A stretch of DNA of 64,000 nucleotides from Mobula hypostoma (lineage: Eukaryota): positions 53,136,001 through 53,200,000 of the forward strand of contig NC_086097.1 in assembly GCF_963921235.1 (NCBI RefSeq). Direction: 5' to 3'. This document shows positions 1-64,000 of this stretch, piece after piece (position 1 is the first letter of the stretch; every line of letters begins with the position of its first letter). Below the pieces are notes generated by a model. The model did not search any database, was not told the DNA's origin, and saw only the letters and a list, made by a program, of their open reading frames with translations. Made by a program: the position numbers and the translations under genes.

Positions 1-254
1 AGTCCATGGATCCCTGATTAAGAACCCCTGTTCTAAATAAAAAACATACCACAACCTTTACTTCGAAACATTTTAGAGATTAAACGTATTTATATTGTCA
101 GTGTTTCAAATTACAACACTGTTACAAATTGTAACAATAAACACAGAACGGAAGTCGGTCGGGCTTGGCAATACCACTTATTGGAGTGACAAAGAGAAAG
201 GTCTATTTGTATCCATAGGATCTGATGTCAATATTGCCCCTATTATTGGATTCA

Positions 255-1366
255 TTCAAGTCAAGTCAAGTTTATTGTCATTTCGACCATCAGCTGCTGG
301 TACAGTACACAGTAAAAATGAAACAACGTTCCTCCAGGACCATGGTACTACATGAAACAACACAAAACTACACTAGACTATGTGAGACAGCACAAGGCTA
401 CACTAGACCATGTAAAACAACATAAAAACTGCACTAGACTACAGACCTGCACAGGACTACATAAAGTGCACAAACAGTGAAGGGCAGTACAATAATTAAT
501 AAACAAGACAATAGGCACAGTAGAGGACAAATTACAATATAATAATAAATTATGTAGATGTCAGTCTAGACTCTGAGTATTGAGGAGTCTGATGGCTTGG
601 GGGAAGAAACTGTTGCACAGTCTGGTCGTGAGAGCCCGAATGCTTCAGTACCTTTTGCCAGATGGCAGGAGGGAGAAGAGTTTGTGTGAGGGGTGCGTGG
701 AGTCCTTCATAATACTGTTAACTTTGCGGGTGCTGTGTGTGGTGTAGATGTCTGTAATAGCGGGAAGAGAGACCCCAATGATCTTCTCAGCTGACCTCAC
801 TATTCGCTGAAGGGTCTTGCGATCCGAGACAGTACAATTCCCGAACCAGGCAGTGATGCAGCTGCTCAGGATGCTCTCAATACATCCTCTGTAGAATGTG
901 GTGAGGTTGGGGGTTGGGAGATGGACTTTTCTCAGCCTTCGCAGAAAGTAGAGATGCTTCTGGGCTTTCTTGGCTATGGAGCTGGTGTTGAGGGACCAGG
1001 TGAGATTCTCTGCCAGGTGAACACCAAGAAATTTGGTGCTCTTAACGATTTTAACGGAGGATCCGTCAATGTTCAGCGGAGAGTGGTCGCTCCGTGCTCT
1101 CCTGAAGTCAACAACCATCTCTTTTGTTTTGGTCACATTCAGAGACAGGTTGTGGACTCTGCATCAGTCTGTTAGCCGCTGCACCTCCTCTCTGTATGCT
1201 GACTCGTCGTTCTTGCTGATGAGACCCACCACGGTCGTGTCATCGCGAACTTGATGATGTGATTCGAGCTGTGTATTGCTGCACAATCGTGGGTCAGCAG
1301 AGTGAACAGCAGTGGACTGAACATACAGCCCTGGGGGGCCCCCATGCTCAGTGTGATGGTGTTGGA
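255..1366 (-). mobile_element. REX1/Babar-clade LINE, 5'-truncated
   Basis: RT C-terminus (DDTTVVGLISKNDESAYREEV; TKTKEMVVDFRR...KFLGV...[13 protein letters not shown]), a (TTGAC)n tail near 257-271, and gattca on both flanks (249-254, 1367-1372). Confidence 0.9.
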
Positions 1367-1869
1367 GATTCAATGTGTGTACAATAAAGTTAAGATTGGT
1401 TCAATTAATACTTTCACTGATATGTTGAACTCTGTGCTTAGAAATGAAGAATTTGATAAACTGTCAATTCTTGTTGACATCATTGGAACATTTCAAGCTT
1501 CTAGTGCTGACTGAAAATGTAGATTCTGTCTTATGAATTCAATCAAATGTAAATCCAGGAGCAGAGTCGAAGTAGAACCTTTCGATGATCCAAGGAGGAT
1601 TAAGACGTATCTTTCATTTGGATGTAAAATTAATCAGGACAGTGTTTAAATGGATTTATGATAAAGACAGATGAGGGAAAACTTGCGAAACATGAAAGAT
1701 TTTCTTTGTTGTGCTGTATTTCTTTATACCCTTCAATTAATAAATAAGATCAAAAGTGTGTGATCTTTCAATTTTCATTCTAATTATTCATAGTATGCAT
1801 ATTCCCCAAAAAATATATTAAAGTGCCGCATAGTTTTCAGGCTGTGTAAAAATTTCCGGCTTGGGGCAA

Positions 1870-3070
1870 TGGTTAGTCCACGCAGCTGTGGAAAAAATTA
1901 GAGGGAATGTTGGGGGAGGCCTCGCTTGCCTCAATGTGTTCAGGAAGTGGAGATGCTGCTGTGCTTTCTTGACTTAGGAGGTGGGGCTGAAGGATCAAGT
2001 GATGTCGTACGTTATGTGCACTCCCAGAAACTTGGCGGTGCTCTCCACGAAGGAGCTGTTTATGGAGGAGAGAAATCATCTCTTTAGTCTTATCCGCATT
2101 GATACTCAAGTTGTGTTTGCACAATTCTGCAAGCCACTCTACTTCCTCTCTGCTCACCATCTCACTGTCTTTGTTGATGAGGGCAACCACTGTTGTGCAA
2201 TCAGCAACTCGATGATCCGGTTTGAGTTGAATCTATCAGTACAGTCGTGTACCTGCTGCACGAGCAGCAGCGGGCTGAGCATGCAGCCCTGAGGCTAGTG
2301 CTTCGTGTGATGGAATTGGAGATGTTGTTGCCAACAGGGACTGACTGGTCTTTCTGTCAAGAAGTCGAAGATCCAGTTGCAGAGAGAGGTGTTAACACCC
2401 AACAGGGACTGATTGTCTATCAGGTTCTGAGGTATGATTGTATTAAGTGCCGAGCCGAAGTCAATAAACAGCATCCTGGCATGGGAGGCAGTATTTTCCA
2501 GGTGGTACAGGTCAAAGGGGAGGGCAGATGTTATGGTGTCATCAGTGGAGCAATCTGAGTGAAAAGCAAACTGATATGGGTTCAATGTAGCAGGATGGTG
2601 GGACTTAATGTGATCCATAACCAGCCTCACAAAGCACTTAATTTTTGTTGATGTCAGTGCCACTGGATGGTAGTTATTAAGGCAGGTTCCTGTTGCCTCG
2701 AGGTCACTGGGATGATGGTAGTTGCCTTGAAAGTGGCAGAGGCAGTGGACTGTTCCAGAGGGTTGTTGAAGGAATCTGTTCGAACCTGTGTTAATTTGGG
2801 TTGCACATTCACTCGGCACCTGAGCTGGTATGTTATCAGGCCCTACATATTTACATGGGGTAACACTTTATTTACGTACAATCAGTCAAGGTATGTAATA
2901 GTGTGTTTTATAGGATTGCTTTTATATTTATGTTTACTGTGTTTTTATTGTGTTCTTTATGCTTATTGTGTTTTATAAACCTGCATTGGATCTGGAGAAA
3001 CAATCATAATTTTTTCCTTTACATTCGTGTACTGAAGAATGATTAAAATAAACCAATTTTGAATCTTGAA
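1870..3070 (-). mobile_element. Older degenerate REX1-like LINE plus an oppositely oriented 3' tail
   Basis: ORF 2295-2819 (NPYQFAF...RMLFIDFGSALNTIIP...CNWIFDFLT). A plus-strand tail ending ttgaatcttgaa lies at ~2860-3070. Confidence 0.8.
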
Positions 3071-3399
3071 TAAATCGTACAAATCAAGGAATAATGAGGT
3101 TGAGTAGCCGTTTGAGGAAAATTCTGGCTTTAACTTCTTGGTCATGCATTTTGGTGCTTAACCCAAAGAGACTTATTGACTTAATGCATACTTGGCAAAG
3201 GGAATACAGTTTTACTGTGATGATTTGATAATGTAGCTGATATATTCATTTTTTTTTAGTATTCAGCAAGGATCTCTTTACAAATTTCCAATTTCTCTTC
3301 AGGTCAGTGTAAACAGACTGTTTCCAGCAATCAGATCTTTTCATCATTTCTAATAATATGCAATATGCATTTCTTGAACTATGCAAGCTGTTTCAAATA

Positions 3400-3890
3400 T
3401 ATAGGACATAGAACAATACAGTTTCAGCCCACAATGCTTTGCTGAACCAATTAAACTAGTAATCAAGTAGTTATCTGAACTAATCTCTTCTGCCCACACA
3501 ACATCCATATCCTTCCTCCTTCTTCACATTCATGTGCAGATCTAAACGTCTCCTAAAAGTCTGTCATATTTCTGCCTCTATGTGCATTCCAGGCACCCAC
3601 TACACTCTGTATAAAAAAAACTCCTTTGAACTTGCCCCCTCTCAACTTAAATACATGTCCTTTGATAATTAGACATTTAAAGCCCTTGAAAAATATACCT
3701 ACTCTCTCTATGCCTCTCATAATCTTATAAACTTCTGTCAGATCTCCCTTCAGCCTCCAATGCTCCAGAGAAAATTTGTCCAAGTTTGTTCAGCCTCTCA
3801 TTATAGCATATGCCCTCTCATCCAGGCAACATCCTGGTAAACCCCTTCTGTACCCTGTTCAAGGTCTTGACATCCTTCCTGTAATGGGGA
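3400..3890 (-). mobile_element. CR1/HER1-like LINE 3' fragment
   Basis: FSLEHWRLKGDLTEVYKIMRG...VVGAWN; tail tgttctatgtcctat. Confidence 0.8.
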
Positions 3891-4079
3891 AACCTATTAT
3901 ATCTGATAATACCTTTCAGCAACTCTCATTCAGCTTTTATCATGAATTATTAACTACTTGCACTCATCAATACAATAAAGACTTCCTACTTTAACATACT
4001 GCAAAGAAAGTTGGCTAAAATACTTGCCTTTGAAAACTCCACTACTACAACTGCAAGCTTTAAAAAAAGGAAGAATAAC

Positions 4080-4545
4080 TTACACACAAGAGATTCTGCA
4101 GATGCTGTAAATCCAGAGGAACACGCACATAATGGCAGCATCTATGGAGGGGAATAAGCAGTCAATGTTTGAGGACGAAACCCTTCATCAGCATTGGAAA
4201 GGAAGGGGGAAGAAGCCAGAATAAGAGGGTGGGGAGAGGGGAAGGAGTACCAGCTGGAAAATGATAGGCAAAGCTGGGTGAAGGGGAATGTAGGTGGGTA
4301 GGGGAGGGGATAAGAACTGAGAAACTGGGAGGTGATTGGTGGAAAAGATAAAGAGCTGGAGAAGAAGGAATCCGATGGGAGAGGAAAGTGGACGATGCGG
4401 GATGGGAAGGGGAGGGGCACGGGAGGAAAGTGATAGGCATGTGATGAGAAGAGAAGGGGTAAGGGGGAGTCGGAGTGGGGAATGGAAAAAGAGGGAATGG
4501 GGAAGGGGTAGGAATTACTGGAAACTAGAGAAATCAATGCACATG
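4080..4545 (-). mobile_element. Penelope-like element 3' terminus (old) with degenerate hammerhead
   Basis: Same terminus as the RT/GIY-YIG-bearing copies; CTGATGA present, GAAA mutated (~4160-4195). Confidence 0.75.
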
Positions 4546-5429
4546 CTGTCAATAACTTTTGTTATTTTTGTTACATTATTAGTTTGGAAGAGCCAATTTC
4601 TTCCCTTTTTTTTGAATTGAATGACCTTGTTATTTAACTTAATAGAGAGGGGAGTGAGAGAGGCAGCTGGTGCACGTCCAATACATTGGAATGTGTACTG
4701 GTGGAGGAAAGAAAAGCATGAATAAGAATGAGCTAAAGCAAGTCAACGTACAGATGAGGAATAGTCTGTGTACTGTCTGAAATAACATGAGGTCCAAAAC
4801 CTAACCTTTGCTCAAATACAGCACCAACACTGTGAACAGACTGGTTCTAAATTCTGCTTCCTGTAGCTGCCAAGAGTTGGCAAACAGGTGCACGGCACTG
4901 GTTTCTGTTCTACCAGTATTGAGGCAGGGGGCGAGTCTGTCCGTCCAATTCAGTGACAGCAGAGGAAGAAAGTACTGCCTTTGCATAGCCACTTCCAGAA
5001 TGTCAGCAATCTGAAAAGAAATTTGCTTCAAAGTGAGTACATTCTAAGGTGCAAGTACTGTTATAACTCAAGAAAAAATATTCATGTAATTATGGGCAGT
5101 CAAGGGTCCTGGTGATGATTGCTTTATAAGACAAAGGAAGTCCGCCATCAAGATTTGCAGTTTTTGAGACAAGGGAGACATTTGAAATTCCACAGCTTCT
5201 GAAGCAAACCTATTGTCAGCTATAAGGAGAACCAGGGTGCAGAGTTCGTCAGTTTCTCTAATCATTCAATGACATTGCTGACACAAAGTTATCATTTCTT
5301 CTCTCAACCCAAAGCAGTCTTGACCTGAGTGACTTGCTAAGAAATTTTAGAGAGCAGTGAACTTCACTGCTATTGCTTTGGATCCAATGGACCCATCGCT
5401 CGAGGGCAATCAAGACATTAATACCGTGG

Positions 5430-5845
5430 TGTCACCTGTTACTGCTACCCAGGGGAGGAGGCACTGGAAGGGGTGTGAGAGGTTAAAAGGTTAACCGTTG
5501 CAGCCCAGCCCTCTCGCCAATGTTCGCTCTCTGGAAAACAAACAGGATTACTTTCATCTGCAACTGACCCAGTGCAAGATGAGGAATTGTTGCGTGCTGG
5601 TTCTTACAGAAACATGGCTCCAGGACAATATCCCATGCAGCATCAATCACCAGGCCGTGCCTCTCAGGGACTTGTGTTAATATTATTTTGAGACTGTATT
5701 GTGCTGTATCTAACTACGTCTATGTTCTGTATCGTTCCCATATGTGCTGTGTTGTCTACCTGGGCCCCAGAGGAGTGATGTTTCATTTACTGTAGCTGTA
5801 TGCATGAGCACAGTCGAATGACAACAAACTTGAACTTGAACCTGA
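5430..5845 (+). mobile_element. Internally deleted REX1-like element (endonuclease N-terminus joined to 3' tail)
   Basis: ANVRSLENK...CCVLVLTETWL followed within ~200 bp by a (TTGAAC)n tail. Confidence 0.65.
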
Positions 5846-5899
5846 AGCAATTAACTCAGGGGACAGGCTTTCAGCAGATTGAGAACATCAGGATGAGTC

Positions 5900-6550
5900 A
5901 GTAATAAGGAAGGCAAATGCAATGTTAGCATTCATTTCAGGAGGACTAGAATATAAAAGCAAAGATGTAATGCTGAGGCTTTATAAGGTTCCGGTCAGAA
6001 CTACATCTGGAGTATTGTGTGCAGTTTTGGGTCCCGTATCTAGGAAAGGATGTGCTGGCATTGGAGAGGGTCTAGAGGAGGTTTATGGGAATGATTCCGG
6101 GAATGAAAGAGTTATCGTATGAGGAGTGTTTGATGATGTTAGGTCTGTATTTGCTGGAGTTTAGAAGATGAGATATCATTGAAGCCAACCAAATATTGAA
6201 AGGTCTAGAGTGGATGTGGAGGGGTTGTTTCACGGTGGGAGAGTAGAGGTTCAAAGGGCACAGGCTCAGTGTAGAAGGACAGCCCTTTAGATCAGGGATA
6301 GGAAAGTCAGAGAGATAGGAATGTGTTTGGCCAGAGGGTGGTAAATCTGTGGGATTCGTTGCTGTGGAAGCCGAGTCATTGGGTGTATTTAAAGTGGAAG
6401 GAGATAAGTTCTTGATTAGCAAGGGTATCAAAAGCTCTGGTGAGAAGGCAGGAGAAAAGGGTTGAGAGGGTAATTAAATCAGCCATGATCAAATAGTGGA
6501 GAAGACTCAGTGAGTTGAATAGGCTAATTCTGCTCCTATGTGTTATAGCT
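5900..6550 (+). mobile_element. CR1/HER1-like LINE 3' fragment
   Basis: KANAMLAFISGGLEYKSKDVMLRLYK; CR1-type 3' end ...ttctgctcctatgtg. Confidence 0.8.
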
Positions 6551-8315
6551 TTACCCTCTGGAGGCCGAGCCTCAAGAAGTGGCTTCCTTCATGAAAGACC
6601 CTCCCTATTTGGGACATGCCCTCTTCTCGTCCCGGACTGTGAGGATCCATCAGGATGGATGCCGCCTTCTTCAGGCACTACCTCCTGAAGGTAAAACCAT
6701 AAAACAGGAGCAGAATTAGGCTATTCAACCCATTGAGTCTGCTCCTTTGATCATGACTGATTTATTTTCCCTCTCATCCTCAGGGAGGAGGTGCAGGAGC
6801 TTGAAGACACAGACTCAATGCTTCAGAAACAGCTTCTTCCCCTCCGCCATCAGATTTTTGACCAGTTCATGAACACTACATCATTATTCTATTTTTGTAC
6901 AATGTATTTATTTATTTTGTAATTAATAGTATTTTGTCTTCCACTGTACTGATAGAAGGTGATAAATTTCACATCATACAAGATGGTGATAATAAACCTG
7001 ATTCTGATTCTCACCCCAAGGGCAAGAATTATACCATAAGTAGAACAGATTTCATATTTACCTGCTCTTTCTCCAGAAACTCTTGATTCCTTTACCAGTT
7101 AGAAGTCCAATGTATACCCAAGGAGCTACGAAGACTCTAAACTCTCGGAGGAGAAATACTCATCTCAGTCTCATCATACATGTGTTCACCCCATAATGTT
7201 GTGGATAAACAGTACAATATTCCAAGAGCTGACTAATGTGAGACCTTTAAGAGTGTCCGTATTCCTTCACTAAACCCTTGCTGCTGGTACTTTGGGAAGT
7301 AAATGAGGACAATATTTAATCTATCCCAATTAGCTGATTCTTTCAAAAAAGGCAAGTCTACATGCATCATAAACAGTGCAGTTGTAGTTGACTGTCCCAC
7401 AGTCAGAGAATCGTGCACTGATACATCTCATTGCAAACAACAACATTTGTCTGGTGGAAGACATAGAAAATAATTACTTTTTTGGGAGCGATTATTACCC
7501 CTCAACCATCAGGCTCTTGAACCAAAGGGGTAACTTCACTCACTTCACTTGCCCCATCACAGGAATGTTCCCACAACAGATGGAGTTACTTTCAAGGACT
7601 CTTCATCTCATGTTCCTGATATTTATTGCTTATTTACTGATTACTTCTTCTTTTTGTATTTGCACAGTTTGTTGTTGTCTGCACTCTGGTCGAACACTTT
7701 AGTTGGGCAGTCTTTCATTGACTCTGTTATGGTTATTATTCTATAGATTTATTGAGAATGCCCACAAGAAAATGAATCCCAGGGTTGTGTATGGTGGCAT
7801 ACAGTCTATGTACTTTGATAATAAATTTACTTTGAACTTTTGATTCCATAATTTGTAACTGCTTCTCACATTTGAAATTGGACTATTTTAAGAATTGGAG
7901 TAGGAAAGAACCTGTGATCTATTCACTATGTCTAGCATGAGTTACTGTTATTTTTCCCAAAGCATACATAAACTGGAGTGATTAAAGTTTATAGAATTAT
8001 GTTAGAAATATTTTCAAGACTAAGTATTATCTTCAATGAGTCATCTCATGACATTTAAACTACCAACCATCATCAGTTACTTATTAAGGAACCACAGGTA
8101 GTCTTTGGCATTATGGGCCCTCACAGTGGCCAAGCATTTCTTGTACATTGATCTGCAAAAACCATACTGAGAAGGATTTGTCTCTTTGCTTAGTTGGTGG
8201 GTAAAGCTGTGATTCACGCTACAAAGAACACTTACTTTAGGCTTGATTAAAAACAATGAAATTTAGAGATATTCCTTTGTCAACTAATACGAGAACAGTA
8301 AGAACATCGGGTTTT

Positions 8316-9662
8316 TGTCACACTGGCGGGGCATTGGGAGCAAAGGTGGACCCAAATGCAGGACACATCTTGTGAGGTTACTTAGATTTAGTTTATTGTT
8401 TGATACCAGGAGAGCAAGGCAGGAGCAGGAGATAGCAAACTGTACAAGGACTCAGGACTGAGACTAGGCTGGGACAAGGGTCTGGGCTTGGACTCGGAAT
8501 CGGCTCCCAGAGCTAGAGGAGACATGAAGAGGCTAGGGTATGCACTCTGAGCCAGAGACTGGGCAAGGAACCAGTACCTGGTCTTGCCTCGGGCTCGGAC
8601 CCCAGAACCAGGCAAGGACATGACATGGGCTAGGGAGAGGAGGAACATGGGAACACAGAGCCTCGGTCTCGGGGAACAGGTACTTGGAACCATGGACACG
8701 TACACAGAACAGAGAGCTGGGACCCCTCCTTGGGTACAGGACATAGTGCCGGGACTCATGACCCTCCGCGGGGCAACGGCAAGACGGCCTGACCTAGTCC
8801 ACGGAGGCGAGGACAAGACACGACAAGACATGACTCCCCGCGGGGCAACGGCAAGACGGCCAGGCTTACCCCCACGGAGGCGAGGACAAGACAAGACAAG
8901 ACCAACACGAATGAACACCAGACAGTACCTATATAGCTCCGGTGATGGAACTAGACCGAAGTGCAGGCGGGGGCTGCAGACGAGGGCTAGAGGTGAGAGG
9001 GGCAGAGAAGGGATTCAGACAAGGGGGTAGGACAGGAATCACAGACCGCCAGGGCCAGGACTTGACTCAGAACTGGGAAGCCGCCAGTGCCAGGACCTGA
9101 CATGGTACTTGAACGCCGCCAGGGCCAGGACTTGACTCAGAACTGGTAAGCCACCAGGGACAGGACTTGACTTGGAGCTTCAACGTCGCCAGGGCCAGGA
9201 CTTGACTTGGTGCTTGAATGCCGCCAGGGCCAGGACTTGACTTGGAGCCTCCGGGTAGTGGCGAGCTCTCGACTCAGCCCGGGAACAGTAGATAGAGGTT
9301 TTTGATTCTCTCCGGCGGGTTAACTGACGGACCCACCTCGGTGAGGAAACTTTGCAGGCTTGCTTTGGTGAGGTAACTGGACAGGGTTGCTCCGGTGAGG
9401 AGAGGCGAATTACCGGCACTCGCTTCGGCAGAGACTAGGCTTGCTCCGGCCAGATGACATCGGCACACCGTACCTTAGATGACTTTGCAGATGCTCCCGC
9501 ACCGAATGGCTGAAAGCCAGAGACTATAAACTATCGGTTCAGCCGAGCGTTAATTGCCTCTAATCACCAAAGTCGAGGGACGCGGGGAAAAAAGGGAATC
9601 AACGGTCCGGATCATAACATAAACAAGCTAAATTTAAAGGGACCCCAATCCCGACCATGACA
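8316..9662 (-). mobile_element. Solo LTR (1347 bp, probably Ty3/Gypsy-type)
   Basis: TGTCA...TGACA termini; flanks gtttt/gtttc (5-bp TSD, one mismatch); AATAAA on the minus strand near 8393; internal tandem repeats; no internal coding region. Confidence 0.75.
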
Positions 9663-11669
9663 GTTTCTCGGTATCATTGTATAAGTGTGAAAGATGGGGT
9701 ATGACATAAAGCATGAGGAAGATCAGCTCAATTCTAATGTGGTGCCAGAGATGACTGTTCAAAATCCCATCGATACCATGGAGAATCACACTCTTACTCC
9801 TGGACCATGAATGCCTAGTTGTCAAATTGAAACTATGATGTTCAAGGAACAACGGTCATATTTTGGATGTGTGATGCAAACAATGGGAGATGGAGAGAAT
9901 TATACTCGCTGAAATAGAAGAAAGAAGGATAATAGTGACAAAATACACTCAAATAGATGGATAAGTGACATAAGTCTAGCTTTGTTGTAGCACTGACTCA
10001 GTGCTGCTGAAGACTGCTCAGAAATTCAAAGCTGGTAATGTTTGGGGAGAAACATGCACATGCTCTTAAATTTAAGGGGCAAGATGTGCATGCGTAGTCA
10101 TTACTCCCTTTTTATTTATAAAGTAAAATAATTATTGAGGATCTGTTCCTTTTTTTTCTTCCCCAGATAGCACCCCTGATTACACTCAATCAGGTGGGTC
10201 AATTGCAACAATAAAGTTTCCAATTTGTATTTTGGCTGCAGCTGTAGTAAATACAGTATTTAAAAATAATTAATAATAGTTTAATGAAATGTAAAGATCT
10301 TTGACAAGCTTGAATGTAATCTCCTTCCACAATCACCTGAGCTGAGGACATATTATAGTGAAGAGTTGATTGCGTATTTTAGTCTGGAGTCCCCTCTGGT
10401 CCAGGCCAGGGATGAATTTCCTTTCCTGAAAGATGTTAGTGGAGCAGATTCATAGTTACCATTGATGAAAATGGCTCATTAATTCTAAAATTATTTACTT
10501 TAAATTCCTAAACTGCATTGGTGAGTACTGAATTCTTGTCTTTGGATTAATCTTCCTGGCCTTTTGGATGCTAGTCTAGTAACGTTACCACTACCCTATC
10601 ATACATGCTCCTTCTTCTCTTTGTTGCTGATTTCCCCCCATTATTTCACCATTGCTCTCCGACTTTCATTTACTCTATCCTTATTTTTTTCCCGAGCGCA
10701 ATATTTTCTTTGGATGACCAGAAAAGCACCAGTAGATTAAACCATTAGTAAATAAACAGGTCATGGAAAGCAAAAAATGTCAATGATTGTATAATTATGA
10801 TGATTGTATCATTATGTACACAGCATTATAAAATACGATTGTGCTGTGGGATAGCTGTTTTAACATAGTTTTGAATCTATGGGGAATATGCCTTTGTGTG
10901 AGCTGAAATTGTTTAAAAAATATTCATAGATTCTCTGTATAAATAAGATAAGAATCAATCCCAATCTAGTACTGCAATGTCAAAAAATTTCAAGACCCAT
11001 CAATTGGTTAATTTTAATCAGGCTAGATTATGTTTTCCAGTCATTGTCAATGGCAGAGGTTGGCTTCTCCCATCTCTGAAATATAATGAAATAGAAATGC
11101 TAATTTATAAGATACACAAGACCAAACTGTCTCTCAGTTTGAAACATTACATCACTGTCATAGTTCATCCTTTGTACTAAATGTCTCAATCATGTTAGAG
11201 GACTCTGTAAAATAGATAATATTAGTTTTTAACAAGCCCAAACAGAGCCCAAATATGTGCTTGACTTGCAACAGGCGAGCTCAAAGACAATAGGGATTCA
11301 AAGGATCATTTGTTACTTTTAACTGAGAACTGCCTGAATAATCCCCTCAACCATCTTTTGATGCATGGCCAAAACAAGTCAATGCCCTGCATTTCCACAG
11401 CTTTCATGGACAGGAAACAATTCTAGTTTCGGTCAGTCCTTCTTAATCTGTTTCAATCAGCAATGGTTACAGATGTATGCATCTTTCTTGATCTCTGCCA
11501 AGAGGTGATTCACCAACAAACACCGTTTTAGATAAAAGCTGCATTTATTTGTAAGACGAAAGGAACAGTGCCTACAGCGTAACTTCTTACAAGATTTGCT
11601 ATCCTGTACTGTCATAGGTAGTAGTCAAGTCAATTTTGACATGAATGTTTCTCACTGTTATGATAGCTC

Positions 11670-11865
11670 ATCATTTAGTGAGAAACCGGAGGATTGGGAA
11701 GCTTTAAAAAAAGACAACAGAAGGCAACCAAAAAAAGCAATAAAGAGAGAAAAGATGAAGTATGATGCTAAGCTAGCCAATAATATAAAAGAGGATACCA
11801 AAAGTTTTTTCAGATGTAGAGAGGTGACTGTGAACATCAGACCACTGGTAAATGATGCTGGTGAA
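11670..11865 (+). mobile_element. CR1-like LINE internal fragment
   Basis: EDWEALKK...IKREKMKYDAKLANNIKEDTKSFF, homologous to the CR1 at 62975-64000. Confidence 0.7.
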
Positions 11866-12049
11866 ACACAGCAACATTTTGAAGGCAGCTTACAAAACTT
11901 CTAGATATACTTCTTCTGAATTACTCTCACTGGGATCTACAGCCTGTAATTTCCCTTTGAACAGTTTTAACAAATTAGCGATTTTGTAACCTTCTGAAGG
12001 ATTTGGCAGAAAACACTCAGGAGTGCAGGCACGGCACCTTTAAGCAGAT

Positions 12050-15000
12050 GGAGGCCATAACTAGAAGCGAGGGAGGAGGGGAAGACTCCAAGCCAGGGTG
12101 TGAAACTTCCTCCACCCAGCATCTTGTTAGCAAATGTACAGTCACTGGAGAACAAGACTGAGGACCCAAGGGCGAGATTAATGTGTCGGGGCGAAATGAG
12201 GAATTGCTGCATTCTCTGTTTCATGGAGATGTAGCTCACTCTGAATAAACTAGGTACATTGCTAAGATCCGAGGGCTTTTTGATACATTGGATGGATCAG
12301 ACTGCTGACTTGAACAGAGCAAAATGTGAGGGTTTGTGTTTCATGATAAAGTCTTCATGGTGCTCAGATATAGTGGTCTTATTACACTCTTGTTCCCCTG
12401 ACCTGGAACATGTAATGATAAAGTGTTGACCATTCCACTTACCAAGAGAGTTCTCTTCCGTGACCCTGACCGCAGTTTACATACCACCAAAGGCCGATAT
12501 TAAGCAAGCACTCCATGTATTGAGTGCAGCAATTAGCAAACAAGAAACAACCAATCCCTGACACCTTTCAACTCATTATCAGGGAATCCAGTCGGTCTTG
12601 TTTGAAGAAGTCCCTGGCCCATTATCATCAACATATCGCCTGCAGCACGAGGGGTTCCAACACACTCAACCACTGTTAAACTATGATTAGGAATGCCTAC
12701 TGTTCCATCCCTGGATAGCATTTCAGGAAATCAGATCAAAGAGCAAGACTCCAGAGATTAGGATAACAAAGAGGTGGTTGCAGGAGGCAGAGGAGTGGCT
12801 ATGGAATTGCTTCAGACTGGTGGACAGGGCCGTGTTCAAGGACTCATCGAGGGACCTGAATGAATACACTACCGTTGTCACGGACTTTATGAAAACAGTC
12901 ATAGACGAGTGTGTCCCCACAAAGTTATAGAGTCTTTCCCAAACAGAAGCCCTGGATGAACGAAGATATACACAATCTGCTGAGGGGCAGATCAGTGGCA
13001 TTCAGGTATGGTGACAAAGTAAAATACAAAGGGTCAAGGTGTGACCTCCAGAAAGCTATTTCGCATGCGAAGTGGCAATTCCAGATCAAAGCTGAATCAC
13101 TGAAGGATGCTCAACAGCTGTGGCAGGGCTTGAATGTATCCTTCAAGAGGGTGAACCCATGGAAACCATCTGGCCCAGAAGGGGTACTTGGCCAAGTACT
13201 AAAGACCGTGCTGATCAACTGGCTGGAGTGATGTCTTTAACCTCTCTCTTCAGTGGTCTGAGGTAACCATTTGCTTCAAGCAGGCTTTAATTATGCCAGT
13301 GGCTAAGAAGAAGTTGGTAACCTGCCTCATCATCTAATATGCCAAAGAAGGATGTTATGGACGAAATGGGAGGTGAAGACCTCGATAAAATCATTATCAC
13401 TAAAGAGATAGTGATGAGCAAACTAGAGGGCCTGAAGGTAGATAAGTCCCCTGGTCCTGATGGGATGCATCCCAGGGTGCTGAAGGAATTGGCGGAGGTT
13501 ATAGTTGATGCATTGGTAATCATTTATCAAAACTCTCTAGACTCTGGCAGGTCCCGGCAGATTGGAAGACAGCAAATGTCATTTTTTAAAAAAGGATGTA
13601 GGGAAAAGGCGGGCAACTATAGGCCAGTTAGCTTAACATCTGTAGTCGGGGAAAATGCTTCAAGCTGTCATTAAGGAAGAAATAGCGAAACATTTAGAAG
13701 GTGTGGTTCCATTAGACAGACGCAGCATGGATTCAGAAAGGGCAGGTCCTGTTTGACACTTACTGGAGTTCTTTGAGGACATAATGAGTGCAGTGGATAG
13801 AGGGGAACAGCTGGATGTTGTATACTTGGATTTCCAGAAGGCGTTTGATAAGGTGCCGCACAAGAGACTTATAAATAAGATACGAATGCATGGAGTCAGA
13901 GGAAGTGTACTGGCACGGATAGTGGATTGGTTAACCAATAGAAGGCAGAGAGTTGGTATAAATGGGTGTTTCTCTGGTTGGCAGTCAGTGGTGAGTGGGG
14001 TGCTGCAGGGATCAGTGCTGGGCCCGCAGCTGTTTACCATTTACATCGATGATTTGGAAGAGGGGACTGAGTGTAGTGTAGCAAAATTTGCTGATGACAC
14101 TAAACTGAGTGGAAAAGCAAATTGTATAGAGGATGTGGAGAGTCTGCAAAGGGATATAGGGAAGTGAGTGGGCCAAGGTCTGGCAGATGGAATACAACGT
14201 TGGTAAATGCAAGATCATCCACTTTGGAAGGAATAGTAAAAGAGCAGATTATGATTTAAATGGTGAAAGATTGCAGCATGCTGTTGTGCAGAGGGAATTG
14301 GGAGTGCTTGTTCATGAAAAGTTGGTTTGCAGGTACAACAGATTATTAAGAAGGCAAACGGAATGTTGGCCTTCATTGCTAGAGGGATTGAATTCAAGAG
14401 CAGGGAGGTCATACTGCAACTATACAGGGTACTGGTGAGGCCGCACCTGGAGTACTGTGTGAAGTTCTGGTCTCCATACTTGAGGAAGGAGGCAGTGCAG
14501 AGGAGGTTCACCAGGTTGATTCCAGGGATGAAGGGGTTAACCTATGAGGAGAGATTGTGTCGCCTGGGACTATACTCTCTGAAGTTCAGAACAATCAGAG
14601 GGGATTTTATAGAAACATACAAAATTTTGAAAGGGATAGGTAAGAGAAGTAGGAAAGTTGTTTCCATTGGTAGGTGAGACTAGAACTAGGAGACATTGCC
14701 TCAAGATTCAGGGGAGAAGATTTAGGATGGAGATGAGGAGAAACTGTTCTTCCCAGGGAGTGGTGAATCTGTGGAATTCTCTGTCCAGGGAAGCAGTTGA
14801 GGCTTTCTCCCTAAATATATTTAAGAAACAGTCAGATAGGTTTTTACATAGTAAGAGAATTCAGGGTTACGGGGAAAAGGCAGGTAGATGGAGCTGAGTT
14901 TACGGACAGATCAGCCATGATCTTATTGAATGGCGGGGCAGGCTCGATGGGCCGGATGGCCTACTCCTGCTCCTATTTCTTATGTACTCAATGACCATCA

Positions 15001-15825
15001 TCAACTAGCACTATGATGAAGTGCTTTGAGAAGTTGATGATGACTTCTGTCTGAAAAATCACTTGGATCTGCTCCAATTTGCCTACCGCCACAACAGGTC
15101 AACATCAGATGCCATTTCATTGGCTTTTCACTCAACCCTGAAACATCTGGACAGTGAAGGTACAAACATCAGGATGCTCTTCATTGACTACAGCTCAGCA
15201 TTCAATATTATCATCCCCTCAAAACTAATTAATAAGCTCCAAGACCTTGGAATTGTTACCCCCTCGTGCAACTGGATCCTAGATTTCCTCACTTGCAGAT
15301 CCCAGACAATTTGGATTGACAACAACATCTCCTCCATAATCTCCATCAGTACAGGTTCATCACAAAACTGTGCTTAGCCTCCTGCTCTACTTGCTTTTTA
15401 CGTAAGACCGTGAAGCTAAGCACAGCTTCAATGCCGTATTCAAGTTTGCTGACAACACCACTGTTGTTGGCCAAATCAAAGGTGGTGACGAAACAGCATG
15501 GAAAATCTGGCTGAGTGGAGCCACAACAACAACCTCCCACTCAATGTCAACAAGACCAAGGAGCTGATTATTGACTTCAGGAGGAGGAAACCAGAGGGGC
15601 AGGAGCCAGTCCTCATCAAAGGATCAGAGATGGAGAGGGTCAGCAACTTTAAATTCTTTGGTGTTATCATTTCAGAGAATCTCTCTTGGGCCCAGCACAT
15701 AAGTGCCATTACAAAAAAAGCACAGCAGCTCCTCTACTGTCTTAGAAGTTTGCACAGATCTGGCATGTCATCGAAAACTTTGACAAACTTCTATAGATGC
15801 ATGGTGGAGAGTATACTGACTAGTT
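12050..15825 (+). mobile_element. Degenerate REX1-like LINE (endonuclease + RT), interrupted by a CR1 at 13330-14986
   Basis: Endonuclease start (atcttgttagcaaatgtacagtcactggagaacaag), FPKQKPWM, and RT (LQFAYRHNRST...[14 protein letters not shown]) resuming after 14986. Confidence 0.85.
13330..14986 (+). mobile_element. CR1/HER1-like LINE, 5'-truncated, frameshifted RT
   Basis: KSPGPDGMHPRVLKE, NYRPVSLTS, YLDFQKAFDKVPH, QGSVLGP, FADDTKL; 3' end gcctactcctgctcctatttcttatg. Confidence 0.92.
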
Positions 15826-17000
15826 AGATAGGCTGAAGTCAGCATGGTTTCCTTATGGGGAAATCTTGCCTGACAAAATCAGTTTGAATTTTTTGAAGAG
15901 ATAACAGGCAGGATAGATAAAGGATAGTCACTGAATGTTGTTTACTTGGACTTTCAGGAGGCCTTTGAGAAGGTGCCACACAAGGCTGCTAAACAAGATA
16001 AGAGCTATAGTATTACAGGAAAGATACTAGCTTAGATAGAGGATTGGCTGACTGGCAGGAGGCAAAGAGTAGGAATAAAGAGGGCCTTTACTGGCAGGCT
16101 GCTGCTGACCAGTGGTGTTCTGCAAGACTTGGTGTTCAGACCGCTTCTTTTCAGGTTATACTATCTGTCAGGGGTGTATGGGGTGTCAGGGAGGGGTAGC
16201 AGCTCTGGTGGGGGAGCATGTCGCGTCCTTTTCAGGGCAGTTAGTCCACCTTCAGTCCCCACCTGGCACTCATCTCTCACCTGTGGCTCCCCGTAGCTGT
16301 TTGCATGTGACAGTGGCCCCACCCTGGGCAACGGCTTCAACAAGCCGGCTAAACCAGGTGAGGGTAGCCGACGGGTCTCAAACCCTGGGTGAGATAGGGA
16401 GTTGTCTATCCCAGCATGTGAAGACAGACTCCGGAGGATTGAGCGGACGAGACCAATGGAAGATCCAACGGTCAAGAAGGCGGTCTCTGCAAGTGTCGTG
16501 GAACGTGTAGAGCAGGACAAGACACAGAAGACGTCCTGGTCATCCACTGTGCCTAGTCCCATCTCCAGCTGTCTAGACTCTGTCTTGCCACTGGATCCAG
16601 ATAGGAACTGGGAAGAGAGAGTGAGGCTGACGCTGTGCAACTCTCCCTCACTTAAATCCGAATCACACGCTAGTCTCGACACCATCATAATGGTGTCGAG
16701 GTCCTCATCGACGTTGACGATGGATGAACACACTATATGTCAGTGACCTGGATATGGAATTGACGTTTTTGTGGCCAAGTTTGCAGACGATACAAAGATA
16801 GGTGGAGTGGCAGGTATTATTGAGGAAGCAGGGAGTCTGCAGACGGAGAGAAGAATGTGCAAAGAAATGGCAAATGGAATTTGATGTAGGGAAGTGTATG
16901 GTCATGCACTTTGGTTGAAGGATTAAAGGTGTAGACTATTTTCTAAAACAGAAAAAAAATCAGAAATCATAGGTGCAAAGTGACTTGGAAGTCCTCATGC
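15826..17000 (+). mobile_element. Old CR1-like RT fragment interrupted by a non-autonomous element
   Basis: cagcatggtttccttatggggaaatcttgcctgacaaa...tttgcagacgatacaaag. Confidence 0.75.
16172..16731 (+). mobile_element. ~560-bp non-coding insertion, SINE-like (possibly RTE-derived)
   Basis: Flanked by actatctgtcag (16160-16171) and actatatgtcag (16732-16743); GC/CpG-rich; splits a CR1. Confidence 0.7.
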
Positions 17001-19114
17001 TTGCTTCCTACCGAAAACCTTGCATTTCTCCTTTTCAAAGTTCTAACAAAGGGTTGGAGATTGTCTCTCTTCCCACAGATGCTGCCTCACGTGCTGAGAT
17101 TTACCAGTATTTTGGTTCTTGATACAGTATCTTTTGCAGTTCATCAGGAAAGGATGAACTTGCGCAAAGGGTGGGGAAATGAGGAGAGATGATATTCTTC
17201 ACCAAGTTTGGAACTGGGAATTCATTCCAGGGATAGTAAATGGAAGAAGATAGTTCAGGAAAACATGGAATTAGGGCAGCTCAGGTACAAAGTAGCCACC
17301 TTGAACAGGAAGATGAAGCAAAACCAAAAAAAAATACATGTGGGCAACAGACAAAGATCACAATAACGATCACTTATGATAATTTCTGTGATCTTTCCAT
17401 TTTAATTATGTAACCATTTTGAAGCATCTAGCTAACAGAAAGAGTTATGAAACAAATAATATATTTGGTACCTAGTTAAGGTTTTCAAATTCAGACATTC
17501 TATAAATTATAGGGTGTGAGTTAAATATGGACTTATTTTAAAGAATTTATGTTAGGATTTCATAAACCACACTGTAATGTTTACACATGATCTCCTCCTC
17601 CTGCTGGTCTTTTCACACCATTGCTTACCAATATAGAAGCCTTCTCACACAAGATGACTTTATTCTACAATAACAGAGACCATTTATTATTCATACTGCG
17701 ATCATTTTACTTGGTGTTATAATGGCTCTCTTTCTCTCATTGTTACACTTGGATTTTCATTATATTGCTTGACAATTAGAAGCAAGCAAAATCAACTATT
17801 TTGATTTATTAGATCAAAGATCTGTTTTCAATCCCTTAGGCTTTCCCTTGAATTAGGATACCTCTGATATTGAAAGATAGTGCCAAGGGAACATTCCAGA
17901 AAGAAGCTAGATGTTGAGAATGGTGTCAAAAAACGAAACAAGCTCATCAAACGAGAGACAGGAATGAAAAGTGAGACCGACAGCTGAATCTTGTGGGACG
18001 TACACAGTTCATAGGAGATAATGAACAGAACTTTCAAAAGACTGTATCCTCATGGTAGGATTGGGAAACCACCAGCTAGTGAAAGCTGTGGTGCCCTGTA
18101 TGTAAATGAGTTACATCAAGATAACAAGGACAGGGAAAAGGTTTACCAACCTTATTTCCTTGTTTTAATAAGCAACAGGACTGAATCACTGCAAGAAATC
18201 GCCCACAAATGCAATGAATCATGATTGCAGAAGTAACTGCTACAGTAAACTGCAATACAAAATCGAAAAGGGCATTAATCAACAAACAATGCATTTAAAT
18301 CTGTTCTTTAAAAAAAGCAACTAGGCCTTCCTGGAGTAATTGTGACTAATGAACACAACTTTCAAAAAACTGTATCCTCATGGTAGAATTGGAGAAACCA
18401 TCAGCACGTGAAAGTTGTAAAGCTAGGTTTAGTTCCTGGTTTGAATACTTTTCAGAAACACCCACAGAATTTAACAAAGTACAAACAAGCCTAGAATTCA
18501 TCAGGCCTCCCTCAATAACTTAGTATTTTGTGAGAAAAAATTAACATTTCACAAGAAAGTTATGTGACCCTGTGCTACCTCATGAAAGTTAAAAAAATAT
18601 TTAATCAGCATTGTTCATTCATTCAATGATATTGATTTTTTTTCCCATGACTGCACTCGGACCATTGCATAACGTTAAGCATTAAGTTTGATGACAGCTT
18701 TGACTGGTTCAAGGTTTATAAATAAACTTAACCAGATTATTGCACAGAATTATATAAACAAAGATAGATTTTCACAAGCTTTATCTGTTTATGTAGGCAC
18801 AGTCTTGAGTTGCTTGGTGAAAAAAGCTGGTTATGCAGAAATCTAACACATTTATATCCCTGCGGTTTAGCAGATTGAAATCTGTTGCACTGTTCTTGGT
18901 TTTCTTTTGCTTTTTTTTCTGGAGGAAATTGAATTGGCTGATTTTCTTTCATCCTAGCTGACTGCTCCCAGAACAGCTGCTGTTGTAACTGAGAGCAGTG
19001 TGCCATTTTATGGGTCTCTGTTTCCAACACGATTTTGTTGTCATGATGATTTAGAATAGTGTTTGTATCTTAAACAAACACACAGTAGAGTTTCTACAGT
19101 TTTAGGATGATAGT

Positions 19115-19460
19115 GGACACAGTACTAGAGCTGTCAAAGTGGCAGCCTCACTGTGCTGAAGACATAGGTTCAACTCTGAACCCTTTCTGTGTACTTGGAG
19201 TCTGCACATATCTTTGTGACTTGGTTGATTTCCTTTGTGTGCTCTGGTTTCCTCCCATAATCCAAAGACGTGCAGATTGACAGGTGAATTGGCCATTCTA
19301 AATTGCCCTTAATGTGTACATGAGTGGTAAAATTTGGAAGGATTGATGAGAATGTGGGGAGAATATAAAATAGGATTAATGTAGAATGAGCATAAATGGT
19401 TAAGCATTAATTGTCAACACAAACTTAGAGCACTGAATGGTGCTGTACCAATGGTTCCAT
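19115..19460 (+). mobile_element. HE1-like V-SINE
   Basis: V-domain-like ...tgctctggtttcctcccataatccaaagacgtgcag...ggtgaattggccattctaaattgccc. A related copy lies at ~29310-29520. Confidence 0.7.
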
Positions 19461-20584
19461 GACTCAGGATGGTAGGCTCGCTTTTCTTCTGTACTTCACA
19501 TGGAACTTGCTTTAAACAATTACAAAATAGCTTCCATTTATTTAATGCCTTTAAAGTAATCCTTGATTTCCTGACCAGCAGACTGCAATCACACAAAATG
19601 CTGGAGGAACTCAGCAGGTCAGGCTGTTTCAAACCACTTACATCCAGTACAAATCAGACTCTGGACCCAGGTTATTTCAGTTCACCACTCCCCCCCGCCC
19701 CCCAACACACACACACAAACACACACACTACGTTTCTAATGAACTTGCATTGATTCTCCTACCTTATCAGAGAGCATCCCACAAATTACTACCTATTTGG
19801 AAATTATCTCTGATTTAGCAGGTTATCAGTAGGGCCTTCAGTATGTCCATGTTTGATTACATCGATCCAGAAAAAGTTAATTCAGAAAACCATTTCACAA
19901 AATGGTGGTCACAAGAACAGTCTCACAAAATGACAGCTTCCACTTCTTTCATTCACCATATGACAAAAATAAAGACATTTGTTGCATCTACTTGTTCACT
20001 GTCCTTGAGCTGGTCCAGCCAGCTGTTTTGCAGACTTGTAATTTCTTTAAGCCAAGAACACCTCTGCCAAGATTATTCTTCACATCAGCGCCCCATAAGG
20101 CTGCATCCTCAGTTCCTTACTCTATTCCCTGTACACTCATGACTGTGTGGACAGATTCGGCTCTAACCCCAATTTGCAAACTGTGTAGCGGGCTGAATCT
20201 TAAATGACTGAGTCAGAATACAAAAAGATAGAGCCTCATGGGTTGATGTCAAAACAACCTTTCCCTCAATGTCAGTAAAAGAGCTTATTGTCAACTTTAG
20301 GTGGGGGGGGGGTGAATATTCTCCTGTTTACATCCATGGTGCTGAGGTCAAGCAACCATTCTGCCTGTGACTGTAAGAAAACTACAGAAAGTTGTGGACA
20401 CAACTCAGCAAATCACAGAAACCAGCCATGGATTTTGTCTACACTCCTTGATAAAGTAGCCAGCATAATCAAAATCGCCAAGCCATTCTCTCTTATCCCC
20501 TTCTCTCATTAGGCAGAAGACACAAAAACCTGAAAGCAGATACCACCAGGCTTAAGGACTATTCTAGTGTTATAATACTATTGA

Positions 20585-20894
20585 TGTGTTGGCGCGTGGC
20601 CAAGTGGTTAAGGCGTTCGTCTAGTGATTTGAAGGTCGCTAGTTCGAGCCTTGGCTGAGGCAGCGTGTTATGTCCTTGAGCAAGGCACTTAACCACACAT
20701 TGCTCTGCGACGACACCGGTGCCAAGCTGTATGGGTCCTAATGCCTTTCCCTCGGACAACATCAGTGGCATGGAGAGGGGAGACTTGCAGCGTGGGCAAC
20801 TCCTGGTCTTCCATACAACCTTGCCAAGGCCTGCACCCTGGAAACCTTCCAAGGCGCAAATCCATGGTCTCATGAGACTAACGGATGCCTATAA
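20585..20894 (+). mobile_element. tRNA-derived SINE with CORE-like block
   Basis: Pol III A box TGGCCAAGTGG (20597-20607), B box GTTCGAGCC (20642-20650), tgtccttgagcaaggcacttaacc; perfect 11-bp TSD aatactattga (20574-20584, 20895-20905). Confidence 0.88.
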
Positions 20895-20974
20895 AATACT
20901 ATTGAACAGTTCCATTTTACAATAAGATGGACTCTTGAGCTCACAATCTACCTCATTAAGGCTTTGCACATTAT

Positions 20975-22480
20975 TGATTCAAAGATTCAAAGTACACTTA
21001 TTAGCAAAAAAATGTATAAATTATACAACCTTGAGATTTGTCTGCTTACAGGCAGCCACAAAGCAAGGAACCCGAAGGAACTCAATTAAAAAAAATGCAC
21101 AGAGAACAAGAAAAAAAACACAAGTCGTGCAACGAAAGAAGCGAGCAACAGCATTCCAAACCAAATTGAGTCCTTGGATCTGAATCCACAGAGCAGCCCA
21201 AAGTATGCCCAAGCCTCGGTCTCAGCTCATCACATTAGTGGGGTAAATTGCCACAAAGCTGGCAGATCCAAAGCATAGCAGCTGGGCGGTCTCACAGCCT
21301 GAGCCTCACAGAGAGGCACGAACATTGTGGGAGAGCGAGTGATATCGGTCTGACTCTCGCCTCTGGTCCGGACACCCTGTTTTTCCAGTCTATCTGGGCC
21401 GGCAATCAAATTGTCCAGCCCAAGAGGCAGATCGCGCCCTGTATTAGGACCCGGGTCCCACCACAGCGATTTGCTCCGGGCCTGGACCTCGCCGCCCAGC
21501 GATTCGCTCCGGGCCTGGACCTCGCCGCCCAGCGATTCGCTCCGGGCCTGGACCTCGCCGCCCAGCAATTCGTTCCGGGCCTATACCAGCCTGCCCGTGA
21601 TTTGCTCTGGGCCTAGACCACGCCGCCCAGTGATTCGCTCGGGGCCTGGACCTCGCCGCCCAGCGATTCGCTCCAGGCCTGGACCTCGCTGCCCAGCGAG
21701 TCGCTCGGGGCCTGGACCTCGCCGCCCAGCGAGTCGCTCTGGGCCTGGACCTTGCCGCCCAGTGATTCTCTCCGGGCCTGGACCTCGCCGCCCAGCGAGT
21801 CGCTCCGGGCCTGGACCTCGCCGCCCAGCAATTCGTTCCGGGCCTATACCAGGCCGCCCAGCGATTTGCTCTGGGCCTAGACCACGCTGCCCAGCGATTC
21901 ATTCAGGGCCTGGACCTCGCCACCCAGCAATTCGTTCTGGGCCTATACCAGGCTGCCCGCGATTTGCTCAGGGTCTAGACCACGCCGCCCAGTGATTCGC
22001 TCCGGGCCTGGACCTCGCCGCCCAGCGAGTCGCTCCGGACCTGGACCTCGCCGCCCAGCGAGTCGCTCCGGGGCTGGACCTCGCCGCCCAGTGATTCGTT
22101 CAGGGCCTGGACCTCGCCGCCCAGCGAGTCGCTCCGGGCCTAGACCACGCCGCCCAGCTTGAAGCCGTTCTCCACCTCTCCAAATTGGCTCGGCGGTTAC
22201 ACCAATCCAGGCTCACACCCGGGTTGCTTAGATGGGCGTTGAAACTCCTCTGTCTCGACTCCTCCTCTCCGAATCACTCACTCCAACTCCATCCGTGTTG
22301 ATATGCAACGCACCAGCACGGCTCATCCCTTGAATTTGCTCCGCCTTCGCTGGCCTCTTCATTAATTACGTGATAGTTTAACACAATTTACTTCAGAAAA
22401 TATGTTATTAATAATGTTTTTGGTCAAATGTCTTGCCTTTCTAACTAGTCACCTTCAGTAGTGCCATCTTAAATCAGAAA
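20975..22480 (-). mobile_element. Non-autonomous REX1-type element carrying a minisatellite
   Basis: 5' end tttctgatttaagatggc; 3' tail (TTTGAATC)n; related segments at ~40485-40970 and ~44350-44947. Confidence 0.65.
21467..22158. repeat. 33-bp GC/CpG-rich minisatellite, ~21 units
   Basis: Unit ctccgggcctggacctcgccgcccagcgattcg; produces 11-aa periodic pseudo-ORFs. Confidence 0.95.
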
Positions 22481-23197
22481 TTTAAGTCTATGTGCACTGC
22501 ACTTTTCCTGAAATTGTAACACATTATTCTGCACTCTGTTATTGTTGTTATCCTCAACTATCTCAAGGCACTGTTGTAATGAAATTATCTGTACAGTATG
22601 CAAACAAACCTTTCACTGTACCTGGTGCATGCAACAGTAATAAATGAACTTACCATTTTAAAGAGCATCACAGCTGCCAAATGGAATTAGATAACAATGT
22701 GTAAATATTAGTACAGATAAGCACCAGCTTGGTCAGAGTGGTAGTTTTGTGGAATGTCTTACGGAAGGAAAATAAAAGAGAAGGAAGGAGGTTTAGGTAG
22801 GAACTTGTAAACTGAAGGCAAATCTGCTGGGGAGTCCATTCCGTAGGCTAGAAATGGTAGAAAGTAGACTGCTCGGAGGGTTACAGGGATGGAGAATATG
22901 AGGTAGTTTTCCAGAGGTGTTTGCAAACTTGGGTGAAATTGTTGACACTGAGGCATTGCCACAGTAGGTGACTGGAGTGATGGTAGTTCATGTGAGCTTA
23001 GGACACGGACACTATAGTCCATTATGGCCTCAAGTTGACAGAGAGCAGAATGATGGGGCCAGCAGTGGGAGCCACAATAGCTACAAATAAAACATGGACA
23101 AGGTTTACAACAGTGGATACGCTCAGGTAGGGTTCGTTTTGGAGGTGGAATTAGGCAGTTTTCGTAATGATGCAGATATGTGGTCCAAAGCACAGTA

Positions 23198-23975
23198 AAG
23201 TCAAGTCAAGTCGCTTTTATGTCATTTCAACCATAACTGAAAGTACAGTACACAGTAAAAACGAAACAACATTCCTCCAGGACCATGGCGCTACATGAAA
23301 CAACACAAAACTACACTAGACTATGTGAGACAGCACACAGCTACACTAGACTACGTGAATCAACACAAAACTACACTAGACTACCTGAAACAACACAAAA
23401 CTACACTAGACTACGTGAATCAACACAAAACTACACTAGACTACCTGAAACAACACAAAACTACACTAGACTACGTGAATCAACACAAAACTACACTAGA
23501 CTACCTGAAACAACACAAAACTACACTAGACTACGTGAATCAACACAAAACTACACTAGACTACGTGAATCAACACAAAACTACACTAGACAACCTGAAA
23601 CAACACAAAACTACACTATACTATGTGAATCAACACAAAACTACACTAGACTACCTGAAACAACATGAAACTACACTAGACTACCTGAAACAACACGAAA
23701 CTACACTAGACTACGTGAATCAACACAAAACTAGACTACCTGAAACAACACAAAACTACACTAGACTACGTGAATCAACACAAAACTACACTAGACTACC
23801 TGAAACAACACAAAATTACACTAGACTACGTGAAACAACACAAAACTACATTAAACTTCAGGCCTACACAGGACTACGTAAAGTGCACAAAACAGTGCAA
23901 GACAGTATAATAATTAATAAACAAGACAATAGGTACAGTAAAGGACAAATTACAATATAATAATAAATGACGTAA
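23198..23975 (-). mobile_element. REX1-like 3'UTR fragment (same family as 255-1366)
   Basis: Co-linear with 257-560, including the (TTGAC)n tail. Confidence 0.88.
23290..23850. repeat. 30-bp minisatellite, ~18-19 units
   Basis: Unit ctacactagactac(g/c)tgaa(t/a)caacacaaaa; one 5-bp-deleted unit at ~23731. Confidence 0.95.
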
Positions 23976-24109
23976 AACTTTGATAATCTAGAACCCTCAG
24001 ATTAACATTAGTGTCAGAATGACAGATGCTATGGACTGTTGGATACTGCTCCTATTAACTCAACAGACCTTTAATGCACATCTTAAGTAAAAAAAAAGCT
24101 TATTACACT

Positions 24110-24334
24110 CAAACAACAGGAATTCTGCAGATGCTGGAAATTCAAGCAACATACATCAAAGTTGCTGGTGAACGCAGCAGGCCAAGCAGCATCTGTAGGA
24201 AGAGGTGCAGTCGACGTTTCAGGCCGAGACCCTTCGTCAGGACTAACTGAAGGAAGAGTGAGTAAGGGATTTGAAAGTTGGAGGGGGAGGGGGAGATCCA
24301 AAATGATAGGAGAAGACAGGAGGGGGAGGGATAG
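24110..24334 (-). mobile_element. Penelope-like 3' terminus insertion (225 bp)
   Basis: Perfect 13-bp TSD agcttattacact (24097-24109, 24335-24347); contains a hammerhead motif. Confidence 0.88.
24208..24245 (-). ncRNA. Minimal type-I hammerhead ribozyme motif (core intact)
   Basis: UAGUC-CUGACGA-A-GGGUCUCGGCCU-GAAAC-GUC^GACUG. Confidence 0.75.
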
Positions 24335-24357
24335 AGCTTATTACACTGTATTATTGT

Positions 24358-24903
24358 AAGATGCTGGAAATCCGAGCAACAAACAGAAAATGCTGGAGGA
24401 ACTCCGCAAGGCCAGGCAGCATCTATGGAAAAAAGTACAGTTGACGTTTTGGGCCAAAACCTTCAGCAGGACTGGAGAGGAAAGGCAGAGGAGTAAATAT
24501 AAAAGATGATGGGGAGGGGGAGGGCAGAGAAACACCAGATGACAGGTGAAACCTGAAGGGGGAGGGATGAAGTAAAGAGCTGGGAAGTTGATTGGTGAAA
24601 GAGATAGAAGGCCATGGAAGAAAGAAAAAAAAAGGGGGGCGAGCACCAGAGGGAGGTGATGGGCAGGCAAGAGGATAAAGTGAGAGAAGGAAAAGGGGAT
24701 GGAAAATGGTGAAGGGGAGCAAATGGGGGGCATTACGGGAAGTTTGAGAAATCGATGCTTATGTCATCAGGTTGGAGGCTATCCAAATGGAATATAAGGT
24801 GTTGTTCCTCCATCCTAAGTGTGGCCTTATCATGACAGTGGCGGAGGCCATGGATGAACATATCGGAATAGGAATGGGAAGTGGAATTAAAATGGGTGGC
24901 TAC
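24358..24903 (-). mobile_element. Penelope-like 3' fragment (older subfamily)
   Basis: GIY-YIG C-terminal sequence plus terminus; hammerhead degenerate (CUGCUGA, AAAA). Confidence 0.8.
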
Positions 24904-26219
24904 TTTTTATAAATGCACACTATTTGATAACTTGGATTGCTAATATTTGGAATGCAACCCCAAAAGGATTAAAGGATGCTCTAGCTTTTGTGACTTAACA
25001 TAAGCTTGGAACTAAGTAAACCTCTGGGGTGCGAGATGTGGGTGACTGGATGAGGATGAGGATGAGGAGCAGAAGACCTGTTAGTTGGAGGCGGAGAAGG
25101 GCAAATTCCATTCTAGGAGAGCAAAATCCTGCCCGTGGTCACTTTCTTCAGACCATCAAGACTTAGTTGGCTTTTCTCTCCATTCCTAACCATCAAAAGG
25201 TCTCTGCAACATCTGTATATCTACCTACTCAAATTAGCATCCTGGTTCCTTCAATGACCTCTACAAAAATTTAGATCCTATCATCCTCACCCCGCGGACC
25301 ACATAATTTTTCTTTGTTCACGTGGGTTCTTTAGTCCTTCACATCAGGTTTGCAGATGTGGCGTAGACAAATGTCAGGAAGCCTAGCGTGTCATCACTGT
25401 TATGCTTCAGGTTCTGGGGTGAATCTTCCCTTCACTTCCCCGTTTGTCTCTCCCTCCCTCCCCATTTTGAGCGACTCCATCTATTGCCAATTACAATCAC
25501 TTCCATTGTAATTTCTTACCTGATTCACAGGTTTTCTGCATTCTAGGCTTGTCTTCGTACCTGCTATAAATATTCACAGTACTTTATTTATGAACAAGGC
25601 AAAATATAAAAAAAAGGACCACATTTCCATTATCAGCAACAAAGGAGAGGAAATATCACAAAAACTCAATAGAAATAACATTGCTCCAGAAAACAGATTA
25701 ACAGTTAGGATGGGGGCTTTTATTTAGAGGAGGAAGAGGACCTCTAAACTTTAATTGGTTTGTTTTCTCCATAAGTATTTAGACTGGCAAAGTTTCCAGT
25801 ATCTTTTAAAAAATTTATTTAATTGGATTCTCTTTCCATCAATAATCATCCATTGATATTTTCAGTAGTCTTCTGTTTTCCTTATCAGCTCCTCTATATT
25901 CAGATTTGTTCAGTATGAGTGTGAGGAAAGAAAGGCTTGCATTTGTATCCCAGGGTCGGAAATCTGAAGGAAATCCTTCAGCCAGCAAGCGTCCTGTCTT
26001 CTGTCACAAGTCCTCATTTCATTCCAAACCGCTTCGTCTTGCCACCTTAACATGGAACATGGAACATGGAAACATGAAGCTCAGAGCAGGCTTAAGGAAC
26101 ACATTTTCTGGGTGGGCACATTACTGACAAAGTTCAAAATTCAAAGTAAATTTACTTGCAAAGTACATGTACTGTATGCCATCATATAAAACACTGGTTT
26201 CTTCAGGTTGTTACAGCCA

Positions 26220-26832
26220 GGGTCCACTACCTATTAAATGCTCCCGATGGCGCGGGTTTCAGTCCGTCTCCCGGGCTTCACACGTGGCTTAGCTACAGTA
26301 CTGCACCATTTTTCATGACGGGAAGGGTCAAAGGCAGGTTACTGGTACCTTAAAACCAGTCGCATCGGGCGGATGGGGCTTGTCAGCTCATGGAGGAAGA
26401 GGAAAACTCTGATCTCAAACCTCCGATGCCTTGCGGCTATACCCACTCATGGGGAAGGCTTCGAGGTAAACCCCGAGGTAAAATCCGCAGCTGGAGTCCG
26501 GAAGACAGCCCTACGTTGAGGTCAACACTGAATGGCGCCTCCTGCGACGTCGCTGGTGCAAAACTGTATCGGTTTCACCGTTTCTTGGGATTCATCAGCT
26601 GCGTGGGGAGGGGCAGCATGCTACCTGGGCAATAGCCCGCTCTGCATATCGCACTTCCCCGACTTGCATATCAAGTAACACACATCGAAGTTGCTGGTGA
26701 ACGCAGCATCTCTAGGAAGAGGTACAGTCGACGTTTCGGGCCGAGACCCTTCGTCAGGACTTGCATATCAGGTAGACGGCTGGGATGCAACATCTACGTT
26801 CAACCCTGACCAATGGAGGACCTCAACAACCC
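26220..26832 (+). mobile_element. CpG-rich non-coding SINE-like element (possibly RTE-related) hosting a Penelope mini-insertion
   Basis: Abrupt composition change within a REX tail; ends in caacaac; split at 26677/26758. Confidence 0.55.
26725..26761 (-). ncRNA. Minimal type-I hammerhead ribozyme motif (core intact)
   Basis: AGUC-CUGACGA-A-GGGUCUCGGCCC-GAAAC-GUC^GACU; predicted cleavage between 26730 and 26729. Confidence 0.8.
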
Positions 26833-27164
26833 CGAGAGTCATTTTCTTGTGGACAATTACAGTAAAGTATTGAGTATGCTTGCATCTGCATATTACTAAC
26901 ATTTACTATTATTTTCCTCTGGGGAATTAAAAAAAAAATTTAAATCTCCTTTTGACTATTCACTCCCCTTTACTGATCTATCTCAGCCAACGTGCCAAGG
27001 AGCCTTTTCCGGTCTCTTAACCTTTCGCTGACATTCCTTTCTGATCTCTCCCTTCCTCAATCTAAACTTTTCTTTCAAATCTCCAACTTTTCCCAGTCCC
27101 GATAAAAGATTATCAATCGGGAATGTTGACAGTTTCTCTCTTCACAGTTACACACAATCACGGA

Positions 27165-27487
27165 CTTCCCAGAACACCACAAAGCGAAATGTTTTTGAAA
27201 AGCAGTCACTGCTGTAACGCAGGAAACGCAGCGACCACTTTGCAATACGCAAGCACCCACAAACCGCAACGTGATAACGATGAGTTAATCTGTTTCAGTG
27301 CTGTTAACTGAGGGTAAACATAGTCTCATTGGTGTCGGAGCCAATCTGGTTCCTCTTTAAAACCGTCCCTTGGGATAATTTTGAAACTGTCTGAAACATA
27401 AGACATAAACTGTAACATAAGCTTGGTTTAACCTTTCATCGGAAAAATGGCAACTCTGATAATGCAACATTTCCCCAGTATTGAAAT
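27165..27487 (-). mobile_element. Ancient DeuSINE-like (SacSINE1/AmnSINE1-related) remnant
   Basis: Resembles, from recall, the reverse complement of the Deu domain and tail (...ttttgaa..gcagtcactgctgtaacgcaggaaacgcagcgacca...cccacaaaccgcaacgtgataa...ggtttaacctttcatcggaaa). Confidence 0.6.
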
Positions 27488-30400
27488 ATAGAGAAAATAC
27501 TAGAACTATACAGCAGATCAGGCAGTGTATGAGGAAGAGAAACAGTGCTTTATACTGGACATCTTTCAAAAACATCGTGCACAAGAGACGTTAATTCTTT
27601 CTCACTCCACGGATCTGCTGAGAATTTCTTGCCTTTTCTGTTTTCATTCAAATTTTCACCTCCGTTTTAAGACTCCCTTAATATTGCACGGGAATAATAG
27701 CCTAGACTGTTTTTTTCTGCTTGGATCTTTGGGATTTAAACCTATAACTTTCTGACAAGAATGTTTTAAATAAGTCACGAAACACATCAACTATCTGTTC
27801 TCACCACTGAATGAGGTTTGGTTACTTGAGAGGGATTCCAAAGTTTACCTTAATCCACTTAAGGCACTACTTAGGTTGAAATCTATAATTTACTCAAAAA
27901 ATGCTTTTCGTTGTCATGCAACATGTTGAATGAAGCTCAGAGCAGAAGGGATATTTTTGTATGCAATGTCGAGAACTGCAGAAATAGATTAACTACGTTG
28001 TGCAGCGTGAAGCATTTAGTTGGGCTGCAATTCAGCAAAGTAACCCTCAATGATCCCCACCCACCAGTCACCATGGAATCTACTAGGAGAGAAAAAAATA
28101 AACAAAACATTCTGGCCAAGCTAAGGAAAACACTGAAAAATTCTCTTATTATTAAACTAAAAATTGAACAAATATATTCCATTGGCAATTTGTCGACGTG
28201 TCATGTTGACTTTTACCAGCAACGTCTTTAACATTAGGAAATCCTGAATAAAGGAGCCTATTTAATGTTTAATTGAGATGAATTTGCTCTTCTTTTAAGT
28301 ACCACAATGGTGTTTCTCATTTGGCGTCCAGAAAGATTCCCGGAGTCCCAAGGCGCCTGCCTTGTGATCTCAGGTTCGAGTCATGTGTCAGATAATCTTC
28401 GTAGATGTGATCTGTGTATTCAAAGCCCAAATCGACTGAAATAGCTTCCAATAATGTTTTACAAATTGGAGGAATATTCAAAATTCTAAAGAAACACCCA
28501 TAATCCATTAACAACAGAGAAATCAGCCCTATTACCTGATCAGAAAAGTGCTAGACGTGAGCCCTCTCCCATCCGTACCCAAACCATTTCCAACTTTGGA
28601 CAATCAACATTTAGGTCATTTGTAACTTTCAGTAATTATCAAGAAAATTATTGATCAGCTTGTTTACTTTTATGTGTGCACGAAATAAACATGACGAAAA
28701 CTTAACCGATTGACGATCATCATCTGGTGACGGTGAACCGTACAGCGAAATGCGGCTAATGGAGGAGACGCTGTTAGACTTTGAGACGTTATGAGCTGAT
28801 GTATTCAGCTTTTGGCTCAACACGAATGAACAAAACATGCAAGTAAATACGTACTCAAGTGGATCCTTGTGTATATGTAGAGTCTATTTTATTTTGCTGA
28901 CTCCCAACCAGCAGTTTTGGGAAGGTACAGCATGGATCTGTTTCCCTGCTCCTTATGATTCACGCAGAGGGTCCTGTTACAGCACTGAGTTCCAAGTGAG
29001 AAAAAAGGAACTTTTTTTTTAGTTGTTTACAGTTGAACCTATAAAATGCTAGTTATATCTGTTATGACACATGCTCCAGCTATTTCTATCTATGAACCAG
29101 ACTTTTCATTGACCTACAGCACAAGGTCATTCAAAAATCGATCCGTTTTGATAATTAGATTTAATAGAGGTATTGAAAAGTTGTTGCACCTTATGGTTTA
29201 AGAATGAGTAAAGTGTCACAATATACATTCTGCTGAAGACAGACAGTGAAGTGGATTGTAGGGGAGGGCACTGCAGTACAGTACTGTACGTCCTGAGGGC
29301 ATGGCTTTGCCTCAGTGAGTGCTGCTTCCTCACGGTCCCGGTGATCCTGACTGCATTCTCCCGGAGACCATGGGGGGGGGGGGTCTTCTCTAGGTGCCCC
29401 ACTTTCTTTCCACATCTCAAAGTTGGGCTGCCACTGTAAACTACTCTTCAGTGTAGGTTAGGTGGCAAAAAGAATCAAAGGGAAATTAATCGGCACAAGT
29501 AAGAAAGAATAAGTTCCAGGGTACAGAGCAAGAAGAGGAGAAAATTGTATCAATCCCTGTGAGCCAGCATGTACAAAGCCCATAAATTAAAATTACATTT
29601 AATCATGTGCAAATGTGAATAGGATGTATATCTCAATTGCTATGTAATAAAATTTAGGTCCCTCCAGAATGTAAAGAAAGTGTCAAAAACCAAAACAGAA
29701 ATTGTTGGCATTACTCTAACATAATTTTATTTTAAAGCCATTACTAAGCCACTGTTCCTTATAATCTCAAAACTGCAATTTCAAAACAGCAGTGATTCAT
29801 TTTACAGAAGATTTGGAGTGGATGCAACCAGATAAATTACAGGTTTGAATGCAAGAAGCTGGGACTTTTTTTTGTTTTTAGTAGGGCATACAAGAAGTAT
29901 TGTACAGTACAAAAGAGATGACTTGATAGAGGTGTACAGGATGATAAGATCCTACCCAATCGCATGAATGGCAGCGATGCTTCACTACCAGATGAACTCA
30001 ACACCTTCTATGCACGCCTTGAAAGGGAGAACACAACTACAGCTGTGAAGATCCCTGCTGCACCTGATAACCCTGTGATCTCTGTCTCAGAAGCAAATGT
30101 TAGACTGGCTTTAAAGAGAGTGAACCCTTGCAAGGTGGAAGGTCCTGATGGAGTACCTGGTAAGGCTCTGAAAACCTGTGCCAACCAACCAGCGGGAGTA
30201 TTCAAGGACATTTTCAACCTCACTGCTGTGGGCGGAAGTTCCCACTTGCTTCAAAAAGGCAACAATTATACCAGTGCCTAAGAAGAATAACGTGAGCTGC
30301 CTTAATGACTATTGCCCGGTAGTGCTCACATCGACAGTGATGAAATGCTTTGAGAGGTTGGTCATGACTAGCCTGAACTCCTGTCTCAGCAAGAACCTGG

Positions 30401-30964
30401 ACCCACTGCAATTTGCCTATCGCCACAAAAAGTCAATGGCAAATGCAATGCCAGTGGCTCTTCACACGGTTTTAGACCACCTGGACAACATAAACACCTA
30501 CGTCAAGATACTGTTCATCGACTATAGCTCAGCATTTAATATAATCATTCCCACAATCCTGATTGAGAAGTTGCAGAACCTGGGCCTCTGTACCTCCCTC
30601 TGCAACTGGATCCTCGACTTCCCAACTGGAAGACCACAATCTGTGTGGATTGGTGATAACATCTGCTCCTCACTGACGATCAACACTGGTGCACCTCGGG
30701 GGTGTTTGCTTAGCCCACTGCTCTACTCTCTATATACACATGACTGTGTGGCTAGGCATAGCTCAAATACCATCTATAAATTTGCTGACGATACAACCGT
30801 TGTTGGTAGAATCTCATACAGAGACGCGAGGGCGTATAGGAGTGAGAAATGCCAACCTGTGGAGGGGTGTTGCAGCAACAACCTGGCACTAGAAGTCAGT
30901 AAGATGAAAGAGCTGATTGTGGACTTCAGGAAGGGTAAGACAAAAGAACACATACCAATCCTCA

Positions 30965-33092
30965 AACACGAGGAAATCTGCAGATGCTGGAATTTCAAGC
31001 AAAACACATAAAAGTTGCTGGTGAACGCAGCAGGCCAGGTAGCATCTCTAGGAAGAGGTACAGTTGACGTTTTGGGCCGAGGCCCTTCGTCAGGACTAAC
31101 TGAAGGAAGAGCTAGTAAGAGATTTGAAAGTGGGAGGGGGAGGGGGAGATCCAAAATGATAGGAGAAGACAGGAGGGGGATGGAAGGAGCCCAGAGCTGG
31201 ACAGGTGATTGGCAAAAGGGGTATGAGAGGATCATAGGACGGGAGGCCTAGGGAGAAAGAAAGGGGGAGGGGGGGAAGCCCAGAGGATGGGCAAGGAGTA
31301 TAGTGAGAGGGACAGAGGGAGAAAAAGGAGAGAGAGAAAAAGAATATAATAAGTAAATAAATAAGGGATGGGGTACAAGGGGAAGGTGGGGCATTAATGG
31401 AAGTTAGAGGAAGTCAATGTTCATGCCATCAGGTTGGAGGCTACCCAGACGGAATATAAGATGTTGTTCCTCCAACCTGAGTGTGGCTTCATCTTGGCAG
31501 TAGAGGAGGCCGTGGATAGACATATCAGAATGGGAATGGGACGTGGAATTAGAGGGTTAACATATGAGGAACGTTTGTCTGCTCTTGGACTGTATTCCTT
31601 GGAGTTTAGAAGAATGAGGGGAGACCTCATAGAAATATTTCGAATGTTAAAAGGCATGGACAGAGTGGATGTGGCAAAGTTGTTTTCCATGATGGGGGAG
31701 TCCAGTACGAGAGGGCATGACTTAAGGATTGAAGGGCGCCCATTCAGAACAGAAATGCGAAGAAATTTTTTTAGTCAGAGGGTGGTGAATCTATGGAATT
31801 TGTTGCCATGGGCAGCAGTGGAGGCCAAGTCATTGGGTGTATTGAAGGCAGAGATTGATAGGTGTCTGAGTAGCCAGGGCATCAAAGGTTATGGTGAGAA
31901 GGCGGAGGAGTGGGACTAAATGGGAGAATGGATCAGCTCATGATAAAATGGCGGAGCAGACTCGATGGGCCAAATGGCTGACTTCTGTTCCTTTGTCTTA
32001 TGGTCTTATGTCTTATGAAATTAAAATGTGTGGCCACTGGGAGATCCTGCTTTCTCTGGCGGACAGAACATAGTTGTTCAGTGAAACGGTCTCCTAGTCT
32101 GCGTTGGGTCGCACCAATATATATAAGGCCGCATCAGGAGCACCAGATGCAGTGTATCACCCCAGCTGACTCACAGGTGAAGTGTCGCCTCACCTGGAAG
32201 GACTGTCTGGGGCCCTGAATGGTGGTAAGGGAGGAAGTGTAAGGGCATGTGTGGCACTTGTTCCGCTTACAAGGATAAGTGCTGGGAGGGAGATCAGTGG
32301 GGAGGGATGGGGGGGGGAATGAATGGACAAGGGAGTCACGAAGGGAGCAATCCCTGCGGGGGGGGGGAGAGGGAAAGATGTGCTTAGTGGCGGGATCCAG
32401 TTGGAGGTGGCAGAAGTTACGGAGAATTATATGTTGGACCCGGAGGCTGGTGGGGTGGTAGGTGAGGACAAGGGGAACCCTATTCCTAGTGGGGTGGCGG
32501 GAGGATGGGGTGAGAGCAGATGTGCATGAAATGGGAGAGATGCATTTGAGAGCAGAGTTGATGGTGGAGGATGGGAAGCCCCTTTCTTTAAAAAAGGAGG
32601 ACATCTCCTTCGTCCTGGAATGAAAAGCCTCATCCTGAGAGCAGATGCGGCGGAGACAGAGGAATTGCAAGAAGGGGATGGCATTTTTGCAAGACACAGG
32701 ATGAGAAGAGGAATAGCCAAGGTAGCTGTGAGAGTCCGTGGGCTTATAGTAGACATTTGTAAATAAGCTGTCTCCAGAGGTAGAGACAGAAAGATCTAGA
32801 AAGGGGAGGGAGGTGTTGGAAATGGACCAGGTAAACTTGAGGGCAGGGTGAAAGTTGGAGGCAAAGTTAGTGAAGTCAACGAGCTCAGCACGCGTGCAGG
32901 AAACAGTGCCAATGCAGTCGTTGATGTAGCGAAGGAAAAGTGGGGGACAGATACCAGAATAAGTTTGGAACATGGATTGTTCCACAAAGCCAACAAAAAG
33001 GCAGGCATAGCTGGGACCCATATGGGTGCCCATAGCTACACCTTCAGTTTGGAGGAAGTGGAGGAGCCAAAGGAGAAATTATTAAGAGTAAG
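30965..33092 (-). mobile_element. Penelope-like element (RT + GIY-YIG), 5'-truncated, interrupted by a CR1
   Basis: MGTHMGPSYACLF...FLRYINDC...LPFLDL...YYKPTDSHSYL; FTCESAGVIHCIWC; 8-bp TSD aatcctca (30957-30964, 33093-33100). The hammerhead at 31061-31098 has GAAA>AAAA. Confidence 0.92.
31552..32015 (+). mobile_element. Young CR1-like LINE 3' fragment
   Basis: GLTYEERLSALGLYSLEFRRMRGDLIE; (TCTTATGG) tail; flanks tggaatta/tgaaatta. Confidence 0.9.
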
Positions 33093-34649
33093 AATCCTCA
33101 TAGAGGGATCATCAGAAGTGGAGAGAGTGAGCAGCTTCAAATTCCTGGGTGTCAAGATCTCTGAGGATCTAACCTGGTCCCAACATATTGTTGTAGTTAT
33201 AAAGAAGGCAAGCAGCGGCTATACTTTATTAGGAGATTGAAGAGATTTGGCATGTCAACAAATACACTCAAAACCTTCTATAGTTGTACCATGGAGAGCA
33301 TTCTGACAGGCTGCATCACTGTCTGGTATGGAGGAGCTACTGCACAGGACCAAAAGAAGCTGCAGAAGGTTGTAAATTTAGTCAGCTCCATCTTGGGTAC
33401 TAGCCTATCAAGTACCCAGGACATCTTCAGGGAGCGGTGTCTCAGAAAGGCAGCGTCCATTATTAAGGACGTCCAGCACCCAGGGCATGCCCTTTTCTCA
33501 CTGTTACCATCAGGTAGGAGGTACAGGAGCCTGAAGGCACACACTCAGCGATTCAGGAACAGCTTCTGCCCCTCTGCCATCCAATTCCTAAATGGCCATT
33601 GAACCTTTGGACACTACCTCACTTTTTAAAAAATATATAGTATTTCTGATTTTTGCACGATTTAAAATCTATTCAATATACATATACTGTATAAGATTTA
33701 TTATTATTATTTTATTCTTTTTCTTCTATGTTATGTATTGCATTGAACTGCTGCTGCTAAGTTAACAAATTTCACGTTACATGTGGGTGATAATAAACCT
33801 GATTCTGATTCTGAAGATAGATTGACTGGGCAGCCAGAGACTTGCACAGAATGAAAATAGCTAATATGAGGGGCCATAATTTTAAGGTGATTGGATGAAA
33901 GTATAGGGGGAAATGTCAGAGGCAAGTTTTTTTTTATATACAGAGCGTGGTGGGTGCATGGAATTTACTGCTGGGGTGGTGGTAGAGGCTGATACATTAA
34001 GACTGTTAGGTAGGCACATAGATAATTGAAAAATTTTGGGCTATGTGGAAGGGAAGGTTTAGATTGATCCTACAATAGATTAAAAGGTTTTCGCAACATC
34101 ATGGGCTGTAGTGCCTGTACTGTGCTGTAATGTTCTATGTAAAGGGAGTTAGCTTTAGCCATTTTGGTAATCTAGGGACCCAGTATGGGTTTATTAACAG
34201 CAAATGGTTTGGGACTAAGCTGACTGAATTTTATGAAGCAACAGAGATCAATTAAGTGGATGTAATAGGAGGTTGTTTATTTGGATTTGGATTTATTTGA
34301 ATCAAAGGGAAATGAGTGGGCATGTGTAAGAGAGAGTAAGTTTTAAAGTTCCACATAATAGACAAGTTGCAATAAATGATCAATAGTAATATAAGAAAGT
34401 GGCCCACAAGTGCAAGTTACATTGCTTTTTTGATACATGTTAACGCTTCTGCAGAAGGGAAGATCTCTGGTGTGTTAATAGGGAGAATGGAAATGGGGTC
34501 CTGATGGCTGAACCAGCGGGGAGTGGGGTGGGGTTGGTCAGTGATCCAGATGCTGAATCATTTGAATTTCCAAACAACAGAATAGCAGGTTATCATTGTT
34601 TTCCTGTGCAGAATGGTCAAGGATTGAAGGAATTCAGCTGCAAGATCAG

Positions 34650-35200
34650 AATGAAGACCGTAAAACCAGATGATATAGGAGCAGAATTAGGCTATTTGGC
34701 AATCGCGTCTGCTCAGCCATGTCATCAAGACTTATCCATTTTCCATCTCAACCGCAATCTCCTGCCTTCTCCTGTCTCTCTTCATGCCCTGACTAATCAA
34801 GAATATATTAACCTCTGCCTTAAATAAATTCAAAGACATGGCCTGCACAACCACCTGCGGCAACAAATTCCAGATTCACCACTCTCTGGCTAAAGAAATT
34901 CTTCCTCATCCCCTTTCTAACAGGACGTCCCTCTATTCTAAACCTGTGTCCTCTGGTCTTAGGCATAGGAAACATCCTCTCCACATCCACTCGAACTAAG
35001 CTTTTCAACATTCGTTAGGCTTCTTTGAGGTATTCTTCTGAATTATAGTGAGGAGAGGCCCAGAGCCATCATATGCTCTTTATGACAAGCCTTTCAATCC
35101 CAGAGTCAGTTTCATGAACCTCCTTTGAATCCTCTCCAATGTCAGTGCATTCTTTCTTAGATAAGGGGCCCAAAACTGCTCACAATACTCCAAGTGAGCC
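34650..35200 (-). mobile_element. CR1-like LINE 3' fragment
   Basis: TRGHRFRIEGRP...FFSQRVVNL. Confidence 0.8.
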
Positions 35201-36249
35201 CTTAGAGACACTTAAGAAACTCTTAAAAAGGCACACAGATGTTAGAAAAATGGAGGGGCATGTAGGAGGGAGTGCTAAGCTTGATCTTAAAGTAGGTTAA
35301 AAGTTTGGCACAGCATTATGGGCTAAAGGGCCTGTACTGTACTGTAACGTTCTGATTTCAGGAGTGCACTCACTAGCTGAAACTACTGTGCTAATTCAAG
35401 TCAAGAATCTATTAAATGGAAGGTGATCGCACAATTCATCCAGGCTGGTAGTAATACAAGGCTTCGGGAGCACCACAGACAGGAATGGCTGCATAGAAAC
35501 AGGTCAGTCCCTGGCCTGTAAACAAATATATTTTAAGTATGAACTGAGACCACATTTTCCTCTGTCCCTTTTATAACCTGAATCATGGTCGAGGAAGAGG
35601 TGTCTGCAGGATCAAAGCCAATCAGATTTTTCAGTCTCAAACTACTCAGTTCTGTGCCCCCCTTCCTTCCCATCTGCTGTCACTTGTAGAGTGTGTGTAC
35701 ATTCCAGTGTCATTCAACGTGTGCCTTTGCTTCTCTGAAGCTGATGTGCTGTGTCAGCCACCTGCAATCCTTCACTACCTCTCACTCGCACCACTAAAAT
35801 AAACAAAGGCTGCTTATGGGCACGCTTAGCATCTAACGGGCTGCTCACCGATACTGCTTCTTTATTTGGGCTGGATGCCGGTGTGTGTTTGCGATGGAAG
35901 TTGGTGCAGGAAGTGTGTGAGAGACACACAGTCAGAGAGCCCACTGATCAGGAAACCCAGGTGAAATGGCTGAGCTGCTGATCTTGTGGCCTTACACCAT
36001 CAGCAAACATGCTAATTTTCCACAAAACCAAGCAATGGAGATTTGGGGGTGGGGGGGGGGATGTTAGATCTTCAGGCCTATAGCCGCTTAAAAGGAATGG
36101 CTAGTGACATCATTAGACTCCTGGGGAGCAGCAGGAGGAGCGTGAAGGCTGTGGCTGCAGACCAGATGTAGGCAGCAAAGGCCTCAGTGACCATAGTCCA
36201 ACCTTCAGTGTTCCATGTCCAAATCCAGCTTAGACTGAGGTACAGAACT

Positions 36250-36845
36250 GTTGGGCACACTCCCGCTACGGCGTGACACCGTCGGGCACACTCCTGTCAC
36301 GGTGTGACACCGTCGGGCACACTCCCACAATGGCGCGACACCGTTGGGCATATCCCCGCCATGGCATGACACTGTTGGGCACGCTCCCACCATGCGTGAC
36401 ACCGTTGGGCACGTCCCCGCCATGGCATGACACCGTCGGGCACGTCCCCGCCACGGCATGACACCGTCGGGCACGTCCCCGCCACGCCACGGTGTGACAC
36501 CATTGGACACGCTCCCACCATGGCGTGACACGGTCGGGCACGTCCCCGCCACGGCATGACATTGTCGGGCATGCTCCCGCCACGCCACGGTGTGACACCG
36601 TCGGACACGACCCCACCACGGCATGGCACCATCGGGCACGCCCCTGCCTCAGCGTGACGCTCCCGCCACGGCGTGACACCGTTGGGCACGCCCCCGCCAC
36701 GGCGTGACACCCTTGGGCACACTCCCACCATGGCGTGACACCCTTGGCACACTCCCACCATGGCGTGACACCCTTGGGCACACTCCCACCGGGACGTGAC
36801 ACACTCCCGCAATGCCATGACACCATCGGGCACACTCCCACCATA
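36250..36845. repeat. ~31-bp GC/CpG-rich minisatellite, ~19 diverged units
   Basis: Unit gccacggcgtgacaccgtcgggcacactccc with variants. Confidence 0.92.
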
Positions 36846-36947
36846 GCCCCATCACCATGCAGTGCAACCATTTGCCAGCCAGTGTTGGTTCTGGTTCTAA
36901 AAGCGCTCTGAGAAATCACAGAGCTGTTCCAGGCACAAAGAGTGTAA

Positions 36948-38653
36948 CACACATCAAAGTTGCTGGTGAACGCAGCAGGCCAGGCAGCATCTCTAGGAAG
37001 AGGTACAGTCGACGTTTCAAACCGAGACCCTTCGTCAGGACTAACTGAAGGAAGAGTTAGTAAGAGATTTGGAAGTTGGAGGGGGAGGGGGAGATCCAAA
37101 ATGATAGGGGAAGACAGGAGGGGGAGGGATGGAGCCAAGAGCTGGACAGGTGATTGGCAAAAGGGGATATGAGAGGATCATGGGACAGGAGGCCCAGGGA
37201 GAAAGACAATGGGGGTGGGGGAACCCAGAGGATGGGCAAGGGGTATAGTAAGAGGGAGAAAAAGGAGAGTGAGAGAAAGAATGTGTGTATAAAAATAAGT
37301 AATAGATGGGGTACGAGGGGGAGGTGGGGCATTAGCGGAAGTTAGAGAAGTCGATGTTCATGCCATCAGGTTGGAGGCTACCCAGACGGAATATAAGGTG
37401 TTGTTTCTCCAACCTGAGTGTGGTTTCATCTTTACAGTAGAGGAGGCCATGGATAGACATGTCAGAATGGGAATGGGATGTGGAATTAAAATGTGTGGTT
37501 ACTGGGAGATCCTGCTTTCTCTGGCGGACAGAGCATAGGTGTTCAGCAAAGCGGTCTCCCAGTCTGCGTCGGGTCTTGCCAATATATAGGCCACATCGGG
37601 AGCACCGGACGCAGTATATCACCCCAGCCGACTCACAGGTGAAGTGTTGCCTCACCTGGAAGGACTGTTTGGGGCCCTGAATGGTGGTAAGGGAGGAAGT
37701 GTAAGGGCATGTGTAGCACTTGTTCCGCATACAAGGATAAGTGCCAGGAGGTAGATCAGTGCGGAGGGATGGGGGGGACGAATCGACAAGGGAGTCGCGC
37801 AGGGAACGATCCCTGCGGAAAGCAGTGAGAGTGGGGGAGGGAAAGATGTGCTTAGTGGTGGGATCCCGTTGGAGGGGCGGAAGTTAAGGAGAATAATATG
37901 TTGGACCCGGAGGCTGGTGGGGTGGTAGGCGAGGACCAGGGGAACCCTATTCCTAGTGGCGTGGCGGGAGGATGGAGTGAGAGCAGATGTACGTGAAATG
38001 GGGGAGATGCGTTTGAGAGCAGAGTTGATAGTGGAGGAAGGGAAGCCCCTTTCTTTAAAAAAGGAAGACATCTCCCACGTCCTGGAATGAAAAGCCTCAT
38101 CCTGAGAGCAGATGTGGCGGAGACGGAGGAATTGCGAGAAGGGGATGGCATTTTTGCAAGAGACAGGGTGAGAAGAGGAATAGTCCAGATAGCTGTGAGA
38201 GTCAGTAGGCTTATAGTAGACATCAGTGGATAAGCTGCCTCCAGAGACAGAGACAGAAAGATCTAGAAAGGGGAGGGAGGTGTCAGAAATGGACCAGGTA
38301 AACTTGAGGGCAGGGTGAAAGTTGGAGGCAAAGTTAATAAAGTCAACAAGCTCAGCATGCGTGCAGGAAGCAGCGCCAATGCAGTCATCAATATAGCGAA
38401 GGAAAAGTGGGGGACAGATACCAGAATAGGCACGGAACATAGATTGTTCCACAAAGCCAACAAAAAGGCAGGAATAGCTAGGACCCATACGGATGCCCAT
38501 AGCTACACCTTTAGTTTGGAGGAAGTGGGAGGAGCCAAAGGAGAAATTATTAAGAGTAAGGACTAATTCCGCTTTAAAGAGATGATCTAAACTTCTTCGG
38601 TGTAGGCATTACCGGAAGAGGCTTCGCAGTAGTGAATTTTAAAAACTGAAGAG
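36948..38653 (-). mobile_element. Penelope-like element (RT + GIY-YIG endonuclease), frameshifted
   Basis: ORFs 37652-38500 (FLRYIDDC) and 37332-37730 (VIYCVRCSRCGLYIGKTRRRLGDRFAEH); 11-bp TSD aaagagtgtaa (36937-36947, 38654-38664). Confidence 0.93.
37006..37043 (-). ncRNA. Minimal hammerhead ribozyme motif (core intact, weak stem II)
   Basis: UAGUC-CUGACGA-A-GGGUCUCGGUUU-GAAAC-GUC^GACUG. Confidence 0.65.
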
Positions 38654-41600
38654 AAAGAGTGTAAGATTATTTCAATTACAATGCCAGGATTTTCTCACTT
38701 CCAGATTTCACTTATTAGAGACAGACATACAGAAAATTGGCAGGCCTAGAGAGATAAAGATAAAGATGACAGTGATGTGCAGTGAGGGTGAGCAACTTCC
38801 TGAAACAGGGGAAGTGGGAGATATTTGGCCTCTGAGCAGGATGGGAGGGAGGTCTGAACAGATCAGTTAATAAAAAAAGGCACTGAAGCTTTTTATGTGG
38901 TCTGCATTACTCATTTACCCGGGGCCTCAACCTGCCACTGGAGTGTCTGCCTGAGGACTTTGGAAAGATTATGAGAAGGTTTGATGGCATAGCTATAGGG
39001 AATAGGTTTCTCTTGCTATACAGACTGGAATTAGGGCCACGAATCCACAATAATCATTAATGGATCAAAAAAAGGAAGTAAAGGAGCTTTTCTTTTTAAA
39101 TCTAGAGTGATGAGATGCTGGCGCTCAATGCCACAAGGAGAAGATGATCAGTCCTGTGTGATGCATCAAAGGGAGGCTAGATGAGGAGAAACTGAGTTGA
39201 AGACGATGTCCTGGGGGTAATGAATAGTATGGTTGAGCTCTCTGTATGCTTTGAAACATAAACATCTGTTGGTCAATGTGTTGCATCTATGCTCCAAGTT
39301 CAACATAATGCTGTTTACTTTGACTGATGGATAAGCTGATGCACATCTCTAAATATACACTGATTAGAAACTCATTCAAACAAAGTTCATTTATACAGTG
39401 ATATTTGCATTAAATAAGGTAAAGCCAGTTTAAATACAAATATAATTTTTAAAATTAAAAATACCATAGCAGCTCACAAAGCTGTACATTGTTGGGATAG
39501 TTCTCACATGTTTTATACGGTCTTCCTGCCTTACTCTTCAATGGACTGTACATATCATTACGATCAGAATGAATCCATATTGTATGTGTATCCCGAGTTG
39601 GATTCCTGGTGAGCGCTATGGCAATCAGAACATTACCAACACTACTGCTTTAGTCAGTTTTCAGTGTGAGCAATTTTTTTCCCTCTTATTTTCCATAGAA
39701 GATGAAGAAAAATAATGTTGCGCTTCAGAACTGAAACTAAAGCTGCTGTTTTAAGTAAAACAAAACACAACGAATTGTTAATTAACCCAAGAGCTTCTGC
39801 AGAAGATGCAAGTCCAGAGTAACACACACAAAATGCTGGAGGACACAGCAGGTCAGGCTGAATCTATGAAGAGAAATAACCAGTCGACGTTTTGGGCTGA
39901 GACCCATATACCCATCTACAGAAAGTTCATAAAGTATTTAGAATATTAACAGTAACAACATAGTAAACACTAGAATCAATTTTGCAATTAAACTCCAGGT
40001 GTTCTTGGGATGCAATAATCATGAGATTAAATTCACCTTGTGAAATGGTACCTTGTGGTGAGCTTGATGCACCTCTGTTTGACTGCTTGGAAATGTAGCA
40101 CAAACCCATTGACTCCAGCAATTGATTTTTAATGCTAACAAGGAATTCAAAGTTAGTGGTTATTTTCTATTGTAATGTCCAAGTGCACTGAAGCTCAAAA
40201 GTAATTGTGATGTTCTGATACACTGATAACCTGTGTCCTGCGCCTGATTAGAACTTCATGTGATGCAGTTATTCAAGCTTAATTCATATTTTTTTCTTTT
40301 TGGAAGTCTCACACCAGAATTACAATATAAACCATAAAAATAACAGCTCGGAAATTGTGTACAACAGTTCTTGCTGAATTAGCATGGAAATTCAGCATTG
40401 TTATGGTTCCCAAGGTGAACAATAGTCAAATATTTTATTGATAATTTACCAAATGCACAATTCTAACTTGATATTGTTACAAACATTCAAAGCACATTTA
40501 TTACCAAAGAATGTATAAATTATATACCTTGAAATTTGCCTGCTTACAGGTGGTCACAAAGCAAGAAACCTGAATAACCCATTAAAAAAAACGCTAAAAA
40601 CCACTGTGCAGAGAAAGAGAAAAAATAGAACATACATATCATGCAAACAACAGAAGCAAGCCAACAGCATCCCGAACCAAACTAAGTCTCAGGTCCTTTC
40701 CTGGAACAGTTGGGGTAGGCCCAAGCCTCAGTCCCCAGTTCATCACATCAGCAGGGCGAAAACGTAGAGCAGCTGGATCAGTTCATAGCCTTGGTGCCAT
40801 GGAAAAAGGAATGAACATTTGCAGGACAGCGAGCAAAATCAGCCCAACTCTCAACTCCATTCCCAACACGGGCTCCCAGACAATCTGTGCTGGCATTTAA
40901 ATTGTCTAAGCACCGGATAGTGCCTCATTCTAGGACCCGGACTTCAGTGCCACGATACGCTTAGGGCTGCCCCAATTTTCATTGTACATTTTCATATCCA
41001 TTGTGATAATTTTAAGAGCAGTTTTGCACTGCATGGGTCAGCTGCTCAAATAAATTTTAAGTTACAGAGAGAACAATTTTGATCTCATCAGTCTGAGATC
41101 AATTTAAACAGAAGAACCCAGATGCCACAGATGACATTTGAAACAGTTACACCACCCAATCTTTCTGAAATTATCTAGAAAAAATGACTCAACCCCAATC
41201 GAAGAAATTTTGAACAGACTTCCTGCATACTACATAACATTTTTGATTTGTATGTTTCTATAATGTTGCTATAGATACATGAACAACCTATCACATGAAT
41301 ACCAAATTTGGGACCTATTTTGTAATGTGGAATTTCATCCTATGGGTAGTGGAGGAAGGTTGCCAAACCTCAATTGTAATTTATACCAGCTGTTGAAGAG
41401 TGAAATGATTTAACTCTGCCTAAGCAGCATGTATTCTGTGTTCTGGAGTAACAGAATGAACTAAATACAAAGTCAAAAGTTACGATCAAAATCATTTTCA
41501 AATTAATTTACAAAATGCAGTAAAATCTTTTCTGAAATAATCAACGTAACATTATGCAGAATAATATATTAATGGCCATAAATGAAATTATTACCATGTA

Positions 41601-41689
41601 CATTATCAGTGCACAAGCCTCCAATTAGTTCTGGAAGGCTTTTGATTTTAAATCACCAACTTTATTTATTTTTAAAACATCAACAAACA

Positions 41690-42063
41690 GTTGCAGCAGT
41701 GTGTACTATCTACAATGCACTGCAGCAACACAAAGTTCCTAAGGCAACACCTTCCAGACCCATGACCCACTACCATCTAGATAGTGGACCAGGACAGCAG
41801 ATACCTGGGAACACCACCACTTGGGAATCCCCCTCCAAGTCACTCACCATCCTGACTTGGAAACATATCGCCGTTCCTTCATTGTCGCTGGGTCAAAATC
41901 ATGGAATTCCCTCCCTAACAGCACTGTGGGTGTACCTACACCTCAGGGACTGCAACGGTTCAAGAAGGCAGCTCATCACCATCTTCTCAAGGGCAACTAG
42001 GGATGGGCAATAAATACTAGCTTAGCTGGCGATGCCCGTATCCTGTAAATGAATAAAAAAAAC
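41690..42063 (+). mobile_element. Old LINE 3' end (family not assigned)
   Basis: ...ggaattccctccctaacagcactgtggg...ttcaagaaggcagctcatcacc...gggcaataaat...gaataaaaaaaa. Confidence 0.55.
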
Positions 42064-45000
42064 CTTCCAGTGTTAGATCACCAACTCCACTAAATACTTT
42101 GAAATTTTCAAAACCTACCATCTCAGTTTATAAAATTCTAGCAATTCTAACTTTACTTTCGGTATTTTCACCTCACAATTTTAACTCCTTGATGTCAGAA
42201 TCAACACTGCACCCTCCACAAAGGGAAACCACCCTTTTTATGGTGTGTGTAGATCTGATCACTCTATGCAAAGAGAGATCAAACCTGGGGTTTTCATGCA
42301 GCTGTAACAACAATTCCAGTCTACTCACGTTCCCTTCCCTCAGAAGTACAGTATAAACCTGTATTCCATTACTCATTTGATTTTTACACCAATGACAATT
42401 TAATGGTCTATGGAATAAAAACAGAAAATTCTGGCAGTACTCAACAGGTCAGGCATCATCTGTGGGAAGGGCAGAGTTAACATTTCAAGTGAAGGACTGT
42501 TTCAGGCCCACATATATGGATCCAAAATTCTATGCATTGGTCATGCTTCCATCTTCTCACCATTTAGGAAGTACAAAGCTGTCCTTTCTGCCTGGTTTCT
42601 CTAGGGGACAAAGGTTTCGGAAAGTCATCCTGTAGGTAACAGGGTGAAAGCTGAAAGATGGGTTACTTAATCTTGTGTCACAGTGTTGTTGAATCTGCAT
42701 TCTATTTTCAGAACCGGAGTTCTATTTTTCTCCCAATGTGCCCCCCCCATGGCACACTGACTTCCCAAATGGTTCTGCACACACAATCGAGGTGGTCAAT
42801 CATTTACTTCAGACAACCTAGCCTCACAAACCTGTTCGTTTAGTCCGACTATCTCTCATGCTATTGATACCCTTGTAATATTGATGGTGTGGAAATTGGT
42901 GATGGTAATGCAGAAGTGCCAGGTCCCCTCTTTCCAAAGCTGGTCATTAACCAGCACAAGTCCAAGTGGTCAGGGTGCATACAGTTATGAATTTCTTTGT
43001 CATACAATAAATTGTGAAAGGAACTGAGTATTTCATTGTTCCCCTTCTGACATGAAGGACGTTAATCATATGTGGTTGATCAATGTCTAGTGGCTCAGTG
43101 AGTAGGTGCACTGGGTTCTTTCTTGTAAAAATGGCGTATACTTTATATCCTTCTTGTGAATGCTGCTAACCCGATGCCTGTGATGCTGCTGAAAGTAAGT
43201 TTTTCATTCCACCTGTGCATACATGCACTTGAGTATATGACAATAAAGATTTTGCATATTATTGTACAGATTACCATTTGTCTGGCGGATGCCAATGTTG
43301 AGAATAGATGAACTGAAGTCTTCTTGATTCTTCAGTGCCATAGCCTGGCACCAGTATAGTTTATGCATTTCTTGATGCTATTTGCTTTAGATCAAATTGG
43401 CTTGTGTTACCGGGAAGCGCAGAGATGAACTATCCACTCAGGGCAAAATGCACACTTCAGTCTTAACGTTTGCACACAGGTATTGAGCTCCGTCATTGTG
43501 AGGGGTGGGATGGTCAAAGAGCTGCCCATTGTTATTGATCAGTTGTTCTGTACATGATTCTTCACAGCCTAAGTACCTAGTTTTAGTAGTTTGTAATCTC
43601 TTAAGTCTGAAGTGATAAAAACTCAAATATGCAATTACACCAAAATGTGTAGCATTTTGTTAGTGGTGTCAATATGATTGATCCTTGGGGAGCATGAGAA
43701 TGCAGAGCAACACACTGTAAATGTTACATTGATTTCCTGTTGTTGAGTTCTGCCCAAGTTACTTTAACTTGTGAAAATTATAAAACAGATATAAACTGGT
43801 TGGTGCTGGTGGCCATTGAGGCTTGCAAATGGGTCTGGTACAACATGTGGTTAGGAACCACTCCAGAAAGGACCAGTCTACAAACAGTCTAACAGTAAAA
43901 TTTTGACTTGAATTTTGCTCAAATAATCCTCAACTGAATAATCAATATTTGATCAATAAAGAGATTTTACTCTTTTTCCAAGCTGGAATTACTGGAATTA
44001 GGATCCTGATGCACAAAGGAGAAATGTGGTTTTCTCCTTGCCTTACACATGTTCAATACAAACACCAAGGAACAGTTTTGAACAGTACCTTTGTTAAATG
44101 GTTTCCCATTCTCAATTTTATAGAATTTTGTATTATAGTCTCCTTGATCCTAATTCTTTGCAATTTAGCATAGTTTCATACTCCCTGGGCTTCATAATAC
44201 ACCAACAGAAGGTAACTGGCAGATTACCATTTTGTTATTAGTCCAAACACTGACAATGAATGCATTTATCTGTCTGGGAATTCTGTAGAATCAGAGTTCC
44301 TCCAGCATTTTGTGTGTGGTGCTTTGGATTTCCAGCATCTTCAGATTTTCTCATGTTTGAAATGGCGTTCTGAACTCAAGTTCATCCACTGACACGAAGC
44401 CACAGACCCTCAGTTCAACATAGAGCCAAGTCAACTTCACGGAGCAGCGAGCTGAACCAGCCCGTCCCTCGCCTCAGGCTCTGACACCCTGTCCTGTCCT
44501 TTCTCATCTGGCCCGGTGCTAAAATCATCGTCCAAACATTGCGTTCTGTTGCTTGGATACTCTCTGGGGCTTGGATTCCGCCACCTCAATTCAGGCTATC
44601 TCCAACCTTTGCAGTTCAGTCCGGTGCTTAAATTGTTGTCCAAACATCAGATTCTGCTACTTTGATACGCTCTGGGGCCTGGACTTTGCCACTTCAATTT
44701 GGCTTGTATCCCACTTTTCCAATTCAGCCCGGTATTTAAATCAATTGGGTCTTTCCTGCTGCTTTGCCTTGGTTCTATTGCATTGTATCGCCTCCAAGTC
44801 CAAACCCCAAAGGGAAGTTACAGGCTACTGTTGGTGGTGATCGTTTAACAGAAAAAGTGTGACTAACAAGGTATTTAGTTGTTTTCTCTGTTTCACTGGC
44901 CCCAGCTATTAGATGCTGAGGTTCACCAGCACCATCTTAAACCAGAAACCAAATAACAAGTTTTTATTATAGACAGTAGTCAGAAAACTCACAGCTAGAC

Positions 45001-45859
45001 CAGTTCTCACGAAGTCTATGAAAATGACAGCCTAATGCAATCACTTCCAGGATCATTCAGATCAGCCCATATATCAGGACTCCCTTACCAATGACTGCCT
45101 TCTCCATTAAGTCCTACAGCAAAGAGTGCCACTATCGTTTTAGTCAATTGCTTCAAATAGATTTTAATATGTACTGCAAATTTTCAACCAACATCTCATC
45201 CCCAAGTGAGACTTCTGCTAAAATGCAAATGTCTGGAGTTTCTGTGTGAAGTGAGCCTGAACTATCTGGGACCCAGCACTTTTCTGGCTATTCCCAATAC
45301 AGTAGTGTCATGACCAGGAACAAGTGCAAACCCAGGCTACATCCCAGCAAAGTACATCAAAGTATTAATAAATCAATCTGATTCTTTGAAAAGATTATTT
45401 GCAAAACAGTGTTAATTAAACATCGAAACGCTGCAAAAAAAGACCTCGTAACAATATGTGTGCTTAAATCTCAACTTTTACTAGATTCAACAAAAAAAAA
45501 GCTTGTTACATATTGGAGATAATACCATTTTTTATATTCTCATTTGGATTACAAATACTTATTCTAGTTACATTCAGGATTTTTGGAACTAATTATTTGA
45601 ACTATCTCTTGCTATCACGATTCTTGATTCTTCCTATTTCCATCCAAAAGACTTCAATGTATCAAGTAGTTAATACTATTCCGTTAGTTGCCATTAGTGA
45701 GAACATTTCTTTCAGCAATATTTGGTAACCTACCCAAGGCTGAGGTCCAACTTGGTTTTATTTTCACAGCGGGATTGCTCTGTAATACTTTAGGAGCTGC
45801 TGTCTAACAGCAACAACCTCAAGTCAAGTTTCATTTTAAATAAATAGTGAAAGGGACAT

Positions 45860-46846
45860 GTTAAATAAAAGATTTAACTTTTATTTAAAATAAATGCATT
45901 TGTACATAAGTTTCAAAAAAACAAACGTTAGGCTTCACCGTTTAGGACGTCCATGGCACAACGTCAGCTACAATTAAACATGATAAAATTAAGCAAGGTT
46001 CAAAAATTAATTCTTCCATTGAAATAATTTTTTTTTACTATTAGCTATGCCGGTAAAAGCACAACCAAACATAATACATTGTAAGCACATTAACTGATGT
46101 GATGCTATAGTTCAAAAACTGTACAATTATATAAAACTTGTTTTTACATTAGTTACATGAAAAACCATACTTCATATAGCATTACTTCATAATGTATTGG
46201 AAATATTTCATACTTGAAGTGAAAAAGGTAACTAATGCTGGTGATTAAAACAGCTTCACATAATACTATAAGGTGTAAAAAAAAAATGGCAAAGTACAGA
46301 ATGTAAATTCAACTAATAACCAGATGTTTTGGTATGCAAGCTAAAACAATGAGCTGTGTTCATTGATTCCCAAAAAACTACCCTCCTTTTCTACGTCACT
46401 ATAGTAGTCCTGATTTATGTAGGGGATTATGATTTGTTTTATAAAGGTCTTAAAGGCACAAACACATGCAAAGTTTGATAAATATTCCATTTTTCCTCTC
46501 CTAGGCATACACTTCATTTGATAACTTACTTAATAAACTGTACGGCTGATTCCAAGGCTGTCATGAAACAGATTGCTGATGAGGGATCTTTCAAGGCCAC
46601 TTGCCAGATGAGGAGAACTTGCCAGGCCCAAAACATGGTAGCTTTGTTTGGTAGCTAGATACTAAGAAGTGCTCCTGTTAGTGCACATACAGTGTTAACT
46701 GATCTGATAACTAAAACAACAAACAAAAAACATGGTAAAGGATTACAGTACGAGGCGCTTACTGGAATAAGCAGCTTATATCGAGTAACAGCACTCATTA
46801 AAAAAGACCTTCAATGGCCTGAACAAATCTTATAAGGCATTTGCTG
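45860..46846 (-). other. FERMT2: FERMT2 3'UTR (3' end approximate)
   Basis: Repeat-free AU-rich stretch downstream of the stop codon, ending at an AATAAA on the minus strand. Confidence 0.7.
45880..45885 (-). promoter_or_regulatory. Probable FERMT2 polyadenylation signal AATAAA
   Basis: Plus-strand tttatt about 960 nt downstream of the stop codon. Confidence 0.6.
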
Positions 46847-47020
46847 TCACATCCAGCCGCTGGTAAGCTTAAAGAACATATCTTCATCCAAGCTTTCATT
46901 CTGATCCTTAGCCCGCGTCGATAGGAAGATGTAACCACCAATGAACTCATGAACTACCTTGCAGTCGATATCTCCACAGATAAAAGAAAGCCGAACTTCA
47001 TCGGCAAACTCAACAGTCAC
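46847..47020 (-). CDS. FERMT2: Kindlin-2 last coding exon
   Basis: tgtttag|[60 protein letters not shown]. The ADEVRLSF...[11 protein letters not shown]...LTSGW pattern fits kindlin-2 rather than kindlin-1 or -3. Confidence 0.97.
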
Positions 47021-47539
47021 CTAAACATGGATTGGGAGAGTGCAAAACATTTTTAGCATTACAGGTATATTCTCACCAAGATTTCATGTAGCTTTGCCAA
47101 AATAAAAATATTTACTTTACAGTTCCTTTTGTTGTTGGCTTTTGATCAAATTGAATAGGAAACATGCAGCAACAACTTTTATAGACCATTAACGCTAATG
47201 GCTTTTTCAATTTTCTTCCGAATGTAACAAGTAAGCAAATCTAATTAAAATCGTTTGTTGCAGAACATTCATTGTGTACACTGCATTTTGGAACATTATC
47301 TAAAAGGTCATGGGAAATGACAGAAGGCAGACAGATTTCATACACAGAAAGAAACAATCATTATTTTGTTCTCACACAAATTGTCTTCCATCTTCTACAC
47401 CCTCTCCCCTGAAAGGAAGCTATACTAGTTATGAATTTTGTAAATGAATGTTTTAAAGGTAGAGACAAGATCCATGCATCTAATAACACAGCAGCATAAT
47501 CTCACTTTTCCGCTATTGGACCACTGAATTATTTTGGAA

Positions 47540-49530
47540 ACACTACAGCACAGTACAAGATCTTTGGCTCACGATGATGTGCTGACCTTTTAACAGAATC
47601 CAAGATCAATCTAACCCCTCCCTCCCACAGAGCCTTCCAGTTTTCTTTCACTCATGTGCCTATCTAAGAGTTTATTAAATGTTTCCAATGTACCTGGCTG
47701 TACCCCCACCCCGCAGTGCACTCCATGCAAAAAGGAATTCCACATCTAACACCTCTCCTATTCTTTCCTCCAATCACTTAAAATGATGAGACCATAAGGT
47801 CCGTCTGTTCCTCAACACTCGTCAGTGCCCAGCCATTTGACCATAAGACATAGGAAAAGAATTAGGCCATTTGGCCCATTGTATCTGCTTTGCCATTCCA
47901 TCATGGCTGATCTATTATCCTCTCAACCCCATCCTCCTACCTTCTCCCTGTAACCTTTGATACCCTTACTAATCAAAAACCTATTAGCCTCTGCTTTATA
48001 TATATGTTCATTGACTTGGCCTCACCAGCCTTCTGTGGCAATGAATTCTGGATTCACCAGTCTCTGGCTAAAGAAAATCTCAATCTTCTCAGCTCTGTTC
48101 TAAAGGAATGTCCCTCTATTCTGAGGCTGTGTCCTCTGGTCCTAGACTTCCCCACTTTTGGGTACATCCTCTCTTCATGCACTCTATCTAGACCATTCAA
48201 TATCTGATAGGTTTCAACAGTATTCCAAGTGCGATTTAACCAATGCCTCAGTATTAATTACATCCTTGCTTTAATATTCTAGTCCGCATGAAATGAATGC
48301 AAACATTGTATTTACCTTCCTTACCACTGACTCAACCTGCAAGTTAACCTTCAGGGGATTCTGCAGGAGGGCCCCCAAGTCCCTTTGCACCTCTAATTTT
48401 CTTTATTTTCTGCCCATCTAGAAAATAGTCTACACTTTCATTCTTTTGACCACAGTGCATAAACATACACTTGCCAACACTGTATTCCATCTGTCATTTT
48501 GCCCATTCTCCTAATCTGTCTATCCTTCTGTAAACTCCCTGCTTCCACAACACCAGTACTCCCTCTACCCAAGAAGCACCATGTGCCCCCATGACCCTTT
48601 GTATTAGCCATTTCCACTCAATCTATGCCTCTTATCATCTTTTACCCCTCTATCAGGTCTCCTCAAATCCTCCTTTGATCCAAAAAAAGAAAAGCCCTAG
48701 TTTGCTTAACCTTTTCTCATAAGGCATATTGTCTAGTCCAGGCAGCATCCTAGTAAATCTCCTCTGCTCCTTCTCCAAGGCTTCCACATTCTTCCTATAA
48801 TGAGGCAACCAGAACTGAATACAATACTCTGTGTGGCCCACACAGCATTTTATAGAGCTACAACATTTCCTCACAGCTCTTGAACTCAATCCCCCCTGAA
48901 CAATGAAAGCCAACAGACCATACGCCTTCTTAACCACCCTATCAACTTGCACGGCAATTTTGAGGGACTTATGGACGTGGACCCAAGGTTTCTCTGTTCC
49001 TCCACACTGCTAAGAATCCTGCCATTAACCCTGTACTCTGTCCTCATGTTCAACCTTCCAAAGTGTGTCACTTCACGCTTTTCTGGACTGACCTCCATCT
49101 GCTGTTTATCAGCCCAATCTGCATCCCGTCAATGTGCCATTGTAAGCTATAATAACCTTCTACACTACCCAAAACAGGACTAAACTTTGTGTCATCTGTA
49201 TACCAACTAACATACTCTTCCAGTCCCTCATCCAAGTCATTTATAAAAACACACAGAGCTGGTGCCTCAGAACAGATCCCTAACAAACACTTTCAGTCAT
49301 GGACCTCCAGGCAGGATATGCCTCATCTACTATGATCCTCTGACTTTTGTGGGCAGCTGAACTCGTGCAGCCAAGTTCCCAAAATTCCATGCCTCCTAAC
49401 TTTCTGATGAGCTAACCATAGGAAAACTTGTTGAATGCCTTACTATAGTCCAAATAGAGCACATCAAACTGTTCTGCCTTTATCAATATACCAGCTTCTA
49501 CATGCCTTATTAACATATGCCTCTCAAATA
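47540..49530 (-). mobile_element. Cluster of degenerate CR1-like fragments in the last FERMT2 intron
   Basis: QVDRVVKKAYGLLAF, EYCIQFWLPHYRK, LYLDYSKAFNK. Confidence 0.8.
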
Positions 49531-49646
49531 TCCTACTTATCCCTGCAAGCGGCCTAAGTGAGACACCTGTCCTTGTCACATCCTCCCTCACCTCCATTCC
49601 GGGTCCCAAACAGTCCTTCCAGGTGAGGCAACACTTCACCTGTGAA

Positions 49647-51204
49647 CACGAGAAAATCCGCAGACGCGGGAAATTCAAGCAACACACACAAAATGCTGGT
49701 GAATGCAGCAGGCCAGGCAGCATCTATAGGAAGAAGTACAGTCGACATTTCGGGTCAAGACCCTTCGTCAGGACTAACGGAAAAAAGAGATAGTAAGAGA
49801 TTTGAAAGTGGGACGGGGGGGAGACCCAAAATGATGGGAGAAGACAGGAGGGGAAGAGATGAAACCAAGAGCTGGGAAGCTGATTGGCAAATGGGATGGA
49901 AGGTCTTGGAAGAAAGAAAGGGGGAGGAGAGCACCAGAGGAAGATGGAGAACAGGCAAAGAGTTATTGTGAAAGGGAAAGAGAGGGAAAAAAATTAGGGA
50001 TGGGGTAAGAAGGGGAGGAGGGGCATTAACAGAAGTTAGAGAAATCATTGTTCATGCCATCAGGTTGGAGGCTACCCAGACGGAATATAAGGTGTTATTC
50101 CTCCAACCTGAGTGTAGCTTCATCTCGACAGTAAAGGAGACCCGAAATGATATACGGATTGACATATCGGAATGGGAATGGGACGTGGAATTAAAATGTG
50201 TGGCCACTGGGAGATCCTGCTTTCTCTGGCGGACAGAGCGTAGGTGTTCAGCGAAATGGTCTCCCAATCTGCGTCGGGTCTCGCCAATATATAGAAGGCC
50301 ACACCGGGAGCACCGGACGCAGGGGGACGAATGGACAAGGGAGTCACGTAGGAAGCGATCCCTGCGGAAAGCAGAAAGTGGAGGGAGGGAAAGATGTGCT
50401 TGGCAGTGGGATCCCGTTGGAGATGGCGGACGTTACGGAGAATTATAGTTGGACACAGAGGCTGGTGGGGTGGTAGGTGAGGACAAGAGGAACCCTATCC
50501 CTAGTGGGGTGGCGGGAGGATGGGGTGAGAGCAGATGTGTGTGAAATGGGAGAGATGTGTTTGAGGGCAGAGTTGATGATGGAGGAAGGGAAGCCCCTTT
50601 CTTTTAAAAACGAAAGACATCTCCTTCGTCCTGGAATGAAAAGCCTCATTCAGAGAGCGATACGGTGGAGACGGCGGAATTGAGAGAAGGGGATGGCATT
50701 TTTACAAGTAACAGGATGGGAAGAGGCATAGTCCAAGTAGCTGTGAGAGTCTCTGGGCTTATAGTAGACATCAGTAGATAAGCTGTCTCCAGAGATACAG
50801 ACAGAGATCAATGAAGGGGAGGGAGGTGTCGGAAATGGACCAGGTAAATTTGAGGGCAGGGTGGAAGCTGGAGGCAAAGTTGATGAACTCAATCCTTGCC
50901 TGTTCTCCATCTTCCTCTGGTGCTCCCCTCCGCCTTTCTTTCTTTCAAGGCCTTCCGTCCCATGATACTCCCCCTTCTCCAGCCTTGTATCCCTTTTGCC
51001 AATCAACTTCCCAGCTCTTGGTTTCATCCCTCCCCCTCCTGTCTTCTCCTATCATTTCAGGTCTCCCCCTCCCCCTTTCAAAACTCTTACTATCTCTTTT
51101 TTCTATTAGTCCTGACGAAGGGTCTCCACTCAAAATGTCGACTGTATTTCTTCCTATAGATGCTGCCTGGCCTGCTGCGTTCCACCAGCATTTTGTGTGT
51201 GTTG
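49647..51204 (-). mobile_element. Penelope-like element with an inverted copy of its 3' terminus at the 5' end
   Basis: 13-bp TSD cttcacctgtgaa (49634-49646, 51205-51217); arms ~49678-49960 and ~50895-51206 are reverse complements. Confidence 0.9.
49739..49776 (-). ncRNA. Minimal hammerhead ribozyme motif, sense to FERMT2 pre-mRNA
   Basis: UAGUC-CUGACGA-A-GGGUCUUGACCC-GAAAU-GUC^GACUG. Confidence 0.65.
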
Positions 51205-51725
51205 CTTCACCTGTGAATCTGCTGGGGTCACCTTTGTGCCTGATGCTTCCTATGCAGCATTAGTGAGATCTATTATAAATTGGGGGAATACTTCAAGCAC
51301 CTCAGCTCCATCCGCCTAAAGTGGAACCTCCCAATGGCCTAACATTTTAACTCGAATTCTCATTCTGACATGTTGGTCCATGGTCTCCTCTTGTGCCGCG
51401 ATGAGGCCACCTTCAGGATGGAGGAACAACACCTTAAATTCCATCTGGTAGCCTCCAACCTGATTCTTCCTCTGGTGAAAGCATTTCCCTCCCCCTCCCC
51501 ACTTCTTCTATTCCCCACTATGGCCTCTTACTTCTTCTCATCTGCTTATCACCTCCCCCTGGGTCCCCTTCTCCTTTCCTTTTTCCTATGGTCCACTCTC
51601 CTCTCCTATCGGTTTCCTTTCTCTCCAGTCTTTTACCTTTCCAACCCAGTTGGTTTCACCTATCACCTTCTTGCTATCCTCCTTCCCTCATTTATTCTGG
51701 CATCTTCCCCTTCCTGTCCTGTCCT

Positions 51726-51761
51726 GTCCTGATGAAGGGTCTCGGCCTGAAATGTCGACTG
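51726..51761 (+). ncRNA. Minimal hammerhead ribozyme motif (core intact)
   Basis: GUC-CUGAUGA-A-GGGUCUCGGCCU-GAAAU-GUC^GAC. Confidence 0.6.
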
Positions 51762-52401
51762 CTTACTCATTTCCATGGATATTGGCTGGCCTGCTGAGTT
51801 GTTCCAGTATTTTGTGTGTGTCACTCAAGATTTTCAACATCTGCAGATTTTCTCATGTTTATGATTCTATTCTTATCCGCTCACAAATCCAGTTACTCAG
51901 ACATGGCCTTCTCTTTACAAGTCCTTGGTTAATCAGGAAACTCTCTAAACGTTGCTTAGTGCCGTCACTCAATTCCTTCTAATAACTTGGCCACTTGTTC
52001 TTTGTTTTAAATGGTGCATTATTAGCTTGTGGAGAGAGTATATATAGAAAAAAAGATGATCAGCATGTTCACTATTCCCTCCTTAGATTTTCTCAATAGC
52101 TTGAGTAAGTTTGTTGATTTTCCTGGTTTGACAAATGTTAAATCCTCCATCACTGCACTAACCTTGCCCTTAATTACAGCATTTGCATTGTTCCTCTCTT
52201 GTGAAGGAAAAAAAATCAATATAAAAATATGTTATACACTAAAATGTTTCAACTTGAATTTTGTTATCTGCACGTACTATACTAGTTCTGATTTACTCAT
52301 ATGATATCTCACATTACAGACCATGAACAAAAGTTAACATTCAAATATAAACAAACATAGCATTCAAAATAATGATTCAGGACATTTCTAATTAATCATA
52401 C

Positions 52402-52543
52402 CATTTTGATTTCCCAATTTACATTCCACTGTTTCATGTTGCTGAACCTCCATGTCTTGATTGCATCTCCTGTGCTTGAATCCATCCTGATCAACCTATT
52501 ATAGGCTATGCCAATCAGATCATCTTTCTTGCTTCCTTGAAAC
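52402..52543 (-). CDS. FERMT2: Kindlin-2 penultimate coding exon (142 nt; FERM F3 with integrin-binding QW motif)
   Basis: tttag|G + [47 protein letters not shown]|gtatga. Phase-compatible with both neighbouring exons. Confidence 0.97.
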
Positions 52544-52949
52544 CTAAATTGCAACATATTGCATAACATTTTAAAGTAAAGGGCAGCTTGATGGCAGCGA
52601 ACATTATAAAAAGTATCTGAACAATAGGAAAACAATACTCTTGGAAACCACCAACAAGCAGCCACTTAACAGATATTAGGTTTATTATCAAAAATTAATG
52701 ACCCAAAAAATAATATATTTATCTGCATTAAATAAAGCAGCAAAACACTGGGACTAGCACGAAGAACTGAACTGCAGAGGATTGAATTACATTGGTACTC
52801 TCGAGCACCAAAGCCTCAAACAATTATTAACTACCTGACACATTCAAGAAAACAGCAAATTTACAGTTTAAGTTACCGTAAGTATTTATAGAATAAATAC
52901 ATTAGAATTCATTATTCCAAACTAAAAGTTAACACAAATAGCCTTATAA

Positions 52950-53329
52950 GACCATAAGACAAAGGAGCAGAAGTAGGCCATTCAGCCTATCTAGTCTGCT
53001 CCGCCATTTTATCATGAGCTGATCCATTCTCCCATTTAGTCCCACTCCCCCGCCTTCTCACCATAACCTTTGATGCCCTGGCTACTCAGATACCTATCAA
53101 TCTCTGCCTTAAATACACCCAATGACTTGGCCTCCACTGCTGCCCGTGGCAACAAATTCCATAGATTCACCACCCTCTGACTAAAAAAATTTCTTTGCAT
53201 TTCTGTTCTGAATGGGCGCCCTTCAATCCTTAAGTCATGCCCTCTCGTACTAGACTCCCCCATCATGGGAAACAACCTTGCCACATCCACTCTGTCCATG
53301 CCTTTTAACATTCGAAATGTTTCTATGAA
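52950..53329 (-). mobile_element. Young CR1-like 3' fragment
   Basis: Near-identical to the 3' part of 31552-32015; TSD cttataa (52943-52949, 53330-53336). Confidence 0.9.
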
Positions 53330-54631
53330 CTTATAAACTGGAAGACTGTATTACTTTAAATTTTTTGACAGAAACGAAAATTTCTCTTCAGAAAGCTGAT
53401 CAACAGCTGGGACAAACAGCTATCATGATCATGATTTTGTAGTATTTTCTGTTAAATTTCTAGACAATTCTAAGTATAGACTTTTTTGACATTTAGTGTT
53501 ATTTCAAAGACGTGTTCAGTAGTTGGCTATGAATGATGATGCTCTTGTCATCATGTCTATATAGGAATGCGCGTCAATAATAACTTCCAGGATGGAATGC
53601 TACAATATCTCAAAAGAAAATTCCCCATGAATGATTACTGCAAAATAATGAGTTACTGTAATTGCTGCATTAAAACTGCACTGTGATTTTCCAGGGAGTT
53701 TCCAGAGGATGCATCCCTCAAAAATGTATTTTTTCCTTCTGACCCCTTGCTGACCTTCCTACTGAAACTGCACAAATCATCCCCTGCTTAAGTACTTTCA
53801 AAAAAGAAGACACGATATTCGGATCAAAGTCAAAGTAAATTTATTATCAAAGTATGTACACACTACCATTTACAACCCTGAGATTCACTTTCTGGCAGGC
53901 ATTGCAAGGTTGTGTGTCTCATCAAACAAAGAAGGAAAATTACATGCATTCATATTTAAAGCAAAGATCAATGTCAGTTTATTGATGGCCAAAGCTGATG
54001 AAGCAGAATTATACATGCGTCAACAAATATGTACATACTTCCAAGTATTGGAAATGCAGTTCAAACTAGTCACTAGGAGAAAGATCACTCATCTTAAGGT
54101 TAGATTTCTATTCTTCCTTTTCCTCGACAGGTTAAAAAGTAGTCGACTTGCTAGTTATTAGTTAATTACTGCAATGTAGACTTGCTAGTTATTAGTTAAT
54201 TACTGTAATGCAGACCCGGTGTCTAGCCAATACAGATTAAAAATCTACTGGCAAACATCAGCTTTTGCTCTTTCCACAAATTTTGCCAATCCTACTGAAC
54301 ATTTTCAGTATTTTCGCCTTTTATTTAAGACTTACAGTATTTGCATTTGCTTGCTTTTATCTAAGCATAAGAACATCTTTGTTACACACCACCTGTTTAT
54401 CACCACTCTATGAGATGCGGTATTGTAGAAAATAGCACTGTTTATTTGCTACAACTTCCGCCAATTAGTCAAAGGGTCAAGGGACGCACTCAAGATGGGA
54501 GACAACAATCAAATGACTTAGGATGGAACTAGTGAAAACTTAAGTTTCATTGAGTGTCAAGTGATTGTTGTGACGTGTCTAGTATGGTAGTGTAGTTGGT
54601 AAGTGCTTGCTACTCCTACTTTCAGTTTCCA

Positions 54632-55185
54632 TCACTGGCTAGAAGTTTCAGGAAAAGGAGAGCTGAATGTGCAAGTCTTTCCCTGCCAGCACATGGCCTC
54701 TCCAACAGCAAGCCTCATGTAGTCCCTCCTCAGTGGTGTCACACGGAAACTGATACCTTTCAGAACTAAAGAAGACAGGCAGGGGGTCAGGGCCATGCAC
54801 ACGGAGCACGCTGGCGTGGGGATACGCCCTGCTGCTTTTGAACCAGATCCCCAGATATGGTTAAATAACTGCCCTTGTGGGCAGCCCCGGGAGATACAAA
54901 GGCTGTGGGAGTAAACCCAGACAAAAAATCCGGAGGGGAGCCCCAAGGCAGCTGGATGTCACTGAACATCCTTCCGGCAGCTCCTGCAGCCAAGCCGGTG
55001 CCAAATGTATTGCTTCACTTTCCTTGGACTGCACCGGTGAGGCAGAGCGGGGAATCTTGATGACTGGGCATCCCAAGATCTCCAAACCTTCTGCCGAAGC
55101 TTGTGCCCTAGAGGGGTCACTCCAGTGCGACTGTTCAACTATATTTCCATTGTCCTTCGAGACAGACCGATGCCATCAGTAGCCA
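54632..55185 (-). mobile_element. Probable RTE-clade 5'UTR-derived element
   Basis: GC-rich block (...tttggcaccggcttggctgcaggagctgccggaagg...gggtttactccc) resembling RTE LINE 5'UTRs from recall; not verified. Confidence 0.5.
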
Positions 55186-55653
55186 CGAGTCAGGATGCTG
55201 TAAACGGGAGAACTGCTACTGTGTGGTGTCAATAAGCAACAAGAAAAAAAAAGTAAGGAAATATAGAAAATGTTCAATGCTAATTGTATGTCCTAATTTC
55301 CTTTGACAGACTGAAAGCTGAAATTATACTGAAAGCTCGACTTTAATATATTTTTTGAGTAAACAAATAAATATCAACTTGGTCATGCTTCTGTGGCACA
55401 TCTTAGAGAAAGGCCATGATTATTTTTGGGTTGTCTAGTCAATTTTTGATCTTAAAACACATGGAAACAAGCACAGACCCTTGTTCCATCTTTGAAAACC
55501 AGTTAGATGGTAAGTTTATGCAGCTGCTGTGGAATAAATAAAATCACAAGTTGGTACAGACTGTACCTTTCTAAAGGTTAAAAGGATGGGCAACAAGCAT
55601 ACAACATCTCTATCTATATAGTTGTTAATAATTTGTGGAAGTTATCTTGTTAC

Positions 55654-55778
55654 CTTGCAATGAAATGAGTGATGCCAAACTCAGGTAATGATTGCCAGGC
55701 CTGAATAAACCTCATCTTTGCCTCAATGAGACTCATCTGAGCTACATTTTGATGGGCCTCAAGGATCCTGGCAGAGAT
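55654..55778 (-). CDS. FERMT2: Kindlin-2 third-last constitutive coding exon (125 nt; F2/F3 junction)
   Basis: ttttcag|[41 protein letters not shown](R)|gtaa. Kindlin sequence, ends in phase 2. Confidence 0.97.
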
Positions 55779-55793
55779 CTGAAAAGGAATAAA

Positions 55794-55817
55794 ATATATA
55801 TATATATATATATATAT
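55794..55817. repeat. (AT)12 microsatellite
   Basis: Read directly from the sequence. Confidence 0.95.
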
Positions 55818-56322
55818 TAAAAAAACATTTTTCATAGTTATACTAAGGAAGAGTTATCAGAAGAGCACTGAACAGTAACAAAAACTAAATAAGAGAATGG
55901 CAAAAACCTGAGTAAAGGTTAAAAACGGAGACATATTCAGGACTGCAAAGTTAGTTTTCTTTTGTTAAAAAACATTTAGCTCAGGAAAACCTTCCACTGT
56001 TATGTGATCAAATAGGTCAACAAACAGGCAGTTGTACATTCCTGTAAACAGTCTTCCATTTATGCTGATGGCCTTTAACCTATCGAGTTATTTCTTAGGC
56101 CTTCAATGTTAAAAATGGGAATAAATTTTGGTCTGAATTCTCCAGTGTCAAATTTAATCTGCATTATTCTCATTACTGATTGTTCTTTGTTTCCAAGTTT
56201 GGATCGAGTGGAGGTTTTCACTTCAGCATTAACACTTAACAATTCTGACACACAAGGCAGCCCACACATACAAATACACACAAAACATTCTTCCCATCAC
56301 AGAGACCAAACTGACCACTTAC

Positions 56323-56343
56323 CAAGTCCCTTACATAGCCTGG
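56323..56343 (-). CDS. FERMT2: Kindlin-2 alternative 21-nt micro-exon (PGYVRDL)
   Basis: Minus strand reads ...ttcctttgccctcttcatgctgccctcttcag|CCA GGC TAT GTA AGG GAC TTG|gtaagt. Long pyrimidine tract, consensus donor, phase 0/0. Matches the PGYIRDL insert of the longer human kindlin-2 isoform, which sits immediately before ITARILE. Confidence 0.9.
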
Positions 56344-57284
56344 CTGAAGAGGGCAGCATGAAGAGGGCAAAGGAAGTTGAAAGAAAATGCAGTAAGAATA
56401 AGGTTAAAAGCATCACACAAACAGTTTGTCACACCCATCCATCTGCCTCCCACCACTCAAAAAGATCCCCTAAAGCAACTAAATGAATTACTCATACAAG
56501 TGAAGTCATTAACAATGCATGTGATACATTGGACACGTTATCTGATCATCAAAATCTCATTATTATTAACTGGCATGGGGCTGACATCTGTTTTTGAGGA
56601 ACTCACAACTTGCTAGAACTTTGCTAAAGGGTTTCTATAGCATTTGTGTTTCCCAGATGGTAAGAAAGTGAGGAAAATAATGCTGTCTAAAATGTGTCCG
56701 ACCCTATGGAAACAGTATCTGATGCCATTCTGTGCTGAGATTATTACAATTATGTTTGGTCCTCCTCAATACAAGTTATGTTCTACAAACGAGTTTGTAC
56801 ATTATAGAAACCAACGTTGCAATTGTAAATTCCTGTTAATGAATATCACACGTCAAAATGAGCCCGATGAGTTAGCTCAAAAAATAGAGGGAGCCAAAAC
56901 TGTAAAAGATATGACAGACATTCAATAATAATAATGTTACAATTTATGTCACAAGTGATAACATGGGGTATTTAAGGAGAGGTATAAAATGTGAATGAAG
57001 GTCAGAAATGAACTAAATCAGAAAGCAGGTCAACAGTTATCTGGGGTGGGGGTGTGCACATTATATCTTTTGGAAGAGAAGGCTGAGACTTTACTCGATA
57101 TATCTAGCTTTTCCTTCAATAAGAAAATTGGATTTGCACTAGAATAGCCAATAATGTTCCCTTTTCAAGAGGAAGAGATCAAGAAAATCAGCAACAAATA
57201 CTAGTTATGGGAAATATTTACAAAAGGTAATAATCATTAGAAATGTGTACAACAGTTTGAAAACATTGGCACAGCTTTGTTAAA

Positions 57285-57480
57285 CAGTTGAGGCCAGTTC
57301 ATTGGCTATATTTAAGAGGGAGTTAGATATGGCCCTTGTGGCTACGGGGGTCAGTGGGTATGGAGGGAAGGCTGGGGCGGGGTTCTGAGTTGGATGATCA
57401 GCCATGATCATAATAAATGGCGGTGCAGGCTCGAAGGGCCGAATGGCCTACTCCTGCACCTATTTTCTATGTTTCTATGT
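57285..57480 (+). mobile_element. CR1-like 3' end
   Basis: ggctcgaagggccgaatggcctactcctgcacctattttctatgtttctatg. Confidence 0.85.
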
Positions 57481-58789
57481 TAAGAGTACTATGGGTTCTG
57501 GATACCTTAATCAACAAGATTTAAATTAGAAAGCACTTAACATAGGGTTTTCACGATTAAAATCAAAAATAGAAAATTTAACATCCAGCAGATTTTTAAG
57601 ATATTGGGGCTATTTCCACAGGTTTTCCTCTAAAGCAAGATAAAAAGATTTAACAAGTGGAGTGCTTAATTTAGGAAGTGTTTTTCCATTATGAACTTGG
57701 ACAGACCATTTGGTGTGCCAGTTCTGAAGGTCGCATGTTCAACAGTCAGTTAAAGTGAGAATAAAAGCTCCATTGTGCTGAAGTCACAAAGCTTTGGAAA
57801 GATTTCCTCCAGTGAGAGGAAGAGCCAGAGCCAGTATTTCAGAGAAAAATTGGATATGTACTTGAAGCAGAAGATGACAGCAAGATCATCACTTGCCTCA
57901 ACACATATTTTGCTGAAACCCTCCTCCATGTCTTGTTACCAGATGACAATCAGCTCATTCAGATATTAGCCTCCTGAAGAGTCTCACACTGTGCACTTCC
58001 TGCAATAGTGAAGCTATCCCAAAACCCAGCTGTCAATCTGACACTGCACTGATCTCTGGTGACTCATTGCTTGCATGCTCACTGACTCACATAGACCTCC
58101 GATCCAATAATGCCTTAATTTTAAAATATTTAACATGATGAACAAATCCTTCAATGACCCCACCCTTCTTTCAACTTTATATCCCATTCTGTTCTCCTTC
58201 TCTTTAGATCTCTGCCTTACTCCCTGTCCACAAAATTCACTGGGCTACAACTGACAAGCATGCTTTCAGCTGGAAGTTCACCCGTAAAACTTTTCCTGAT
58301 AGCTGTTTTTAACTTGGATGCTGCTTCTTTGACCTGCTTCTGATTAGCTTTTATAATTTCCCTCTATGTGATTTGGTACTTGATTTTGTTTGATAATCCT
58401 CCCATATATCTCAATCGAATATTTCTGCACTGGCAAAGCTATTTTATAAATGCAAGTTCCTGAGTGGGACAAGCACTCTATTAAATAGTGGGCACGGACA
58501 CCTCGGGGCAATGCCCCCTCTAATTACCAATTTAGTACACGGAAAGTCATTTTAAAATTCAGAAAATGCAATATTTTCTGTTCAACGTGTAGGCAACCTT
58601 ATTTCCAATCTTTTAATACAAAAGTTAAAAAATACCTTGCACATAATATTTAACAATACTTTTATTATTTCACAATTAGGCCAAAAAACTCCAAGACCAA
58701 GTACAGGAACTGAAGGTCATTTTTCACAACAGGAGGAACTCTGCAGGGACAAGGAGAATGTTGTAAACTGGAGCAAATGTGAAAATATG

Positions 58790-60490
58790 AAGCATACAGC
58801 CATGGTATCTTCAAACATGGAAACGCCCTCTGGTCCAACCTGTCCATGCCAATTGTGTCACCCAGTGATTTATTCCCATCTGCCCGCGTCTGGCACGTAA
58901 TCCTCTAAACCACTTCCATCAGTGTGCGTATCTAGATGGCCTTTAGATATGGTTAATGTGTCCACTGCTAACTTAATTTCTGGCAGTACATATGCACCAC
59001 AATTTGTGAGAAGAAGCTGCCCCATTAGTCCCCTTTAAATCTCTCGCCTCTGATCTTAAACCTATGCCTCTTGTTTTTTGTACCTCCTCTCTGGGAGGAA
59101 AGGCTATGTGCTTCCACCCTGTCTACATCCGTCACGATCTACAATTCCTCTGTCAGGTCACCCCCTCAATCTCCCACCATCCAGGGAATTAAGTCCTAGT
59201 CTACACAACTTCATCTTGTACCTCAGGCCCTCAAGTTAAGGCAACATCCTGATAAATCATATCTGCACTTTCACTACTTTAATAACATCTTTCCTTTAAC
59301 AGGGTGATCAAATCTGTACATAATACTCCAAGTGAGGCTTCACCAATGTCTGGTATAGCTGCATCATAACTTGTTAACTTTTAAACTCAGCGCCTTGACT
59401 GATGAATCCAATATGCCTAATGCCTTCTTCACCATTTGATATCTACTTCAGATGCCACTTTCAGCAAACTATGCAAGTGCACTCAAGGTCCCTCTGTTCC
59501 ATTACATTCCCCAGTGTACCGTTCACTGTACAAGTCCCTACCTGGGTTAGACCTCCCAAGATACCCTACAAATGGATTGAAAGCCATTCGCCAATCATCA
59601 GCCCATTTACCAAGCTGATTATAATCAGTAATTTTACATAACCTTCTACACTGTCTGCAATACTACCTAATTGACTATCGTCTACAAACTCATTAATTTT
59701 GCCTGGACATTCACATCTAAATCATGAATCTAAATTCACGAACAAGGGTCTCAGCACTGACCTTCGAGGTGCACCACCAGACACAGGCCTCTAGAGTGAG
59801 GAACAACCCTCAAACAACACCCAGCTACCCCCCTCCCCCACCCTGCTTTCTACCACAGAGCTAATTACTAATCCAAATAATGATCTCCCCCTAGATTCCA
59901 TGCAATCTGACCTTCAAGACTAGACTCTCATGAGGGAACTTGTCAATGGTGTTCCTAAAAGTCCATATAGACAACATCCATTGTCCTACTATTATATACT
60001 CTCTTGGTTATGAATTCCAAGAGATTTGTCAGACACAAGTTCCCATGCAAAACTGTGCTGACTATCCTGAATAAGACCCTGTCTCTCCAAATATCCCATC
60101 CAGCCCTAGTTCCATCACATCCTCTTTCTTAACATCGACATGTTCTAGCATATCAGCATGTTCTACGCTAATTTCACATTCGTCAATTTCCCACTCACTG
60201 ATGAATACTGAGGCAATGTATTCATCAAGGGCCTCCCCCATCTCCTCCAACTCCAGGCACACGCTTCCTCTTTTATATCTGATTGGTCCTACTCTCACTG
60301 TTCTCATCCTCCTGTTCTTCATGTACTGTATGTGTTTTTTGCCTTGGGGCTTTTCTTATTCTTACTTGCAAGGCCTTCTCACCCCCCCTCCCCCACCCCA
60401 CTAGCTCCGCTAAGTCAATTCTTCAGCTCCTTCCTGGTTACCATATAACACTCCAGAATTCAGTCTGATCCTTGCTTCTTCAACCTTAAG
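58790..60490 (-). mobile_element. Old degenerate CR1-like LINE
   Basis: RVGPIRYKRGSVCLELEEMGEALDEYIASVF and other degenerate CR1 motifs. Confidence 0.7.
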
Positions 60491-62814
60491 CATGCTTCAT
60501 TCTTCATCTTGACCACCTATAATATCCCCATCCCTGGAGCCAATCCAAGTCCTTAGTTCATCTGCCTCTTGCGTCGAAATAAATAGGTTTAAATCAATGG
60601 TTTTTGCTCTCCCTTTATGTGCCTCTGCCGATAGTGACAACTAAACTTGCTCTCATTTGCTACCATTTAACCCCCTGATTCCTAATCATCTACTCAGCTT
60701 AAATAGCAAGTAAAACAGACCTTACCGTAAAACAGTCAGTAAAATTGCATAAAATTCCACGGAAGCCTTAAGAAGCAATGCTATGATTTGACTCTAGCAC
60801 AAGGACAGCATTTAATTGGCTCCGTTTCTTGTCAGCAATAAGTGTTCCAGTAATTCTCTAAATGGGCCTTCTAACCTTTCTTAACAAATCAGTTCACACT
60901 GTCATAAAGAATATCACTAAACAACAACTTGTCCCAAGAGATAGAGAGTTGAGGAAGAAATCATCAGGAAAGACTGGTTATTAGAAATTGCTTTGCATGC
61001 TAGCCAAATGGCTGTTATTTAAAGGCCCATTGCTAATACCTTCAGGGTCTCCATGTTTATATTGACTATCTGCTTGGAGACTTCTGGACCTGTTTAGAGG
61101 CATAACATACTGTACATCTTCACAAGACTAATTCATAATTCCAGAGTGCTTTCAAGGCCCCTAAAGGGCCACAAAATCCTGACCTGGAACAAGCCTAACC
61201 ACACAGTTGAAGCCTTTTTCAGAGGGGGGTTCAACCTCACCCACCCTGCTGCCAGGGTGTCCAAAATGTCCAGTCCTAGCCTTGCAGCGATCACCAGAGT
61301 GACTGACTGAATCGCGACCTGGGCTAGCTGTCTGTCTGCACAATGCAACCAGGTTCCATTACCAGTCACACGCTTCTAGCTTTTAGCTCCACCTATCCCC
61401 ATTAAACTACTCTACCCACTCCTAAACTTTACTCATTCTCTTTTGAATTACCCACCCAGCTGCTGCAATACATAATCTTCCCAACTTATTGAGTGAGCTT
61501 GCAGAGGAAAAGACTCTGCCAACACAAATCTATGTAAAGTCTGCCCTATGGTAGACAATGCAATGCCAGCTATGTCACCACCACACCACCACTGCATTTG
61601 TGTAGCTCTGTAAACATAGGAACATAATTAGACTAGTTTCTTGAAATTGTTCTGCCAACCAATGAGATCTTTCCCCCTCAAATTTCATGCAGTTTAATGT
61701 GCACACATATCAAAAATCGTAGATTTTAAATGAATGTGTCATCTGTAGAAGAGGTCTAAACTTCTACCACACTTTGTACAATGAAGTTCTTTCTAACATT
61801 AACTCATGGAAGGTCTAGCTTTAAGAGTTAGACAACAGGTGTTTATATGACATAAGTGATTACAGTTGCAGACTATCTCGCCTTGGACTTAAGCATTTCA
61901 GTACAAGGTCTGAAGGGATATCACATATACTGCTCTGCAGGTGTAGTGACTCAAGCTATTGAATAACAAAGCTAGTTTTAAATTGCATCACAGTAGGTTT
62001 AGTGTTAAACGGATGTTCCCTTTCCTACTTTTTTCTAAGCAGAAAGACTTAGCCAACAGGAAACATTGTTATATGGACAGTAGAAACAGCCTTCAAAAAT
62101 GAATCATTCTTCCCAGTTCAAAAATGCCAGCACAGTGAAACACTTCTTCAGAGCCAAACCAGAAAATCCCTCCATGCAACTTGGAACACTTCACTAGTTG
62201 GGTTTTACAGGTAAACCAATCTAAGCGGAATTTCGAAATGAGCAACAGCATATTGAAGCGAAATAACTTTACCATTAAGTGGGGAAAAATCAATTTAAAA
62301 ATCTCAATGAATAAGAATTCTATGCTAATGTGTATAATGACAAGAGACTGCTCTCACCAGCCCCTTCAGTCTTTGCATCTCTCAATTACTGACAGCATGA
62401 AACTAACTGTGCAGTCTAGCAATGCTGTATTCAGCCTTTAAAAAGGTAATTATGTAATGCTCGACATTGTTTGTACCACTTTGAAAAATTACATTCTGAA
62501 CTACCCAGTTTATAATGTCTCCAAACTTAGATGCAATCTGCATACTTGAATATATTATGAAAGATGGTGGCCCCACAAGAAATCAATGTGGGGCAGTACC
62601 GGCCACACCCTGCTGGAGTTCCCAGTATCCACATTCATTATAATCTACATCACGACCAATCACTAACAAATTATACATCTACTTCAATCAAGCTTATCTG
62701 ATAATCTAATGAACAGTTTCAATAATCAATTCCATTGGCAGGAATCATGAAATGCAGAAGGATTAAGCAAAACAGAATCCAATATTGTTCAATTTATAAA
62801 GATTTTTTTTAAAA

Positions 62815-62946
62815 AACGAGAGAAATTCTGCAGGTGCTGGAAATCTGAGCAACACACACAAAATGCTGGAGGAACTCAGCAGGCTAGGCAGCATCAAGGA
62901 AAAGAGTACAGCTGATGTTTCGGGTCAAAACCCTTCAGCAGGACAA
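62815..62946 (-). mobile_element. Short Penelope-like 3' terminus with degenerate hammerhead
   Basis: GUC-CUGCUGA-AGGGUUUUGACCC-GAAAC-AUC. Confidence 0.75.
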
Positions 62947-62974
62947 GATTTCTTTTAAATTGTTCATTATGAAA

Positions 62975-64000
62975 GTTGGCCTAAGGTATCTAGTTTTACA
63001 GTGGAGTAAAGGCAATTAAGAGAGGCATGAGAGAGGAGCTGGCCAAAGTTGAGTGAAAGGGAACACTAGCAGATATGATGGCAGAACAGCAAAGGCTGGG
63101 GTTTCTGGGGGTAATGCAGAAAGTGCGGAATAGATACACCCCAGAGAAGAATTGTAAAAGAAGCACAATACAACCATGGCTGAAAAGGGAAGTCAAAGAC
63201 AGCATAGACACAAAAGAGAGGGCATAAAATACTGCAAAGATTAGTGGGAAGTTAGCAGATTGGGAAACTTTTAAAAACCAACAGAAGGTAACTAAAAAAG
63301 CCATAAGGAGAGATGAAATCTGAAGGTAAGCTAGCCAATAATATAAGAGGATGCAAAACCTTTTTTTCAGATATATAAAGAGTAAAAGAGAGGTAAATGT
63401 GGATATCGGAGCACAGGAAAATGACACCAGAGAGGTAAGGGGGACAAAGAAATGGTGGATGAATTTAATAAGTATATTGTGTCAGCCTTCACTATGGAGG
63501 ACACTAGTAGTATGTCAGAAACCAAGAGTGTCAGGGCAGGAGCAAATATGGTTGCTATTACTAAGCAGAAGGTGCTTGGAAAAAGGTCTGATGGTGGATA
63601 AGTCACCTAGACCAGATGGACTACACTCCAAGTCTCTGAAAGAGGTAGCTGCAGAGATTGTGGAAGCATTAGAAATGATCTTTCTAGAATCACCAGATTC
63701 TGGAATGGTTCCGGAGGACTGGAAAATTGCAACTATCACTCCACTCTAAGAAGGGAGCAAGGCAGAAGAAAGGAAATTATAGGTCACTGACCTCAGTGGT
63801 TGGGAAAATGTTGGGAGTTGATTGTTAACGATGATGCTTCTGGGTATTTGGGAGCACATGATAAAATAGGGCAAACACAACATGATTTCTTTAAGGGGAA
63901 ATTTTGCCTGACAAATCTGTTGAAAGCTTTTGAGGAAATAACAGGTATGTTAAACAAAGGAGAGTCAGTGGATTTTGCTTACACAGATTTTCCGAAGGCA
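62975..64000 (+). mobile_element. CR1-like LINE internal region (runs off the window)
   Basis: FFRYIKSKR, DKSPRPDGLH, SGMVPEDWKIATITPL. Confidence 0.85.

Follow-up and report, generated by a model that had tools for sequence, protein, structure and literature searches.

Minimal type I hammerhead ribozymes (min-HHRs) of metazoan Penelope-like elements (PLEs) have been known since 2014 (Cervera and De la Pena 2014, PMC4209133), with ~4,000 copies counted for the coelacanth and ~9,000 for Xenopus. The motif described here shares with them the type I core, a single added nucleotide separating position 9 from 10.1, the G10.1-C11.1 pair, a palindromic helix III (15.2-16.2) without a loop, a short helix I, the location in the pseudo-LTR (pLTR), and the occurrence mostly as solo copies of truncated PLEs in thousands per genome. 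In Poseidon of the green anole (PAc; Frangieh et al. 2024, PMC11167929), reverse transcription has two start points, leaves a 30-40-bp tail optional and works on RNA uncut at the hammerhead; the elements here likewise have two 3' ends, an optional tail, copying from apparently uncut RNA and AT-rich targets. The endonuclease-bearing (EN+) Neptune and Nematis PLEs (Craig et al. 2021, PMC8557442), in which the role of the hammerhead is still called unclear, resemble the elements here in a reverse transcriptase (RT) followed by a C-terminal GIY-YIG domain, cysteines between GIY and YIG, a CX2-5CxxC linker, an inverted 5'-truncated partner and a tail at one end only. Our search of PMC4209133 and two of its supplements found no cartilaginous fish, and in the paper we met no mention of an A6C subfamily. 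Our literature search found no report on Penelope in a Mobula genome or on Penelope hammerheads like these in sharks.

The window, the whole 64-kb stretch of DNA analysed here, contains 11 copies of the 36-nt motif, at all 11 sites listed in the initial annotation (Table 1, which also gives the copy numbers used below). On its sequence, the motif belongs to the already described min-HHR class of the PLE tail, and the core letters CUGANGA, GAAA and UH are all kept in type I order in five of the 11 copies. A 28-nt pattern built from the copies gave eight matches at ≤3 mismatches and none in 100 dinucleotide shuffles. A profile made from 12 copies of the window recovered all 11 motif-bearing copies (E ≤ 3.6e-22), four tail-only or older relics (E ≤ 3.6e-8) and two weak matches; the reversed window gave no match. 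The Rfam covariance models gave 0 matches over the window at E ≤ 1 and place the motif under no Rfam family.

Table 1. Motif copies, elements, coding remnants and relics in the window.
Feature	Position	Strand	Details
Old damaged copy	4160..4195	-	GAAA>CAAA; element ~4083-4550, 8-bp flanking repeat
Relic	17059-17114	+	profile search
Relic	19590-19630	-	profile search
pLTR body 3' of cut site	24112..24212	-	~101 nt; optional PLE tail in the last ~35 nt
Copy 24240, subfamily A	24209..24244	-	core letters intact; G10.1-U11.1
Element of copy 24240	24112-24337		tailed; 13-bp target-site duplication (TSD); inserted just 3' of older copy 24469
Copy 24469, C6 core	24439..24473	-	CUGCUGA; 1-nt deletion in GGG; GAAA>AAAA
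Element of copy 24469	24359-24904		includes GIY-YIG C-terminus
Copy 26757, intact min-hammerhead	26726..26761	-	helix I AGUC/GACU, CUGACGA, extra A, 4-bp helix II with CUCG loop, GAAA, ACGU, C17
Predicted cut of copy 26757	26730/26729	-	
Insert of copy 26757	26675-26757		83 bp; tail-less; 13-bp TSD
Copy 31093, subfamily A	31062..31097	-	GAAA>AAAA
Element of copy 31093	30963-33092		RT and EN remnants; 8-bp TSD; other repeat inside at 31552-32009
Copy 37038, subfamily A	37007..37042	-	core letters intact; helix II of four wobble pairs
Element of copy 37038	36946-38653		tail-less; 11-bp TSD
Broken PLE ORF	37332..38608	-	RT part 37652-38608: GVAMGIRMGPSY, RYIDD
Second-frame part of broken PLE ORF	37332-37883	-	CX4CXXC linker; GIY-YIG with two cysteines inside
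5'-truncated copy	39882..39905	-	starts at helix II within motif; GAAA>AAAA
Relic	42419-42494	-	profile search
Tail-only relic without motif	44292..44357	+	profile search
Inverted composite, single insertion	49645..51207		one 13-bp TSD round both arms
Composite arm 1, copy 49771	49740-49775	-	tailed; motif position given
Composite arm 2, copy 51112	51108-51143	+	tail-less; motif position given
Copy 51729, older A6 copy	51725..51760	+	CUGAUGA, AUGU
Element of copy 51729	~49535-51860		target into which the inverted composite inserted
Copy 62941, second C6 core	62910..62945	-	
Insert of copy 62941	~62812-62944		tailed; starts on helix I 5' arm; ~15-bp flanking duplication, one mismatch (by eye)

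Comparison of the copies showed that 10 of the 11 are damaged. The initial annotation had listed five intact cores; the core letters are kept in all five, but only copy 26757 is whole throughout. Besides the defects of copies 24240 and 37038 (Table 1), the palindrome is lost in copies 49771 and 51729 (AUGU), and copy 51729 combines this with G10.1-U11.1 and a break in the outer helix I pair. The annotated extra A after A9 is present in 10 of 10 copies spanning that position, and the annotated helix III palindrome ACGU in 6/11, the others reading AUGU or ACAU by CpG transition; helix III has no loop. Both are defining features of the published class (PMC4209133). The pair 10.1-11.1 is G-C in the majority, with U at 11.1 in 4/11 copies through CpG transition. 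Helix II is 4 bp with a tetraloop, and the annotated 5-bp stem would leave a 2-nt loop; Schistosoma motifs have 7-8 bp (PMC4209133). Among 10 window copies, none of the four helix II pairs has changed on both sides. Therefore the window shows no covariation there, contrary to the claim that this stem varies while keeping its pairing. The 4-bp helix I shows no covariation inside the window family either. Conserved structure in the 3' tail is unsupported (z of -1.14 to +0.48 in four copies; one 5-bp hairpin in RNAalifold, without two-sided change).

Covariation was instead found among relatives. Pairing of helix I across 46 metagenome groups, which constitute the unbiased test (a hand-picked set of 19 rows, partly chosen for pairing, was set aside), amounts to 116 of 184 Watson-Crick pairs vs. 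67 ± 6 after shuffling. Matches of the same architecture have A6 in 112 of 123 cases with position 6 left free in the search; position 7 varies. A PLE protein match accompanies 36 of the 123, in 32 of these upstream and in sense. A prokaryote control gave nine matches, seven of them not animal-like, with A6 in one and 6/28 pairs. The metagenome scan, covering 14/64 parts, contained no copy of the window's own family.

The motif lies 254-300 nt after the stop codon of a GIY-YIG ORF on the sense strand (stop to C3, 4/4 copies tested), which, with the agreement of the metagenome relatives, upholds the original assignment to a type I minimal hammerhead in Penelope-like termini. PLE ORF remnants run continuously with five of the 11 motif copies (24469, 31093, 37038, 49771 and 51729; tblastn). 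The endonuclease pattern reads CX4CXXC and GVIYC..C..C.LYIG, and two copies have the CX2-5CxxC linker (CMRNKCYTC, CKRNKCHTC), which together with cysteines in GIY-YIG is the pattern of Neptune and Nematis (PMC8557442). Among 14 aligned proteins, seven match the Pfam GIY-YIG family PF01541, but the window piece itself does not; no Pfam family matched the RT and EN pieces of the window and no PDB chain its RT piece. The nearest named homologues are from the rays Hypanus, Leucoraja and Mobula. The translated motif region, used as a protein query, returned only two Mobula gene models, both of A6 type. Thus, the host appears to be a Neptune-like EN+ Penelope retrotransposon, the choice between Neptune and Nematis resting on the linker motif. 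Unlike the reference elements of PMC8557442, the window contains no full-length ORF and no tandem pLTR-ORF-pLTR, and all copies are 5'-truncated. PAc represents another clade, the CX2-5CxxC linker belonging to the element here, and its ORF starts inside the hammerhead (PMC11167929), whereas no start codon was found in the motif here.

The window copies are separate insertions, several with TSDs. Counted downstream from C17, the 3' ends of six copies fall at 65, 65, 55, 98, 101 and 103 nt, the third of them shortened by a 12-nt deletion. This gives two discrete ends ~35 nt apart; the 5' ends are ragged. The optional tail is absent from copies 26757, 37038 and 51112. Contigs of public runs have loose ends at 24110, near the end of the pLTR body. 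Two inserts start on the 5' arm of helix I rather than at the cut, and in copy 26757 this arm is the last 4 nt of the TSD. Ends 65 or ~100 nt beyond the cut site suggest that the copies were made from uncut RNA, which PAc RT also uses (PMC11167929), and are passengers. The arms of the inverted composite differ by 2% outside CpG, and PAc priming on both strands fits such a structure. CpG transitions account for 25 of 46 differences, in agreement with the decay originally proposed: cells at CpG sites are off the majority letter in 27/108 cases vs. 19/276 elsewhere, and GAAA>AAAA occurs in 4/11 copies. Conservation of the motif above its UTR holds between subfamilies (0.78 vs. 0.62, 15 pairs) but not within subfamily A (0.86 vs. 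0.85, 10 pairs), a contrast indicating selection on the source elements rather than on the copies.

The very high copy number noted at the outset is confirmed by the 11 copies in 64 kb and by 142,783 contigs of one public run on an 871-nt stretch, although summed contig depth does not measure copy number and was not taken for it. With one copy every 5.8 kb, the genome would contain many more than coelacanth or Xenopus. Viral contigs gave 0 matches, and raw-read runs X21 and X22 of other organisms 2 and 0 matching reads. Sequence of the family is also present in a public run guessed to be RNA; as this run is stored as contigs, it does not display RNA ends, and its listing gave no accumulation of ends.

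Taken together, we assign a probability of roughly 0.85 to the motif being a minimal type I hammerhead in the 3' pLTR of a highly amplified Neptune-like Penelope, with the window copies as 5'-truncated, CpG-decaying and likely inert passengers. Reverse transcription likely takes uncut RNA and begins downstream of the cut site, by 65 or ~100 nt, which is why the motif would be carried along without acting; the 10 of 11 mutated copies are likely inert. In full-length tandem source elements outside the window, two motif copies could pair through ACGU into a double hammerhead, which, probably with help from the element protein, would slowly cut the long precursor RNA at GUC. Only in source elements would selection for this cutting keep the core, the helices and five CpGs. 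The double hammerhead of copy 26757 has -16.9 kcal/mol vs. -26.0 kcal/mol for two inactive monomers, therefore dimer cleavage needs help; dimer energies for copies with mismatched helices were set aside. That the dispersed copies themselves are working ribozymes cutting host transcripts as cis dimers, a strong form of the initial reading, is very improbable. Their number, the five complete sets of core letters and the run guessed to be RNA speak for it. However, the single intact copy folds best, as a monomer, into a hairpin hiding the core, and the closest copies on its strand are 2.3 and 4.3 kb off. The only same-strand pairs <1 kb apart, 24240/24469 and 51112/51729, each contain a broken core, subfamily A lacks excess conservation, and single min-HHRs were inactive in PMC4209133. 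Least probable of all is that small circles spread a non-autonomous family, either a non-LTR retrozyme or SINE-like. Several copies are indeed short and non-coding (83-230 bp), and retrozymes derive from PLE pLTRs and were found in one chondrichthyan (bioRxiv 10.64898/2026.07.22.740005). But no tandem array covers the motif in the window, the C6 copy 24469 and copy 24240 are separate insertions, the 3' ends are fixed with ragged 5' ends, and PLE ORF remnants are continuous with five of the 11 motif copies. Without consecutive units each bearing a complete hammerhead, a retrozyme identity is largely refuted in the window.

A more serious alternative, tentative but well above the preceding two, accepts the same identity for the motif and departs on function: cleavage would be dispensable for copying, the motif would matter chiefly to the RT particle, as a fold or boundary, and a C6 subfamily would have amplified with a nearly silent ribozyme. 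Copies 24469 and 62941, previously counted as damaged, look rather like an inherited subfamily. Both have A6C, are mutual nearest neighbours (0.12) and have six non-majority letters in common; among 191 comparable cells A>C is found just three times, two of them in these copies. The loose-end consensus at 24461 also reads a C6 core, in 500 contigs of public run X1 and 31 of X15, but as a plurality letter (agreement 0.49 over 30 letters) in two runs with one organism label. In a type II hammerhead at 0.3 mM Mg2+, the rate fell with A6C from 0.3 to 3.55e-6 per min (PMC7151607). As this change nearly abolishes Mg2+ cleavage in other hammerheads, the C6 subfamily may have multiplied with no cutting. 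In anole Poseidon, core mutants were unimpaired for insertion in vitro (PMC11167929), and the two starts on the helix I arm fit as well. However, C6 RNAs could be copied in trans or form dimers with an A6 partner. Elsewhere C6 is seldom seen (3/123), and a protein-database query with a C6 copy gave no match in the named rays. A ray Penelope subfamily with a CUGCCGA core, retaining helices I and II and the palindrome, nearly silent in Mg2+ and yet of very large copy number, is conceivable but stays on the doubtful side. Phage Bcep176 has the same substitution at core position 6 (PMC3088659, PMC7151607), in a single hammerhead with full helices, whereas here it occurs in a multi-copy retroelement subfamily with a minimal helix III. 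No Penelope hammerhead with A6C was found in our literature search; Luense, Weinberg and Breaker (RNA Biol 14:1499) may list C6 or chondrichthyan variants.

The class itself adds little to what was described in 2014. The genome, in turn, provides very many dated insertions together with sister subfamilies that have A6 and C6 cores. If the C6 reading is true, it would be a natural in vivo experiment in which hammerhead cleavage is unneeded for PLE amplification, and the motif would be retained for its fold or to mark an RT boundary, or be rescued by protein or Mn2+. Comparison of the A6 and C6 subfamilies would be a test of the need for cleavage in retrotransposition in vivo.

All eleven motif sites named in the initial annotation are present in the window. 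A pattern derived from the copies gave 8 matches at ≤3 mismatches and 0 in 100 shuffles of the window. With a profile of 12 window copies, 11 motif copies, four relics without an intact motif and two weak matches were recovered, and the reversed window gave 0 matches. Comparison with hammerhead models, as proposed initially, gave 0 matches in an Rfam scan of the window at E ≤ 1. The motif shows minimal hammerhead (min-HHR) features listed in PMC4209133, namely a nucleotide between 9 and 10.1, G10.1-C11.1 and a palindromic 15.2-16.2, and thus belongs to this already described class. Helix II consists of 4 bp and a tetraloop. A retrozyme array, as defined in bioRxiv 10.64898/2026.07.22.740005, was rejected, as no tandem array covers the motif.

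Some 7.5 kb of the window (11.7%) belongs to the family, with one motif per 5.8 kb. In X1, a public sequencing run kept as contigs, an 871-nt stretch is matched by 142,783 contigs and the depth peak falls on the motif bin. Assuming a typical window and a gigabase-sized genome, a copy number of something like 10^5 or more is suggested, a rough figure rather than a count. Part of the element was found under five organism labels. Relics of the tail that are older and more diverged suggest that related elements had spread in earlier waves.

The stop codon of an upstream ORF lies 254-300 nt before the motif in all four copies tested. This ORF holds RT motifs, a CX4CXXC linker and a GIY-YIG domain with internal cysteines, the Neptune/Nematis pattern (PMC8557442). 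ORF pieces from the window gave 0 Pfam family matches, and GIY-YIG was matched by 7 of the 14 aligned proteins; named homologues were identified in Hypanus and Leucoraja. The translated motif region is present in two Mobula gene models (97% and 80% identity), and a batoid host is therefore likely. Mobula and Hypanus gene models P0028, P0029, P0024 and P0026 (STARD3NL, ATP synthase C3 and SRP14 isoforms) hold translated element pieces, reflecting either exonisation or an annotation artefact.

CUGANGA, GAAA and UH are all kept in 5/11 copies. These five had been called intact, which holds for their core letters, but the helices are also intact only in copy 26757. Copy 24240 has G10.1-U11.1, helix II of 37038 consists of four wobble pairs (hammerhead-like fold, +1.4 kcal/mol), and AUGU replaces the palindrome in 49771 and 51729. 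The proposed pairing-preserving variation of helix II was not borne out by a covariation check, with two-sided changes in 0/4 pairs among 10 copies. Decay through CpG transitions did find support, accounting for 25 of 46 differences; CpG cells differ in 27/108 cases, compared with 19/276 for other cells. The motif carries five CpGs in 36 nt, and the CpG o/e of the window is 0.35. Excluding three copies without UTR, identities of UTR, motif and tail are 0.85, 0.86 and 0.86 within subfamily A (10 pairs), and 0.62, 0.78 and 0.67 between subfamilies (15 pairs). The motif-to-UTR comparison thus shows conservation of the motif among source lineages and its drift in the copies.

The best fold of the intact monomer is a hairpin pairing the core GACG with the cut-site CGUC (-13.0 vs. 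-9.0 kcal/mol), and a double hammerhead reaches -16.9 kcal/mol against -26.0 kcal/mol for two such hairpins. This unfavourable dimer energy agrees with the weak dimer activity of min-HHRs (PMC4209133) and the protein dependence in anole Poseidon (PMC11167929). Only two same-strand pairs lie <1 kb apart, each with one broken core. Given the core-hiding fold, the costly double hammerhead and the broken cores in close pairs, the window copies are likely inert, and any cleavage would belong to full-length tandem source elements.

Flanking repeats were searched automatically at 11 inserts; apart from the six such repeats in the table, the other five inserts gave 5-8-bp flanking matches of doubtful meaning. 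The segment 49645-51207 is one inverted insertion (the composite), whose minus arm has the tail and whose plus arm lacks it, with one TSD enclosing both. Its arms differ by 2% outside CpG, and its target is an older member of this family. This nested PLE in PLE (49535-51860) clearly illustrates priming on both strands at the two RT starts. In six measured copies, the distance from the cut-site nucleotide C17 to the 3' end is 65, 65, 55 (with a 12-nt deletion), 98, 101 and 103 nt, and 424 X1 contigs depart from the element at 24110 and continue in unrelated sequence rich in AT. The two 3' ends and the optional tail (the last ~35 nt) correspond to what is described for anole Poseidon, which has two RT starts and an optional tail, takes unprocessed RNA as its main template and needs protein for cutting by its hammerhead (PMC11167929). 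A copy spanning both sides of the cut site would derive from RNA uncut there, or religated. Short inserts 26757(-) and 62944(-) start on the helix I 5' arm rather than at the cut site. The target duplication supplies the AGTC arm of 26757, so that the sole intact ribozyme was completed by target DNA. Joints at 24243-24244 are also listed among the contig alignments.

Flanking repeats and other sequence features of the window
Feature	Copy or position	Strand	Length or unit	Remark
Flanking repeat	26757		13 bp	automatic search
Flanking repeat	24240		13 bp	automatic search
Flanking repeat	31093		8 bp	automatic search
Flanking repeat	37038		11 bp	automatic search
Flanking repeat	composite		13 bp	automatic search
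Flanking repeat	4191		8 bp	automatic search
Duplication	62941		~15-bp	by eye
Tail relic	42419-42494	-
Tail relic	17059-17114	+
Tail relic	27490-27546	-
Tail relic	54252-54344	+
LINE 3' fragment	31552-32009	+		within 31093 element
LINE, RT ORF	30172-31011 and 33165-33602	+		interrupted by 31093 element
Tandem array	21464-22158		33-bp unit
Tandem array	23291-23857		30-bp unit	unit again at 353-439
Tandem array	36253-36802		31-bp unit
Tandem array	9046-9248		35-bp unit
Imperfect palindrome	6460-6779		320 bp	74.6% self-complementary

The LINE fragment, putatively CR1-like by protein motif, matches 52946-53328 along 383 nt with 95.8% identity. The interrupted LINE has an RVT_1 match before the 31093 element and an ALKBH8_N match after it.

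A pattern with positions 6, 7 and helix I unconstrained matched 120 loci in 14/64 parts of a metagenome collection. A6 occurs in 112 of 123 flanked matches, and position 7 is variable (51 A, 44 T, 14 C, 14 G). Among the first members of 46 greedy groups, 116/184 helix I pairs are Watson-Crick, compared with 67 ± 6 after shuffling (0/20,000 shuffles, a figure that is no probability because the groups are related). All four helix I pairs change on both sides in an alignment of 19 hand-picked rows. A PLE protein match accompanies 36/123 matches, 32 of them upstream in sense. In prokaryote genomes the same pattern gave 9 matches, two of which resemble animal families; the other seven show A6 once and 6/28 helix I pairs. 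Two contigs of one GTDB MAG (L122 and L124) carry animal-type PLE hammerheads, probably through host contamination. Seven loci (L023, L026, L076, L078, L084, L112 and L113) have two motifs on opposite strands, an inverted PLE arrangement.

Two copies, 24469 and 62941, have the core CUGCUGA; each is the other's nearest neighbour, and they share six non-majority letters. A>C changes occur in just 3/191 cells, these two included. Contigs that depart from 24469 at the 1-nt deletion private to this copy (500 in X1; 31 in X15, a run guessed to be RNA and likewise kept as contigs; both runs under one organism label) give a consensus that reads, by plurality letter, as the C6 core with its CpG intact. 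At least one further C6 variant is among the contig variants listed, and protein searches for C6 in named organisms added no case. A6C is described in phage Bcep176 with low activity (PMC3088659), and in a type II hammerhead it lowers the rate from 0.3 to 3.55e-6 per min at 0.3 mM Mg2+, sparing activity in Mn2+ (PMC7151607). A literature search for A6C in Penelope hammerheads found no paper, Luense et al. on PLE variants lying outside its coverage. The C6 subfamily is the single point worth following.

Follow-up and report, generated by a model that had tools for sequence, protein, structure and literature searches.

A tail-less, 5′-truncated Penelope-like insertion with an intact hammerhead motif, probably joined to its target by a 4-nt match

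Results

In a 64-kb stretch of DNA (the window), an 80-bp fragment of the terminal repeat of a Penelope-like element (PLE) lies between the two copies of a 17-bp target-site duplication and carries a complete hammerhead motif. We consider that it is probably an ordinary tail-less, 5′-truncated PLE insertion, whose 5′ end was set by a 4-nt match to the target. As a single locus it has little weight. It offers a tidy record of PLE integration, in which an uncut RNA template, a tail-less start and short matches at both junctions would be preserved together, and a usable presence/absence marker. Comparisons with published systems refer to the available parts of the papers cited.

A PLE fragment flanked by a 17-bp duplication

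The insert, its duplication and the surrounding repeat are placed as follows.

26661..26677, plus strand: left copy of the target-site duplication, 17 bp, 16 of 17 positions identical to 26758–26774
26758..26774, plus strand: right copy of the duplication; this junction was also found in organism B
26678..26757, minus strand: insert-only PLE terminal-repeat sequence, 80 bp, with a tail-less 3′ end and a truncated 5′ end; 80 of 84 aligned letters equal copy 36946–37042
26702..26707, minus strand: 12-nt internal deletion between two GCAGC repeats, from alignment to other copies
26195..26825 (ends approximate), no strand assigned: host repeat, multi-copy and CpG-rich, with a short CAA-type end and many paralogous contigs

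The agreement between the two duplication copies extends no further on either side. Outside tandem arrays, a 16/17 repeat at equal spacing was met at none of 15,000 random positions, and with tandem arrays included at 227 of 20,000. The first-pass annotation had placed the duplication at exactly these positions and had described a very short Penelope retro-insertion with its own duplication; both statements hold. It had also presented the insertion as little more than the ribozyme, which overstates the case: the element contributes 84 nt on the minus strand if the shared GACT is counted with the 80 bp of insert-only sequence, and the ribozyme makes up 36 of them, under half. The tail of about 40 nt at the 3′ end of full copies is missing from 26678–26757. 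Loose contig ends before 26703 carry letters that the insert lacks, i.e. that are present in other copies.

We considered whether the single A/G mismatch of the duplication had been templated by the element RNA and rejected this, because the next base but one mismatches the element and a later transition is simpler. Among the 40 of 70 entries listed, neither 26674 nor 26771, the positions bearing on the ancestral base at the mismatch, was represented.

The host repeat measures about 535 bp (about 26195–26825 including the insert) and itself interrupts an older repeat, which is found whole at 7740–7843 and 53826–53903. The observed/expected CpG ratio is 0.78 in the host and 1.11 in the insert against 0.35 for the window, and CpGs are kept in both. 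The short CAA-type end resembles that of RTE-derived elements. The stretch 26134–26866 shows a three-level nesting, from the older repeat through the host repeat to the PLE scrap; a 5-bp duplication-like pair (26188–26192 and 26826–26830) flanks the host repeat.

The locus in other genomes

Public contigs from 4 of the 19 listed runs were aligned to 24050–27000. In organism A, contig depth was 12.2 at the left junction and 11.5 at the right, as compared with 11.3 in the unique flank, which hints at a single locus for both junctions, outside the host family. Organism B, represented by two runs of one sample, differed by 23 substitutions over a flank contig of 1,377 letters. One of its contigs, 2,683 letters long, begins at 26737 and can be followed to 26991, where it shows 2 differing letters and a gap of 2 letters. 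The right-junction contig holds 21 insert-only letters, fewer than the 31 set as the threshold for a bridge. These data indicate that the insertion predates the split of organisms A and B. The empty-site joint was not among the 15 joints listed out of 1,920, and for organism D no piece at the locus was among those listed, a result uninformative on presence.

The insert derives from an endonuclease-bearing PLE

At least 13 placeable copies of the same terminal-repeat family occur in the window; two old, diverged relics (about 17059–17114 and 42419–42468), whose ends could not be placed, are outside this count. Three of the copies are used repeatedly for comparison.

36946..38573, minus strand: longer tail-less copy of the same subfamily with reverse transcriptase (RT) and GIY-YIG frames, identified from motifs and cluster matches; family reference
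62799..62959, minus strand: second short copy (62815–62944) together with its 15-bp duplication; full tail, decayed hammerhead
39795..39906, minus strand: short copy ending inside stem II, without the catalytic core; a search for duplications of at least 7 bp found none

The nearest long copy, 36946–38573, shares 80 of 84 aligned letters with the insert. The frames upstream in this copy resemble a reverse transcriptase and, after it, a GIY-YIG endonuclease, with motifs visible by eye. A Pfam search of these frames returned RVT_1 only (E 0.13, below cut-off) and nothing at E 0.001, while the Atlas gave RT/HTH_animal clusters at 0.90–0.94 and GIY-YIG clusters at 0.96–0.97, which are leads without E-values. 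Judged from these motifs and matches, the insert is a fragment of an endonuclease-bearing PLE. The frame at 37332–37883 contains a C-x4-C-xx-C motif; the Neptune-clade linker between RT and endonuclease has the form Cx2-5CxxC, and the likeness may point to membership of that clade.

About 40 nt separate the full-tail copies (24108, 30961, 49645) from the tail-less ones (the insert, 36946, 51207). Duplications of 8–15 bp also flank four other copies in the window, and the copy at 24108–24337 shows 2–3-nt overlaps at both of its junctions. In the copy at 62815–62944 the duplication matches at 14 of 15 positions, the 5′ end lies 1 nt short of the stem I edge and microhomology is absent. The earlier remark that this copy and the one at 39795–39906 end within or just after the hammerhead was correct, the latter ending inside stem II.

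Several other arrangements of family members were noted. The long copies 30961–33092 and 36946–38573 are independent, and their ends fall about 13 nt apart within the RT region; the former is flanked by an 8-bp duplication and broken by a different repeat at 31552–32015. A composite PLE insertion spans 49535–51207 and consists of a long copy, an inverted tail-less arm (50893–51207) and a short inverted endonuclease piece (49535–49645). A young copy with a 13-bp duplication (24097–24347) and an older one from a different subfamily (24358–24904) lie 10 bp apart in the same orientation, and the pair brings two hammerhead motifs to within about 230 nt of each other.

Pattern scans for further copies gave 1 and 0 matches in viral contigs, 32 in metagenome contigs and 0 and 0 in genome contigs; at all 33 loci the match was confined to the 20–28 letters of the pattern, and nothing was usable. 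In a protein-based scan of viral contigs, none of the six candidate loci was confirmed.

An intact minimal hammerhead motif

The following motif was identified from its anatomy and from the description of minimal hammerheads (min-HHRs) in PMC4209133.

26726..26761, minus strand: minimal type I hammerhead motif, uncut, with cleavage predicted between 26730 and 26729; anatomy as in PMC4209133

The core, helix II, a short helix I and a palindromic stem III without a loop are all present. With the metazoan PLE min-HHRs described in the available part of PMC4209133 the motif shares the CUGANGA and GAAA cores, the extra base before stem II, the lack of a helix III loop, the palindromic ACGU and a helix I of 4 bp. 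In anatomy we found no difference from them. Rfam gave no match for 26726–26761 at the gathering score and none at E ≤ 5, a PDB sequence search gave 0 matches, and four stretches that were folded gave unremarkable z-scores (−1.16 to +1.20).

Over its 36 nt the motif shows 0 differences from the majority letters of eight window copies, as compared with 1–9 in the other seven, which agrees with its earlier description as complete and as the best-preserved copy. Such preservation needs no selection, because about 2 changes in the 118 nt of insert and duplication leave a 36-mer unchanged at roughly even odds. We take the insert to be a dead monomer whose ribozyme has stayed intact owing to the young age of the copy. 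Dispersed single hammerhead motifs have been attributed to truncated PLEs, and cleavage of a single min-HHR was undetectable in vitro (both in the available part of PMC4209133); self-cleavage is reported to be protein-assisted in PAc (PMC11167929, in part). The motif at 26726–26761 may be capable of self-cleavage as a dimer or with the help of a protein.

A second hammerhead-like arrangement was seen in the host repeat at 26558–26602 (minus strand), with both core boxes and weak stems. It scored 16 bits with Rfam HH9 (E 0.68) and shares the strand of the PLE motif, from which it lies about 125 nt downstream; in a relative of this stretch, at 20705–20736, the core is absent. The arrangement is probably due to chance; it would be the nearest dimer partner.

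The insert differs from a retrozyme

The first-pass annotation had likened the insert to a minimal retrozyme. Such an insert would be a unit excised by its own ribozyme and independently mobile. The hammerhead motif is indeed intact, and retrozymes, proposed to derive from PLE terminal repeats, have consensus lengths down to 51 bp (bioRxiv 10.64898/2026.07.22.740005 and PMC7761336, in the parts available). The insert shares with metazoan non-LTR retrozymes a PLE origin, a non-coding sequence and a type I hammerhead. According to the same two sources, however, the non-LTR retrozymes are built of tandem units with a hammerhead in each, which is cut to give circular RNAs, while the insert is one isolated fragment with ends that bear no relation to the cleavage site: it has one motif and no tandem unit with complete hammerheads, its ends were not set by cleavage, and its 5′ end is 28–32 nt from the predicted cut. 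Furthermore, a single min-HHR showed no detectable cleavage in vitro in the available part of PMC4209133, and the junction contigs are at single-locus depth (12.2 and 11.5 versus 11.3), which gives no indication of spread. The minimal-retrozyme reading is therefore already largely refuted, and we regard it as very improbable. The insert is not a retrozyme; at most, it is the type of fragment from which a tandem could later arise.

Both junctions carry short matches

The contribution of sequence matches was evaluated at the two ends of the insert.

26671..26677, plus strand: presumed primer 3′ end, matching the element's tail boundary at 6 of 7 positions, or 7 of 7 with one T-G wobble
26758..26761, plus strand: 4-nt microhomology GACT, common to the right duplication and stem I; a single GACT is present in the first 385 nt of the element

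At the 3′ junction, the insert ends at the tail-less end common to copies 36946 and 51207. In the available part of PMC11167929, reverse transcription by a PLE protein begins at two internal sites that delimit the tail, and a tail-less end therefore needs no special cause. A match of the type seen at 26671–26677 occurs at 0.17% of window positions for at least 6/7 and at 0.14% for 7/7 with wobble; the right duplication copy matches the tail boundary at 5 of 7 positions, against a background of 1.6%. These values suggest that primer and template paired at the 3′ junction. PLE priming in vitro, as far as described in the available part of PMC11167929, involves no homology, whereas here the primer end would pair over 6–7 of 7 nt.

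At the 5′ junction, the overlap of 4 nt between the 5′ strand of stem I and the duplication, already seen in the first pass, was confirmed as GACT at 26758–26761. Within the first 385 nt of the element this sequence occurs only as the 5′ strand of stem I (background 0.37%). Since the target starts with GACT, and GACT is unique in these 385 nt, stem I offered the best join available. The 5′ end of the insert lies 28–32 nt upstream of the predicted cleavage site. The template must therefore have been uncut, because a cleaved one would have lost the core. The earlier proposal that the template ends at the ribozyme is not supported, as the insert retains the core; a stall at the RNA fold, for its part, would be expected where the reverse transcriptase enters the fold, not after all of it has been copied.

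These observations fit published work on PLEs. In the available part of PMC11167929, hammerhead mutations left insertion in vitro unchanged, and none of the RNA reads began or ended at the hammerhead cut; the insert gives an in vivo view of what was suggested in vitro, namely that the hammerhead is uncut in the RNA that is copied. Both microhomology 5′ joins and microhomology deletions have been described for PLEs (PMC3846280, in part), and in Chlamydomonas the median length of newly arisen PLE insertions is 128 bp (PMC9977147, in part). With the 5′-truncated, tail-less insertions of endonuclease-bearing PLEs in the available parts of PMC11167929, PMC8557442 and PMC3846280 the insert shares its terminal-repeat origin, the absence of the optional 30–40-bp tail, strong 5′ truncation, a target duplication, a microhomology join and an uncut hammerhead RNA template. 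It differs in that its 5′ end falls on the stem I edge, where we found no published peak among the titles and abstracts covered.

We infer the following order of events and enzymology. Cutting by the endonuclease would have left a 17-nt stagger in the host repeat. The nicked strand, its last 7 nt pairing with the RNA at the tail boundary, would have primed synthesis at the tail-less internal start, and the enzyme would have copied about 96 nt of uncut RNA, including the whole hammerhead. The cDNA end may then have used GACT to pair with the opposite target strand at its 3′ end, after which both strands would have been filled in. The geometry of a 17-nt stagger would allow such pairing between the 3′ end of the minus strand and that of the cDNA. 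A 12-nt slip between the two GCAGC repeats, during or after copying, would account for the internal deletion. The end would lie at stem I mainly because nowhere else in the terminal repeat is a 4-nt match to this target available.

The same sequence would result if a longer PLE insertion, with the same 17-bp duplication, had later been shortened by a deletion running from the stem I GACT to the one at the start of the right duplication, or if a staggered break had been patched from a DNA or cDNA template. The insert already contains one microhomology deletion, and matches at both junctions fit templated repair. Such a course, however, requires an extra event; the 3′ end coincides with the tail-less start of the family, the length of the duplication fits the family, and organism B already has the short right junction. 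We consider it improbable.

Do 5′ ends cluster at the stem I edge?

Two observations weigh against an end set by the GACT match alone: the copy at 62815–62944 ends at the same edge without microhomology, and loose contig ends pile up at 26761 with low agreement (0.36) in runs X1 and X5. We also weighed a rival reading, in which 5′ ends genuinely concentrate at the stem I edge for reasons other than self-cleavage and a class of 85–135-bp insertions keeping the whole motif results. The cause of such a hotspot could be a block of the reverse transcriptase by splicing factors on an unspliced template, or a fold-back of the hammerhead cDNA (GACT onto AGTC) that releases the template.

The 5′ ends of the 13 window copies lie at approximately 65, 80, 125, 136, 137, 230, 327, 470, 563, 568, 1,250, 1,670 and 1,683 nt from the tail end, the one at 327 being that of the inverted arm. 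Relative to the ribozyme, eight copies pass well beyond it, two stop short, one ends inside and two end at its 5′ edge; none ends at the cleavage site (about 105 nt). The two copies at the edge belong to different subfamilies and end within 1 nt of each other, which speaks for a hotspot; 62815–62944, with its own 15-bp duplication (14/15), has no microhomology, which favours the first-pass reading. However, a smooth fit gives probabilities of 0.07, 0.15 and 0.23 that one of the 12 remaining copies falls within 1, 3 and 5 nt, respectively, of this site, which was chosen after the fact. Near-coincident ends are also seen elsewhere (563/568 and 1,670/1,683), and 52% of random sets would be expected to contain some pair of ends no more than 4 nt apart.

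In the public contigs, loose ends at 26761 were among the six largest groups in two of four runs, with at least 193 contigs in X1 (median 64 letters) and at least 164 in X5 (77 letters). These counts are lower bounds, being taken from the 24 groups listed of 4,620. Among those listed, the group at 26761 is as large as that at the tail end, 24110 (at least 193 contigs, 255 letters, agreement 0.41); for runs X6 and X11, 26761 was not among the groups listed. In a rough simulation with the window subfamilies, an agreement of 0.36 requires about 50–75% of non-family flanks, which speaks for a hotspot. The pile is confounded, because the reference stops at 26761, so that longer copies and subfamilies diverging after GACT all collect there, and further because the conserved motif aligned more readily than other parts. 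The loose-end consensus is purine-rich, like the subfamilies that diverge after GACT, and the counts are incomplete; both speak against a hotspot. Contig depth along the element provides no truncation profile, being dominated by subfamilies and private mutations. The window and contig data are thus compatible with an excess of 5′ ends at the stem I edge and establish none. Among literature titles and abstracts, with few subscription journals covered, no peak of 5′ ends at the hammerhead edge was reported.

A predicted splice acceptor at the same edge

The edge coincides with a candidate splice site.

37041..37065, minus strand: predicted 3′ splice site immediately 5′ to the hammerhead, with branch-like motifs at −21 and −17, a pyrimidine tract and AG at the start of stem I; a prediction made on the letters only

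The 5′ end of the insert maps to −2 to +3 of the predicted acceptor AG. The same is true of both edge copies, and neither carries a foreign exon. All 8 copies compared, which represent three lineages, have a branch-like yUnAy at −21 to −33, as compared with 21 of 61 background windows; AG stands at the junction in 6 of 8 copies and TACTAAC is present in one. In the available parts of PMC4209133 and PMC2377424 (the latter for intron details), the 5′-UTR intron of D. virilis Penelope ends at the 5′ end of helix I, and in Fig. S3 of PMC4209133 a YAG was made out by eye in three fish rows, two bases ahead of the core and in the same register. A predicted acceptor at the 5′ edge of helix I is a feature in common with D. 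virilis Penelope. For that element splicing was shown, whereas here the acceptor is predicted and no donor was located; in the same parts of these papers, no link between its intron end and insertion ends is reported.

The branch-like motif, the junction AG, the D. virilis intron end and the three fish rows speak for a hotspot at this edge. Against it, the whole terminal repeat is about 79% pyrimidine, the acceptor AG is itself part of stem I, and no splice donor was found in the window copies. Taken with the post hoc choice of site and the confounded pile, this leaves a real hotspot unlikely, though a good deal less so than the later deletion or patch discussed above. If a peak does exist, splicing factors bound at the acceptor or fold-back of the cDNA would be a better cause than self-cleavage. 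The full proposal is that 5′ truncations pile up at the stem I edge, which would also be a conserved 3′ splice site of the terminal-repeat intron, with copying of the unspliced template stopping at a spliceosome-marked acceptor or through cDNA fold-back, so that the genome fills with uncut-ribozyme insertions of 85–135 bp; we hold it to be doubtful, slightly more so than the hotspot as such. Were the pile-up true, it would link PLE intron retention with a role of the hammerhead and would supply seeds for retrozyme tandems, and were the edge a genome-wide stop, this abundant family would allow a direct test of splicing factors and of cDNA folding as what terminates reverse transcription in PLEs. 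An ordinary insertion joined through GACT remains the reading that we prefer.

Some further features were observed at this edge and elsewhere in the window. The predicted 3′ splice site precedes the hammerhead in all subfamilies (37041–37065, 24243–24267 and 31096–31120, all on the minus strand), and in one subfamily a second AG lies 4 nt upstream of the predicted acceptor. Copy 51860 carries four repeats of a 5-nt unit at its stem I edge (51725–51740), and these have replaced the AG. Outside the family, 6460–6779 forms an imperfect palindrome of 320 bp with 75% self-match, and minisatellite arrays are present at 21464–22158, 23291–23857 and 36247–36847, the first and third of which are GC-rich.

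Follow-up and report, generated by a model that had tools for sequence, protein, structure and literature searches.

An optionally spliced 21-nucleotide exon of kindlin-2 (FERMT2) in the ray Mobula hypostoma: likely age, plausible regulation and protein context

Locus and gene identity

The window analysed here, a stretch of 64,000 nucleotides, carries on its minus strand exons of the kindlin-2 gene (FERMT2) of the ray Mobula hypostoma. The gene was identified by the matching protein record P0027 (M. hypostoma kindlin-2 isoform X4), the exons of which map by tblastn from residue 177 onward to the window and its flank. P0027 contains Pfam families PF18124, PF00373 and PF00169 (Kindlin N-terminal, FERM central and PH, respectively, with the PH domain splitting the FERM central one) above cut-off, and the best PDB matches of the gene are kindlin-2 rather than kindlin-1 or kindlin-3. 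Two kindlin paralogues (79% and 64%) are located elsewhere in the ray genome; their introns at the same junction contain no similar 21-nt exon, with a best score of 5 among 14 candidates in one (contig C22) and of -10 among four candidates in the other (contig C82).

In the direction of transcription, a 222-nt exon ending in KYKNKQ lies beyond the window (G000:C1:53205322-53205543) and is followed by an upstream intron of 12,978 nt, the 3′ part of which occupies window positions 56344-64000. The microexon described below (56323-56343) is separated by a short downstream intron of 544 nt (55779-56322, from sequence and exon mapping) from a constitutive 125-nt exon (55654-55778), which encodes the end of the F2 subdomain and in which 39 of 39 aligned residues are identical to kindlin-2 structures. 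The next exon (52399-52543, ends approximate, placed by tblastn) belongs to the F3 subdomain, with a spliced joint 52541-55652 in four of four runs, and the coding part of the last exon was placed at 46850-47020, also by tblastn. All of these features are on the minus strand.

The window also contains minisatellites at 21464-22158, 23291-23857 and 36253-36802, with periods of 33, 30 and 31 nt, respectively, the repetition of which gives long open frames, and LINE reverse-transcriptase-like fragments on both strands (30172-33599, 37335-38608 and 13321-15824), recognized by eye from the translations. In stingray and carp models P0023 and P0076, the end of the PH domain is joined to the 125-nt exon and the 222-nt exon is skipped.

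The microexon and its splice sites

The microexon (56343-56323 on the minus strand) is a 21-nt cassette of phase 0/0 that encodes PGYVRDL, with a cag acceptor before it and a consensus gtaagt donor behind it (56322-56317). Its ends are AG and GT, its length is a multiple of three and does not exceed 27 nt and it contains no stop, as is characteristic of microexons. It resides in a phase 0 intron of ∼13.5 kb between the exons ending in KYKNKQ and starting with ISARILEAH. An earlier note on this DNA had described a frame-preserving exon with this peptide and donor, and a pyrimidine tract with tttgccc and catgctgccc before the acceptor; the sequence bears out the exon, and both motifs are present at 56344-56400. 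The description of the exon as hidden was overstated, as the insert is already found in annotated cartilaginous-fish and many bony-vertebrate proteins. A second donor-like site, gtaagg, lies inside the microexon and would define a potential 9-nt exon (56323-56334, minus strand) encoding PGY from the same acceptor; this form occurs in no contig or protein examined.

To assess chance occurrence, every open AG-21nt-GT candidate in 113 kb, read on both strands (629 in all), was scored for similarity to the inserts of teleosts and hagfish. The microexon scored 38 and the next best candidate 12, and it ranks first among the 47 such candidates in its own 13.5-kb intron. The 301-nt region around it is present in only one copy in the ray genome.

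Splicing in public runs

Six of 22 listed public runs were compared with the locus; none is recorded as RNA or carries a tissue label, and they were taken as RNA by guess, their contigs being without introns. The depth of a contig is a count of covered bases only, from which neither expression nor PSI is derived. In runs X5 and X12 a single contig consists of the 125-nt exon, then 56323-56346 and then the end of the upstream exon (as a reverse-complement loose end), so that the microexon is joined to both neighbours. In X2 and X6, a main contig covering 24 bases of the microexon bin would give depths of 52.26 and 16.95; the observed values are 52.3 and 16.9. Inclusion is therefore the assembled path in four of the six runs, from three organisms (two explicit and two by depth). 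In X1 and X17 the contig ends at 55781, on a CAG that is common to the upstream exon, and the microexon is uncovered; judged from these contig ends, both runs fit skipping. The skipped form is also represented by P0027, which has no insert. X1 and X2 come from the same organism and the same study and their contigs differ at the microexon; thus, the included and skipped forms both likely occur in one species.

Another contig of X2 (1410 nt) contains sequence of the upstream intron and stops at the donor of the microexon, six letters being left unplaced; this is compatible with the short downstream intron being spliced out before the upstream one. These observations confirm that the microexon is a real, optionally spliced exon of FERMT2 that keeps the frame either way.

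Conservation and age

Among 298 retrieved proteins, 263 span the junction: 175 have no insert, 62 have a seven-residue insert and 26 have other lengths. An arginine stands at position 5 of the insert in all 62 proteins, and seven-residue inserts occur in the elephant-shark protein model and in teleosts, amphibians, reptiles, birds and mammals. Ray contigs and annotated proteins thus support the earlier proposal of an alternative exon common to bony and cartilaginous vertebrates. The human kindlin-2 isoform with PGYIRDL invoked with it is matched by a catalogued human 21-nt exon, and the peptide itself was seen in a record of the primate Aotus (P0250) and in no human record.

Hagfishes extend this range. 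Kindlin records of Eptatretus are found with and without the insert AGFVRDM, and Myxine also has AGFVRDM. Over four exons, identity to the hagfish protein is 75-76% for ray FERMT2 and 63-64% for the two ray paralogues. Since two hagfish species carry a matching insert, the microexon is likely to be older than jawed vertebrates and to predate the cyclostome-gnathostome split, as judged from protein annotation; its probable origin is the ancestral vertebrate kindlin-2 gene. The age originally proposed, before the split between bony and cartilaginous fishes, is upheld as a minimum and was an underestimate. No lamprey or invertebrate record was found among 120 listed of 203 matches. None of 53 junction-spanning representatives (best 150, 50% identity) has the seven-residue insert, which is weak evidence of absence as each representative shows one isoform only.

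Some automatic gene models contain junk residues at the junction. A FERMT1-like model of the cavefish Sinocyclocheilus (P0300) has, at this same junction, a ten-residue insert that starts with V and contains TGYLRS. If real, it would make the exon older than the kindlin-1/2 duplication; it resembles other donor read-through models and was set aside as a probable artefact.

Catalogued orthologues

The exon itself is already known, with catalogue entries for human, rat, mouse and zebrafish. A human 21-nt FERMT2 exon is among reported microexons (hg19 chr14:53,327,731; PMC8627023). At hg38 chr14:52861014-52861034 its inclusion is higher in prenatal heart (dPSI 0.21), while a tandem 24-nt FERMT2 exon has higher inclusion postnatally (PMC12925949); the postnatal drop of the 21-nt exon may be due in part to junction reads diverted by this adjacent exon. 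Mammalian records P0143-P0148, P0271, P0275 and P0281 carry a lysine-rich eight-residue insert, corresponding to the 24-nt exon, only together with the seven-residue insert.

The rat exon (chr15:19811925-19811946, with flanking exons of 222 and 125 nt) rises from a PSI of ∼0.005 to 0.09-0.27 on RBPMS overexpression (dPSI 0.161) and is not listed among the aorta versus cultured-cell changes (PMC6613909). The mouse exon (chr14_-_45462714_45462735) is paired with zebrafish chr17_+_50780929_50780950, in a row that we took as Fermt2 from its sequence and layout. It is assigned to cluster E3, ‘excluded’, outside the neuronal clusters. A difference is marked for it at some stage of brain, with the direction unstated, and none is marked in heart or skeletal muscle; the zebrafish copy comes from samples of brain (PMC7821500).

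Cis elements around the microexon

The 3′ splice-site region of the microexon occupies 56344-56444 (minus strand). It is 82% pyrimidine over -60 to -4, the nearest upstream AG is 101 nt away, and both its AG-free zone and its pyrimidine share are the highest of 16 kindlin acceptors. Branch-point-like yUnAy sequences are present at -64, -59 and -53 and UGC is present at -12, -15, -26 and -48. Four UGC in the last 60 nt compare with 0.64 expected from mononucleotide shuffles (p=0.0005); the count does not exceed that of dinucleotide shuffles (p=1.0), a test that is degenerate in so pyrimidine-rich a tract. UGC also occurs within -25 to -4 of five of the 15 constitutive kindlin acceptors. YGCY occurs three times in the last 30 nt, versus 0-2 times in the 15 control acceptors.

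On the other side of the exon, a tract rich in UG that the earlier note had missed (56232-56301, minus strand; +22 to +91 relative to the donor) contains 13 UGU and three GUGUG and is a candidate CELF or RBM24/38 enhancer on the basis of motif counts. Its UGU count is reached by 0.04% of 100-nt segments of 113 kb and shows no excess over dinucleotide shuffles. YGCY upstream of an exon is a setting of repression by MBNL and UG-rich sequence downstream is one of activation by CELF or RBM24/38, and such a pair is a known feature of heart and muscle exons that switch between fetal and adult forms. RBPMS recognizes tandem CAC. No tandem CAC, RBFOX (UGCAUG) or QKI (ACUAAY) motif was found within 300 nt on either side of the ray exon; with regard to the properties of RBPMS-activated exons, the rat orthologue responds to the protein and the ray copy lacks tandem CAC over this distance. 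A hairpin mechanism was ruled out, as the RNA around the exon is less stable than shuffled sequences (z=+2.1).

Regulation

By analogy with its orthologues, regulation of the ray microexon is plausible, and on balance we expect it to be switched by developmental or muscle-type factors and not by neural SRRM3/4. Control of the MBNL/CELF/RBPMS type fits better than SRRM3/4, and these proteins are candidate regulators. With its strong donor and short downstream intron, the microexon would join its 3′ neighbour first; MBNL would act as a repressor through the three YGCY upstream, and CELF- or RBM24-type proteins as activators through the UG tract downstream. Inclusion would then be higher in fetal, muscle or mesenchymal cells. 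[quoted passage not shown] The MBNL/CELF model fits these data and those from human heart, but the latter are confounded by the tandem exon. Fermt2 is elsewhere treated as MBNL-regulated (PMC13522761, PMC8775431). The MBNL motif proposed in the earlier note is accordingly present, as three YGCY, and finds indirect support in the Mbnl3 data, but the exon followed in myotonic-dystrophy mice is a different one, exon 4a (see below).

The same note had read the acceptor as an SRRM3/4 signature. If the exon were a neural SRRM3/4-dependent microexon, its inclusion would mark neurons or endocrine cells, and its cis layout is indeed as described for this class, in which UGC lies between the branch point and the AG within a long AG-free pyrimidine tract followed by a strong donor (bioRxiv 10.1101/2024.09.17.613571): it is 21 nt long with a consensus donor, a 101-nt AG-free zone, 82% pyrimidines and UGC at -12, -15 and -26. 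The downstream-first contig of X2 matches the order of most SRRM4 microexons, and the exon occurs in brain samples of zebrafish and is marked as differential at some stage of mouse brain. However, that splicing order is also common for tissue-regulated exons generally (PMC10250204), and UGC is shared by a third, five of 15, of the constitutive acceptors. The signature holds for the cis layout and is opposed by the trans data: FERMT2 is absent from a list of 314 SRRM4 targets in HEK293 cells, defined as exons rising by at least 25 PSI points on SRRM4 expression and including the controls APBB1 and ITSN1 (PMC7935315), the mouse exon falls in cluster E3, which is not neuronal, and inclusion is seen in human heart and in RBPMS-expressing rat smooth-muscle cells. 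We therefore consider SRRM3/4 dependence unlikely. One supplement of a Snap23 microexon paper contains no Fermt2.

Broad partial inclusion, with the level set by core splice-site strength and both isoforms coexisting in most tissues without a dedicated switch, would agree with the strong donor and pyrimidine tract, with inclusion in four of six runs from three organisms and with a mouse exon that lacks a strong tissue pattern. It accounts poorly for a rat control PSI near 0.005 that increases with RBPMS, for the developmental change in human heart and for the difference between X1 and X2 in one organism, and we regard it as distinctly improbable. That an intron matches the peptide by chance, or that annotation carried the peptide over, the exon being unused, might be suggested by the insert-free P0027 and by the junk that some automatic models hold at the junction; with the microexon present at its exact ends in spliced contigs, a score of 38 versus 12 for the next of 629 candidates, and size, position and peptide conserved, this explanation is scarcely credible.

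Protein context of the seven residues

The insert falls inside the Pfam FERM_M family, in the second half of F2, past the PH domain and directly after the basic sequence KKYKNKQ. Alignments to the kindlin-2 crystal constructs 5xpz and 5xq1, as well as to kindlin-3 7c3m, contain a seven-residue gap at this junction. In the talin-1 chain of 6r9t (2547 residues, with a possible offset from a tag), residue 278 is aligned to the Arg of RILEAH. The basic membrane patch of talin-1 F2 is presumably K272/K274/R277, going by residue labels. Basic residues of talin F2 bind PIP2 (PMC7768682). F2 also mediates dimerization of truncated kindlin-2, whereas a dimer of the full-length protein is disputed (PMC7373317).

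The seven residues would add about two turns to the helix that follows. The AlphaFold2 placement of the insert at the start of the ISARILEAH helix was discarded as evidence owing to low pLDDT: two runs on the insert-bearing elephant-shark protein gave mean pLDDT values of 34.2 and 40.9, with ∼35 for the insert. We tentatively suggest that the insert could tune a membrane or partner contact with no domain removed. Searches by peptide and by function, with subscription journals, VastDB and bioRxiv supplements outside their scope, found no functional study of the seven-residue insert.

Taken by itself, the ray copy is an ordinary catalogued vertebrate microexon and adds little; the additions made here are the hagfish-based age and the position beside the basic stretch of F2. 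Both isoforms have been retained throughout. Should their lipid or partner binding turn out to differ, integrin activation during the development of heart and muscle would be under a splicing control that is easily testable. A bolder and rather doubtful proposal is that a spliced switch older than the split of hagfishes and jawed vertebrates operates in the basic, membrane-facing F2 of kindlin-2, kindlin-1 and kindlin-3 being without it, and that the mammalian eight-residue exon turned it into a three-step dial of lipid binding and integrin activity in developing muscle and heart. Were this true, structural and cell studies of the short form of kindlin-2 would miss the dial.

Comparison with known systems

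Fermt2 exon 4a (33 nt), an MBNL-dependent event tracked in myotonic-dystrophy mice (PMC13522761), is likewise a short frame-preserving cassette of the same gene that is RBPMS-responsive in rat and present in ray and hagfish. It is a distinct exon in another part of the protein, ∼49 kb upstream of the microexon and outside the window. In the ray it lies near G000:C1:53241632 on the minus strand (33 nt, GSDVLYIGPSK, with a tag acceptor and a gtaagc donor). An insert matching it occurs in the Myxine protein P0174, so exon 4a also looks pan-vertebrate.

The neural SRRM3/4 microexons resemble the ray microexon in length, donor, distant tract and branch point, UGC and downstream-first intermediate, but differ in that human FERMT2 is missing from the SRRM4 target list, the mouse exon belongs to a non-neuronal cluster and the exon is used in heart and smooth muscle. 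With respect to the F2 patch of talin-1, the kindlin-2 junction is within about three residues, behind a lysine-rich stretch; talin-1 F2 binds lipid, and no published lipid binding was found for the kindlin-2 stretch.

The closest relatives of the ray microexon are its mammalian and zebrafish orthologues, with which it shares the peptide pattern PG[YFC][IV]R[DE]L. Mammals have the extra tandem 24-nt exon, whereas none was found in the ray intron: the best of 38 candidates scored 14 and had poor splice sites. The upstream intron is also longer in the ray (13 kb versus about 2 kb in rat), and the downstream intron measures 544 nt versus 481 nt in rat and 474 nt in mouse by published coordinates. 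Length, frame and junction are the same in these orthologues and the ray, the flanking exons of 222 and 125 nt equal those of the rat and the mouse exon is identical to the ray microexon at 18 of 21 nucleotides.
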